Shown: positions 1 through 51,446, counted from the first letter of the stretch. The stretch: DNA of 51,446 nt from Pachysolen tannophilus NRRL Y-2460 (GCA_001661245.1 KV454012.1:774147-825592); one strand, 5' to 3'. Notes: a model not told the origin generated them from the sequence alone. Made by a program: numbers and translations.

Positions 1-674
1 CAAATAATTCAATCTTATTAATAATTAAAGGACTATTACTATTATGTTTATTATTGGAATTAGTATTATTTTTATCCTTAATATGATCTTTAGTATTAGA
101 TTTTTCCTTTGCTTTATAATAATTTGTGTTATTATTATAATTGCATAAATTTTTAAAATCATCATCTGTTAATAAATCAATTTTGTTACCAATAATTAAA
201 ATTGGAGTACAAGAAATAGATGTTTCCAATATTACATTATGTAAAACTTTTTTAGATTCTTTTAAAGTTAACTGATCAGATAAATCAATTACATAAATTA
301 TTAAATCTCTTGAAAGGTAATACCTTTGCCAAATAGAAGATTGAAATCGGGTTTGTCCACTTAAATCATAACATTTTATAATTAAATTCTCAACACGGAA
401 ATAATCCAAATCACAACCAACTGTTGGAATTGTATCTTCTTGAAAACTTTGACCGCTGAGAACTTTAACTAATGATGTCTTACCAGCATTATGTAAACCT
501 AATATAGCAAGATCCAACTATTAATAATTAAACTTTTGTGTTAGCATAAAAAAAAACAAAAAACAAAATTTTCTTCTCTTAAATTCTTAATTAATCTTAT
601 ATACTTACTTCATTAGAATAAAAAAAAGTAAGCAATGAAAGCCACAAATTCTTAAAGTACGATAATAAAGACAT
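1..674 (-). CDS. Arf-like small GTPase, ARL8-like; exons 674-609 and 517-<1, 3' end beyond window
   Basis: Not in ORF track. Spliced translation MSLLSYFKNLWLSLLTFFYSNE|LDLAILGLHNAGKTSLVKVLSGQSFQEDTIPTVG..YDLSGQTRFQSSIWQRY..IIGNKID has G1, G2, G3 and G4 motifs. No Gly2, and an N-terminal amphipathic helix as in ARL8. Frame stays open to base 1. Confidence 0.8.
518..608 (-). other. Spliceosomal intron (91 nt) of ARL8-like gene
   Basis: GTAAGT donor (608-603), TGCTAAC branch (546-540), TAG acceptor (520-518); phase 0 joins the exons in frame. Confidence 0.85.
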
Positions 675-721
675 CTGACTTATATTATAAGTTCAATCTA
701 TTATTCATCTCAATAGAACAA

Positions 722-723
<2 letters not shown>

Positions 724-755
<32 letters not shown>
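724..755. repeat. (TA)16 microsatellite
   Basis: Read directly. Confidence 0.9.
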
Positions 756-761
<6 letters not shown>

Positions 762-801
762 TGAACTAAGGTTTTTTTATTATTTAATAATAACCAAAAG
801 G

Positions 802-908
802 CGGAGAAATAAAATTTCTCCGTTTTGAATCCGCATTTCCTATTCGGAAACTCAAAAGGAAACGGAGAACTTTTTCCAATTTCAATTTCAATACAAAAAA
901 CTTCTCCG
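802..908. promoter_or_regulatory. Four CGGAGAA half-sites, including inverted repeat CGGAGAAAT-aaa-ATTTCTCCG
   Basis: Sites at 802-808, 816-822(rc), 863-869 and 902-908(rc), upstream of the ARL8-like gene. CGG-type zinc-cluster TF site inferred. Confidence 0.45.
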
Positions 909-1507
909 CGTTTTAAATGTTGGCTATGAAAATTGTTAAACCGAAACTTTTTAAGAAACGAGGTTAATCATGAGTTGATTGATTGATTTACTTTTTAATA
1001 ATATATGTTTCAAAATATCAAATTTATTTTTTTTCTTTTTTTTAAAATATATATATATAATAAATATATATATATAGAAGTAATTTTAAAAATCTAGAAG
1101 TAGCAGCTAATATACAATTAAGGAAAGAATGTTCAAAAGAAAGTATCCTGAGGAAGAAAAAAAAAATACCCCAAGTAAAAATGAATGAGAAAAAAGAAAG
1201 AAAATAAAAATAAAATAAAATAAAGTTTATAGTTTAGTAGTTTTGTTGAAAACTCGAGAACTAATAAATAATTCTCAGAAATGCAAAATTTTTTAAAAAG
1301 TTAAAAAAAATAAAAATAATAATAATAATTGTGAACAATTCAACTTGGATTTTAAAAAAGTTGATGAAATGAGTTTTGAGTAATAAACGTTAACGTGAAA
1401 AGAAAAAAAGAAAAAAAGAAAAAAGAAAAAAAGTAAACGCGAAAGGAAAGTAAAGTAAAAGTTTAAATCTCTCGTTTTTCCTTAGTTAGTTTAAATTTTT
1501 TTTTTTT

Positions 1508-2194
1508 TTAACAGTCAATCAAAGCAACAATTTCCAAATGAATTGGACTACATTGACTTCCAATATCTTCATTGTATAAGTTGTAGAAATCGCCTGATAA
1601 ACATTGGTAAAAAGTATCATTTGAACCAAGTGACAAGAGACCACTTTCTGTAATTGCCCAACCTGCAGCATAAATAGCACCTGCTTGTGGTGGAGGACCA
1701 TCAAATTGGAATTGATAATTTGCAACAATCGAACCAATTCTTCCCTTTGAATCTGTCAAGATCGAGGAACTTAAAAATAAAGCTAAAGTATCATCAGATA
1801 AGCATGCTTCTGAAGTAATTTCTATATTACTTGTTGAAGTTGAACTTGATGATGCAGATGTTGCAGTTTCAGTGGCAGATACAGTGGTAACTGCTGATGT
1901 GCCACTTGCTGTTGTTGCACCTTCAACATCTCTCTTACGTACAACTGCTGCGGATCCAGAAGCAGCTGCAGATGATCCTGATGAGGTTGAAATGGTTTGG
2001 ATTGCAATACCAAAAGTTGAAGCATAATCAGTAACTGCACCATCAGAAGCTGAAGCTGATGGAGTCAAAGTCGTCCATGATTCTGATGCTGATGAAGTTG
2101 CAGCAGATGAAACTGAAGAGGATGGAACGTAAGCTGCTAAAGCTTGAGTTGCCAATCCTAAAATTGCTAATGATTTTGCTAATCTGTATTGCAT
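1508..2194 (-). CDS. Pir/Cis3-family cell wall mannoprotein
   Basis: Signal peptide, WTTLTPS and DYASTFGIA pro-region, Kex2 site RKR, Ser/Thr linker, four-Cys domain [29 protein letters not shown] ending in C. Confidence 0.93.
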
Positions 2195-2458
2195 TTTTAT
2201 TGATGATAGATGAAAAGAAAGAAAAAATATACTAAAATATATTTATATATATATATATATGTTTTAATATTTTTTTTATATTTATATTGATTTAATAAAA
2301 TAAAAATTTTGTATATTATTTAGGAATCTTCAATCTTTTTATATTAAAATTTGGTGTTTTGCAATCCGAGATACCTAAAACTAGCAATGCAATTTTTTTT
2401 AAATATTGAGAAATTTGTTATAACTGGACTCAAATGATTATTTCGCTCTTTAGATCTT

Positions 2459-2930
2459 TTAAAAATAGTAACTTCAATAATATGGAGGGTTTTAACTTAA
2501 AAATAAAACGTTGATCGTAATAGTTGAAAAAAAAAAAAATTCAAACTTATTATTATTACTTTTGCACATCTTGCTTGAAATATTTGCTACTCAAAAAAAA
2601 AAAAAAAAAAAAGATGGCTTGTTATTAAGGGTCTCTTTAGTTTCTACTTTGACTTTAATAGGAAGGTAATAAATAAATTACGTAGTTACACATATGCAAA
2701 TGAACTTTAACTTAACCGAGCACTTCTTGGGCGAAAAAAAGCAGGAACTTTTCATTAAAGAAATGAAAAAAAATTAAAATAAAATTTCCTTTTTAAGTTA
2801 ATTCAAAACATTAGCAATTAAGTTTCCCTTTTAAGGAGGCTCAAAATTGTTTAAATTATTTAAAATAACCTTTCTTAAAGCATTATAAGCCGAGGTATTC
2901 TCTTAATTTTATAATCTCATCTATTAATAG
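2459..2930. promoter_or_regulatory. Rlm1 (MEF2-type) sites and a CArG box in the PIR-like promoter
   Basis: CTATTAATAG 2921-2930 is a perfect CTA(W)4TAG; TTAAAAATAG 2459-2468; CCTTTTAAGG 2827-2836 fits CC(W)6GG. PIR genes are known Rlm1 targets in S. cerevisiae. Confidence 0.5.
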
Positions 2931-3879
2931 GTACAAGCAATAAAATTTTATTTGTATATTTAATTTGTTCCTAAAAAAAAAAAAAAAAAAAATAGTTCCA
3001 GTATAATCAATTCCCCATCAATATCCGGCCAAGATTTGGTGATAAATCGTGAATCGTGAATTGTGAATCTTTAATACCGAAATAGGAAAAACTTTAAATT
3101 TCTTACAAGTGTATACGTACCAAACCTAAATAACACAAGCTAACTTCTTTTTCTTTTTTTTTTTGTTTAAAAAAGAAAAATCGTATTCAATCAAATTCGC
3201 CAATTTTCTTATCCAATCATTAAATTGAAAACATATTTTTCTATTTAATTTTCTTTTTTTTTTTTTTGGTAATAAATATGCAATAAATGTACCTCCTAAC
3301 ATTCTGGAATTTCTCTGTTGCGCCAACTAAACTGACATTCCTGTAAGATCAAAAAGTAAGGTTCTGTAGATTGCTTTCTTGCAGCTCGAAGAGAAGATCT
3401 CGGGCGAAAAAATTGAGAAGAAAAAAAAAAAAAAAAAAGACAATAAGGCTGTAAGCTTATGTTCGAGGGCGGTTTCAAGGGTTTTCTTCGGAAAACAAAA
3501 CAAAAAAAATAAGAGAAGGTTTATTGCATAACTGGGGCTGCATATGGTATATGCAACTAGATGTTAATATTATAGAGAATGATTGTCTATTAGTGACAGA
3601 TAGATTTATATATAGTATTAGACAACTATGGTAACTTAATTTTTGCTTCGCCAAAAAAGAATCATTTTGTATTAATTATATTGATGGTTGGTCGGTTGGT
3701 TGGTTTAAAACATACAAAATTTTGGTTAAGAAAGGAAGAGAAAAAAATAAAGTTCAATTAAAAATTTAATTTGAAGAAAAGAAAAAAAATGAGAGAAACA
3801 TATATATAAAAAAAAACCTAAACATTATTACTACTAACTATGAAGGTTTTCTTTTTTCCTTTTTTCTTTTTCCATTCTT

Positions 3880-5667
3880 TTACAGAGTTCTAATAATACC
3901 AGCAGCCATTAAAGTAGTGATTTTTTTATAAACTTCAGGGTTTTTCATATGTTCTTGCAAAGCCGCTGGATTATCTCTTGCTTGCTGCAAGATACTATTC
4001 ATTACCGGATCTTGCAATATAGCAACCACTTCCGGATCTTTACTTGCTCTTTCTAGAGTTTGTTCTGGAGATTCACCTTCAACTGCAGCGAATCTTTGGG
4101 ATGATGCTTTATGGAATAATTGATCAATTTCATGTGTTGAAGTATTATCATTTAATTCAATTGCTTTTGCTCTCAGTTGTGATAAAGTTTCCATTGATTG
4201 AGAAAATTCTTTAAGAGCCAATTGAGCAGTTGCTTTTCTAATATAAGCTCTAATGAAATTAGGATCAAGTTTAATTGCCTCATTACAATCTTTAATAGCT
4301 TCTGGGAATGACATTAATTTTGCCAATGCAGCAGCTCTATTTGAATAACCTCTTGCATCTTTAGGAGCTCTTTTTATCATTTCAGTATATTGTTTAACAG
4401 CATTTGGCCAATCTCCTTTGGAAAAAAATTCCTTACCTGATAATCTTGCTTCTTCTGCTTTTTCTGGATCAACATACAGTTCAGATTCTCTTGTTTTTAA
4501 TAATTTTTCAGTTGATCTTAATTTATTCAAAGTTTCTGGTGTACGATGTTCTGTTAAAGATTTTTCAAAATAATGGATTGCCTTTGGTAAATCATCCATT
4601 TTTAAATAAGTATTACCAATTCTTGCAAATGATTTGGCAACTAATTTATAATCAGCTCTCATATCTCTACCTGCTTCAACAGCTTGTTCACATGTTTTAA
4701 TTGTTTGTTCATAATCACCTTTTTCAAATTCAGCAGCAGCACGATTATTTAAATAAGTGATATCATTGTGAAGGTTCCAAGCTTTATCATATAATGCAAT
4801 TGCTTCATCAAATTGACGTTTCTTATATAAAGCATTGGCTTCTTGTTTAAGAGCATTTGCTTGCTTTACAGAATCATCATCTTCTTGGTTCTTACTAGAA
4901 GATGCATCTTTCATTTCAACATCAGCTGCCTTTGACTGCTGATGATCTTTCTTTTCTTCCCCTTTCAGTTCATGTTCATGCTCATGTTCATGTCCATGTT
5001 CGTGTTCGTGTTCGTGATCATGGTCATGGTCATGATCATGATCATGTTCATTTTTTTCTTCAGCGTTAGGATTCATACTTAAATCAACACCCAATAACGA
5101 TGCCATAATTGTCATTAACCTTTGATCTTTCAAAAATTCACCAGCCATAGATTGAGGGTTTGCTTGTAATTGTTGAACTTTTGATACTAATTGTGGATCT
5201 TTCATCAATTCTGCAGTCTTTGGATTTTTCCTCAATTTTTCAATTAACATTGGATCAGAAAAAATTTGACCCATTCCTAAATCAGGTGGTTGTCTCTTTT
5301 GTTGTTCCAACAAGTTCTTAATGGTATCCAAACCTTCCTTTGCCATCTTATTACCTGGCTCTAATTCTAAAGCCTTTTCATAAGATTTTAATGCATCTTC
5401 ATAATGTCCTTTACCAAATTCAGCACCAGCTATTCTATTATAACCTTTTGCCCAAGATGGATTGATCTCCACACATTTCTCAGCATCTTTTAAAGCATCA
5501 TCAAATTTCTTCAAAGATGCAAAACATGCAGACCTATTCGAATACAATACATGATTTGGTACTGTAGAAACTTCAATAGCTTTTGAAAATGATTCAACAG
5601 CTTTATCAAATTGTTTGGCACTGAAATACAGATTACCTTCAGCCTTTAATTCTTCAACAGAAGACAT
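3880..5667 (-). CDS. STI1: Hsp70/Hsp90 co-chaperone Sti1/Hop
   Basis: TPR1-DP1-TPR2A-TPR2B-DP2 architecture; NHVLYSNRSA, KSLTEHRTP, ARGYSNRAAALAKL, ILQDPVM..AAGII. Confidence 0.97.
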   Translation of the reverse strand: MSSVEELKAEGNLYFSAKQFDKAVESFSKAIEVSTVPNHVLYSNRSACFASLKKFDDALKDAEKCVEINPSWAKGYNRIAGAEFGKGHYEDALKSYEKALELEPGNKMAKEGLDTIKNLLEQQKRQPPDLGMGQIFSDPMLIEKLRKNPKTAELMKDPQLVSKVQQLQANPQSMAGEFLKDQRLMTIMASLLGVDLSMNPNAEEKNEHDHDHDHDHDHEHEHEHGHEHEHEHELKGEEKKDHQQSKAADVEMKDASSSKNQEDDDSVKQANALKQEANALYKKRQFDEAIALYDKAWNLHNDITYLNNRAAAEFEKGDYEQTIKTCEQAVEAGRDMRADYKLVAKSFARIGNTYLKMDDLPKAIHYFEKSLTEHRTPETLNKLRSTEKLLKTRESELYVDPEKAEEARLSGKEFFSKGDWPNAVKQYTEMIKRAPKDARGYSNRAAALAKLMSFPEAIKDCNEAIKLDPNFIRAYIRKATAQLALKEFSQSMETLSQLRAKAIELNDNTSTHEIDQLFHKASSQRFAAVEGESPEQTLERASKDPEVVAILQDPVMNSILQQARDNPAALQEHMKNPEVYKKITTLMAAGIIRTL

Positions 5668-5996
5668 TTGAATTGAAAAAATTTAAACTATTAAACTTAG
5701 AGAGAAATCTCAATGAATTTCAATTAATCAAATCACACACCGATAATAAACAATTTTTACTAATCGTTCAACTAGTTTCCAATATAATTTATTATATTTA
5801 TACCCATCATCTTCAAAACCTTTTTCAAATTTTTCTAGAAGAAACCAAAAATCAAAAAGTCAAAAAAGAAAAAATTGATTGATTCCCGCGCGCACGACCT
5901 TAAATTTTCCCTTTCAATTTTAGCGCCCAAAATTATTGCCAACGACGACGACGACAACAACAAAGAAGAAGCTCTTTAGATATTGGATCTAATCAT

Positions 5997-7469
5997 ATGG
6001 AGGGTAGAGGTTTATTGGGGAGTATGTCTGGTGGTGTTGATGGTTTTTTTGAGAGGGCTTCAGCTGGGTTTGTTGATTTTTTATTGGATAATGGGGTGAA
6101 AATATCTGAGAAAGTACAAGTTTGGGATTATAGAGATGTTAATCAAGGTAGAGGTTTGAAAGCTATTCAAGATATAGAGAAGGATGAGGTATTATTTTCT
6201 GTTCCCAGGTCTGTGATTTTGAATGTAGAGACGAGTTCGTTGCCGGAAGGTGTAAAAATGAAGTTGAAGGATCTTGGTCAGTGGGAAGCTTTAATAATTA
6301 CTATATTGTATGAGAAGTATACAAGTTTTTCCAAATGGATACCATATTTTGAAGTTTTACCATCTTCAAATTTTAATAATTTGATGTTTTGGGATCAAGA
6401 TGATTTAGTAAACTTGGGGCCTTCTTTGGTGTTGGATAGGATTGGTAAGGTTGAAGCTGAAGAAATGTATAAGAAAATTTTCCCCCAAATTGTTCAATCT
6501 TTAGGTTTATACGAATTGTTGAAAGATGTCAGTATTGATGAGTTTCATAAAGTAGCAAGCACGATCATGTCTTATTCCTTTGACGTTTCCAAAAGCGTTG
6601 ATACTAATGAAGAAGATGAGGAGGAGGAGGAAGAAGAAGAAGAATTTATCAAGACAATGGTTCCGTTAGCTGATACTTTAAACGCCGATACAAACTTGTG
6701 CAATGCTCATTTGATATATACAAAAGATGCATTGGTTATGACAGCTATCAGCAAGATTGGCAAAGGGGAACAGGTTTATAACTCATATGGAGAGCACCCA
6801 AACTCTGAAATTTTGAGAAGGTATGGTTATGTTGAACCAAATGGTTCAAAATTTGATTTTGGTGAAATACTTTTAACTTCAATTGAAAAAAATTTCTCTG
6901 AATTTTATAATATTGAAAATAATTTAATGACATTAATAATTAAAAGTATTTCTAAAAGTGAATTTTTAACTGAAATGGAAAATAGTATTATTTTTGAAAC
7001 TTATGAATGTTATAAAGATGGTGAAACAATACCTGAATTCATTCTTTTACTGCAAGTCTTAACTCTTGTTGGTTTAATTCATCAAAGTGAAGATGGTCTT
7101 GAACTGGAAACTTTCAAGTTGGAACAATTTATAAACAGATTAGTAAAGAAAAGTTTTATGTTGATTGAAGATGGGAAATTGACTAAATCTACAAAGGAAA
7201 ATATAATCAAAATTATGGAACTGAGAATTACAAGTTATACAAATTTCTTAAAGGAAAATAAACTTAGTTCCGATAATACAGATATTCATAAATTGAGAGT
7301 TTCAATGGCAAAATCCGTACTTAAATCGGAATTAGATTCTTTAAACAATACAAAGTTGAAATTTGCAACAAATTTTAAACTCATTGATGATGAAAAGATG
7401 ATTAGAAACGTTTTAAAACGAAAGATGCTGACTGATGATACCATTAGAACTAAGAAAGCAAAGAAATAG
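5997..7469 (+). CDS. RKM4: SET-domain ribosomal lysine methyltransferase Rkm4/Set7 (start may be the second ATG, MSGG)
   Basis: GRGLKA; MVPLADTLNAD; YGEHPNSEILRRYGYVE..GSKFDFGE; basic C-terminal NLS. Confidence 0.85.
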   Translation: MEGRGLLGSMSGGVDGFFERASAGFVDFLLDNGVKISEKVQVWDYRDVNQGRGLKAIQDIEKDEVLFSVPRSVILNVETSSLPEGVKMKLKDLGQWEALIITILYEKYTSFSKWIPYFEVLPSSNFNNLMFWDQDDLVNLGPSLVLDRIGKVEAEEMYKKIFPQIVQSLGLYELLKDVSIDEFHKVASTIMSYSFDVSKSVDTNEEDEEEEEEEEEFIKTMVPLADTLNADTNLCNAHLIYTKDALVMTAISKIGKGEQVYNSYGEHPNSEILRRYGYVEPNGSKFDFGEILLTSIEKNFSEFYNIENNLMTLIIKSISKSEFLTEMENSIIFETYECYKDGETIPEFILLLQVLTLVGLIHQSEDGLELETFKLEQFINRLVKKSFMLIEDGKLTKSTKENIIKIMELRITSYTNFLKENKLSSDNTDIHKLRVSMAKSVLKSELDSLNNTKLKFATNFKLIDDEKMIRNVLKRKMLTDDTIRTKKAKK

Positions 7470-7567
7470 AATTAGAAATCAGGAATCGGTTTCTTTTGAT
7501 TTTTTTTTCTTGTATAAAACTGTAAAATATACATATATTTAAATAAATTGTAAATGAAAATAAATTT

Positions 7568-7575
7568 GTAAACAA
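7568..7575 (+). promoter_or_regulatory. Forkhead-type site GTAAACAA upstream of BUB3
   Basis: Exact Fkh/Hcm1-type motif about 115 bp before the ATG; single short site in AT-rich DNA. Confidence 0.3.
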
Positions 7576-7687
7576 ATCAAACTATTATTGTTTAAATTAG
7601 ATGTCGATATATATATAAATATAAATAAAATATATATGTATGGAATATTCTATATATCTCAAGTGATTTTGAGAGATAGATTGGGTC

Positions 7688-8674
7688 ATGAGTAAGATGG
7701 TAGAGCTACCTGATCCGCCTGGAGATATAATAACGTCATTAAAATTGTCACCGGTTTATCCAAATCATTTATTGGCTACATCTATAGATGGACAAATCAA
7801 ATTGTACGATATCAGGGCCAATACATCATTACAAGTTTTAAATAGCACTCATGGTGGGATATTAGATTCTTGCTTTTTAGTGGATTCAAATAGATCGTTT
7901 ATTGGTAATAGTGATGGAATAATATCAGAATTAGATTTTATAAACGAGACATGTAATAAAAAAATTGGTAAACCTCATACAAACGGTATCAAAAGTTTAA
8001 TTTCAATTGATCAAAATTCATTAATTAGTGGATCCTGGGATAAGACTTTCCAAAAAATTGATTTAAGGTCACCACAAGTTAGTGAAATATATGATTTACC
8101 TGGAAAAGTTTTTGCAATGGATTCAAGTCAAGATAAGAATAAAATAGTTATTGCAATGTCCAAAAGATTAATTCATATTTATGATCCAAGATTTATAGAT
8201 AAACCATTACAAGTAAGAGAAAGTGGACTAAGATATCAGACAAGATCCATAAAATGTATGCCAGATAATCAAGGTTTTGTAATTGCATCCATAGAGGGGA
8301 AAGTTGCAGTTGAATACTTTGATTTATCAAATGAGGTCCAATCAAAGAAATATGCCTTTAAATGCCACAGATCAAAAGATCAAACCAATACCAACATAGA
8401 GCAAGAAATAGTCTCTTCAGTGAATTCATTATGTTTTGGTAAAGAAAATGAATTATTCACCGGTGGTAGCGATTGTAATGTTTACCTTTGGAATTATCAT
8501 ACAAAGAAAAGATCAAGACTGTTCCTGTTTGATAAAAGTGTGGTTTATATGAATTTTAACGAAAAATACAACTCATTGATAATAGGATGTAGCGATGACT
8601 CTTACAAGGCTATCCCATATACTTCTGCTGGCTCAAAGCATTCGGATTCAAAAATTTATATCCAATCTTTTTAG
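7688..8674 (+). CDS. BUB3: Spindle checkpoint WD40 protein Bub3
   Basis: RESGLRYQTRSIKC, SIEGKVAVEYFD, KKYAFKCHR, TGGSD; WD40 repeats. Confidence 0.9.
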   Translation: MSKMVELPDPPGDIITSLKLSPVYPNHLLATSIDGQIKLYDIRANTSLQVLNSTHGGILDSCFLVDSNRSFIGNSDGIISELDFINETCNKKIGKPHTNGIKSLISIDQNSLISGSWDKTFQKIDLRSPQVSEIYDLPGKVFAMDSSQDKNKIVIAMSKRLIHIYDPRFIDKPLQVRESGLRYQTRSIKCMPDNQGFVIASIEGKVAVEYFDLSNEVQSKKYAFKCHRSKDQTNTNIEQEIVSSVNSLCFGKENELFTGGSDCNVYLWNYHTKKRSRLFLFDKSVVYMNFNEKYNSLIIGCSDDSYKAIPYTSAGSKHSDSKIYIQSF

Positions 8675-8852
8675 CTGTGTCCACTTGTAAAAAATAGGGT
8701 TAAAAATTTTTCATAAAATTTTTCTTTTTTCTTTTTTTTAGTTCTTTTCTTTCTTTTTGTCCATAATATAAATATCAACTTCATTTTAAATACGAAATTT
8801 TTGGGAAAAGAACTTGTAAATAATTAGAGGTTAAAGAAGAGTTTTATCAAGG

Positions 8853-10481
8853 ATGGTAGGAAGTCTTGTTGGTACTGGGCTTATGAGGTCCAATGGATTT
8901 TTTATTCGTCGTATTCTGTTAGTTAAGAGTATGAAAACTTGCAGTAAAATATTTAGGGGAAACTCAGGTGTAATGATTACTACTGGTAGTCGTAAATATG
9001 CTACGAAGAGTATTGTTCAATTAACGAGGGAGAAATATCCAAAAATCAAGAGAAATGATTCTTTTAAGAAGCTTGAGCAAGAAGATATAAATTTTTTTAA
9101 ATCTGTTTTACAAAATGATAACGGTGTTGTAACAAATAAAGACGATTTAGAATTTTTCAATGAAGATTGGATGAGAAAATATCGTGGAGAATCACTGGTT
9201 GTTTTGAAACCAAAGACAGTTCAGGAAGTTTCTCAAATTGTTAAATATTGTAATGAAAAGAAGTTGGCTATTGTTCCACAAGGTGGGAATACAGGATTAG
9301 TTGGTGGATCTGTACCTGTTTTTGATGAAGTTATTCTTTCTTTATCTTCAATGAAAAAAATTAGAAGTTTTGATAAAGTTAGTGGTATTCTTAAAGCTGA
9401 TGCTGGTTTAATCTTAGAAAATGCTGATATATATTTATCCGAGAGAGGTTATATTTTCCCATTAGATTTAGGTGCTAAAGGATCATGTCATATTGGAGGA
9501 AATGTTGCAACTAATGCTGGTGGTTTAAGGTTATTACGTTATGGTTCATTACATGGATCTGTCTTGGGTTTAGAAGTTGTGTTACCGGATGGTACAATAT
9601 TGGACTCTATGCATTCATTAAGAAAGGATAATACAGGTTATGATCTTAAACAAATGTTTATTGGTTCCGAGGGGACCTTAGGTATAATTACAGGTGTTTC
9701 AATACTTTGTCCAGCAAGACCAAAAGCATTTAATGTTGCATTTTTGGGTGTTTCTTCTTATGAAGCAGTTCAAAAAACTTTTGTTCATGCTAGAGGTGAA
9801 TTATCAGAAATTTTATCTGCTTTTGAATTTATGGATAGTAAATCTCAAAAATTAACAGCTAAACATTTAAATTCACCTCATCCATTAGATGATCCATTTC
9901 CATTTTATATACTTATTGAAACTTCTGGTTCTAATAAGGAACATGATGATGCCAAATTAGAATCTTTCTTGGAAAGTGCAATGGAAAATGGTCTTATAGA
10001 TGATGGTATTGTTGCTCAGGATGAAACACAAGTTCAAACTTTATGGCAATGGAGAGAACAAATACCTGAAGCTTCCACTATTGGTGGTGGAGTTTATAAA
10101 TATGATGTATCATTACCATTACCTGATTTATATGGACTTGTAGAAGCTGTTAGAGCAAAATTGAACGATGCTAATTTAATTGGTGAAACCGATGAATTCC
10201 CTGTTGTTGATGCTGTAGGGTATGGTCACATTGGTGATGGAAATTTACATTTGAATGTTGCTGTAAGAAGATATACAAAAGATGTTGAAAAAGTATTAGA
10301 ACCATTTGTTTATGAATGGATTCAAAGTAAAAAAGGTTCCATCAGTGCTGAGCATGGTTTAGGTTTCCAAAAGAAAAATTATATTCATTATTCCAAGAGT
10401 GATCAAGAAATTAAAATGATTAAAGATTTGAAAAATCATTATGATCCAAATGGTATTTTGAACCCATACAAATATGTTTAG
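8853..10481 (+). CDS. DLD2: Mitochondrial D-2-hydroxyglutarate/D-lactate dehydrogenase (FAD-linked)
   Basis: [72 protein letters not shown]; Arg/Ser-rich presequence with several in-frame ATGs. Confidence 0.93.
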
Positions 10482-10803
10482 AATAAATGTTTCCTATAGA
10501 ATTGTAATTTTTTTTTTATTTTTTATTTTTTATTTCTTATTTACTTATTTACTTATATTTAAATTTTTTGATTAAAAGTGATATTCATATAAATAGTCAA
10601 CTCATTATTTAACACAACTATTAAAAAAATACAAAATTATTTAAAATTATTAAAATTGTTTTAAATTATAAATACAGTCTTAAAAGAAAGCCAAACCTCT
10701 ATTTATCTCCAAACTAATTAACTCCAAATTAAAAAAAATTAAAAAAAAAAAAAAACAAAACACAAACACAAAAACTTATCATTGAAAATAGAAAACACTC
10801 CAA

Positions 10804-11319
10804 TCACCTCGAGTTTTTAGCTGTTTCATTCATGGCATTATCATAACTTGGTGGATTTTCAGTTGGCTCATCACCTTCTTGATTCGGCGAAATAGCCCCA
10901 TAATCAGCAGGTCTATTATGCTGTTGGTTCTGTTGGTTCTGTTGTTGTTGTTGTTGTTGCTGACTTAAAGCTCTTGCAGAAGAAACCGGTGATGGTACTT
11001 CAACATATACAGTATGAGTACAACTATGATGTAAATGTGGAGATTGTGGGTTAATATTTTCTGGACTACCTACTGCGACACCTCTTCTATCACTTGGAAT
11101 ATATAACCTTTGCTCTTCATCAATAACATAAAACCTATCTTCTGGATACTTTGAAATGATATACCATGAATGAATTAAACCTGGAATGTAACCTAGGATA
11201 CATAATAAGATATTAATTAATGAATCAGCAGAGCAAAGACCTCTTTTAAGCCAAACTGGAAGTGGTGGAAAAAAAATAGCCACTACAACTAATACACAAT
11301 CGCAACAGCAGCAACACAT
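10804..11319 (-). CDS. Pmp3/Sna-family proteolipid, Sna4-like
   Basis: AIFFPPLPVW..LINILLCILGYIPGLIHSWYII (Pmp3 domain), N-terminal Cys cluster, poly-Q, C-terminal PPSY. Confidence 0.85.
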   Translation of the reverse strand: MCCCCCDCVLVVVAIFFPPLPVWLKRGLCSADSLINILLCILGYIPGLIHSWYIISKYPEDRFYVIDEEQRLYIPSDRRGVAVGSPENINPQSPHLHHSCTHTVYVEVPSPVSSARALSQQQQQQQQNQQNQQHNRPADYGAISPNQEGDEPTENPPSYDNAMNETAKNSR

Positions 11320-11814
11320 CTTGAAATTAAAATGAAAATATATAAATCAATCTATTGATGAAAACAAATAAATTTGATTAATTAATAAAATAATTAGATA
11401 TATATTATATATATATATATATATAAATATAATTTATGATCATCATTTTTACTGCAACAACGGCTTTTTCTATTATAGTAAGACGCAGAAAAGAAAAAAA
11501 AAAAAAAAAAATTTTCTTTTAAAGGAGAAGTCCGCGGCGAGATGAAAGCCACTTCGGCGGGCCGACAAAAGGAGGGCAGGCCGGGGGAAGAAAGAGAAAA
11601 AATGAAAAAGTGAGTTAACGGGCGGGCGGGGTCCCTTGATGGCAAGTAGCGGCAGCCTTCGGTGAGCGGCAACCCTTAATGAGTTGGCCCGTTTCTTGGT
11701 AAGTCGGCCAGTCTCTCTCTCTTTACCTTATAAACAAAGATTATCAGCGAAACCGACTACCCGCGGCAAGCCGAAGGTGTATCTGTTTGATATAAAGAGT
11801 GTACGTGCGCTAGA

Positions 11815-11853
11815 AAATGTGTGGGCGCAAATGTGTGGGCGCCAAATGTGCAC
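11815..11853 (+). repeat. Tandem AAATGTGTGGGCGC x2 plus partial AAATGTGCAC
   Basis: Copies at 11815-11828 and 11829-11842; partial at 11844-11853. Confidence 0.85.
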
Positions 11854-12413
11854 GTTTTGTGTAAGCTTAAAAAAACAAGTTTACGCATTTGCGCATGTGC
11901 GCATGCTCGTATGTGCGTATATTCACTAGTTTTCCTCATTAGTAAAATGTGTAGCAATAAACACGACTACAATAGTTATTGTGTTGCGCATAAACTTGCA
12001 TTTATTATCCGTGGTAATCATTTATACTTTGTTTATCATTTAATAATTAGTAGTAATTAGCTAAAACTAGTTTGAAAAAGACAAAAACAAAAAAACAGAA
12101 AAGTATTAAAAAAGAAGCTAAAGTTGAGTGTTTAGTATAAAGATTGATGGTTTAGTGTGATGTTTTAAAGTTAGTTGTACAGAAGTCTAATTATAAACTT
12201 ATATATATATGTTAATTTTTTTTTTTGCATAAATTAATGCGAATAATAATTTGTAGTTTTATCTTTTTATGATATGTCACAATATAATTTTGATATATCT
12301 TGACCAAAAAATCATGCTCATCTGTCGCAGTCTTTAAAGGTTTCTCTATCTTTTTTTTTTTTTTTTTCAATTAAAGCTGTAAGAGTTGTTTAATAATCAA
12401 GTTATCATCAACA

Positions 12414-13460
12414 ATGGCACCAATCACCAGGTCAAAATCGACAAAAAATAATAACAACTTGTCGCAAGTTGTACAATCAAATTCTGTTTTATCATCTTCT
12501 TGTTCTAGTTTGGGTTCTGCAAATAGCGAACTTGATTATGCTCAAAATTTTGAGGAAGTTAGTTATGATATGGAAGAAAGAAGAGACCTTTTAAAAATGG
12601 AAGAATCTTCAGCTTGGGATTTACCTTCATTGATTGAAAGATCGGTAAAAGAAAAAGAAAAAGAAAATGAAAAAGAAAATTCAAAACTTCAACTCTCAAA
12701 AATTGAGAAACCGAAACTGAGAAAAAAGAGTAATGGACTTTTCGCTGATGAAGCTTTGGATTTATTTTTAATTCCAGCAGAAGAAAGTCCTTTAAAAGCT
12801 CCAAAGAGACTTACATTAAAGTCTCCAGTTGAAACAGAAATGAAATATCCCTGCCTTGAATTAACACCAAGAAGAACAGTTTCTGAAAATTTTTTCAATA
12901 ATTTGACTTTATTTTCACAAAATACAATTTTGGATTTTATTAACAATGAAAATGATAAATTAATTTTATTAAATGAATTGAAAAGAATTACTTCAAAAGA
13001 AGATTGTGATAATATGAAATTAATTTCAATATTATACTGTATTACCAATCCTGATAATGAAGTACAATTACGTTGGATTTGTGATAATAAGAATCAAATT
13101 TTATCATTTAAAAATGTACAGTTTTTCTTTAAATGGTTTGAAAGTTGCAAACTAAATGTTGAACATGGAATTGATGAACATGGGATTGTTGAACATGAAA
13201 TTGATGAAGAAGATAACGATTATGATGATATGAATAATATCGAAAATTCTCAATATTTCTTGATACAATCAAAAAAATTATCAAAAACTATTTTAAGTAT
13301 TTTAGGCTTTCTGATTTTCAATTTTTTCACAACAATTTTAACGTTAATATTAACTTGGTATTTATTACTTAAATTGGAATTTTTTTCAGAAAGACTGAAA
13401 GCTTTTGGAGAAATTATTTCAGTCATTATCACTATTTTCTTCAAATCAAATCAAAGATAA
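12414..13460 (+). CDS. Hypothetical protein with C-terminal transmembrane segment(s)
   Basis: 348-aa ORF with a good ATG context (acaATGg); disordered N-half with SP/TP sites; hydrophobic ILSILGFLIFNFFTTILTLILTWYLLL. No family recognised. Confidence 0.75.
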   Translation: MAPITRSKSTKNNNNLSQVVQSNSVLSSSCSSLGSANSELDYAQNFEEVSYDMEERRDLLKMEESSAWDLPSLIERSVKEKEKENEKENSKLQLSKIEKPKLRKKSNGLFADEALDLFLIPAEESPLKAPKRLTLKSPVETEMKYPCLELTPRRTVSENFFNNLTLFSQNTILDFINNENDKLILLNELKRITSKEDCDNMKLISILYCITNPDNEVQLRWICDNKNQILSFKNVQFFFKWFESCKLNVEHGIDEHGIVEHEIDEEDNDYDDMNNIENSQYFLIQSKKLSKTILSILGFLIFNFFTTILTLILTWYLLLKLEFFSERLKAFGEIISVIITIFFKSNQR

Positions 13461-13550
13461 ATCCTTATGCCTGTTCGAGATATACAGTTTTGTTGAGTTT
13501 TTCAAGCCACTTTTATATAGGTTGCTTGAATGGATTATATTAATCATATA

Positions 13551-15086
13551 TTATTTTTCAAAAGAATTATCACCGTCTTTTAAACTTAAAATGGCCCTAA
13601 CATCACTTGTGAATCTTAAACTGTTCAACAACGGTAATAAATTCATCAACTCCAAGTCATTCGGATCATTAATCCAACCTTCAATCATAATTCCATTCTC
13701 CCTGTTGAGGCTATAACTTATAGGTGAATTATCAATTATAATTATCTTTGATGGATCTAATTTCATCTCTTCTTGATCGTCAATTGTTACTTGCTGTGGC
13801 GCTTGTGGTGGTACTGAGGAAGACCTTGAAGAAGATGTATCAGATTCAGTGTCTGAAGTTTCAAAACCATCGTCATCCGATTTTCGCCTTCCCCTTCTCC
13901 TACTCTTATTTTTTTTATATTCCGTCTTTTCACCAGTTAAAATTGACAAATCTTTTATGTAACCTACTCCTTGTTCCCATTTACAATGATTTCTATAATA
14001 TCTTCTTTGAAATAAAAGGTTTTCATTCAATCCGATTGTTCCATTGGCATTATTGTCTTTAAAATTTTTTTTCCCTCTATTTCCTATAAAATCTTCTTCC
14101 AAGAAGTTGATAACAGGATCTGCATATTCCTTGATAGATGCAGTAAAACAAATCAAATCATACCAATTTCTAACAATATTTAAGAATTCATCAACAAATG
14201 GTCTTTTATAAATATAATATAATGTTGCTAATTGATTATTTAGCTTAATTTCAATCATCTTACCTTTAGATTTACTATAAACAGAAGAATTATGTGGAGA
14301 CAATGAATGTATTAAAGTTTCATCCAAGTCAAGTATTAAAGTTTTCCGTGGAACAACAGGTGGCGTAGACAAATTAAAATTATTATTAATTAGTAACCTG
14401 GGGAATACAAATCTTTGCTTTTTTGAATTCTTTTTTTGTTTCTTTATCAATTTTTTTTGCCGTATTGGTTCTTTAACATCCCGATTTGCAGGTAGATTTG
14501 TTGGAGATTTCAACCGATCTGACAATAATGTTGATGCAGATGGGAACTCAAATTCCAAGTCATCCTCTTCTATTGTAGATATGTTATCCACATATGCATT
14601 ATTATGTTCTTGGTTATGACGATGATCCACCCCAGTAGAAACCGCAAGATCCTTGTCATGAACTTCTATTAAGTCTTCTTGATCTTGTTGTTGGTCACCC
14701 ACTTTTTGATCTTCTACTGATTCTATGTTTGAACTCCCACGGAAAAGTGCCATTATAAATCTTATTGGATAAGTTATAATGAACAATAAGGCAAAAATTG
14801 GTTTAACAATCAAGAAATTCGGAAGGAAAAAAATCACATATACAAATCCTCTCCAAAAGCTAATCGACAGTTGCTCATCTTTATAAAAATCATCTTGTAA
14901 ATCTATATCTCCTTCATATTCCTCTTCTTCTTCCTGAATTTCAGCCAAAGGATTTTTTTGCTCTTCTCTTGTAACTATATCATTATCATCTTGTAACTCT
15001 AACTCTTGATTTCCCAGCACCAGACTAGGGTTCTTATTATGAAAAGCTTTATCAACAGTTGTGGCTAAAAATTGAATTGAATTCAT
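13551..15086 (-). CDS. NEM1: Nem1-Spo7 phosphatase catalytic subunit (FCP/SCP HAD family)
   Basis: N-terminal TM region, KTLILDLDETLIHS, KRPFVDEFL, FTASIKEYADPVI, IIIDNSPISY, LRFTSDVR. Confidence 0.9.
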   Translation of the reverse strand: MNSIQFLATTVDKAFHNKNPSLVLGNQELELQDDNDIVTREEQKNPLAEIQEEEEEYEGDIDLQDDFYKDEQLSISFWRGFVYVIFFLPNFLIVKPIFALLFIITYPIRFIMALFRGSSNIESVEDQKVGDQQQDQEDLIEVHDKDLAVSTGVDHRHNQEHNNAYVDNISTIEEDDLEFEFPSASTLLSDRLKSPTNLPANRDVKEPIRQKKLIKKQKKNSKKQRFVFPRLLINNNFNLSTPPVVPRKTLILDLDETLIHSLSPHNSSVYSKSKGKMIEIKLNNQLATLYYIYKRPFVDEFLNIVRNWYDLICFTASIKEYADPVINFLEEDFIGNRGKKNFKDNNANGTIGLNENLLFQRRYYRNHCKWEQGVGYIKDLSILTGEKTEYKKNKSRRRGRRKSDDDGFETSDTESDTSSSRSSSVPPQAPQQVTIDDQEEMKLDPSKIIIIDNSPISYSLNRENGIMIEGWINDPNDLELMNLLPLLNSLRFTSDVRAILSLKDGDNSFEK

Positions 15087-15264
15087 TCTGGATCAACAAT
15101 CCAGCCAGAATACTCCCCAATATTATCAACCAGTTCAATTAAATAAATTATATTAATATTTCATATGATCTTCTTTTCTAATGTCGGTGTTTATTTTTCT
15201 CTGTTAGGAGGTTTCGCAAAAAAACGCTAATAAAAAAATAAAAAGAAAAACAAAAATAAAAAAA

Positions 15265-15301
15265 ATGTTGGGCGGAAGATCCGCCCAACATATCCGCCCA
15301 A
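15265..15301. promoter_or_regulatory. Perfect 12-bp inverted repeat ATGTTGGGCGGA-aga-TCCGCCCAACAT plus third half-copy
   Basis: Arms 15265-15276 and 15280-15291; ATCCGCCCAA at 15292-15301; in the divergent NEM1/SDR promoter. Confidence 0.6.
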
Positions 15302-15461
15302 AATTAGGCCGAAACACCTGGGACTGATTAATCTAAGATGAGCGGTAACACCAAGGCGGGGACTTGCTCTTTCCAGGGTAGCAATACAACAATTGAATTT
15401 TGTCATCTATTCAATCTTCTAAACCAAATGTTGAGTTTAATGGTTGTTGAAAGTTTATGCC

Positions 15462-16283
15462 ATGGTTGAGTTGAATGTTAATGGGAAAGTTGCAATTGTA
15501 ACTGGTGGTGCTAGAGGGTTGGGTTTTTACTGTTCAAAGATTTTAGTTAAAGCAAATATCAAGAAATTAATCATTACTTCCAGAAACTTAAAAAATTTGG
15601 AAAGATCTAGGGAAGAGTTATTGAAGTTACTGGAGTCATCAGAAACTGAGATTTTAATTTTTGAAAATGATTTGTCTTCATACAAAGGTGTAGAGAAATT
15701 TTATCACCAAGTCTTGTCATTAGAGATAAAAAAAATTGATTTATTGATTTTAAATTCTGGAGCAACTTGGGGCGAGCCATTAGAAACACATCCCGAGTCA
15801 GCTTTACATAAAGTCTTTGACTTAAATGTTGTGGGTCTATTTCACACAATTCAATTGTTCACGCCAATGTTAACGGAAGCTGCTAGTGTAAGTCACTCTA
15901 GACCTTCCAGAATCTTGATAATTTCTTCGGTTGCAGGGTTGGTTTCTTCGTTTCCTACCCAAGGAACATACGGTTACAATATGTCTAAGTCAGCAATTAT
16001 TCATTTACTGAAAAATCTTGCTTTAGAGTTGGCACCTCAATTCAATATTAATGTTAACGTAATTTGTCCAGGATTTTTTCCAACAAAAATGTCTAATGGT
16101 GTTTTAGAAAAAAATGGACAAAATATTATAGACAATAATCCGAGAAGGAGACTAGGTATAGAAGAGGATTTAGAATATTTGGTATTGTATTTGTGCTGTG
16201 ATCAATCTAATTATTTGAATGGAGTAATTATACCCGTTGATGGAGGTAGTTATTTGGGTAATGCGGTAACCTCTAAAATGTAA
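15462..16283 (+). CDS. Short-chain dehydrogenase/reductase (RhlG-like fungal group), probably peroxisomal
   Basis: TGGARGLG, NSGATWG, YNMSK, CPGFFPTKM, VDGG; C-terminal SKM (PTS1 variant). First ATG is 15462; track start 15444 is TTG. Confidence 0.9.
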   Translation: MVELNVNGKVAIVTGGARGLGFYCSKILVKANIKKLIITSRNLKNLERSREELLKLLESSETEILIFENDLSSYKGVEKFYHQVLSLEIKKIDLLILNSGATWGEPLETHPESALHKVFDLNVVGLFHTIQLFTPMLTEAASVSHSRPSRILIISSVAGLVSSFPTQGTYGYNMSKSAIIHLLKNLALELAPQFNINVNVICPGFFPTKMSNGVLEKNGQNIIDNNPRRRLGIEEDLEYLVLYLCCDQSNYLNGVIIPVDGGSYLGNAVTSKM

Positions 16284-16770
16284 TCAGCAGGAATTCTCCG
16301 TTTTTTTTTTTTTTTTTTTTTTTTATCTAATTTGAGGCGAGCCTTTTTTGTTTCATCATTCAAATTATCCTTTTCTTTTGAACTTCTCGTCTTGTAGAAA
16401 TTGGCGAATAACTTATGACTAGAATTTGATGATAGTACTATGTATATGTGATAGCTGTTTAATCGTGCAGATGTAGTAATAAGCCGCACACAGGTGGAAA
16501 TGGCACTTTGTTAAGATAATTATGAAGTTTACATTCTTAAAATACATGATTCATTGAATTCAAGCTTTTGATTAATGACAAAGAAATGAGAAACTATATG
16601 CAAATACTTTTTTCTTTCTTAAGTAATATATATAAAAATCTATAGCTACTGAGCAGTTGTAGAGAGCAAAAAAAAAAAAAATGCAAATGAAAGGTGCGTA
16701 TATGTGTGAATGTGTATGTGTATGTGTATGTGTTTCTTTTTCTTATATTTATGTCTCGATCTTTCATCTT

Positions 16771-19014
16771 TCAGTATTCATTTTCATTATTTATAGTACT
16801 AATATCATGATTTCCACCTCTTAAAGGTTTGACCACCCTTAAATTCAACCCAACTCTATTACCACTTCTGATATTTTTCTCTAAAGAAGTAGGACTAGAA
16901 CTTGAATTGAAAAATGATGAACCTTCTGATATTTTCCTTGAGATAGAGAAAAATGACTGAGATGAAGAAGACAAGGTTGAATTAGTTTTTTGTTCTATAT
17001 TATGCAATTTTCGTTTATGGAGTTCATTCTGTAAATTAAGTTGTTCATTTTGTTTATTAAGTAACACTTCTAAATTTTTAATTCTTGAATTTTTTGTGTT
17101 TAATAAGTTATTCAAATTTTCACAGTTTTTTTTCAAGATGGAATTTTCATCTTTTAAACCATCTAATTTTGCTGATATTATATTAAATTTCTTATCCATT
17201 TTCATTATTTTCTTATTTGAATTTGGATCATTAGATGAATCATCATATTCATCCTTTAAACTATCATTTTCCAATTGTAATTCAATATTCTTATTAATAT
17301 TATTTCTTAAATCATTTAATAAAGAGCTATTTATTGTTTCTAATTCAGCTACTTTTAATTTCATTAATACCAATTCTTCTCTATTTCTAGTTAATTCTTT
17401 ATCTTTTAATTTCAATTGTTGTTGTCTAGAAGAATTATCTTCAACAAAAGTTGTATCATCATATCCATTAAATTCTTCATGATTATAACCATTATCATTT
17501 TGTTCAAATTTTTCAAATTTTTCAAATTTAATACCATTTTGAGCAAATTGTTTTTCCATAAAATGTATATATTTAATATTTTTAATATTTTTATTTTCTA
17601 AATCTGTAATTTTTAATTTTAATTGTAAAGAAGTTAATTCTTCATTAATATGTGCATTATTTTTAATTTTTTTAGCTCTAGCTCCAAATCTTAATGTTGA
17701 TAAAGTTTCTGAATCATTTAATGATGAAGGTGAACAATTTATTATTAATGTAGTTCTTGAATTTCCACCTAATGATTCTTGTAATATTCTAGTTAATTTT
17801 GAATCTCTATAGGGCACATGTTTTGATTTCCCATCTGTTAATGAATTAATAACATTACCTAATGAACTTAAAGAACTATTAATTTTTTTAGCTTCTTCTA
17901 AAGTTTGACCAGAAGCACCAGTTTTATCAATTTTTTCAGAACCTGCTAAATCAACTAAAAATAATTTTGAATTTTTAATTGTTCCATTTTCTGATATTGG
18001 TTTTTGTTGTAAATTTACTTTAAATATAGAATGTGATCTTGAACTTTCATCATTCATCTTAGTAGATGATACTGCTCTTTGTAAATTTCCTTTTTGAATT
18101 AAATCATAAATTTCTAAATTTGAAGAAACATAATAATTTGATAAATTTTTAACATGAATACCATTAATTTTATCTTCTTGAATTTTTAAATCAATGGTAT
18201 TGTTATTTGGATTCAATAAATCTTTAATTTTTTCATTATAAATTTCCATATAAGAAACACTTACAGTATATTCAACATCACAAGTACTTTTTTTAATACC
18301 TTCAAATATTTGATCACAAATCCTTGGAGTCAATCCTTTTGAAATGTCACTATCAATATCACCCATCATTGTATAAGTTTTACCAGAACCTGTTTGACCA
18401 TAACTTAATACTGTTCCATTATAACCATTTAAAAAATCTTCAATTGTTTGTTTAACAGAATAATTGAAAACTTCCATCTGTGTTGCATGCTCATCAAATA
18501 CTCTATCAAATGTGAACCCAACTTGAGTATTATTTGATTTCACACTTATTGAAGACTCATTTTGAAAATCCACCATCTTATGAGTATCTACTTCAATTTC
18601 ATTAAATGGTCGAAACCTCGCAATCACTTTTATAGAATTTTCATTACTACCGCCATTAATATTCCCATTCCCATTCCCATTACCACCATTTAGTACTAAT
18701 TGCCTCCTTACTGGCGAGTCCACATTTATTGGAGATGGTGTATTGGTAATGTTCCTCAATATACTATTATTATTATTATTATTATTATTATTGTTATTGT
18801 TATTGTTTTTACTGGTTGTAACAGCGCTTGCGCTAGCTATACCATTATTATTTTTGTACTTGCTGGGAGTCGAGTACAAAGTACTATTCAAAGTCAGTTT
18901 TTTCGGCGAACCGTATAAAGTGGACTGAGTTGAATGACCAGATTGACCGGATTGACCAGACCTTTGAGATAAATGCGATTTTGGAGTCGACATTGCAGAT
19001 ACATCTGATCTCAT
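16771..19014 (-). CDS. Kinesin-1 (conventional kinesin heavy chain / Smy1 group)
   Basis: SIKVIARFRP, YGQTGSGKTYTM, NDESSRSHS, LFLVDLAGSEK, HVPYRDSKLTRILQESLGGNSRTT; coiled coil; tail RVVKPLRGG. First ATG is 19014; track start is TTG. Confidence 0.92.
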   Translation of the reverse strand: MRSDVSAMSTPKSHLSQRSGQSGQSGHSTQSTLYGSPKKLTLNSTLYSTPSKYKNNNGIASASAVTTSKNNNNNNNNNNNNNNSILRNITNTPSPINVDSPVRRQLVLNGGNGNGNGNINGGSNENSIKVIARFRPFNEIEVDTHKMVDFQNESSISVKSNNTQVGFTFDRVFDEHATQMEVFNYSVKQTIEDFLNGYNGTVLSYGQTGSGKTYTMMGDIDSDISKGLTPRICDQIFEGIKKSTCDVEYTVSVSYMEIYNEKIKDLLNPNNNTIDLKIQEDKINGIHVKNLSNYYVSSNLEIYDLIQKGNLQRAVSSTKMNDESSRSHSIFKVNLQQKPISENGTIKNSKLFLVDLAGSEKIDKTGASGQTLEEAKKINSSLSSLGNVINSLTDGKSKHVPYRDSKLTRILQESLGGNSRTTLIINCSPSSLNDSETLSTLRFGARAKKIKNNAHINEELTSLQLKLKITDLENKNIKNIKYIHFMEKQFAQNGIKFEKFEKFEQNDNGYNHEEFNGYDDTTFVEDNSSRQQQLKLKDKELTRNREELVLMKLKVAELETINSSLLNDLRNNINKNIELQLENDSLKDEYDDSSNDPNSNKKIMKMDKKFNIISAKLDGLKDENSILKKNCENLNNLLNTKNSRIKNLEVLLNKQNEQLNLQNELHKRKLHNIEQKTNSTLSSSSQSFFSISRKISEGSSFFNSSSSPTSLEKNIRSGNRVGLNLRVVKPLRGGNHDISTINNENEY

Positions 19015-19146
19015 ATTCAAAGCAGCTTAAGGCAATACACACCAAACACAAACAGTAACACCAAACTAATAAAATTTTTTTCTTCCACTTTTTCCAATCT
19101 TGCCAACTTAATTTCACTTAACAAGCAAGACTCCAGTCCACACCAC

Positions 19147-19227
19147 CAAGAATCTCAAGAATCTTAAGAATCTTAAGAGTCCCAAGAATCCCAAGAATCT
19201 CAAGAATTTCAAGAGTTACAAGAATTC
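19147..19227. repeat. Degenerate 9-bp minisatellite (CAAGAATCT) x9
   Basis: caagaatct caagaatct taagaatct taagagtcc caagaatcc caagaatct caagaattt caagagtta caagaattc. Confidence 0.9.
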
Positions 19228-19266
19228 CAAACTGATGCTATTCCTAAAATTTTAGTTTTGTGTTAC

Positions 19267-19272
19267 ACGCGT
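19267..19272. promoter_or_regulatory. MCB element ACGCGT upstream of the kinesin gene
   Basis: Exact MluI box about 250 bp upstream of the ATG; a second ACGCG core near 19333. Confidence 0.4.
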
Positions 19273-19510
19273 TTACGATCGATACCAAAATAAAAAGAAA
19301 AAAGTTATTCAATTAGAAGATTAAAAAAAAAAACGCGCCAAATAAGGAAAGTGGTACTGAATTAGGAAAGAGTTTACATACAAACATAGATACAGACAAG
19401 CACAACTTACCGGAATAGGCAATCGGCGATTATAATGATGGAATGGATCGACCAACCGATCAAAGGTTTATTATATTACTATTTATCTAATTAATATAGT
19501 TAAAGTTCAG

Positions 19511-20677
19511 TTAGTTGATGACAAGTTCATATAGGACAAAAGGTTGATAGTCTGTATCGACCAAAGATGCGTATTCGTGCAAGTTAGAGTCCAAATCTTT
19601 TGATATTTTCCCATTTTTGTCAACAGCAAATGCGTTACCACCCAAATAACCATATTTATCTATTAAATCTTTTTTAGCTTTTGGTATAAATTTCAGAGGT
19701 AATTTAACCAAGAAATAATAAAAATTTGGCGGGAGACCATATCTTAAGACACTTTCTATAAAAATTCTTAACATTTTTAAATGGTACCAGTTTGATATAA
19801 TATCTGAATAAGAAGTTTTTGTAAGTCTTATTAAATCATTTTTCAATATTGATTCCAGTCTTGAAGCATTAGAAAATTCTCTTTGTAAAGAATCAATTAA
19901 TTCTTGTGAATAATTGAATTCTCTTGGAATCCATTTATGTTCTCTAGCTGCTGCCAAGAATTCTGGTACATATTTTTTAAATAGAGTAACATTAAACAAA
20001 TAAAATTCTGAATCTTCATTAATTATATTTGCTGATCTAGGTATAACAAATTGAGTTAAAGTTTCATATGAATGTAAAAAATCTGATTTTAAATTTTTTG
20101 GAACAACAATTAATAAAGTAGTTAAATGTTCTGAATCTAATACAAAATCTGATTTTTTAACAATATCATGTAAAGATCTAACACTTAAATCTCCAGTTTT
20201 TTTCCTTTCAGCAGCTAAAAGATTTGATTTTGCAACATTATAATTTGTGTATACACTTCTAACATCATTATCTAAATTTAAAGCTTCTGTAGAAATAGCT
20301 TCAATTAAATCTTTTAAAGATTTATCCAATCTAAATTTTGATGTATTCCATTTAAAATTTTCTATAAATTGTGTTACAGGTTTATCATTAACCAATTTAA
20401 GATTATTAACCAATTTAGAATCATAAATACTATTAAAAATATCTAAAATCTTACCAATTGAACTCTCCAATTGACCATCCAACTTACTTAAATCTTCACT
20501 TTGTTGAACTAAAGAATCCAAAGTACCAATCTTAAAATCTGGAAGTTTAAAAGGTATAACCTCCACATTTTTACCACCATTAATACTTGATACTAACCAA
20601 TTATTTAAAGAAGAAGCATTGATCGATACATTCTCAGGCAACGAGAGAACTAAATAAGTTGCCAATTGCTCCGACAT
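19511..20677 (-). CDS. VMA5: V-ATPase V1 subunit C
   Basis: PDFKIGTLDSL, AERKKTGDLSVRSLHDIVK, FVLDSEHLTT, ESVLRYGLPP, YASLVDTDYQPFV. First ATG is 20677. Confidence 0.97.
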   Translation of the reverse strand: MSEQLATYLVLSLPENVSINASSLNNWLVSSINGGKNVEVIPFKLPDFKIGTLDSLVQQSEDLSKLDGQLESSIGKILDIFNSIYDSKLVNNLKLVNDKPVTQFIENFKWNTSKFRLDKSLKDLIEAISTEALNLDNDVRSVYTNYNVAKSNLLAAERKKTGDLSVRSLHDIVKKSDFVLDSEHLTTLLIVVPKNLKSDFLHSYETLTQFVIPRSANIINEDSEFYLFNVTLFKKYVPEFLAAAREHKWIPREFNYSQELIDSLQREFSNASRLESILKNDLIRLTKTSYSDIISNWYHLKMLRIFIESVLRYGLPPNFYYFLVKLPLKFIPKAKKDLIDKYGYLGGNAFAVDKNGKISKDLDSNLHEYASLVDTDYQPFVLYELVIN

Positions 20678-21046
20678 AATCAAAACCTAATTCCAAAAAA
20701 AACCCCCAATTGATTGAAAACAAAATTATGAATAAACTAAATATACGAATAAATATATATATTTATAAATATTATGTTGCTGGTTGTTCAAGGTGAGATT
20801 TAGGTCAATTTGCAAAAAAAACCAAAAAAAAAAAAGTGGAAATTAAAGCGCAGTTGCGGTGCACTTTTTGTTGTCTATTTTACGCAACTAGCGATACACA
20901 ATTGTAAGCACTCATTGCGCACTTGATGTGGTACACAATAACTTACAATTATGTGTACGCACTTGAGTTTTATAAATGTGCACCTTAAGTGTGCGCAGCT
21001 AAATTTATAAATGCGCAGGGCTTTTTGATTTTAATTTTCTTTTGTT

Positions 21047-21057
21047 TGAAAAATTTT
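21047..21057 (+). promoter_or_regulatory. RRPE element TGAAAAATTTT
   Basis: Consensus RRPE about 100 bp upstream of ribosome-biogenesis gene RRP14. Confidence 0.65.
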
Positions 21058-21151
21058 CTTGAGATATATAATTATAATATATGAAACCAAAAGTTTTGTA
21101 TGTCCAGGTATTGATTTTAGATTGGATTGGGATATTGATATATTGTTTGTG

Positions 21152-22507
21152 ATGTCTAAATCTTTGGAGGATCGTCTCAAGACCCATTCTTCGGCGTTTG
21201 ATAGTTTATTATCTTTAATTCCTGCCAGGTATTATTATGATGAAAATAGTGAAAATCAGTGGAAACTGAAAAAAAAATCAAAAGATGAATTAAAACTGAA
21301 TAAGAAACTGAAATTAGATCCTTCGAATATAGAGATTGAAAATTCGTCGGCTTCAGATATACTCCGGGAAAGGGAAAAGTTTGCTAAGCCTGTGGTAATA
21401 CCTGGATCCAAAGGTAATGGCATAGCTGTCCAAGATGACAAAGAACAACAGGAAGAAGAAGAAGAAGAAGAAGAAGAAGCAGGTTATAATAGCAGTGAAC
21501 TTGAAGAAGAAGAAGAAGAAGAAAATTTTATAAAATCGGATCACGAAGGTATTACCATGGTGTTTGATGACGAGGGAAATGAAATTGAGAAACAAGATGA
21601 AAGTGAAATTTCCACTTTAGTTTCCACTTCCACTTCTAGTAGTAATGGAAGTTCTTCTAAGAAACTGAAAAAATTATCTGATGAAGAAGAGAAATTAAAA
21701 CGTGAGAAATTGCTGAAATTAAAGGAAAAATTGTCTATGAAGATTAGTTTATTAAAAGAGAAGAGGAAAGCTTTAGGAACTAAAGTTCCTGGAGCACCAC
21801 AATCTAGAGAAGAAATTTTAGAACAGAGAAGACAAAAAGAAGAATCTAAGAAAAGAAAGCATGAAGAAGATGAAAAAGATGAAGAGGAGGATGATATAGA
21901 TGATGAAGATCAAAGCTCAGAAGATGAAGAATATGTAAATGAAGGCGGTAGTATGTTATTTCAAAATATTGTATTTGAAGATGGTGATAGAATAACTTCA
22001 GATTTATCATCTTTAAGAAAGAAACCAACTAAAAAGGGTCCTTCTAATAATGATATAAGAGCTCATTTACAAAAATTACAAAAAGAAAAGGAAAAATTAT
22101 CACAAATGTCAGATGAAGAAAAACTGAAATTTTTAGAAAAAGCAAAATGGAATAAAGCAATGCTTAATGTTGAAGGAGTAAAATTAAAAGATAATGAACA
22201 CTTGTTGAAGAAATCTCTTAGGAGAAAAGAACAGAAAAAGAGGAAATCAGAAAGAGAATGGAAAGAAAGAAAAGAAGATGTACAACTGACAGTACAAGCA
22301 AGACAAAAGAGAAGAGAAGAAAATTTACAATTAAGAAAAGAAAATAAAGGTAAAAAGGGTAAAAAACAACAAGCAATGAAAAGAAAATTCACAGGAACAA
22401 TAAGCAAAAATGGAAAGAAGAAGCAAAACCAAATAGGTGGTTCAAAAAATGGTGATAAAAGAGCTGGATTTGAAGGTGGAAGAAGTAGAAAAGCTGGAAA
22501 AAGGTAG
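21152..22507 (+). CDS. RRP14: Ribosome biogenesis protein Rrp14 (SURF6 family)
   Basis: MSKSLEDRLKTHSSAFDSLLSLIPARYYY; C-terminal SURF6 domain (KSEREWKER, KRREENL, RAGFEG). ATG is 21152; track start is TTG. Confidence 0.93.
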   Translation: MSKSLEDRLKTHSSAFDSLLSLIPARYYYDENSENQWKLKKKSKDELKLNKKLKLDPSNIEIENSSASDILREREKFAKPVVIPGSKGNGIAVQDDKEQQEEEEEEEEEAGYNSSELEEEEEEENFIKSDHEGITMVFDDEGNEIEKQDESEISTLVSTSTSSSNGSSSKKLKKLSDEEEKLKREKLLKLKEKLSMKISLLKEKRKALGTKVPGAPQSREEILEQRRQKEESKKRKHEEDEKDEEEDDIDDEDQSSEDEEYVNEGGSMLFQNIVFEDGDRITSDLSSLRKKPTKKGPSNNDIRAHLQKLQKEKEKLSQMSDEEKLKFLEKAKWNKAMLNVEGVKLKDNEHLLKKSLRRKEQKKRKSEREWKERKEDVQLTVQARQKRREENLQLRKENKGKKGKKQQAMKRKFTGTISKNGKKKQNQIGGSKNGDKRAGFEGGRSRKAGKR

Positions 22508-22661
22508 TATAGAAAATTTCAAGTTTATTAAACCAAAAATTCATCTTTTATATATATATAAAATAAAAACTTTCTTTAATGATTATTATTACTATTATCA
22601 ATATTATCACTGAGTTGATATTTTATTTTTGTAGTAATTCTTCTTCTAAGATCATTATCTA

Positions 22662-23306
22662 ATGACTAATAAGATTAACGATTTGTCAAATGAGATTGTA
22701 TCTTTAGCTGAAAAAATATTTCCATCAAGACTAGTGATTGAAGATATTGAAGATAATGATAATGATGAACGTTTTTTGCAATTAAGCGTTAAACATATCA
22801 ACAATTTAGATTCTGAGATAATATCAAGTTGTTTAAACTTGTTAGAATTAAACTTGAGCCATTATTATATCAAATATAATGGTGAGAATTGGAAAGATGG
22901 GAAATTATTAGAAATGCATGAAGATGGTTTAATCTATGTATATTATACTGATTACAAAAATAAGTGTAATGTACCCATTTTCCTTTCTTTTATGAATACA
23001 ATTGATAATGGCTTAAAAGTATTTTATCTTTACGAAATCCAAATCCTGGAAAATTATAGAAATCGTAAAAATGGAAGATTATTACTTTCAAAATTCCATG
23101 ATTTATGTTCTGAATTTAACCAAAAATCAAATGAAAAACTTTATGGAACTGCCTTAACTGTTTTCAGTGAAAACGAACTGGCATATAGATTTTACTTACA
23201 CAACGGATACTCAATCACAAACTACTCTCCCAAAGATAAGAAATTAAGACATGGAAAGATTCTCAAACCTGAATATTATATCTTATCAAGGCCTTTGAAA
23301 CCATAG
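22662..23306 (+). CDS. NAT4: N-alpha-acetyltransferase 40 (histone H4/H2A)
   Basis: GNAT fold: WKDGKLLEM, YLYEIQI, LTVFSEN..A..FY..GY, SP..K.LR, P.YYIL. Confidence 0.85.
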   Translation: MTNKINDLSNEIVSLAEKIFPSRLVIEDIEDNDNDERFLQLSVKHINNLDSEIISSCLNLLELNLSHYYIKYNGENWKDGKLLEMHEDGLIYVYYTDYKNKCNVPIFLSFMNTIDNGLKVFYLYEIQILENYRNRKNGRLLLSKFHDLCSEFNQKSNEKLYGTALTVFSENELAYRFYLHNGYSITNYSPKDKKLRHGKILKPEYYILSRPLKP

Positions 23307-23553
23307 AACAAAATAAAATAACTAGTAGTGTGCAAAACGTAAACATCAAATACTATTAATTAAAAGTGGTTTGGAATTAAGTTAAAATTATATATATATT
23401 TATTATATATTAAATACATCATTTAAAACAACGTTTATAAGAATTAGTAAAATCTTTAATCGATCAATTGATTGGATTATAATTCTCTTATTTTAGAGAT
23501 AGTTATTTTTTTTTAATAAATTTTTTTTTTCTTTTGTTCTTTTAAAGAAAAAA

Positions 23554-23855
23554 ATGTCATCTGGATCGCATGCTGTTAAATATATTAAGCACGCACCACC
23601 GCCGTTACCAAAAGTTCCAATTGGTTATCAGATAGCTGCAAAAGCTTTAGGAGCAACAATGTGGTTTTGGATTTTTTATAGGGCAAAACAGGATTATAAA
23701 ATTTGGTTTGTAAGTAGTAGTATATGAAAACAAAAAAGTATTTGAGAAACAGGTTTCTCAGGAAAAGGACCCAGGTCAGAACGAAGGAGTTACTAACAGA
23801 AGTAATTTTTTTTTTTATTCTTCTTCAGGGATTGAAACATCCATGGGAGCACTGA
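23554..23855 (+). CDS. Complex I accessory subunit NDUFB2/AGGG-like, 60 aa; exons 23554-23709 and 23829-23855
   Basis: Not in ORF track. MSSGSHAVKYIKHAPPPLPKVPIGYQIAAKALGATMWFWIFYRAKQDYKIWF|GLKHPWEH*; LGATMWFWIFYRAK..HPW.H is the fungal NDUFB2 signature. Confidence 0.88.
23710..23828 (+). other. Spliceosomal intron (119 nt) of NDUFB2-like gene
   Basis: GTAAGT donor, TACTAAC 23791-23797, poly-T tract, CAG acceptor; phase 0. Confidence 0.92.
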
Positions 23856-23968
23856 GAGAGAGATAGACATAGAGACACTTGGTATGAAACTGTATGGTTA
23901 GGCTAGAACAAGATGATATAACTGTACTTAAAAGAGTTTCCATATAATTTTAGTTTTAGTTACCTCTT

Positions 23969-23999
<31 letters not shown>

Positions 24000-24274
24000 T
24001 ATCGATTTACTGTATCTGAACCATTAGATTTCATCTACATTTATATTTATATTTTTATTAATTTCATCTATTTTGCTATCGTAGTGGTTGAATATTATTA
24101 CTATGTAAAATGTCAAAAATTCTCTCTTAAAGGGGAAAAATTTATATTAAAAGAAAACCTCCAACGTATAAGCAGAAATTTAGTACTAAAAGCTAAAGTA
24201 AAGAAATTTTATAAAACAAAACAAAACAAAAAAAAACAACACACACACACAATTTCTTTTCTTCCCCCAGTATA

Positions 24275-26371
24275 ATGAGTGATAGTAATAGCAGGTCTGA
24301 ATCTGCTTTACCTGATTTACAAGTTTCTGGGAATGATAAAAATCAATCTGTGCGTTTAAAACAAGGTGGTCCAGCGATTTTTGTAACGCCGAATAATAAC
24401 AGCTTGTCTTCATCTATTCCCAACTTGAGGCCTCCTACGCGTCGAGATGGAGAAGAAGGAGATGAAAATGATTTTGATGAGAATGGTACAGATTATGATG
24501 ATGAGTTTTTCATAAATGAGGAAGATGAGACTGAAATTACACAAGATCAACATTTGAATTTATACAGAGTAACATCACCTACTTTTTCAATTGCTTCTTC
24601 AATGCATGGTAATAATAATAACAATAATAACAATAATAATGATGAAATTAATAACAGTAACCGCAATTCCCGCAGCAAATATAACAATGCTTCAATGTTC
24701 CCAAGGTCTTCGTCTCCTGAAAGTAGAAGGTACTCACTTTTGGTGCCGAATTTACTGAATTCATTATATAATCACAACAATAATTCATCTACAAATTCAT
24801 TAACTTCCAATTCAAGTACTAGCAATAATGCTAGTAATGCTAGTAATAACAAGCATACCAAGAGACATTCTTTAAATTATTTTCCTCAGGCATTACCACC
24901 ACCAAGGTCAAGGTCACCAATAAGGTCAAGGTCACCAGTTAGGTCTAAATCACCAGTAAGAAGCAATAGTAATACTTATAACCCTTTTAATTTTAAATCT
25001 ACATCATTAATGACACATGGGAATGGTTCTAATAATTCATTGGCTCCAGTAAGTATAGGAATGGGTGTGGTAGGGTCACCTAAAGCTCAATATAGAAGAG
25101 GTCATAGGTATAAGCATTCTTCTGTGTCAATGAATTTATTTCAAGAACCACCAAAGAGACAACCATTGAACGTCCCTGAATCTTTCCCAATACCCACTTT
25201 TAAAGAAATTATAAATTCACTAGATAATGTTCAGAAATTAAAGCTTACATGGAGTTTTTTACACTTATTATTTGTAATAATAGTTTTCATTTTGGGTATA
25301 AATTATAATAATATTTTATTATCAACTTTATCCCATTTAATTTTTTATGATCTAATTGGTAACTTTATTATTGTTATTGTTAATATTATGACAAATTTTG
25401 ATTGTTGGAATAATTCATCTTTAAAATATCCATTTGGATTGGGAAGAATAGAAGTATTAATTGGTTTTGCATTAAGTGTTAGTCTCATATTTGTTGGAGT
25501 GGATTTATTATCACATTTAATTGAAGAATTCGTTATTAAACTTATAATGGGGGATGCTAAAGATGAACATCTTCTTGAAGAAGAAAACATTTATAGTAGT
25601 ACTCATTCACATCAACATACAGGTGATGGGAAAAATTTATCTATTTTAACATTTGAATTATTAATTACACTTACAATATCAATTACTATGTTATCATCTC
25701 AATTCATATTGGATAAATCCGGTCTTAAATCAATTAACAAGGTCAAAACGAAAAATTCAATCTTTAATCTTATATTAAATAGGAAAAATTACTTGATAAG
25801 TAATTCTACTAGTTTCTTGACAGTTTTTTTCGCCATATATTCACTGATCTATTATCCAATATTAATTCATAATTCAAATCTGGAAGTTTTCAATGATTTT
25901 TCAATATTATTCACCGCATTGTTGATTGTTTATATTGGTTACAAGTTAATTAAGCATCTATCATATATTTTATTAATCTCATATCCATATCATAATGGTA
26001 GCGAGAATGGCAATACCACTAAATTAAACAAAGTTGTTACTTTGTTGTTCAATAAAATTGAAAATTTGGAATTTTTCAAAAAAACATACAACATAGAGGA
26101 TATCATCATATCAAAAGTCAACTACAAGATATATATCATTATAGTTAGTTTAAATATGTTTGGTTGTACAGATGACGATGAGTCAAGAATGATATTTTCA
26201 ATCAATAGATTAATAGCAGAGACCATGAATGAAGAAGAAAACAATATTGATGCCGACCCAAGCAGTTTGGAAATTGAAAAAACCCAAACCAAACTAGACA
26301 GAAATGATATTCCAAGCAATGGTAATAGATATGAAATAACGGTGGACATTAATAGAGCTGGTATAAGATGA
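24275..26371 (+). CDS. ZRG17: ER zinc transporter subunit Zrg17 (CDF family)
   Basis: Long disordered N-terminus with RSRSP repeats, RRGHRYKHSSVSMN, LSHLIFYD, YPFGLGRIEVL.GF, several TM helices, His patch. Confidence 0.85.
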   Translation: MSDSNSRSESALPDLQVSGNDKNQSVRLKQGGPAIFVTPNNNSLSSSIPNLRPPTRRDGEEGDENDFDENGTDYDDEFFINEEDETEITQDQHLNLYRVTSPTFSIASSMHGNNNNNNNNNNDEINNSNRNSRSKYNNASMFPRSSSPESRRYSLLVPNLLNSLYNHNNNSSTNSLTSNSSTSNNASNASNNKHTKRHSLNYFPQALPPPRSRSPIRSRSPVRSKSPVRSNSNTYNPFNFKSTSLMTHGNGSNNSLAPVSIGMGVVGSPKAQYRRGHRYKHSSVSMNLFQEPPKRQPLNVPESFPIPTFKEIINSLDNVQKLKLTWSFLHLLFVIIVFILGINYNNILLSTLSHLIFYDLIGNFIIVIVNIMTNFDCWNNSSLKYPFGLGRIEVLIGFALSVSLIFVGVDLLSHLIEEFVIKLIMGDAKDEHLLEEENIYSSTHSHQHTGDGKNLSILTFELLITLTISITMLSSQFILDKSGLKSINKVKTKNSIFNLILNRKNYLISNSTSFLTVFFAIYSLIYYPILIHNSNLEVFNDFSILFTALLIVYIGYKLIKHLSYILLISYPYHNGSENGNTTKLNKVVTLLFNKIENLEFFKKTYNIEDIIISKVNYKIYIIIVSLNMFGCTDDDESRMIFSINRLIAETMNEEENNIDADPSSLEIEKTQTKLDRNDIPSNGNRYEITVDINRAGIR

Positions 26372-26553
26372 GGTGTAGGATGTTTTTTAAACTAAATTTT
26401 TTTTTTTTTTTCTTTCACAAAGCTCTCTTTGCATATATATATATAAATAATATATATAAAATATATAACTAGCTTATAATATTCGAAGAAGTCATTAGAA
26501 GTAGAATGATCTTAGGGGGAAAGTAGAGCACATATGTATATATAGAAGAGAGG

Positions 26554-29166
26554 ATGATGAATATGAGGTCTGGTAAGAACGGACGATTGGTGGTACTTTT
26601 ACTGCAAGAAGGAAGGTTTATTAGGACAAATTTTTCAAGCATAATTACATTACGACAACAATCTCTAAATACAACGTCATCTAGGCAGCTTGGATCTTTG
26701 AGCAATAGGAGTAAGAAACTGAAAATTGGAGCTAGTTCGTCTAGGTTTAAGACGAAAAAGGATATTCCATCTTACGTCAAACTGCCCGAAGTTATTAGAA
26801 AAGAGTTGAAAGAAAAATATGGTAAAATAGATGAAAAAATCATAAACGGTATAATCGAGGATGCACAACAGGAAAATAGTGCTTTACAACAGGTCACAAA
26901 GGAGAATGGTGAAATTGATATTAATTCACTTAGGGCTAAATCGAATGAAGATTTTTTAAGATTTTTCGAAGTTACAATGGATGAAACTGAAAGAGATATT
27001 CAGCGATTAATTGAAACTTACCAAGAAGAAGAAGAGGAAGTTGAAACAGGCATGGGATTGATACCCGAGAATGATGATCTTAAAGATTTGAAAGAAATTG
27101 CAGTGGAATTGGATAGAAATACTCAGAGAAACAAAGTTTCAGGTTTACAAACGTTTATTTCGATTTTGAGAGAATTGAATAATGAGATTAATAAATCTTC
27201 AAAAGATGTTCCTATAGAATTAATTGCACGGGCATTTGAGTTGGCATCTCAAATACCAGATGAGCGCAAGAAGAAGATATCCATGTATTATTCAGCAAAT
27301 TTAATATATTATCCAGGAAAATTGAGGTTAGACCCGATTAATGAATTATTTTATATAGAAACTTTAATTCAAAACAAGAAATTTATCAAGGCTGAGAATC
27401 TTTGGCAATCAAGGAAATATAAAGATGTTAAAGATCAAAGATTCTGGTATGAGAGAGGAATTGGATTTTACTTAAGTATGAATGATGTTAAAAAACTGGA
27501 AAAATTGGCTTTTGAAATCTTGCAAAAATTTAATTATCTACATCCAAGCGAATATGTGAACATAATAAGACACTATTCAATCATTTTAAATAATGATACC
27601 AAATATAAATTTTGGTTAGATAAATTGATACAAGATTGTTGTAGCAAAATTGGGTTTGATACTGAGTTTAAAGAGACAGAGAACTTAGGTTGGTTAGGTG
27701 AAGATCATAATGCAGCATTCGATCATTACAATAAAATTGAAAAATTGAGGTTTACTGACATGGTGGAATTGTTAAAAATTGTGTTTCAACATGAAAAGTG
27801 CGATGATGCTATTAGGTTAATTAATTTATTTTTAAAACAATCACCAAAAGTATTACCTTTTCTTTTCAATATTTTACAAGACCCTTTTCATAAGAAAACA
27901 TTATTTCAACTTCATCAAAGACTAAAAGAAATTGAAAAGATAGAATTTAGAGAAAAAATTGAATCCCTAGTACCTGATAAAGATGAAAGTAAAAAATTTT
28001 TAATGGAGCAAAGAAATTTGAAGTACCTTAGGTATTTAGAAAATAAAAAAAGGAAGAAAACTGGTGACTCTAAAAATGAAACTTCTATGTTATCAAGATT
28101 ATCTTCGGTAGATTGTTATAAATTGATGAAAGATTTTATCTTAAGAAAAGAAGTTTCAAAAGCTAAAGAGTTATTTGATGATATGAATGAAATGAGATTA
28201 AATTTGATACAACTGGGGTATACAGTTCAAGAAATTGATGAGTTTGAAAAAAGTTTCATACCACCTGCTCAATGCGGGCAATTTTTACTAATGTTGCAAG
28301 TTTATGGGAGAACGCAAGATAAAGATACATTAATTGCTATTGAAGCATTATTATCTCAGATGGATGAATTGAAGATTAGAAAAAATACTTATTTCTTGAA
28401 TCAATTAATTTTGACATATTATAGGAAGAAGATGTTTAACAAAGCGCTTGAAGTTATCAATTTAGAAGTTTTTGATAAAGTTAAAAAAGATGACAATTTT
28501 AAAATCACAAATTTATTGTTTAAAAACATTTGGATGGTTTACAGGGATAATTATAGAACATATAAAGATGATCATGATAGAATGAAAAATATGGATCAGT
28601 TAGTTTCAAACTCATTAAGTATTTTAATAAAGAAAAAATTGATTTTACCAACAGAAGATACTTTTTTAATGATGATGAATATTCTGTTGAATTCAAAACT
28701 TTATACACAATCAATAATCTTACTTGATGTTGTATCAAATATTTATGATTTCCAAATTTCTAAAAAATTGTTTATTGAAATCTTGAAAATTTTGTTACAA
28801 AAATTGGATAAATATTTAATTAATAATAAACATTTGAATTCAAAAATGATAATAATAGAATTTTTGGAAGAAATGGAATTTTTTAAAAAAAATTTATTAA
28901 TTGATAGTAATCATAGAGTTAAGAAAACATTAAATTCAGAAACTAAAAATTTACAATTTCAATATGAATTGATATCATATTTTATTTTAAAATATTATAA
29001 ATTAGTTCGAGGTGATGGTGTTGAAATTCTTGATTTCAATTCTAAATTAATCAGTTATAAGAGGAAATTCAATAATAATGTTTTAAAATTTGAAAATTCT
29101 GAACAATTAATTAGGAAAGGTGAATTACTTAAAAATGAATTATTGCAATATTATAAATATAGGTAA
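26554..29166 (+). CDS. SOV1: Mitochondrial helical-repeat (PPR-like) translation activator, Sov1-like
   Basis: Basic presequence; ARAFEL..IP..GKLRLDPINELFYIE resembles S. cerevisiae Sov1 (GKVRLDPINESFYIE, from memory); similar length. Confidence 0.72.
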   Translation: MMNMRSGKNGRLVVLLLQEGRFIRTNFSSIITLRQQSLNTTSSRQLGSLSNRSKKLKIGASSSRFKTKKDIPSYVKLPEVIRKELKEKYGKIDEKIINGIIEDAQQENSALQQVTKENGEIDINSLRAKSNEDFLRFFEVTMDETERDIQRLIETYQEEEEEVETGMGLIPENDDLKDLKEIAVELDRNTQRNKVSGLQTFISILRELNNEINKSSKDVPIELIARAFELASQIPDERKKKISMYYSANLIYYPGKLRLDPINELFYIETLIQNKKFIKAENLWQSRKYKDVKDQRFWYERGIGFYLSMNDVKKLEKLAFEILQKFNYLHPSEYVNIIRHYSIILNNDTKYKFWLDKLIQDCCSKIGFDTEFKETENLGWLGEDHNAAFDHYNKIEKLRFTDMVELLKIVFQHEKCDDAIRLINLFLKQSPKVLPFLFNILQDPFHKKTLFQLHQRLKEIEKIEFREKIESLVPDKDESKKFLMEQRNLKYLRYLENKKRKKTGDSKNETSMLSRLSSVDCYKLMKDFILRKEVSKAKELFDDMNEMRLNLIQLGYTVQEIDEFEKSFIPPAQCGQFLLMLQVYGRTQDKDTLIAIEALLSQMDELKIRKNTYFLNQLILTYYRKKMFNKALEVINLEVFDKVKKDDNFKITNLLFKNIWMVYRDNYRTYKDDHDRMKNMDQLVSNSLSILIKKKLILPTEDTFLMMMNILLNSKLYTQSIILLDVVSNIYDFQISKKLFIEILKILLQKLDKYLINNKHLNSKMIIIEFLEEMEFFKKNLLIDSNHRVKKTLNSETKNLQFQYELISYFILKYYKLVRGDGVEILDFNSKLISYKRKFNNNVLKFENSEQLIRKGELLKNELLQYYKYR

Positions 29167-29246
29167 ATTAGAATGGAAACGGATTTCTTGTATATAGATA
29201 TATATATATATAAAAGAAAGAAAGAAAAAACAAAACAAAAATTGTA

Positions 29247-30143
29247 TTATTTATTTGTATCGATGTTTAATTTATCTTTTAATGCAAATTTGACATTTGC
29301 ATAAACTTTATCAACAGCGTCTTCACAATTAACTTGAATCACTTTGTTCTGTTTCCCGTAATATTCAACTACAGGCATTGATGTTTCAACAAAAGTCTTG
29401 AATCTTTTCTTAATACTTTCAACGTTATCATCAGATCTACCAGAAGTTTCACCTCTTTTCAATAATCTTGTCAACATTACACTTTCTGGACATTGGAAAA
29501 ATAAAACTAATGAACTTTTAACAATTTGATTTTCAAATGTCAACAGCTGATCCATTTTTCTTGGAAATCCATCAATTAAAAACCTAAGATTACCTTTAGT
29601 AACTTCTTTTTCCATTGCTTGTTGTAATAAATTTATAGTAATTTCTTGTGGTACAATAGTACCTTCTTTTATACATGTCTTGATTAATTCACCATATTTT
29701 GAATTTGGATTATTTTGTTCAGCCCTTAACAAATCCCCAGCACTAAGATGAACAAATCCATAATCTTTAACTAAGTTGGCACATTGAGTACCTTTACCAC
29801 TACCAGGGCCTCCAAGAACAAATATAACCGAAACTTGATCTGAAGAGAAAGCAGGCTTTTTCAGTTGAAGATCAGGCTCAACAAACAGTGTCGGCATCTT
29901 TGAAGTAGATGGAGAAGAAACTGTATTATATATTGTGGTACCTATAGCCAACGTACCCAAAACTAATAATATTCTAAAATGATTTGGCTTACCTGAACCT
30001 GGGGAACCAGAGGAACCAGAAGATGAATAAAATCTATTTGTTTTGAAACCAAAACGAACACCCATCAATTGATTACAATTCATACGATTCAACCGACCAT
30101 ATCCATAATTAAAGTTCTTAAGCACCAATGACCTTCTAAACAT
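29247..30143 (-). CDS. URA6: UMP/CMP kinase with N-terminal targeting extension
   Basis: PAFSSDQVSVIFVLGGPGSGKGTQC, HLSAGDLLRAEQ, FLIDGFPRKMDQ, SGRSDDNVESIKKRF. First ATG is 30143; internal ATG at 29897. Confidence 0.95.
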   Translation of the reverse strand: MFRRSLVLKNFNYGYGRLNRMNCNQLMGVRFGFKTNRFYSSSGSSGSPGSGKPNHFRILLVLGTLAIGTTIYNTVSSPSTSKMPTLFVEPDLQLKKPAFSSDQVSVIFVLGGPGSGKGTQCANLVKDYGFVHLSAGDLLRAEQNNPNSKYGELIKTCIKEGTIVPQEITINLLQQAMEKEVTKGNLRFLIDGFPRKMDQLLTFENQIVKSSLVLFFQCPESVMLTRLLKRGETSGRSDDNVESIKKRFKTFVETSMPVVEYYGKQNKVIQVNCEDAVDKVYANVKFALKDKLNIDTNK

Positions 30144-30303
30144 TTCCACTAGCTTATTCTATCGTCTTCTTTCTCCAACATAACATTATATAATATTATA
30201 TATTATTATGGTTTCAACTCCATTTTCTACTGAAAATTCACCCGCCTGTAAAAGAGATTCCAACAGCAGCAGCGAAGAAAGAGAGAAAAAAAAAAAAACA
30301 CAA

Positions 30304-30409
30304 AAAATTTCCTTTTTGGGAAATTTTGAGAAAAAGTTTAAGAAAATTTCCATTTTAGGAAATTTTGAAAAAAAGTTTAAAAAAAGTTCCTAAAAAGGAA
30401 ATTTTTGAA
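30304..30409. promoter_or_regulatory. 39-bp tandem repeat (about 2.7 copies), each with a TTCC-N6-GGAAA Mcm1/CArG-type palindrome
   Basis: CCTTTTTGGG 30311-30320, CCATTTTAGG 30350-30359, CCTAAAAAGG 30389-30398; exact 39-bp spacing. Confidence 0.75.
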
Positions 30410-30573
30410 GTTGTTGTTCTTTAAATGGAACTTTCAAGAAGAAGAAGAAGAAGAAGAAGGTGATGATGATGATCATATTGAAGGTAATCATTTAATCATT
30501 TGAACATAAAAAAGAAAGAAAGAAATTTAGTGAGAGTTTTGTTAAGGTGGTTTTTAATAGATGCAAAAGTGAA

Positions 30574-32141
30574 ATGACATCATTGACAGTTCAGTATAAT
30601 TTAAAAGCGTATAGGAGTAAGAGTATTTCTGGATCTACACCGTTAAATGATGTTTTAATTCAAAGCTGTCAGTATTTCCATTTAAACAGTGATGAGTTTG
30701 GTTTAAAGTAAGTATAAATTTTTTTTTTATTTTTCATTTGTTTTTCTAAGAAAGAGAAAAGAATAGGGTTTACTAATATTTATTTTGAAGGCATGGGAAC
30801 AATTTTTTGGATTTATCGTTACCTATCAGATTGTTAAATTTGGCTCAAGGAACAAAGTTGACTTTGGCTAAAGTTAGTTCAGCGCTGGAAAAGGAAATAA
30901 GTTTGAAATTAATTGTAGTTGAGAATGCTTCTAATGCTGCTGCTAATGTCAATTCTTCCAACGGTATTAATTCGATTTTAAAAGTAAAGCCTTCAGAGAA
31001 AATTATTGATATCTTGTTGAAATATGAAAAATCTTTACAATATCAATTGATTAACAGAGTTGAAAATGGGATTAAATATCGTCCAGTTTTACAAATTTAC
31101 TCCAAGATTATATCATCGGAAGAAGATATGGGTAAGAGCTTAAAATCTTTTGGAGTTACTTCGAATGCAGTTATGAGATTATCATTTGAGAAAAAAATTG
31201 GTGAAATTTTTTTAAATGAAGTTAAAGAAGTTGATTTAAAGACTAATAATGTAGAAAATGAAATTAAAAAAATTACTAATCAAACATCATCAACAAATGA
31301 AACAGAAATATCTGAAGAAAAAGATGTTTTAAATAATGAAGTTGAAAAAGATATTTTACTGCAAAATGAACTGAAATATGGAGATGATCAACAACTGCCA
31401 AGACAAATTAAACTTTCAAATGATGTTAAAATCTTTAAACCTGAACAAATTGAGAATTTTTCATTTGAAGATAAAGATGAAGATTTTGAAATGTCTGTTG
31501 ATGATTTTAAAAAATATCAAGGTCTTATTCAGAAAAGAGGATTAAGCGAACATATGAAGAAAAAATTACAAAAAAATAATAAAAATCAAAATCAAACTAA
31601 AAATTCTTCAATATCTTCATCAAATTGTCATATTAGAATAAAATTCCCAGATTTATCAATATTAGAATTAAAAATTTCTAAAATAGAGAAAATTGGAAAA
31701 ATTTATGAGATTTTGAAAACTGATTATTTAAATGATCAATACTTTGATCTGGATTTTAAATTATATCAATCTTTCCCTTTCATAAATTTAAACGATTTTA
31801 AAGAAATACCAATACGTGAGAAGTTAAATTACGACAAGATCTTACTTATATTCGATACAAATGGTATCGATAAAAATCTACAAAGCTATTTAAAACCTAA
31901 TCTCAAAGCAGATATATTAGATTATAATATTCATGGAAATGATAGTCAAATCAGTGAATCAAACACACCAGGACAAGAAGGACAAGAAACTAATTCCAGT
32001 GTAAGAAATGATTTACTTTCAGCACCAACTAATAATAACAACAACAAACAACAACAACAACAGCAACAACAAGATGCTTCTCAAAAGAAAGAAAATATCA
32101 CCAAGACGATGCCAAAATGGTTTAAAATTGGTAAAAAATGA
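30574..32141 (+). CDS. UBX4: UBX-domain Cdc48 cofactor Ubx4 (TUG/ASPL family); exons 30574-30707 and 30791-32141
   Basis: Spliced N-terminus MTSLTVQYN..LNDVLIQSCQYF..LK|HGNNFLDLSLPIRLLNL (TUG-UBL1); UBX HIRIKFPD; C-terminal PKWFKIGKK. Confidence 0.88.
30708..30790 (+). other. Spliceosomal intron (83 nt) of UBX4
   Basis: GTAAGT donor, TACTAAT 30771-30777, AAG acceptor; phase 2 restores the frame. Confidence 0.82.
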
Positions 32142-32312
32142 TATAATATACTCAAAATGGCCACACTACTAAACGGCGTATTTATAGTCGTATAAATAAA
32201 TAATAATATTTTGTAGGCGAAGTCATTAAACAGTAATTATTAAATATATTTATTAATTAATTAATCTTTTACTTTTTTTTTTAAAATAGTTAAATAAAGA
32301 TTAAGATTAATC

Positions 32313-33737
32313 ATGTCTTTAGCTAAGGTTGAGAGTTTTAACGATATCGTTAATGAGGAAGATTTGAAAGAAAAAGATTTGATTGATGATAATAATAATG
32401 GGTTTGAAGTGGTTGAATTTGAAAATGATTTAAATTATTTGTTGAATGGTGATGGTAAAGATAAGAAGATGAGTAAAAAAAAGAAAAAAGCTTTAAAGAA
32501 ACTTAAGGCTCTTAGTAATTCGGATGCTAATGCTGATGATATTGATTTTAAGAAGTTGAAGAATAAGCATAAAAAAGTTTCTGTGAATGTTCTTATTCAT
32601 GATATGGATGATTTAGATATTTCATCATCTTCTGCAGAAGAAGAAGATGATGACGATGAAGACGAAGATGATGATGCAGTAGTAACACCTTCGGTATCTT
32701 CACCTGCAGACCAGAGCTTAGCTTTAAGCAAAGAAAAATTCGGTGATAACGATTCCATTGATGAGAACTTGCTGGATCAAGTTTTACATGCAGAAGAGTT
32801 AAAGATGCTAGAAGGTTATAATTCTAATGATGAAAGTAATACTGCTAGTGGTAGCGGTAGTGGTAGCTCCAGCAGCTCTAGTAGTGAAAAACTGCATCAT
32901 AATCATCGTAAACACAAGAAATCAAAGAAAATTATGAAGCAAAAATTTGATAAGAGCGACAGAAACAAGTTGGATGCAAATGGTGACGTTATTGAACATC
33001 ATGGAAAACATTTCAAACATTTTGCTTCTCCGCCTCCTTATCTCCACCATAATCAGCACCACGAGCATCAGCACCACGAGCACCAGAAATTTCAACTGCA
33101 ACTGCATCTGCATCTGCATCTGCTGCACCATGAGCACAAGCATGAGCACCAAATGCTGCACCAGATGATGCATCAGATGCTGCAGAACCAGATGCTGCAC
33201 CGTGGTCATCATCATCCTGGCAAACATGAAAAGATGCGCGTTGGAAGTTTAGATAAATTCGGTGGCGGTAAAAAAAAAGAAAAGTTCAGAAAGGAAGGGA
33301 AACACCACCATAAAGGCCATGCAAGATTTGAAGAAGAAGAGTCAGCGCTAGCAACAGCTTTGATGATTCCTTCTGATGATATTAGTACAAATGAAAGACA
33401 CTTGTTACAAGAAGGTTCTAGAGAAAGAGCTGAAATTCTCTTGATGACTCAAAAGTTAAAATTAAGGATTCTTGATCTTTATGATAGTCTAGAGAAATCC
33501 TCCAAAGAATTTGAAACTAGCAATAGGTCCATTGATTCTAAAAGAACCGTTGACCAATTATTTCAAATGGACAGGGTTTTACTGCATGAACAGCATATCA
33601 TGAACGGTGTCTTTTTCAATGATTACCCTGATAGTGAGGACACCTACAGATCATTTTCGCCAATGGCATTTTCTCCACCTCCGGGAAGACGTCATGGTCA
33701 TGGTCATAAGCACAGACTAAGACACCACAGAAGGTAG
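32313..33737 (+). CDS. Hypothetical low-complexity His/Lys/Asp-rich protein
   Basis: 474-aa ORF with acidic, Ser, Lys and His/Gln tracts and a short helical region near the C-terminus; no family recognised. Confidence 0.75.
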   Translation: MSLAKVESFNDIVNEEDLKEKDLIDDNNNGFEVVEFENDLNYLLNGDGKDKKMSKKKKKALKKLKALSNSDANADDIDFKKLKNKHKKVSVNVLIHDMDDLDISSSSAEEEDDDDEDEDDDAVVTPSVSSPADQSLALSKEKFGDNDSIDENLLDQVLHAEELKMLEGYNSNDESNTASGSGSGSSSSSSSEKLHHNHRKHKKSKKIMKQKFDKSDRNKLDANGDVIEHHGKHFKHFASPPPYLHHNQHHEHQHHEHQKFQLQLHLHLHLLHHEHKHEHQMLHQMMHQMLQNQMLHRGHHHPGKHEKMRVGSLDKFGGGKKKEKFRKEGKHHHKGHARFEEEESALATALMIPSDDISTNERHLLQEGSRERAEILLMTQKLKLRILDLYDSLEKSSKEFETSNRSIDSKRTVDQLFQMDRVLLHEQHIMNGVFFNDYPDSEDTYRSFSPMAFSPPPGRRHGHGHKHRLRHHRR

Positions 33738-34150
33738 CTCCATATTCTAAGCAAATGAGTTCAGTTGTATAGTTGTATAGTTGTATTTTTTTTTTTTGAA
33801 GAGTAGTTAATATTTTATTTTATAGGTTGAGATTTGCCTTTTTTTTTTCTTTTCTTTCTTTAGTTACAGACATGAAGTTTTTATGGCATCATAATTATAG
33901 TCCCAACCACTTGTAAGTTCATCAACTGTGTCGACTCCATTGTAGAATGTTTTCCGTTGGTAAGTGAAAGTTCTTTGTTCAATATCACCAAAAATGGCGG
34001 TAGTGTGTGCGTGCTAATTCAAACTTCCTTTATGTTTATATGAAGAAACCAAGTAGAAGTAGACAGCGGTTAAAACGTTTTATATTAATAATAAAATAAG
34101 TTGATTTATAATTAGGATTGGAGTTGTAAAAGGGTATCGGGGCTTATCAG

Positions 34151-36406
34151 ATGGAGTTCTTGAATAGTAACTTTAAGTCTCTTCTGGATTTGAAAAAAAT
34201 TGATTCCATAATCAATGATTTGAATGTACAACGAGATGAGTTGCTGAAAAGAACAAGCAATGTATCGGGAGATGACGATGAGCTAATTTTTGATAATAAT
34301 TCTCAACAAGTAATAATTGATTTAGTTTCTGATTTGAATGAGATAATCAATAATTTTGTGAATTCTAAGGTGGATTTTGATGGTAGTAATATAGAGTTGA
34401 ACAAACTTGTAACAAAATATGGTAATGTGAATATAATAAAAGATTTAAGATTTAAATTAGATCAAGTACAACAACTTATATCGGCGGAAAAAATAATAAA
34501 AGATTATAATTTATTATTAAACAATGTGAATAATTTACTTGTTGTGGTGGATCAGAGTGAAGAGACTATATTACAGGAAACTTCTGATGTTTTTGAAAAA
34601 GTTCAAAATTTTAAAAAATTGTATCAATCTTACATGTTAGTAGATCAATTGGGAGCATATTTGGATAGGCTGATTTCTGAAGTAATTGTTAATACTTTTA
34701 AACAGAAATTTGAAATTGTATTGGAAAGATTAATTCAAGATACTGAAAGTGGAGAAGAAGGGGAAGAAGAAGATGGAAAAGAAATTCAAAAAGAACAGAA
34801 TGAGAAACAATCAATTGAACAACAAAATTTAATTATAAAATCATTGAGAAATCTCTTGATACTACAATCAATAGATCCATTAAATTCTCAAAAAAAGCCG
34901 TTATGGGCATTTAGCTTATTGAGTCAACCTTTCCAAATTAGATTTGTCTTTCATTATGAAACTAAAAATGAAACCAATAGAATTGATAAACCAGAATGGT
35001 TTTTAAAATATTTAAACACATGGTTGACAAATAATTTGGATGATTTAAATAAAAAATATTCAATTTTTTTAAAGTCAACAATTTATGAAAAAGAATATTT
35101 TAAAACAAATTATTTGCTTGCCTTGTTAGAACCTGTGAAGTCTCGAATAATTAAAATATTAAATGTTGTTTCAAATATCGAGGATAAGGAGCAATCATCT
35201 TTCTTGTTAACTCATTTAATTGATCAATTACAGAAAAGTGATGAAGAAATATTGCGTAACCACAAGATTGCCATTGATTTAACTAATGATTTAATTTTGT
35301 CAAATGACATGTATTTTAATAAGTGGTTGAATATAGAGAAAACTTTTAATTTCAAAAGGTTTAATGAGATCATATATCAGGAAGATTCATTTGAAATTGA
35401 TTTTGAATCAGTTGAATCTTCATTAACTAAACCTACCAAATCTTCCATATACATTAAAAATCTTTTCGAAAATTTAACACTCAAATACAAATCTATTCTG
35501 AATTATAAATTCAAATTGAAATTTTTGTCAGAAATTCAATTAAATTTGTTGAGCAAATATTATGATAAACTTGACGATTCCTTATCAGCATTTCAGTCAA
35601 TTTTTAAAAAAATTTCATTATTGAAATCGAACCACGAAGAAGAATACAAAATTACTGGTCTCAATGGTATTGATAAATTATTACGTATTTATTGTTCATT
35701 AAGATATATCATTGAAGCTATGGAAAATTGGGATGAAGATTTGGTATTCATTGAACTATGGCTTTTTATCAACGATAACGACGAAAAAACTAAAGAAGAA
35801 GTCTTGTCCGGTACTTTTTTCCAACCTTTAGTTGAAGCCTATGAGAAACTATCATTGAGAGTTGTTAATATTTTAAATGAGTTTCTCAATAGAGAAATTA
35901 ATTCTTCTTTTAAGTCTTATTTCAAATTAAATAACTGGGGAGAATCTAATTCATTCAATGATTCTTTGTCACCGGAGCTATCTTCTTCAATCTCTAAAAT
36001 GTCTAGATATTTGGATTACATAAATAGGTCATTGTCAGAAGTTGAAAGCTTGACCATAAAAAATAATTTTTGTGAGAGAATCATCAAATTCTTCAAAGAT
36101 AGCATTTTAAATTTAAATCAGTTCAACGAAAATGGCTCGAAGCAGTTGTTATTTGATTTTGAGAACATCTTCCAAACATTAGGATTGATTGTTGATTTGA
36201 AGCAATATCGAGTTTTCAAAGAAAGTTTAATTGTATTATCCAGTGTCGATGATGAGTTCATAATGAATAATTTTAAAAATTACCAAGACCTCAGGGAATT
36301 TTTGAAACGTAGTTCAAATGCTGACTTACTGAAGATTTTAAAAATATTGAACTTGAATTATGTACCATTGGACGATATGAGGAATATTCTTTATAGGAGA
36401 AAATGA
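34151..36406 (+). CDS. TIP20: Dsl1 tethering complex subunit Tip20 (RINT-1 family)
   Basis: LWAF..L.QPFQIRFVFHY...ETNRIDKPEWFL; TKPTKSS; MENWDEDLVFIELW; FNENGSKQLLFD. Confidence 0.9.
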   Translation: MEFLNSNFKSLLDLKKIDSIINDLNVQRDELLKRTSNVSGDDDELIFDNNSQQVIIDLVSDLNEIINNFVNSKVDFDGSNIELNKLVTKYGNVNIIKDLRFKLDQVQQLISAEKIIKDYNLLLNNVNNLLVVVDQSEETILQETSDVFEKVQNFKKLYQSYMLVDQLGAYLDRLISEVIVNTFKQKFEIVLERLIQDTESGEEGEEEDGKEIQKEQNEKQSIEQQNLIIKSLRNLLILQSIDPLNSQKKPLWAFSLLSQPFQIRFVFHYETKNETNRIDKPEWFLKYLNTWLTNNLDDLNKKYSIFLKSTIYEKEYFKTNYLLALLEPVKSRIIKILNVVSNIEDKEQSSFLLTHLIDQLQKSDEEILRNHKIAIDLTNDLILSNDMYFNKWLNIEKTFNFKRFNEIIYQEDSFEIDFESVESSLTKPTKSSIYIKNLFENLTLKYKSILNYKFKLKFLSEIQLNLLSKYYDKLDDSLSAFQSIFKKISLLKSNHEEEYKITGLNGIDKLLRIYCSLRYIIEAMENWDEDLVFIELWLFINDNDEKTKEEVLSGTFFQPLVEAYEKLSLRVVNILNEFLNREINSSFKSYFKLNNWGESNSFNDSLSPELSSSISKMSRYLDYINRSLSEVESLTIKNNFCERIIKFFKDSILNLNQFNENGSKQLLFDFENIFQTLGLIVDLKQYRVFKESLIVLSSVDDEFIMNNFKNYQDLREFLKRSSNADLLKILKILNLNYVPLDDMRNILYRRK

Positions 36407-36509
36407 AGTAATTTTATCCTTGTTATAATATTATGTTGTTTTGTGCATTCATATATTATGTGTACATATATATGTATATATATTATCAATTACGCTAAAA
36501 TCTATTAAA

Positions 36510-38696
36510 TTATATCCGACTATACATTTCCTTCATCATATTATTTAATTCTTGAATTTCATTACCATTTACCTCTGTATTATTATTATCCTTCTGGTTG
36601 TCATCGTCATCGTTTCTATCATCATCTTTTAAGATCCAACCTAAATCCTGTTCCTCAACAGGCTGCTTTTCTGACCCCGTAACAAAATCTATCGAGTTTC
36701 CCCTTGCAATATCCTGATTTTCTTCTTTTTGATAACCAAAATGATTTTCAACCATATGGTCAATAACCTGCCAACCATAAGCATTAGCAAATCTCCTTCT
36801 CACAGTTATATTGTTATGAGCATCTGGTTGCAAATTCACTAATACTTTCCTCCATGATAACTCTTTATGCCATAATCTTGCAATTTTTTCCTCCAATAAA
36901 TGGAACTTTATATTTGGATCCACCAAAGTGGTTAAAAAAGTGGTATTGGAATTATGTAAATTATTCTTAGGTAGATCATCTTCTGTGTACACTCTATCAT
37001 GTAAAATCACATTTTCCCTTGAACTCGGGTCAACGATGAATTTCAATGGAGGAAGTGGTGGTAGTAGCACTCTTGCTGCACTCTGAATGACAGATGATTT
37101 TGGAATTGGTTTTAAATCTTCATTGGTATCAAATGACAGTAATTCCTCACCGTTAGCATCTTCTCCTTCTTCTTTATTTGTAACTGTTTGAAACCTCTTG
37201 TATCTATTAGCAGGCTTTGGTTGAGCCATTGGTGCGCATAAAGCTAATATGCTTTGAAATGGCGATAATACTTTTGAAGAAACATCCTGAAAGAACTCAG
37301 TTGGCGAACCAGAGCTATTTTGAATATATGGAGTTTCAGGAATCTCTGAAACTCCATCAGAAGCAGCTTCAGTACTTTTCAGAGAGTTATTATTAGTACC
37401 ATTTTCAATATTTTTACTATCATGATTTGTTTGTGAGTCTTTTTTTCTTGCATTGGTAACTTCTGTCAATCCCTTCCAATCCAAATACAACAATGCTGAT
37501 GTCCTCAAGGGAACAATGCCATCGTGTAATACGTTTGCATATAATGTTCTATTTTTAAATCTTTTCAAGATATCATGTGCTGGACCTGTTGGTAACTTTA
37601 ACAACAACGGATGCGAACCTTGAAGACCTAAATCCTGACCAGTCTTACCTACAATTCCAACACTTAATGCCATTTTGACATATGCTGGGTTTTCATTAGC
37701 TATACCCAAGAGTGGAGATGCCAATGTTACAAAATTTTCCGGAATAACTTCTTCAAAAAATGAAGGGTAAGTGACAGTAATGTAAGCAATAGCAAATGTT
37801 TGAATTAAACCTCCTAAAGAATGGCCAATAAATGATATCTTGTTAATATTTGGGTAATTTTTATATACTTCCTCAACAATATACTCTGCCACTCTTGTTC
37901 CTAAATATTTTATACCCTTTTCAGTTTTGCAAACATTACCGTTGTAACCTTTTACGATAACATTCTCTCCAGTCTTCAGAGCCATTTTGTTAATAGCTTC
38001 TTTTATATAAAGCATATCAGCACCAACATTCGAGTAAAACCCATGGGTTAACATCACTAAATGTGCCGGTTTCAGCATGTTTGGAACCGGTTTATTCCAT
38101 AAATCAATTGCATCCTGATAAATAACATTAAGTTCAACAGGGTTAAAATTCTTGCTTTCTAATAAATGATGTTCATGATCATGTAAAGATTTCTTATCTG
38201 TACCTATCAATATTTCAAAATTAACTTCAGTGGAAGTGTTGAACAAGAGTTGACTCATCACATCAACAACCCAGACATATTTACTCTTGATGGTATGCAA
38301 AGAAAGCTCAGCTTCAAAACTTTGACCCGCTTGTAAATTTGGTTGAAATAAAGGTTGATCAGCAGTAATAAAACATTTCTTATTATGATCAAAATCCGAT
38401 GTCCTAATATCCACATACAATATATACGGCCCCAATAAGTAAGCAGCTCTCAATGGCAAGCTTTCCAAATTCTTAAACTTCAAAAATAAAGAAGAAGGTA
38501 AAGTATTCTCTGGTGATAATCGGTCACTTGATGGTGTATATTCAATGATAAACCTATTCAGCTCTCCTATTTTGACCGACTTATGGTTCTTATACAAGAT
38601 GCTACTGGCCATTTGACTCTGATCCTGAGGTTCCTTTCGACTATGATGATGCTTGTGATGATACTTCCTGGCCAACTTGTTAACGCAATTTACCAT
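36510..38696 (-). CDS. DUF676 serine lipase, Rog1/Ydl109c family
   Basis: LRAAYLLGPYILYVD, HLVMLTHG, KISFIGHSLGG, FVTLASPLLG, LYANVLHDGIVPLRTS, DAHNNITVRRRFANAYGW. Confidence 0.9.
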   Translation of the reverse strand: MVNCVNKLARKYHHKHHHSRKEPQDQSQMASSILYKNHKSVKIGELNRFIIEYTPSSDRLSPENTLPSSLFLKFKNLESLPLRAAYLLGPYILYVDIRTSDFDHNKKCFITADQPLFQPNLQAGQSFEAELSLHTIKSKYVWVVDVMSQLLFNTSTEVNFEILIGTDKKSLHDHEHHLLESKNFNPVELNVIYQDAIDLWNKPVPNMLKPAHLVMLTHGFYSNVGADMLYIKEAINKMALKTGENVIVKGYNGNVCKTEKGIKYLGTRVAEYIVEEVYKNYPNINKISFIGHSLGGLIQTFAIAYITVTYPSFFEEVIPENFVTLASPLLGIANENPAYVKMALSVGIVGKTGQDLGLQGSHPLLLKLPTGPAHDILKRFKNRTLYANVLHDGIVPLRTSALLYLDWKGLTEVTNARKKDSQTNHDSKNIENGTNNNSLKSTEAASDGVSEIPETPYIQNSSGSPTEFFQDVSSKVLSPFQSILALCAPMAQPKPANRYKRFQTVTNKEEGEDANGEELLSFDTNEDLKPIPKSSVIQSAARVLLPPLPPLKFIVDPSSRENVILHDRVYTEDDLPKNNLHNSNTTFLTTLVDPNIKFHLLEEKIARLWHKELSWRKVLVNLQPDAHNNITVRRRFANAYGWQVIDHMVENHFGYQKEENQDIARGNSIDFVTGSEKQPVEEQDLGWILKDDDRNDDDDNQKDNNNTEVNGNEIQELNNMMKEMYSRI

Positions 38697-38874
38697 TGAT
38701 TAGTTATTGTTTTCTCTTCTTCTTCTTTTTGTATAATCATTTTTACAATTGTGTTTATTTTTGCTATATTTTTGCTTTTCTTCCTTTTTTTTTTTTTTTT
38801 TTATTATGTTATTTTTTAAATGATCATCATCACCTTTTAAATTAAAGAAGATCAAATAAAATATCAAAGATATA

Positions 38875-39861
38875 ATGACGGAGGTAGTTTCGTTATCTGG
38901 ACCAGAGCAGCATGATGATGAGAGCACTTTGAAAGTGAGCAGTAATTATTCTAAAGATACAAAAGTTGGTGAAGGTACTTATGCTGTTGTTTATGTAGGA
39001 GTTCAGAAGTCATCGCATAGAAAGATTGCTATTAAGGAAATCAAGACTGGAGGATTTAAAGATGGATTAGATATGTCTGCTATAAGGGAGATGAAATATT
39101 TACAAGAATTAAGACATGTTAATATTATTGAGTTGATTGATATTTATTCTGAGCATAATGGTTTGAATTTGATTTTAGAATATTTACCATACGATTTAGA
39201 AATGTTAATAAAGGATAAATCGATTATTTTCACTCCGCTGAATATCAAATCTTGGATGTTGATGACACTAAGAGGTTTACATCATTGTCATAGGAATTTC
39301 ATATTACATAGGGATTTGAAACCAAATAATTTATTGCTTTCTCCTCAAGGTGTATTGAAAATTGCTGATTTTGGGTTAGCAAGATCTTTAGGGGCACCAA
39401 ATGAAGAGTTAACTTCAAATGTGGTGACAAGATGGTACAGAGCACCTGAATTGTTGTTTGGATCTAAGCATTATACCGGTGCGATAGATATATGGTCTGT
39501 TGGTGTAATATTTGCTGAATTAATGTTGAGAACACCTTATTTACCGGGACTGAATGATATGGACCAATTAATAGTGACTTTTAGAGCTTTAGGCTCTCCA
39601 ACAGAGGCAAACTGGACAAATGTTTCCAAATTACCGGGATATAATAAGATAAATATTTATCCTCCTCCTACAAGACAAGAATTGAGAAATAGATTTTCTG
39701 CAGCTACAGAAAGTACATTAGATTTGATTTGTTCAATGTTGATGTTAGATCCTTTGAAAAGATGCACCACAACTGAAGCTTTATTGAGTAAATATTTTGT
39801 TGAATCGCCTAGAGCAACTGATCCTAAAAGTTTGCCCAAGATTGTACCAAAGAATAAATAA
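38875..39861 (+). CDS. KIN28: TFIIH kinase Kin28 (CDK7)
   Basis: GEGTYAVVY, FKDGLDMSAIRE, HRDLKPNNLL, DFGLAR, LTSNVVTRWYRAPELLFG. Confidence 0.97.
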   Translation: MTEVVSLSGPEQHDDESTLKVSSNYSKDTKVGEGTYAVVYVGVQKSSHRKIAIKEIKTGGFKDGLDMSAIREMKYLQELRHVNIIELIDIYSEHNGLNLILEYLPYDLEMLIKDKSIIFTPLNIKSWMLMTLRGLHHCHRNFILHRDLKPNNLLLSPQGVLKIADFGLARSLGAPNEELTSNVVTRWYRAPELLFGSKHYTGAIDIWSVGVIFAELMLRTPYLPGLNDMDQLIVTFRALGSPTEANWTNVSKLPGYNKINIYPPPTRQELRNRFSAATESTLDLICSMLMLDPLKRCTTTEALLSKYFVESPRATDPKSLPKIVPKNK

Positions 39862-39923
39862 ATAGAATAAAATAAAATAAAATAGAATTGAACTTTTTTT
39901 CATTTTTTTTTTTTTTTTAATCG

Positions 39924-41129
39924 TTAACACAATTGTGCTACATATTTTCCAATTGCCGGACTAGCAGTCAATCCAGGACTTTCAATACCCAATAAATTGA
40001 TAAAACCTTTGAAATCTTTTTCTTCTCTGATTACAAAATCCTGGAATTTTTTTTCACTATTTGGTTCTATTAATTTTGGTCTAATACCCGAATACGAAGC
40101 TGACAAGTTTTCCATTTCTACAATTGGAAAATATTTCTTAACATCATTATAGACTAATGGTAATCTTTGATCACTTATACTATAATCTGTAGGAGAGTTA
40201 CACCATTCTAAGTCGGGACCAAATTTTATTTGTCCACCTAAATCTATTGTTAAATGAGTACCCAAAGATTGAACATTTTTAGTCGGTGGACATGGATATA
40301 CCAACCTGTTTATCTTTGGAGTTGATTTAGTAAATGAATAATAGTTTCCCTTTGCATAATATTGTTTAAAATGTCTTTCTGCTGGTAATAGCAAATTCGA
40401 TACATCACAAGCATATAGACCTGCACTATTAATGACATTGTTAACTTTAAGCTCCATCAAATCATCTTCATCAATTATATCGATTTTAAGCGTATATTCT
40501 TGATTCAATTTATCTGTAAGCTCTATTCCAACAACTTTTGATCCTAAAGAAATATCACTTCCATTAGAATTTTTTTGGAAAATATATTCATAATAATTCA
40601 TTAACGAATGAGCACTAATTATACCTGTAGTTGGCGAGTTTAAAATAGCTGAACGTGCTTTGATAAAAGGTTCTAATTTTTTACCTTCTTCTAAAGAAAC
40701 AAATTCTATTGGTATACCCAATTTTGAAACCCTCTCATACATTGTATTCAAATATTCATGCTCTTTTTCATTTTGAGCAACAATCCATTTACCACAATTT
40801 CGATACTCTATTAAACCTCCCTTCTCACTATAAATCTCTTTTTTACCTTCAACACATAGTTTCAACTTTAACGAATCTTCAGGATAATATAAACCAGCAT
40901 GAATAACTTCACTGTTTCTTGATGTTGTCTCTTGACCCAATTCAGTATTCTTTTCCAAAACCACTATTCTATTTGATGGATTTTTAGATAGTTCTGAAGC
41001 AATAGCCATACCAACCACACCTCCTCCAATGACAGCATGCGAATAGTCAATTGAAACAATTGGACTACGGGAGAACAACCGCACTCCAGACTTTGTAATC
41101 CCTATTCTCTCAACAACTCTACTCAACAT
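39924..41129 (-). CDS. Mitochondrial L-2-hydroxyglutarate dehydrogenase (L2HGDH family)
   Basis: Presequence; VIGGGVVG, ETTSRNSEVIHAGLYYP, INSAGL, AKGNYY, LGTHLTIDLGG.IKFGPD, YSGIRPKL, NLLGIESPGLTAS. Confidence 0.92.
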   Translation of the reverse strand: MLSRVVERIGITKSGVRLFSRSPIVSIDYSHAVIGGGVVGMAIASELSKNPSNRIVVLEKNTELGQETTSRNSEVIHAGLYYPEDSLKLKLCVEGKKEIYSEKGGLIEYRNCGKWIVAQNEKEHEYLNTMYERVSKLGIPIEFVSLEEGKKLEPFIKARSAILNSPTTGIISAHSLMNYYEYIFQKNSNGSDISLGSKVVGIELTDKLNQEYTLKIDIIDEDDLMELKVNNVINSAGLYACDVSNLLLPAERHFKQYYAKGNYYSFTKSTPKINRLVYPCPPTKNVQSLGTHLTIDLGGQIKFGPDLEWCNSPTDYSISDQRLPLVYNDVKKYFPIVEMENLSASYSGIRPKLIEPNSEKKFQDFVIREEKDFKGFINLLGIESPGLTASPAIGKYVAQLC

Positions 41130-41265
41130 TAATAATTATCAATTGGAAATTGATCACATTCACTTTTTTAGTATTTATTTAGTGTGTGTATTTTTTTTTT
41201 AGTACAAATCGCAAATGTAGCATTATTTCATTTAATTTTAAAACTGTTTTAAACAAAAAATTAGA

Positions 41266-43605
41266 ATGAACAACGCCCAATATGGTGGGAACAATAGGGT
41301 AGATAATGGTGGTGAGAGTGAGGTAAAGGCTAAGGATGTTACGTTGAGTGATTATCGGAAAGAGTATGAGTCGACAGTTGGTTCTGGTGGTATTGCTAAT
41401 GGGAACAGAATGGAAAATATACCAAGCAGTTGGTGGTTTTGGAAAAGTACACAGGATGGCGAGTTGAATGGTAATGGAATAAAGAATCAGGAAGCTCAAG
41501 GTGGTACTTCAGCTAACCCTCAAGTGGATAAAATAGGATCAACTAATAATAATAATAGTAACAATAATAATAATAATGTTCAGGAAGAATTAAATACTGG
41601 AATGCAACTGCTGGTTTCGCAGCCTCTGGAATCCCTGCTGCAAGTCCTGGTGCCTTTGGTCTCTGAGTCTGTGCCTGCTCCTGTTTCTGTGCCTGTGCTG
41701 CTGGAACAACATTCACCACAGTTGCAGCAGATGCAAGACGAGAGTAATGGAAGAATGAACTGGGTGTCATGGATTAACCCAGTTCCAATTGTTTCTGCGG
41801 CTTTTTCGTATGTTTACGCAGATAATACAGGACCTACACAACAGTCAAGAACAATTTTACCTAATGAACTTTCTTCAGTTGTTAATAGTAATGAAATAAC
41901 AAGTGATGCAGGTTCATCTCATATCCAAGAACAAGACAACAGTAATAACAATGGTTATTTAACTTGGATAACGCCTTGGAGTTATTGGCAGAAGAATAAA
42001 GGTGAATCTGCTGCAGATACCACAGAAGAATTAGCAGAGAGATCAATGTATTCTTCTGTAGATTCTGCAGAAATTGCAAACGACGCAAAAAAGCTGTTAA
42101 CAAATAATATTAATGGGAATAATGGAAGTAGTTATTGGGGGTTTCACTCAAAACCAAACAAGACAAAGAAATTTTTTGGAGAACTTGCTGTTGTGGGAAC
42201 TGGAAGTGAAAATCATCCAGCTAGAATGGTTAATCCTCCCATAACTTTCTTAGAAAACCAAGAACGTCTTTTAAATGACGCGAGGAATAGAGATGAGGTA
42301 AAACCATTGATTGTTCCTAATATGAACGAAAATTATAGAAATATTACTTTTAAGACCAAGACAAGAATAATATTATCCAAGAACAAATTTTTGAATGAAA
42401 AGCTTCATTTTAAAAAAGAAACGCATTTATATCGTTTATCACCCAAAGAGCAACTATTGTCAAATAAAAAAATGAAAAAACTGGTAATTATAGGCTTACA
42501 TGGATTTTATCCTATAAAAATGGTGAAAACCCTTATAGGGCGACAAACTGGGACTGCGTCTACATTTGTTAATATGGCCACTGCTGCTTTATGGGATTGG
42601 TGTGCTTCAAATGATTGTGATATTGATCTTGATACCATTGCTTTAGAATTTGATGGTAAAATCTCTGAAGGTTGCGAAAATTTAATCAAGTTATTAAACA
42701 AAAATTGGATCGATGTTATTAAAAATTGTGATTTCCTATATATTGTATCCAATTCTCAAAGTTGTATTGTTGCAACTCATTTGTTGGAAAAATTAGTTGA
42801 ACAAAAAATTATATTGTCTGCAAATCAAAAAGTTTCCATGTTAAACATGGATGGAATTTTCCAAGGTCCTTTCAATAATTTAGATTCAAAATTGATTTTA
42901 AAGAATTATTCGCCATTGGAGAATGGAACTTTGAATGAAGTATTTAATTTCCAAAAAAATCTAAGTTTCGAAAGTTCAAAACTTATTAGTAGTTTAAACA
43001 GAATCTTACAAACAGATGCAAATGTGAAGATTTCATTTATTGGATCTATATCCGATTGTTTTGTTCCTTTATATTCATCATTGTTTTTAAATATTGACCA
43101 TCCAAATATTTTCAGATGTTGTTATGTGGATGCTAATAGCAATGAAGAAGATACTCCAAAATTTTTGATTGAATTAATCAATATACTTTTATTTTTGAAA
43201 AATGTCGGATACCCAGACAATCATTTAGTTTTTGAGTTATCAGAAAGTTTAGCTGGAACAGTCACTGGTAAATACCCTGATGATTTTTATGAAAACAAAG
43301 ATATTTATGTGTTAGGGATCAAGAATTGTTTAGAGACTACAGATTTAATTGATGAACATACATGTGAAAATATTGACATGAATTTTGACTCCAAGACTCT
43401 AAATAAGAACCCTTACTATCTACCATATTTTTTGAAGAGCTTTCTAAACCAATTGGATACTTTAGGAAATGATAAAAATATTAGAGGCAAAGAGTTGAAG
43501 CTGAAGCTCTTGCTGGTTTTTCTGGAATGGAACCCAAAAAGCAAAAAATTTAAAGACTTGAAGTATGCTATTGATGTCATTTATACCGAGGGAAGCTTTA
43601 TTTAG
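41266..43605 (+). CDS. Conserved fungal protein, YML020W-like (alpha/beta-hydrolase-like C-terminal domain)
   Basis: VIIGLHGFYP..LIG.QTGT, GSISD.FVPLYSS, HPNIFR..YVD, ELSESLAG, NPYYLP, EWNPKSK..KDLKY. Confidence 0.75.
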   Translation: MNNAQYGGNNRVDNGGESEVKAKDVTLSDYRKEYESTVGSGGIANGNRMENIPSSWWFWKSTQDGELNGNGIKNQEAQGGTSANPQVDKIGSTNNNNSNNNNNNVQEELNTGMQLLVSQPLESLLQVLVPLVSESVPAPVSVPVLLEQHSPQLQQMQDESNGRMNWVSWINPVPIVSAAFSYVYADNTGPTQQSRTILPNELSSVVNSNEITSDAGSSHIQEQDNSNNNGYLTWITPWSYWQKNKGESAADTTEELAERSMYSSVDSAEIANDAKKLLTNNINGNNGSSYWGFHSKPNKTKKFFGELAVVGTGSENHPARMVNPPITFLENQERLLNDARNRDEVKPLIVPNMNENYRNITFKTKTRIILSKNKFLNEKLHFKKETHLYRLSPKEQLLSNKKMKKLVIIGLHGFYPIKMVKTLIGRQTGTASTFVNMATAALWDWCASNDCDIDLDTIALEFDGKISEGCENLIKLLNKNWIDVIKNCDFLYIVSNSQSCIVATHLLEKLVEQKIILSANQKVSMLNMDGIFQGPFNNLDSKLILKNYSPLENGTLNEVFNFQKNLSFESSKLISSLNRILQTDANVKISFIGSISDCFVPLYSSLFLNIDHPNIFRCCYVDANSNEEDTPKFLIELINILLFLKNVGYPDNHLVFELSESLAGTVTGKYPDDFYENKDIYVLGIKNCLETTDLIDEHTCENIDMNFDSKTLNKNPYYLPYFLKSFLNQLDTLGNDKNIRGKELKLKLLLVFLEWNPKSKKFKDLKYAIDVIYTEGSFI

Positions 43606-43884
43606 AACTGATCCGATCTCACGTTTCGAGTTATTACAGATGTTGTTTGTGTGTATGCCTTAGTGCGAGCCTGCCTGTGTGTGAGCCTGCCTACGTGTGT
43701 ATATTGTGGTTTTGTAGTTTTCAGTATCTTCAATATAAATCTATAAATTTTTCCTGCATAATTAACTAACTATTAATTTTATATATATTTATATTTATAT
43801 ATATGATTTATTAATTAAATAATTTTCCCTTATTTTCAATTTTAATCAAAACGATCTCTTGGAATTTCCATAAGGTAAAAGGAA

Positions 43885-44664
43885 ATGGTTGCTAGCTGGC
43901 AACGTCAACTTTCAATTGCTTTAGAAGAAAGAGATTTAACTGAAAAACTGAATATTGATTATTATAAGGCTTGTATGTATAAATCATCAAAAAATGAGCA
44001 TTCAAAAAAAAAAATGAACCATACATTAACAGGTTTATTAAATCATTTAGTTGAACTATCTGCTATTAAAGTATATCGCTTAGAAAATGAGTTAGAAAAC
44101 ATTCAAAAGACAGATATTCAAAAGTAAGTTGTAGTTTTTAAATCATTTAAATATGTATTTTGTTCTTACTTACTAACATTTACCTTTTTATAGAGAATTG
44201 ACAAACGCTTTAAGAGAAATTAATACTTTAAAACTAGAAAATGAAAATTTGAAACGTAATCAGTCAAGAGAAGAATTAAAATTAAGAGAGGCAAGGAAAA
44301 ATGCTCTGGAATTAGAGAAACAGTAAGTAAATTTGCTTTTATTTGATTCTCAATTGATTAATTTCTTATTATTAACACAAAGTAAACTTTTTTTGTCATA
44401 TATAGTCTTGATACATTAAGGGATGCCTACCGGAAATTGGAAAAAAATTATAGGAATCTAAAAGAAGAGTCAGATACCAAGTTCAAGAACTTAGATGTCA
44501 TCAATGATGAAATATTATCTTTACAAATTGAGAATAATTTATTAAATAAAGAAAACTCCGATTTAAAGTTAGAAAATGATAAAATGGTTCAGAGATGGCT
44601 TAAAAAAGTGGAAAAAGACGCTAATTTTTTAAATCAGGTTGTTGAGAAAGCTGATAACAAATAA
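43885..44664 (+). CDS. ATG16: Autophagy protein Atg16, 182 aa; exons 43885-43972, 44051-44123, 44194-44322, 44406-44664
   Basis: Exons total 549 nt in one frame. N-terminal Atg5-binding helix (W..LEERD..EK) and C-terminal coil INDEILSLQIENNLL..ENDKMVQRWLKK. The track shows only two fragments. Confidence 0.88.
43973..44050 (+). other. ATG16 intron 1 (78 nt, in frame, stop-free)
   Basis: GTATGT donor, CATTAAC 44024-44030, TAG acceptor. Confidence 0.72.
44124..44193 (+). other. ATG16 intron 2 (70 nt)
   Basis: GTAAGT donor, TACTAAC 44171-44177, TAG acceptor. Confidence 0.9.
44323..44405 (+). other. ATG16 intron 3 (83 nt)
   Basis: GTAAGT donor, TATTAAC 44370-44376, TAG acceptor. Confidence 0.87.
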
Positions 44665-44823
44665 CCTGATGATAAGAGATCTTATCATAGGAACCAATAA
44701 CTCATCCGCCCTTACAAATCATCAATTGATAAACATCTCCATATGAAGCCTTTGTTTTAGCCCTTTGTTGATAAATAATATGGTAGTGTCGCCAAATGCT
44801 AAATTTTCCCTTTTTGGAAGCAA

Positions 44824-44879
44824 CTCATCGTGAAGAACCAAAAAAAAAATTTAAATTTAAATTTAAATTTAAATTTTCA
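44824..44879 (-). promoter_or_regulatory. PAC and RRPE elements upstream of TRM3
   Basis: CTCATCG 44824-44830 (rc CGATGAG) and AAATTTTCA 44871-44879 (rc TGAAAATTT), with an (AAATTT)n run between them. Confidence 0.55.
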
Positions 44880-44941
44880 CTATTTCAATGTTCATTTGTT
44901 TGGATTGTGATCATTATAATTATGATATAGAAGCCTAGGTT

Positions 44942-47900
44942 ATGTCTGCTCTGATAGTTAGTTATTTTAGTCAGCAACAGTTGAAGGATCTGTTAGTGGA
45001 TTTGTCTTTGAAATTAGAGCAGGATCCGAATTCATCATCAACTCTATGTGAATTATTTGGCGTTGTAGATGATAAGTTGAAGCAAGATGTATTGCCTAAT
45101 GTTTATGAATATTGTATCAATGTATTGCAGGGATGTAGCTTTGAAAGATATGGATCAGTTTTGCAGTTAATTACGAAATTTAACAACGAAACATTGACTT
45201 CAAAACTAGTTAGTTATATCACTCTTGAATTGACAAGATTTATAGAATCTAGTTCAATTAATTTTGATTTAAACTTTAAAGAGAAATTGTTGTACAAGTA
45301 CAACAATTTTTCAGTAAACCTTGAAAATGATGATCTAAATATTGAATTAGAAGAAATTGTTTCTTTGTTGAAATTTTTGGAGAGTCTGTACATGGTCAAT
45401 GATATTTTAAAATCAACAACCTTGGATTATTTATGTTGTTTCTATTTGGGTATCAACGAAGAAAAAATCTCTTCGGTGGCTTCAAAGATATTGAAATGGA
45501 GAACACAGTCATTATCTCAAAATAAGGAAATGGAACCATTCATTTGGGATTTGATCTTGGAATTAATGGAATCAACAAATGAGAAATTGAACAATGGCTA
45601 TATATTGTGGTTAAGATATTTAGCCAACTCAGATCCTGATTTGTTACATAATAATGATTTTTTCCAAAATAAAATAATTGATAATACTAAGTACTGGGGT
45701 TTTTTACAGAAAGGTTTAGTTAGTGATTTACATGAACATCGCAAGTTTTCAGTTTCCATTCTTCAACTTTTGATAAAATCAATAAATATTGATTTGGATA
45801 ATAAATTCATGAAATGGGATGTATCGCAAAAGAATGCATATTTGAATTATTGGCAAAGATTTATTACTCTTTATGAAATTATTGGGATCGACACTTCTTT
45901 GCATCAGGCACAGGCAGCTTCAAATGATATGATCAATTTATTATCTAAAGATTCTAAAATTAAAGTTCCGTTTTCCTTGGCGTTGTTTTCAATTGGTTTT
46001 AAAGGATCAATGGAAACTGTACGTAAGTTTACATTGAATTTAATTTTATCCATACCACCTGATAATTTGAATTGTTTTGGTGATGATCATTTTCACTTTT
46101 TCAAAAATCATTTCTTACAAATTGCTGTTCTGGCTTCTAATTTTTTTGTTTATGAAAATTTTGATAAGGAATCCAAATGTATGTATAAATGTGAATATGG
46201 TGAAACATTTTTATCGTTTATTGTAAATTGTTTCAAAAATTTAAATAAAGAAGGTGTGTCTATGTTATCATTATCAATTCTAGAATTTTTAACAGAGCAC
46301 ACTGAGGCATATGATACATCAAAAATTTACTTAACTTTAGGTTTATTAAAAGGTTTACAGGCTAAAAATTTTCAAGTCCTCGATACAAAGCACATTAAAT
46401 TGTTATCGAAATTGTTTGAATCAACGTGTACTGATGGCGATGTATTTGATACCACGTTACAAACCAGTCATTTAAGATTATTGTTGTTCACAGTTCCAAA
46501 TTTGGGTCTAGTTATAAAATCATTAGCTCAATTTATGCAGTTCAATGATAACAAAGGCTTTAACGCAGATGGGAAAGTTATTTTGAATGAAAATTTTGAA
46601 TTATTTTTGGATTATTTCATTGTAAATTTTGATAATGACTTAATTATACAGTTTTGTAAAAATAACAGTACAAAGTTGAATATGCAAAGCTATTTAGTTG
46701 CTTTATTAATCTTATCTAATACAAATTTGAAATTGATTTCATCGGTAGTTGGAGATATCTTATCGTACAAAGATTCTGATTGTTTATTGTTGGAAATAAC
46801 TTCATCTGGATTACCATTTGATAACTTGCTTAATGAGCCATTAATTTCGAGTAGATTGATTTCCGTTTTTGAAAAACTGTTAGTTGAGAGTGAATGTAAG
46901 AAAAATAATTCACTTTACAATCAAAGTTTTGTCAATTTAGTTAATAGTAAGATAATATTTAAAGATCAGAGATATTTTGAAGAAATCAACTTGAATAGCT
47001 TATGGCAAGATATTGTCAATAGCATACAAAGTGATGACGAGGAAATTTTGAAACTAACTATTTCTAAATTTCAATTTTTGAATGAGATTTTACCCAAATT
47101 AATTTACAATGAGAGCGCTGAGAAAATTATTAGTCTTGAAAATTTGTCGTGGTTACAAGAAATTGCATTTAATAATCAGTCAATTAATTTCAGCAAAAAT
47201 TTTTACAAATCAAAAGATGTCTTTGTAAAGAATTTCTACGGGATTTTACAAACCTATCTAAAGATTATAAATTTAAATGATGACAAAAATAAATCTAATA
47301 TTTTGCAATTGATCAACAAGGATGCACCAAAACTAGATCATCTAGGTATGGTATCGGTTATCAACGTATTGATGGATTTGATAAACGATATTGATGATTT
47401 TGATGATCTGAGTTGCTTGGTGGTATTGGATATTTTAACGGAAATTTGGGATTCTTTAACAACTGAGAGATTAATTTTAAAGCAAAAAGCACTACATTTG
47501 AGCTTTATTAAAATTGTTTTTTCTGATTTTTTTCTAAAAAGATCTATCGAGAACAGTGTTATCTCAGAAAGATTGACTAGAATTGGAAATCAGATTATTG
47601 AAAGATCTTATGCGAAGAAATCTTTTCTACCAACGTTGTTCAACTGTATTTCCTTATTTCAAATGAAAACCCCTAAAGTTTTTGAAAAAGCCTTTTGGTT
47701 AATTGAAATCTTGATAAATGCATTCACATTTTTTCAAACTGGTGATGCTTCATTCAAGTTAGAATATGTTGTTGGTGAACTGTATGATAAGAATTTTAAT
47801 TTAAACCCAAGAGATTTTTTTTATAATAAAGTTAATGGAGATTGTGAAGTTTCTTACAGAGTACGGATAGTTTTAATTTTGTCAAAAATTGGTAATGAAA

Positions 47901-49327
47901 TATTTATGCGTCAAATATGGAATCATATTTTACAAAATGAAGACAATTTCCATCTTTTCAAACCTATAAAGAGAGCAGATGGTTTTGAAGAATGGAAAAG
48001 GGTACAATTATTAAGTGTATTATTACTTACTTTTAAGTTTTTGGAAACGGATGATTTATTCCAATTAACAAATGATGAAATAATTCCACTGATTTTCAGG
48101 GAAGCAAGTCCATTATGTCGTACTTATCTAGAATGGATGATATCGTATACCTTAGTTAAGGTTCATCGGGATTCAGAAAAGATGAAACAGATTTTATCAA
48201 TTTTTGAAAAAGATATAAAGAATCTTCAACCGTCTATGATAACTTCTTTTGAAAGAATTGGATGTTTAATGTCAAAAAGTTTAACAGATTCTGAAACAAA
48301 AACAAATTTTTTATCCGATTTCTTAATTAAGTTTATTATACCTTTAGCAACTTCCAACAAATCTCAGGTAAGGCATTTTTCAGTCAGTACAATAATTTCT
48401 ATATATCCAGTAATAAAAGCTGAAAATTTACAAATTGATAGTCATTTGTTGAACACGTTATCCAATATTTATAATTCTGCATTAGAAACCGATAATTATG
48501 TCACCTATAGGAGTGGAGATGCGTTGATTTGGAATATAATATCTGATTTCACCTTAGTTGGTATATTTGGAGGGGTTTTATTAAGACTTTCTGATAGAGA
48601 AGTCGATTTTATTGATGAATCTTTATTTTACAAATATTCAACCGATTTAGAAAAAAAATTATTAAAAGTTGCTATAGGTGAAAATGATAAAGATTTATTT
48701 TTAAGTCCAGGATCTAGAATAGTAAAGCCTGGTTCGTCATTGTTATTGGATGGTGCCAAAGCCGCTAATATTCATTCAGATATTTTATTACAAACAAAAT
48801 CTGGTTCATGGTCCACAGTGATGGATCTTGATGCAGAAGACCAACAACAGAGCTCCATCAAAAGGACCAATTTAATAGTTATCGCATCATTGGTTGATAA
48901 AATACCAAACCTTGGAAGTATTTGCAGAGTTTGTGACTGTTTAGGTGTTGGGCGTCTTACAATGAATGATTTAAAAATCGTCAGGCATCCTCAATTTAGA
49001 AATGTTGCTGTTACTTCTGATAAGTGGATGCCAATAGAAGAAGTACAGATCGAAAACATAGTCAAATTCATGAGAGAACAAAAACTGAACGGTTATACGT
49101 TGATTGGTTTAGAACAAACAGACAAGTCTGTTGTTTTAAATTCAGAATTGAAATTCCCTGATAAAAGTTTAATCTTATTAGGCAGAGAGAGAGAAGGTAT
49201 TCCAGGAAACTTACTCGCAGAATTGGATTTCTGTGTCGAAATTAAACAAGGAGGAGTTGTCAGATCGATGAATATTCAAACTGCAGCTGCCATTATCATT
49301 CATGCATACTCATCTCAGCATTGTTGA
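44942..49327 (+). CDS. TRM3: tRNA (Gm18) 2'-O-methyltransferase
   Basis: Long helical N-terminus; C-terminal SpoU domain LIVIASLVDKIPNLG, GYTLIGLEQT, LLGREREGIP, VEIKQGGVVRSMNIQTA, ending QHC. Confidence 0.95.
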   Translation: MSALIVSYFSQQQLKDLLVDLSLKLEQDPNSSSTLCELFGVVDDKLKQDVLPNVYEYCINVLQGCSFERYGSVLQLITKFNNETLTSKLVSYITLELTRFIESSSINFDLNFKEKLLYKYNNFSVNLENDDLNIELEEIVSLLKFLESLYMVNDILKSTTLDYLCCFYLGINEEKISSVASKILKWRTQSLSQNKEMEPFIWDLILELMESTNEKLNNGYILWLRYLANSDPDLLHNNDFFQNKIIDNTKYWGFLQKGLVSDLHEHRKFSVSILQLLIKSINIDLDNKFMKWDVSQKNAYLNYWQRFITLYEIIGIDTSLHQAQAASNDMINLLSKDSKIKVPFSLALFSIGFKGSMETVRKFTLNLILSIPPDNLNCFGDDHFHFFKNHFLQIAVLASNFFVYENFDKESKCMYKCEYGETFLSFIVNCFKNLNKEGVSMLSLSILEFLTEHTEAYDTSKIYLTLGLLKGLQAKNFQVLDTKHIKLLSKLFESTCTDGDVFDTTLQTSHLRLLLFTVPNLGLVIKSLAQFMQFNDNKGFNADGKVILNENFELFLDYFIVNFDNDLIIQFCKNNSTKLNMQSYLVALLILSNTNLKLISSVVGDILSYKDSDCLLLEITSSGLPFDNLLNEPLISSRLISVFEKLLVESECKKNNSLYNQSFVNLVNSKIIFKDQRYFEEINLNSLWQDIVNSIQSDDEEILKLTISKFQFLNEILPKLIYNESAEKIISLENLSWLQEIAFNNQSINFSKNFYKSKDVFVKNFYGILQTYLKIINLNDDKNKSNILQLINKDAPKLDHLGMVSVINVLMDLINDIDDFDDLSCLVVLDILTEIWDSLTTERLILKQKALHLSFIKIVFSDFFLKRSIENSVISERLTRIGNQIIERSYAKKSFLPTLFNCISLFQMKTPKVFEKAFWLIEILINAFTFFQTGDASFKLEYVVGELYDKNFNLNPRDFFYNKVNGDCEVSYRVRIVLILSKIGNEIFMRQIWNHILQNEDNFHLFKPIKRADGFEEWKRVQLLSVLLLTFKFLETDDLFQLTNDEIIPLIFREASPLCRTYLEWMISYTLVKVHRDSEKMKQILSIFEKDIKNLQPSMITSFERIGCLMSKSLTDSETKTNFLSDFLIKFIIPLATSNKSQVRHFSVSTIISIYPVIKAENLQIDSHLLNTLSNIYNSALETDNYVTYRSGDALIWNIISDFTLVGIFGGVLLRLSDREVDFIDESLFYKYSTDLEKKLLKVAIGENDKDLFLSPGSRIVKPGSSLLLDGAKAANIHSDILLQTKSGSWSTVMDLDAEDQQQSSIKRTNLIVIASLVDKIPNLGSICRVCDCLGVGRLTMNDLKIVRHPQFRNVAVTSDKWMPIEEVQIENIVKFMREQKLNGYTLIGLEQTDKSVVLNSELKFPDKSLILLGREREGIPGNLLAELDFCVEIKQGGVVRSMNIQTAAAIIIHAYSSQHC

Positions 49328-49442
49328 AATTATCATCCCCCCCTCGTCGTTGTTGTCCGATGTCGTTGTTGTCATCCGTTGTCGTTGTCGTTATCTAACA
49401 GAAAATATTCGGTAGTGCGTCATTGAACCAAATTAGAGAACT

Positions 49443-49453
49443 AAAAATTTTCA
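49443..49453 (-). promoter_or_regulatory. RRPE element upstream of RRP42
   Basis: AAAAATTTTCA (rc TGAAAATTTTT) about 95 bp before the ATG. Confidence 0.5.
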
Positions 49454-49545
49454 TATAGTATGAAGGGCTGTTTTGTATATTTCATATATATAATAATAAA
49501 ACCAATAATTAAGTGAATAGAAATCACTGTAGAGGATCAGAATAA

Positions 49546-50397
49546 ATGATATTATCACCAGCGGAGAGGTCTTATTTATATGACTCGCTTTCTGTGCAGC
49601 CGCCAGTAAGGCCTGATGCGAGATCACTGCATCAATTTCGACCAATAGAAGCTTCTTGTTCATTTTTACCAAATTCAAATGGGTCATCGAGGGTAAGACT
49701 TTCAGATGGTGGAGAAGCTATAGTGAGTGTTAAGACTCAAGTAGTTTTAACTAAAAATGAAAGTTCTTTGATTTCGATAGATGTTGATATAAATAAAGAA
49801 AGAGATGATTCAAATTTCATTAAGAATTTGATTTCTAGTTTAGAGAGTATACTTTTGAAAAAATTTCCAATAGAAAAATTGAAACTAACAGAAAGATATT
49901 CTTTTAAAGTATACATTGATTGTTTTATATTATCTCATAATTCTTATCCCTTAGGGTTATTGTCATTATGCATATATTTGGCGTTGAAGTCCACAAGATT
50001 ACCGTTGTTGACTTCGACTGTTAACGATAGAGAAATTGAAGAGCAACCTACTTTTAATGATGATTGGGAAGCTAGTAAAAAATTATTTGAACCAAGTGAA
50101 CATCAAGATGATCCCCCATTATTATTTGTTGTTGGAATAATTGGAAATAATGTGTTTATAGATCCATCAAATGAGGAAGAAGAAGTTAGTGAGAATGGAC
50201 TAATTGTAGGGTTTGCCAATGGTGAGATTGTACCACCTGTCCAAAGTACCAATTTATCAAATAGAGATAGTAAAGGAATATCACCAAAACATATTTTAAA
50301 AGCATACAGCATGGTGAGGAATTGTGGTAAAGAGGTGGTAAAGGCATTAAACACAGTAGTTTCTAGTGATGACGATGTATTTACTAGTATTTATTAA
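49546..50397 (+). CDS. RRP42: Exosome RNase PH-like subunit Rrp42
   Basis: LSPAERSYLYDSL..RPDAR..QFRPI..FLPNSNGSSR; STRLP..EIEEQPTFNDDW; DPSNEEEEVS. Confidence 0.95.
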   Translation: MILSPAERSYLYDSLSVQPPVRPDARSLHQFRPIEASCSFLPNSNGSSRVRLSDGGEAIVSVKTQVVLTKNESSLISIDVDINKERDDSNFIKNLISSLESILLKKFPIEKLKLTERYSFKVYIDCFILSHNSYPLGLLSLCIYLALKSTRLPLLTSTVNDREIEEQPTFNDDWEASKKLFEPSEHQDDPPLLFVVGIIGNNVFIDPSNEEEEVSENGLIVGFANGEIVPPVQSTNLSNRDSKGISPKHILKAYSMVRNCGKEVVKALNTVVSSDDDVFTSIY

Positions 50398-50493
50398 TAA
50401 ATATGTAAGTTTTAAAAAACATTTTTTTCTTACTTTCTTTTTTTTTTTGATTAATAAAATAAAAGAAAACAAAACATAAAAATATAATATAAT

Positions 50494-51123
50494 CTAAAGG
50501 TAAATGCTATTATCTTTGGCGCTGGTTTCATCATTATCTTGACTTGCAACTTGTGATTTGCCACCTTCCAATACATCATTCTTATTATTATTATTATTAT
50601 TATCATAACCGCGAGCATCAGCGCTTGCGCTAGGTGCTGGTTGTTTCTTTCCTGTAATTGCTATGCCTCTATTGCTCAATTCACTTCTCAATAATTCTAA
50701 TCTTTCAAACTGGTTTCTCAAGACAATTTTATTTTCATTTAAGGAATCATTATAAATTTTAAAATCTTTAGCAAAATCACTATTAAATTCATCAAAGCCT
50801 TCTTCAGTAAATTCTTTTGACAATCTTTCTCTTACTCGGTCAATTGTATTGGCGCTACTAGCGCTACCATTACTACCATTACTAACACCGCTACCTCTGC
50901 TACCGCCGTTATCACTACTACCGATAACATCAGAAATATCATGATTTTCATTATTCTTAATAACTAAATCCCTAAGCAAATTTTCCATCAATTTATTTGA
51001 ACTTTGCAATTTAGAAGTCGAATTTAATATCTGCTTTTCAATATTTAAAAGCTCCTGATCCGTAACCTCACGGATCGCTAACTTGAACTCATTCAATTGA
51101 ATTGGTCTCCTTAACGATGACAT
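50494..51123 (-). CDS. TMA17: Tma17/Adc17 proteasome assembly chaperone
   Basis: RRPIQLNEFK.AI..D.EL, L..SN, Y.DSL.EN.IVLRN..ER, C-terminal NSIYL. Confidence 0.85.
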   Translation of the reverse strand: MSSLRRPIQLNEFKLAIREVTDQELLNIEKQILNSTSKLQSSNKLMENLLRDLVIKNNENHDISDVIGSSDNGGSRGSGVSNGSNGSASSANTIDRVRERLSKEFTEEGFDEFNSDFAKDFKIYNDSLNENKIVLRNQFERLELLRSELSNRGIAITGKKQPAPSASADARGYDNNNNNNKNDVLEGGKSQVASQDNDETSAKDNSIYL

Positions 51124-51259
51124 CTTGGTTTATAATCAGTTATTTTCACTTTCATTTACTCTTGTTCTTTATTTATTACCTACTAATACCGGCGCAAAAG
51201 TACATCAACTATTTTGATATATAACACACTATCCATTTTTCAACTATAACGAAAACATC

Positions 51260-51381
51260 GACGACGACGATGAGGACGACGACGACAACAATAAAGACGA
51301 CGACGACAACAATAAAGATGACGACGACGAAATGACGACAATTACGATGGCAAAGATAATGATGGAGATGACGATAAATAA
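51260..51381. repeat. GAC/AAC-rich repeat with exact 21-bp duplication, followed by A30
   Basis: GACGACGACGACAACAATAAA at 51275-51295 and 51296-51316; poly-A 51391-51420. Confidence 0.85.
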
Positions 51382-51387
51382 TTGATA

Positions 51388-51422
<35 letters not shown>

Positions 51423-51446
51423 AGAGACAAAACGTTTAAGACTATA

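What the first reader, a model, noticed from the sequence alone, without database searches (positions are those of the whole stretch)
3880..44664. Non-standard genetic code: CTG appears to encode Ala
Seen: URA6 GFPRKMDQ[CTG] (29544-29546, -), where NMP kinases have a conserved QA. RRP14 QWK[CTG]KKK (21266) vs S. cerevisiae QWKAKKK, and KK[CTG]KLDP (21308). STI1 TLSQ[CTG]R (4174-4176, -) vs TLDAAR. KIN28 FTP[CTG] (39238) vs FTPA. NAT4 YEIQI[CTG] (23046) vs YEVHVA. The comparison sequences are from memory. Established: CUG=Ala is used by Pachysolen tannophilus and relatives, so this identifies the clade and corrects the translations; it is not new in itself.
Basis: partly seen in the sequence, partly recalled or inferred. 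Interest (0 to 1): 0.75.

Follow-up and report, generated by a model that had tools for sequence, protein, structure and literature searches.

The report
Known yeast CTG-to-alanine genetic code

Summary
Four of the five comparisons it made from memory hold. NAT4 could not be verified.

The public proteins of this contig already carry Ala at CTG. TRM3 has Ala at 9 of 9 sites and RRP14 at 6 of 6. The table-26 translations of VMA5, KIN28 and NAT4 are found exactly, and the standard translations 0 of 5.

The six sites were a favourable selection. I tabulated 24 alignable CTG sites in four proteins, with CTG masked. Ala is the best single reading (log-likelihood A -1.6, L -20.2, S -26.0). CTG avoids conserved Leu columns (1/24 against 171/332, p=2e-6).

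CTG also avoids conserved Ala columns (1/24 against 84/147 for GCN, p=6e-7). Seven TRM3 sites lie in weakly conserved Leu-type columns. CTG sites look like young substitutions from codons one mutation away.

The tRNA could not be tested: the window has no tRNA and no genome is held. A TRM3 tree puts the organism sister to Pichiaceae, where the published CUG-Ala clade lies.

Verdict: real, already known and already annotated. Low interest.

The parts
3880..5667 (-). STI1 ORF (595 aa) with 5 CTG codons (13, 234, 397, 498, 595)
4174..4176 (-). CTG, STI1 codon 498: the one CTG at a highly conserved Ala column (A in 118 of 120 homologues, V in 2)
4477..4479 (-). CTG, STI1 codon 397: column S 50, A 38, L 23 of 120; A in S. 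cerevisiae and human
3883..3885 (-). CTG, last codon of STI1 (595): column R in 115 of 120, neither Ala nor Leu
21152..22507 (+). RRP14 ORF (451 aa) with 7 CTG codons; the public protein of this gene has A at the 6 it covers
21266..21268 (+). CTG, RRP14 codon 39: Q 62, A 45, L 5 of 119; A in S. cerevisiae
21308..21310 (+). CTG, RRP14 codon 53: A 48, K 38, L 4 of 119
23046..23048 (+).
29544..29546 (-). CTG, URA6 codon 200: A in S. cerevisiae, L in human, N in Dictyostelium, G in Schistosoma
39238..39240 (+). CTG, KIN28 codon 122: A in S. cerevisiae Kin28, S in human CDK7
19856..19858 (-). CTG, VMA5 codon 274: L in S. cerevisiae, D in human (counter-example)
44942..49327 (+). TRM3 ORF (1461 aa) with 9 CTG codons. 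The public protein has A at all 9. Seven of the nine lie in columns where Leu is the commonest residue (weighted 0.27-0.60), e.g. codons 17 (44990), 149 (45386), 947 (47780)
38559..38561 (-). CTG, codon 46 of the DUF676 esterase-like ORF (36510-38696): column V 38, I 15, L 7 of 72 occupied

Best explanation
The window is nuclear DNA of a budding yeast of the CUG-Ala clade (Pachysolen, Nakazawaea, Peterozyma; NCBI table 26). In this clade CTG/CUG is read as alanine.

Mechanism (from the literature, not tested here): a tRNA-Ala whose anticodon mutated to CAG is still charged by alanyl-tRNA synthetase, because that enzyme recognises the acceptor stem (G3:U70, A73) and not the anticodon. The ancestral tRNA-Leu(CAG) is gone.

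Shown here: Ala is the best single decoding of the alignable CTG sites. CTG avoids conserved Leu and Ser columns. The public proteins of this contig already carry Ala at CTG.

Inferred here: present-day CTG codons are mostly derived. No GCN alanine codon is one mutation away from CTG, so CTG arises from Leu (TTG, CTN), Gln, Arg, Pro, Val or Met codons at positions that tolerate Ala. This would explain why CTG is rare at conserved Ala columns and frequent at weakly conserved Leu-type columns.
For: Public annotation:
- The collection's copy of the window's TRM3 differs from the standard translation only at the 9 CTG codons, and all 9 are A.
- The window's RRP14 copy has A at 6 of 6 covered CTG sites.
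- Table-26 translations of VMA5, KIN28 and NAT4 are found exactly (3 of 5 tried). Standard translations are found for 0 of 5.

Column analysis (CTG masked as X; 119, 120, 119 and 85 homologues; 24 of 26 CTG sites kept at occupancy of at least 0.7):
- Log-likelihoods are A -1.6, K -15.7, Q -19.1, L -20.2, S -26.0.
- The same scoring recovers the standard amino acid for 57 of 60 other codons.
- The A-over-L margin ranges from 28.0 to 10.8 nats for pseudocount 0.01 to 0.2.
- Columns at least 50% Leu: CTG 1/24 against 171/332 for the five other Leu codons (p=1.9e-6). Columns at least 80% Leu: 0/24 against 82/332 (p=0.002).
- STI1-498 has A in 118/120.

S. cerevisiae residue at sites compared only pairwise: A at URA6-200 and KIN28-122.

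Phylogeny: in a TRM3 tree of 28 named yeasts the query is sister to C. boidinii, Pichia, C. arabinofermentans and Komagataella, with support 1.0.

Literature (passages read):
- In Pachysolen, 97.2% of 907 fragment-supported CUG positions are Ala, and the tRNA(CAG) carries G3:U70 and A73 (PMC4937558).
- The Ala clade is Pachysolen, Nakazawaea and Peterozyma, split from the Leu2 clade within Pichiaceae (PMC5951914).
Against: - The in-window support for Ala is thin. The per-site log-likelihood for A is about 0 (-0.07), against +1.0 to +1.75 for the four GCN codons.
- Ala is the commonest residue at only 3 of 24 sites, and Leu at 7 of 24 (all in TRM3).
- TRM3 alone favours Leu (L +4.8, A -2.5).
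- CTG differs sharply from GCN codons. Columns at least 50% Ala: 1/24 against 84/147 (p=6e-7). Hydrophobic columns with little Ala: 6/24 against 3/147 (p=2.6e-4).
- S. cerevisiae has L at VMA5-274.
- At RRP14-188 the pairwise alignment gave L in S. cerevisiae, but the multiple alignment gives E 34, A 28, K 28, L 5 of 119.
- The tRNA-Ala(CAG) was not seen: no tRNA or Rfam hit in the window and no genome is held.
- Only 35 of the 96 CTG codons were examined.
- The public annotation is not independent evidence of decoding.
Confidence: 0.93

Rival explanations
1. Standard code: CTG is leucine, and the Ala matches are chance picks among 96 sites.
For: Seven of nine TRM3 CTG sites sit in columns where Leu is the commonest residue, and TRM3 alone scores L +4.8 against A -2.5. 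S. cerevisiae has L at VMA5-274. At RRP14-188 the pairwise alignment gave L.
Against: Over all 24 sites L scores 18.6 nats below A. CTG is at 0/24 sites in columns at least 80% Leu and 1/24 in columns at least 50% Leu, against 82/332 and 171/332 for the other Leu codons (p=0.002 and 1.9e-6). STI1-498 would put Leu at a position that is Ala in 118/120. The standard translations of five genes are absent from the public collection, while table-26 translations of three are present. Published proteomics for the clade shows Ala (PMC4937558, passages).
Confidence: 0.02
2. CUG-Ser code (table 12 type, or the Ascoidea/Saccharomycopsis type): CTG is serine.
For: Ser and Ala substitute readily for each other. 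STI1-397 has S 50 against A 38 of 120. Human CDK7 has S at KIN28-122.
Against: S scores -26.0 against A -1.6. No CTG site lies in a column at least 50% Ser (0/24). The TRM3 tree puts the query with Pichiaceae. It does not group with Babjeviella, Metschnikowia or Scheffersomyces, nor with Saccharomycopsis. The public proteins carry A, not S.
Confidence: 0.01
3. Dual decoding: CTG is read mainly as Ala but partly as Leu (for example by wobble of a tRNA-Leu(UAG)). This would allow CTG to persist at Leu-type positions, as in TRM3.
For: CTG sites are of two kinds. Some are Ala-compatible (STI1, RRP14) and some are Leu/Ile/Val-type (7 in TRMSee below
Against: No CTG lies in a strongly conserved Leu column (0/24 at 80% or more). 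The Leu-type columns are all weakly conserved (Leu at most 0.60), as expected if Ala is tolerated there. Published spectra give 97.2% Ala, with ambiguity at only 8 of 907 positions in Pachysolen, and 96.5% Ala in N. peltata (PMC4937558 and PMC6041473, passages). Origin by mutation from Leu codons explains the pattern without any second tRNA.
Confidence: 0.04

Closest known systems
Pachysolen tannophilus nuclear code (NCBI table 26; CUG-Ala clade of Pachysolen, Nakazawaea and Peterozyma)
   Same: CTG is best read as Ala. CTG is absent from conserved Leu and Ser columns. The public proteins carry Ala at CTG. The organism is sister to the Pichiaceae Leu2 clade. CTG makes up 96 of 574 (16.7%) of Ala codons if counted as Ala.
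   Different: Nothing tested differs. The paper's statement that CUG lies 'mainly at conserved alanine positions' (PMC4937558, passage) is not what these four proteins show: 1 of 24 sites is in a column at least 50% Ala. The tRNA and the peptides were not testable here.
CUG-Ser1 code of Candida, Debaryomycetaceae and Metschnikowiaceae (table 12)
   Same: The same codon is reassigned, by capture through a tRNA whose synthetase ignores the anticodon. CTG codons are derived rather than inherited from ancestral Leu CTG.
   Different: The amino acid is Ser, not Ala, and the clade is different. Here S scores 24.4 nats below A, and the tree excludes that clade.
Stochastic CUG decoding in Ascoidea asiatica (competing Ser and Leu tRNAs)
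   Same: CTG is depleted from conserved alignment positions (median top-residue frequency 0.39 at CTG sites against 0.50 over all columns).
   Different: That system has two competing tRNA(CAG) species, and CUG is among its rarest codons. Here CTG is fairly common (96 in 12,929 codons), one site is at a 97% Ala column, and published spectra for the Ala clade show a single meaning.
Eremothecium mitochondrial CUN-to-Ala reassignment
   Same: CUG is read as alanine by a tRNA charged through G3:U70.
   Different: It is mitochondrial, and it arose by changing the acceptor stem of a tRNA-Thr rather than the anticodon of a tRNA-Ala (PMC4937558, passage). It is not relevant to these nuclear genes.

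Membership tests
CUG-Ala nuclear code (NCBI table 26) | Ala is the best-supported amino acid at CTG-aligned orthologue columns | tested here: met
   Log-likelihood over 24 sites is A -1.6, next K -15.7, L -20.2, S -26.0. Controls: 57 of 60 other codons recovered. The support is weak per site, and only 1 of 24 sites is in a column at least 80% Ala.
CUG-Ala nuclear code (NCBI table 26) | CTG absent from conserved Leu positions | tested here: met
   0/24 in columns at least 80% Leu against 82/332 for the other Leu codons (p=0.002). 1/24 against 171/332 at 50% or more (p=1.9e-6).
CUG-Ala nuclear code (NCBI table 26) | tRNA with anticodon CAG carrying Ala identity (G3:U70, A73, short variable arm), and no tRNA-Leu(CAG) | not testable with these tools
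   No tRNA in the window, no Rfam hit, no whole genome held.
CUG-Ala nuclear code (NCBI table 26) | Peptides with Ala at CUG positions | not testable with these tools
   Literature only: 97.2% of 907 supported positions in Pachysolen (PMC4937558, passage).
CUG-Ala nuclear code (NCBI table 26) | Phylogenetic position sister to the Pichiaceae CUG-Leu2 clade | tested here: met
   Single-gene (TRM3) FastTree of 28 named yeasts plus the query. The query joins the four Pichiaceae with support 1.0, and those four exclude the query at 0.947. No named Ala-clade species was in the set.
CUG-Ala nuclear code (NCBI table 26) | Deposited proteins translated with Ala at CTG | tested here: met
   TRM3 9/9 and RRP14 6/6 sites are A. 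Three of five table-26 translations are found exactly, against 0 of 5 standard ones.
CUG-Ser codes (table 12; Ser2 clade) | CTG at conserved Ser columns | tested here: not met
   0/24 in columns at least 50% Ser; S log-likelihood -26.0.
Standard code (CTG=Leu) | A substantial share of CTG at conserved Leu columns, like the other Leu codons | tested here: not met
   See the Leu-column counts above. PMC4986446 (passage) reports that on average 14.3% of CUG codons lie at leucine positions at least 90% conserved in standard-code yeasts, and none in Pachysolen.

The most novel reading that the evidence does not exclude
In this lineage CTG(Ala) codons form their own evolutionary class and are not just a fifth alanine codon. 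CTG cannot be reached from GCN by one mutation. CTG codons therefore enter genes as replacements of Leu, Gln, Arg, Pro, Val or Met codons at weakly constrained sites, and stay nearly absent from conserved alanines. The reassignment would then act as a standing Leu-to-Ala (and similar) substitution channel. In these four proteins the pattern is clear. The commonest column residue is a single-step neighbour (L, V, M, P, Q, R) at 13/24 CTG sites, against 13/147 GCN sites. Columns at least 50% Ala hold 1/24 CTG sites against 84/147 GCN sites. This runs against the published summary 'mainly at conserved alanine positions'.
Probability: 0.45. Interest if true: 0.35.

Novelty: already known. Interest (0 to 1): 0.15.

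Why it matters
The practical point is correct translation. 22 of the 26 long ORFs in this window contain CTG (96 codons), so a standard-code translation puts a wrong residue in most proteins. The public annotation already handles this.

The code itself has been published since 2016 and is an NCBI table, so nothing new follows from recognising it. The side observation, that CTG sites behave like neither Leu nor ordinary Ala codons, is a small quantitative point about how a captured codon repopulates a genome. It would need genome-wide data to be worth reporting.

Tried and rejected
ARAGORN and Rfam find nothing in the window.

2. A first TRM3 alignment with CTG translated as L could pull CTG sites towards Leu columns. 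I repeated it with CTG masked as X. The Leu-type pattern stayed, so it is not an alignment artefact.

3. Solved-structure searches for the WD40 ORF (7688-8674) and the SDR ORF (15462-16283) returned nothing because my E-value cut-offs were too strict.

4. TIP20 pairwise alignments are too divergent to trust (E 3e-14 to 1e-10). Its sites 174, 450 and 727 (I, V, R) are low-confidence, and sites 12 and 32 are unaligned.

5. Two DUF676 sites (439, 520) were dropped for occupancy below 0.7. Of the 150 representatives, only 85 (500-1000 aa) were aligned.

6. Earlier notes of this scan on this genome: none exist.

7. STI1 and DLD were found in the public collection under neither code. Different gene models are the likely reason, so this says nothing either way.

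8. Low-complexity CTG clusters (ORFs 32313-33737 and 41266-43605) were judged uninformative for decoding.
Full report
**What the window is.**
The window is AT-rich (GC 0.28-0.31). It holds 26 ATG-started ORFs of at least 150 aa. Pfam and solved structures identify them as ordinary budding-yeast genes. They include STI1, a SET-domain protein, a D-2-hydroxyglutarate/D-lactate dehydrogenase, a kinesin, VMA5, RRP14, a Naa40-type acetyltransferase, URA6, TIP20, a DUF676 esterase, KIN28 and TRM3. These ORFs contain 96 CTG codons among 12,929 codons, and 22 of the 26 ORFs have at least one. Counted as Leu, CTG would be 96 of 1,448 Leu codons. Counted as Ala, it would be 96 of 574 Ala codons.

**The observation.**
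Its comparisons were made from memory, and I checked them against solved structures and alignments.
- URA6-200: A in S. cerevisiae uridylate kinase, but L in human UMP-CMP kinase, N in Dictyostelium and G in a Schistosoma kinase.
- STI1-498: A in S. cerevisiae and in 118 of 120 homologues.
- KIN28-122: A in S. cerevisiae, S in human CDK7.
- RRP14-39: A in S. cerevisiae, K in Chaetomium. The column has Q 62, A 45 of 119.
- RRP14-53: A is the commonest residue, 48 of 119.
- NAT4-129: not verified. S. pombe has D and human has E, and no S. cerevisiae sequence was reachable.

**The code is already in the public annotation.**
- The collection's copy of this contig's TRM3 protein differs from my standard translation at exactly the nine CTG codons, and all nine read A.
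- The collection's RRP14 has A at all six CTG sites it covers.
- In an exact-sequence look-up, the table-26 translations of VMA5, KIN28 and NAT4 are present (sources NCBI, UniRef, nr).
- The standard translations of five genes are all absent.
- STI1 and DLD are found under neither code, probably because the deposited gene models differ.

This shows the finding is already known for this very record. It is not independent evidence of decoding.

**An unselected tally.**
The six cited sites were chosen because they fit, so I tabulated every CTG site I could align. I fetched homologue sets for TRM3 (119), STI1 (120), RRP14 (119) and the DUF676 protein (85 of 150 representatives, those of 500-1000 aa). 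I masked CTG as X in the query and aligned with MAFFT L-INS-i.

Of the 26 CTG codons in these proteins, 24 lie in columns with weighted occupancy of at least 0.7. A Codetta-like log-likelihood over sequence-weighted column frequencies recovers the standard amino acid for 57 of 60 other codons. For CTG it gives A -1.6, K -15.7, Q -19.1, L -20.2, S -26.0. Ala stays ahead of Leu by 10.8 to 28.0 nats across pseudocounts.

CTG does not behave like a Leu codon.
- 1 of 24 sites is in a column at least 50% Leu, against 171 of 332 for TTA, TTG, CTT, CTC and CTA (p=1.9e-6).
- 0 of 24 sites are in a column at least 80% Leu, against 82 of 332 (p=0.002).
- This matches the published criterion that Pachysolen has no CUG at highly conserved Leu positions (PMC4986446, passage).

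**Results against a simple reading.**
The support for Ala is thin.
- The per-site log-likelihood for A is about zero, against +1.0 to +1.75 for GCN codons.
- Ala is the commonest residue at 3 of 24 sites and Leu at 7. The rest are K 4, Q 2, R 2, and one each of P, S, E, I, D and V.
- All seven Leu sites are in TRM3. TRM3 alone scores L +4.8 against A -2.5. This survived masking of CTG (searches compared).
- CTG also differs from GCN. It is at 1/24 against 84/147 sites in columns at least 50% Ala (p=6e-7). It is at 6/24 against 3/147 sites in hydrophobic columns with little Ala (p=2.6e-4).
- Mean Ala frequency at CTG columns is 0.153 against a background of 0.074. Only 2.65% of random 24-column draws reach that value.

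Eleven further sites could be compared only pairwise with solved structures. At these the closest orthologue has A at 2 (URA6-200, KIN28-122) and L at 1 (VMA5-274). Other residues occupy the remaining 8, three of them in low-confidence TIP20 alignments. In all, 35 of the 96 CTG codons were examined.

**How I reconcile this.**
No GCN codon is one mutation from CTG. Its single-step neighbours encode Leu (TTG, CTA, CTC, CTT), Val, Met, Pro, Gln and Arg. If CTG means Ala, new CTG codons must arise as replacements of those residues where Ala is tolerated.

The commonest column residue is one of L, V, M, P, Q or R at 13 of 24 CTG sites. The figure is 13 of 147 for GCN sites (p=1e-6) and 30% for all other columns (p=0.01). 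CTG sites are also poorly conserved: the median top-residue frequency is 0.39, against 0.50 overall and 0.75 for GCN. The Leu-type columns are all weak, with Leu at most 0.60. This fits the published loss-then-capture model (PMC4937558, passages). It is an inference from four proteins.

**Mechanism.**
The published mechanism is a tRNA-Ala with anticodon CAG that keeps G3:U70 and A73. Alanyl-tRNA synthetase charges it because the enzyme does not read the anticodon. In Pachysolen, 97.2% of 907 fragment-supported CUG positions are Ala (PMC4937558, passages). In Nakazawaea peltata the figure is 96.5% (PMC6041473, passage).

I could not test the tRNA. The window has no tRNA gene and no Rfam match, and no genome is held.

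**Clade.**
The closest named homologues are Komagataella, Candida boidinii, C. arabinofermentans and Kuraishia, at only 40-48% identity for TRM3 and RRP14. In a TRM3 tree of 28 named yeasts the query is sister to the four Pichiaceae, with support 1.0. This is where the Ala clade is placed (PMC5951914, passage). No named Ala-clade species was in my set, so genus-level identity is not shown. Codetta is reported to agree with the known CUG distribution in 453 of 462 yeast species (PMC8629427, passage).

**Verdict.**
The code has been published since 2016, is an NCBI table, and is already applied to this record. The selected examples overstate the in-window evidence, which is real but modest. Interest is low. 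The only mildly new point is the distinct evolutionary behaviour of CTG sites.

Noticed in passing
window 33096-33125 (+), in ORF 32313-33737: A hexamer repeat (CAA/CAT + CTG) puts six CTG codons within ten codons of a His/Gln-rich low-complexity protein. It reads Q-A-Q-A-H-A-H-A-H-A-A-H under table 26. The ORF has 12 CTG codons in all and no Pfam match.
   Followed up: partly
window 41608-41703 (+), in ORF 41266-43605: Eight CTG codons cluster within 32 codons of an N-terminal low-complexity stretch. The ORF has 13 CTG codons in all and no Pfam match. Its C-terminal part looks like a conserved domain.
   Followed up: no
window 3883-3885 (-): The last codon of STI1 is CTG, at a position where 115 of 120 homologues end in Arg. 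CGG is one mutation from CTG.
   Followed up: partly
window 4960-5060 (-), STI1 residues about 204-235: The STI1 linker holds a long alternating His/acidic repeat (DH and EH dipeptides). The homologues shown do not have it.
   Followed up: no
window 21152-22507 (+): The public protein for RRP14 is 347 aa and ends at '...VKLKD'. The ORF runs on to 451 aa and aligns with S. cerevisiae Rrp14 to its end. The deposited gene model looks truncated.
   Followed up: partly
window 29862-30143 (-): The URA6 ORF has an N-terminal extension of about 94 residues relative to the S. cerevisiae structure (the alignment starts at residue 95). It holds two more CTG codons (86, 94). It may be a targeting sequence, or the true start may be a later ATG.
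   Followed up: no
P0121 (STI1 homologue, 63% identity) and P0242 (RRP14 homologue, 54%): These are the closest unnamed homologues. They show L at 3 of the 12 positions where the window has CTG (STI1-397, RRP14-49, RRP14-325) and A at 3 (STI1-498, RRP14-53, RRP14-188). They may come from Ala-clade relatives whose own CTG was translated as Leu by a standard-code gene caller. Their DNA could not be fetched.
   Followed up: no
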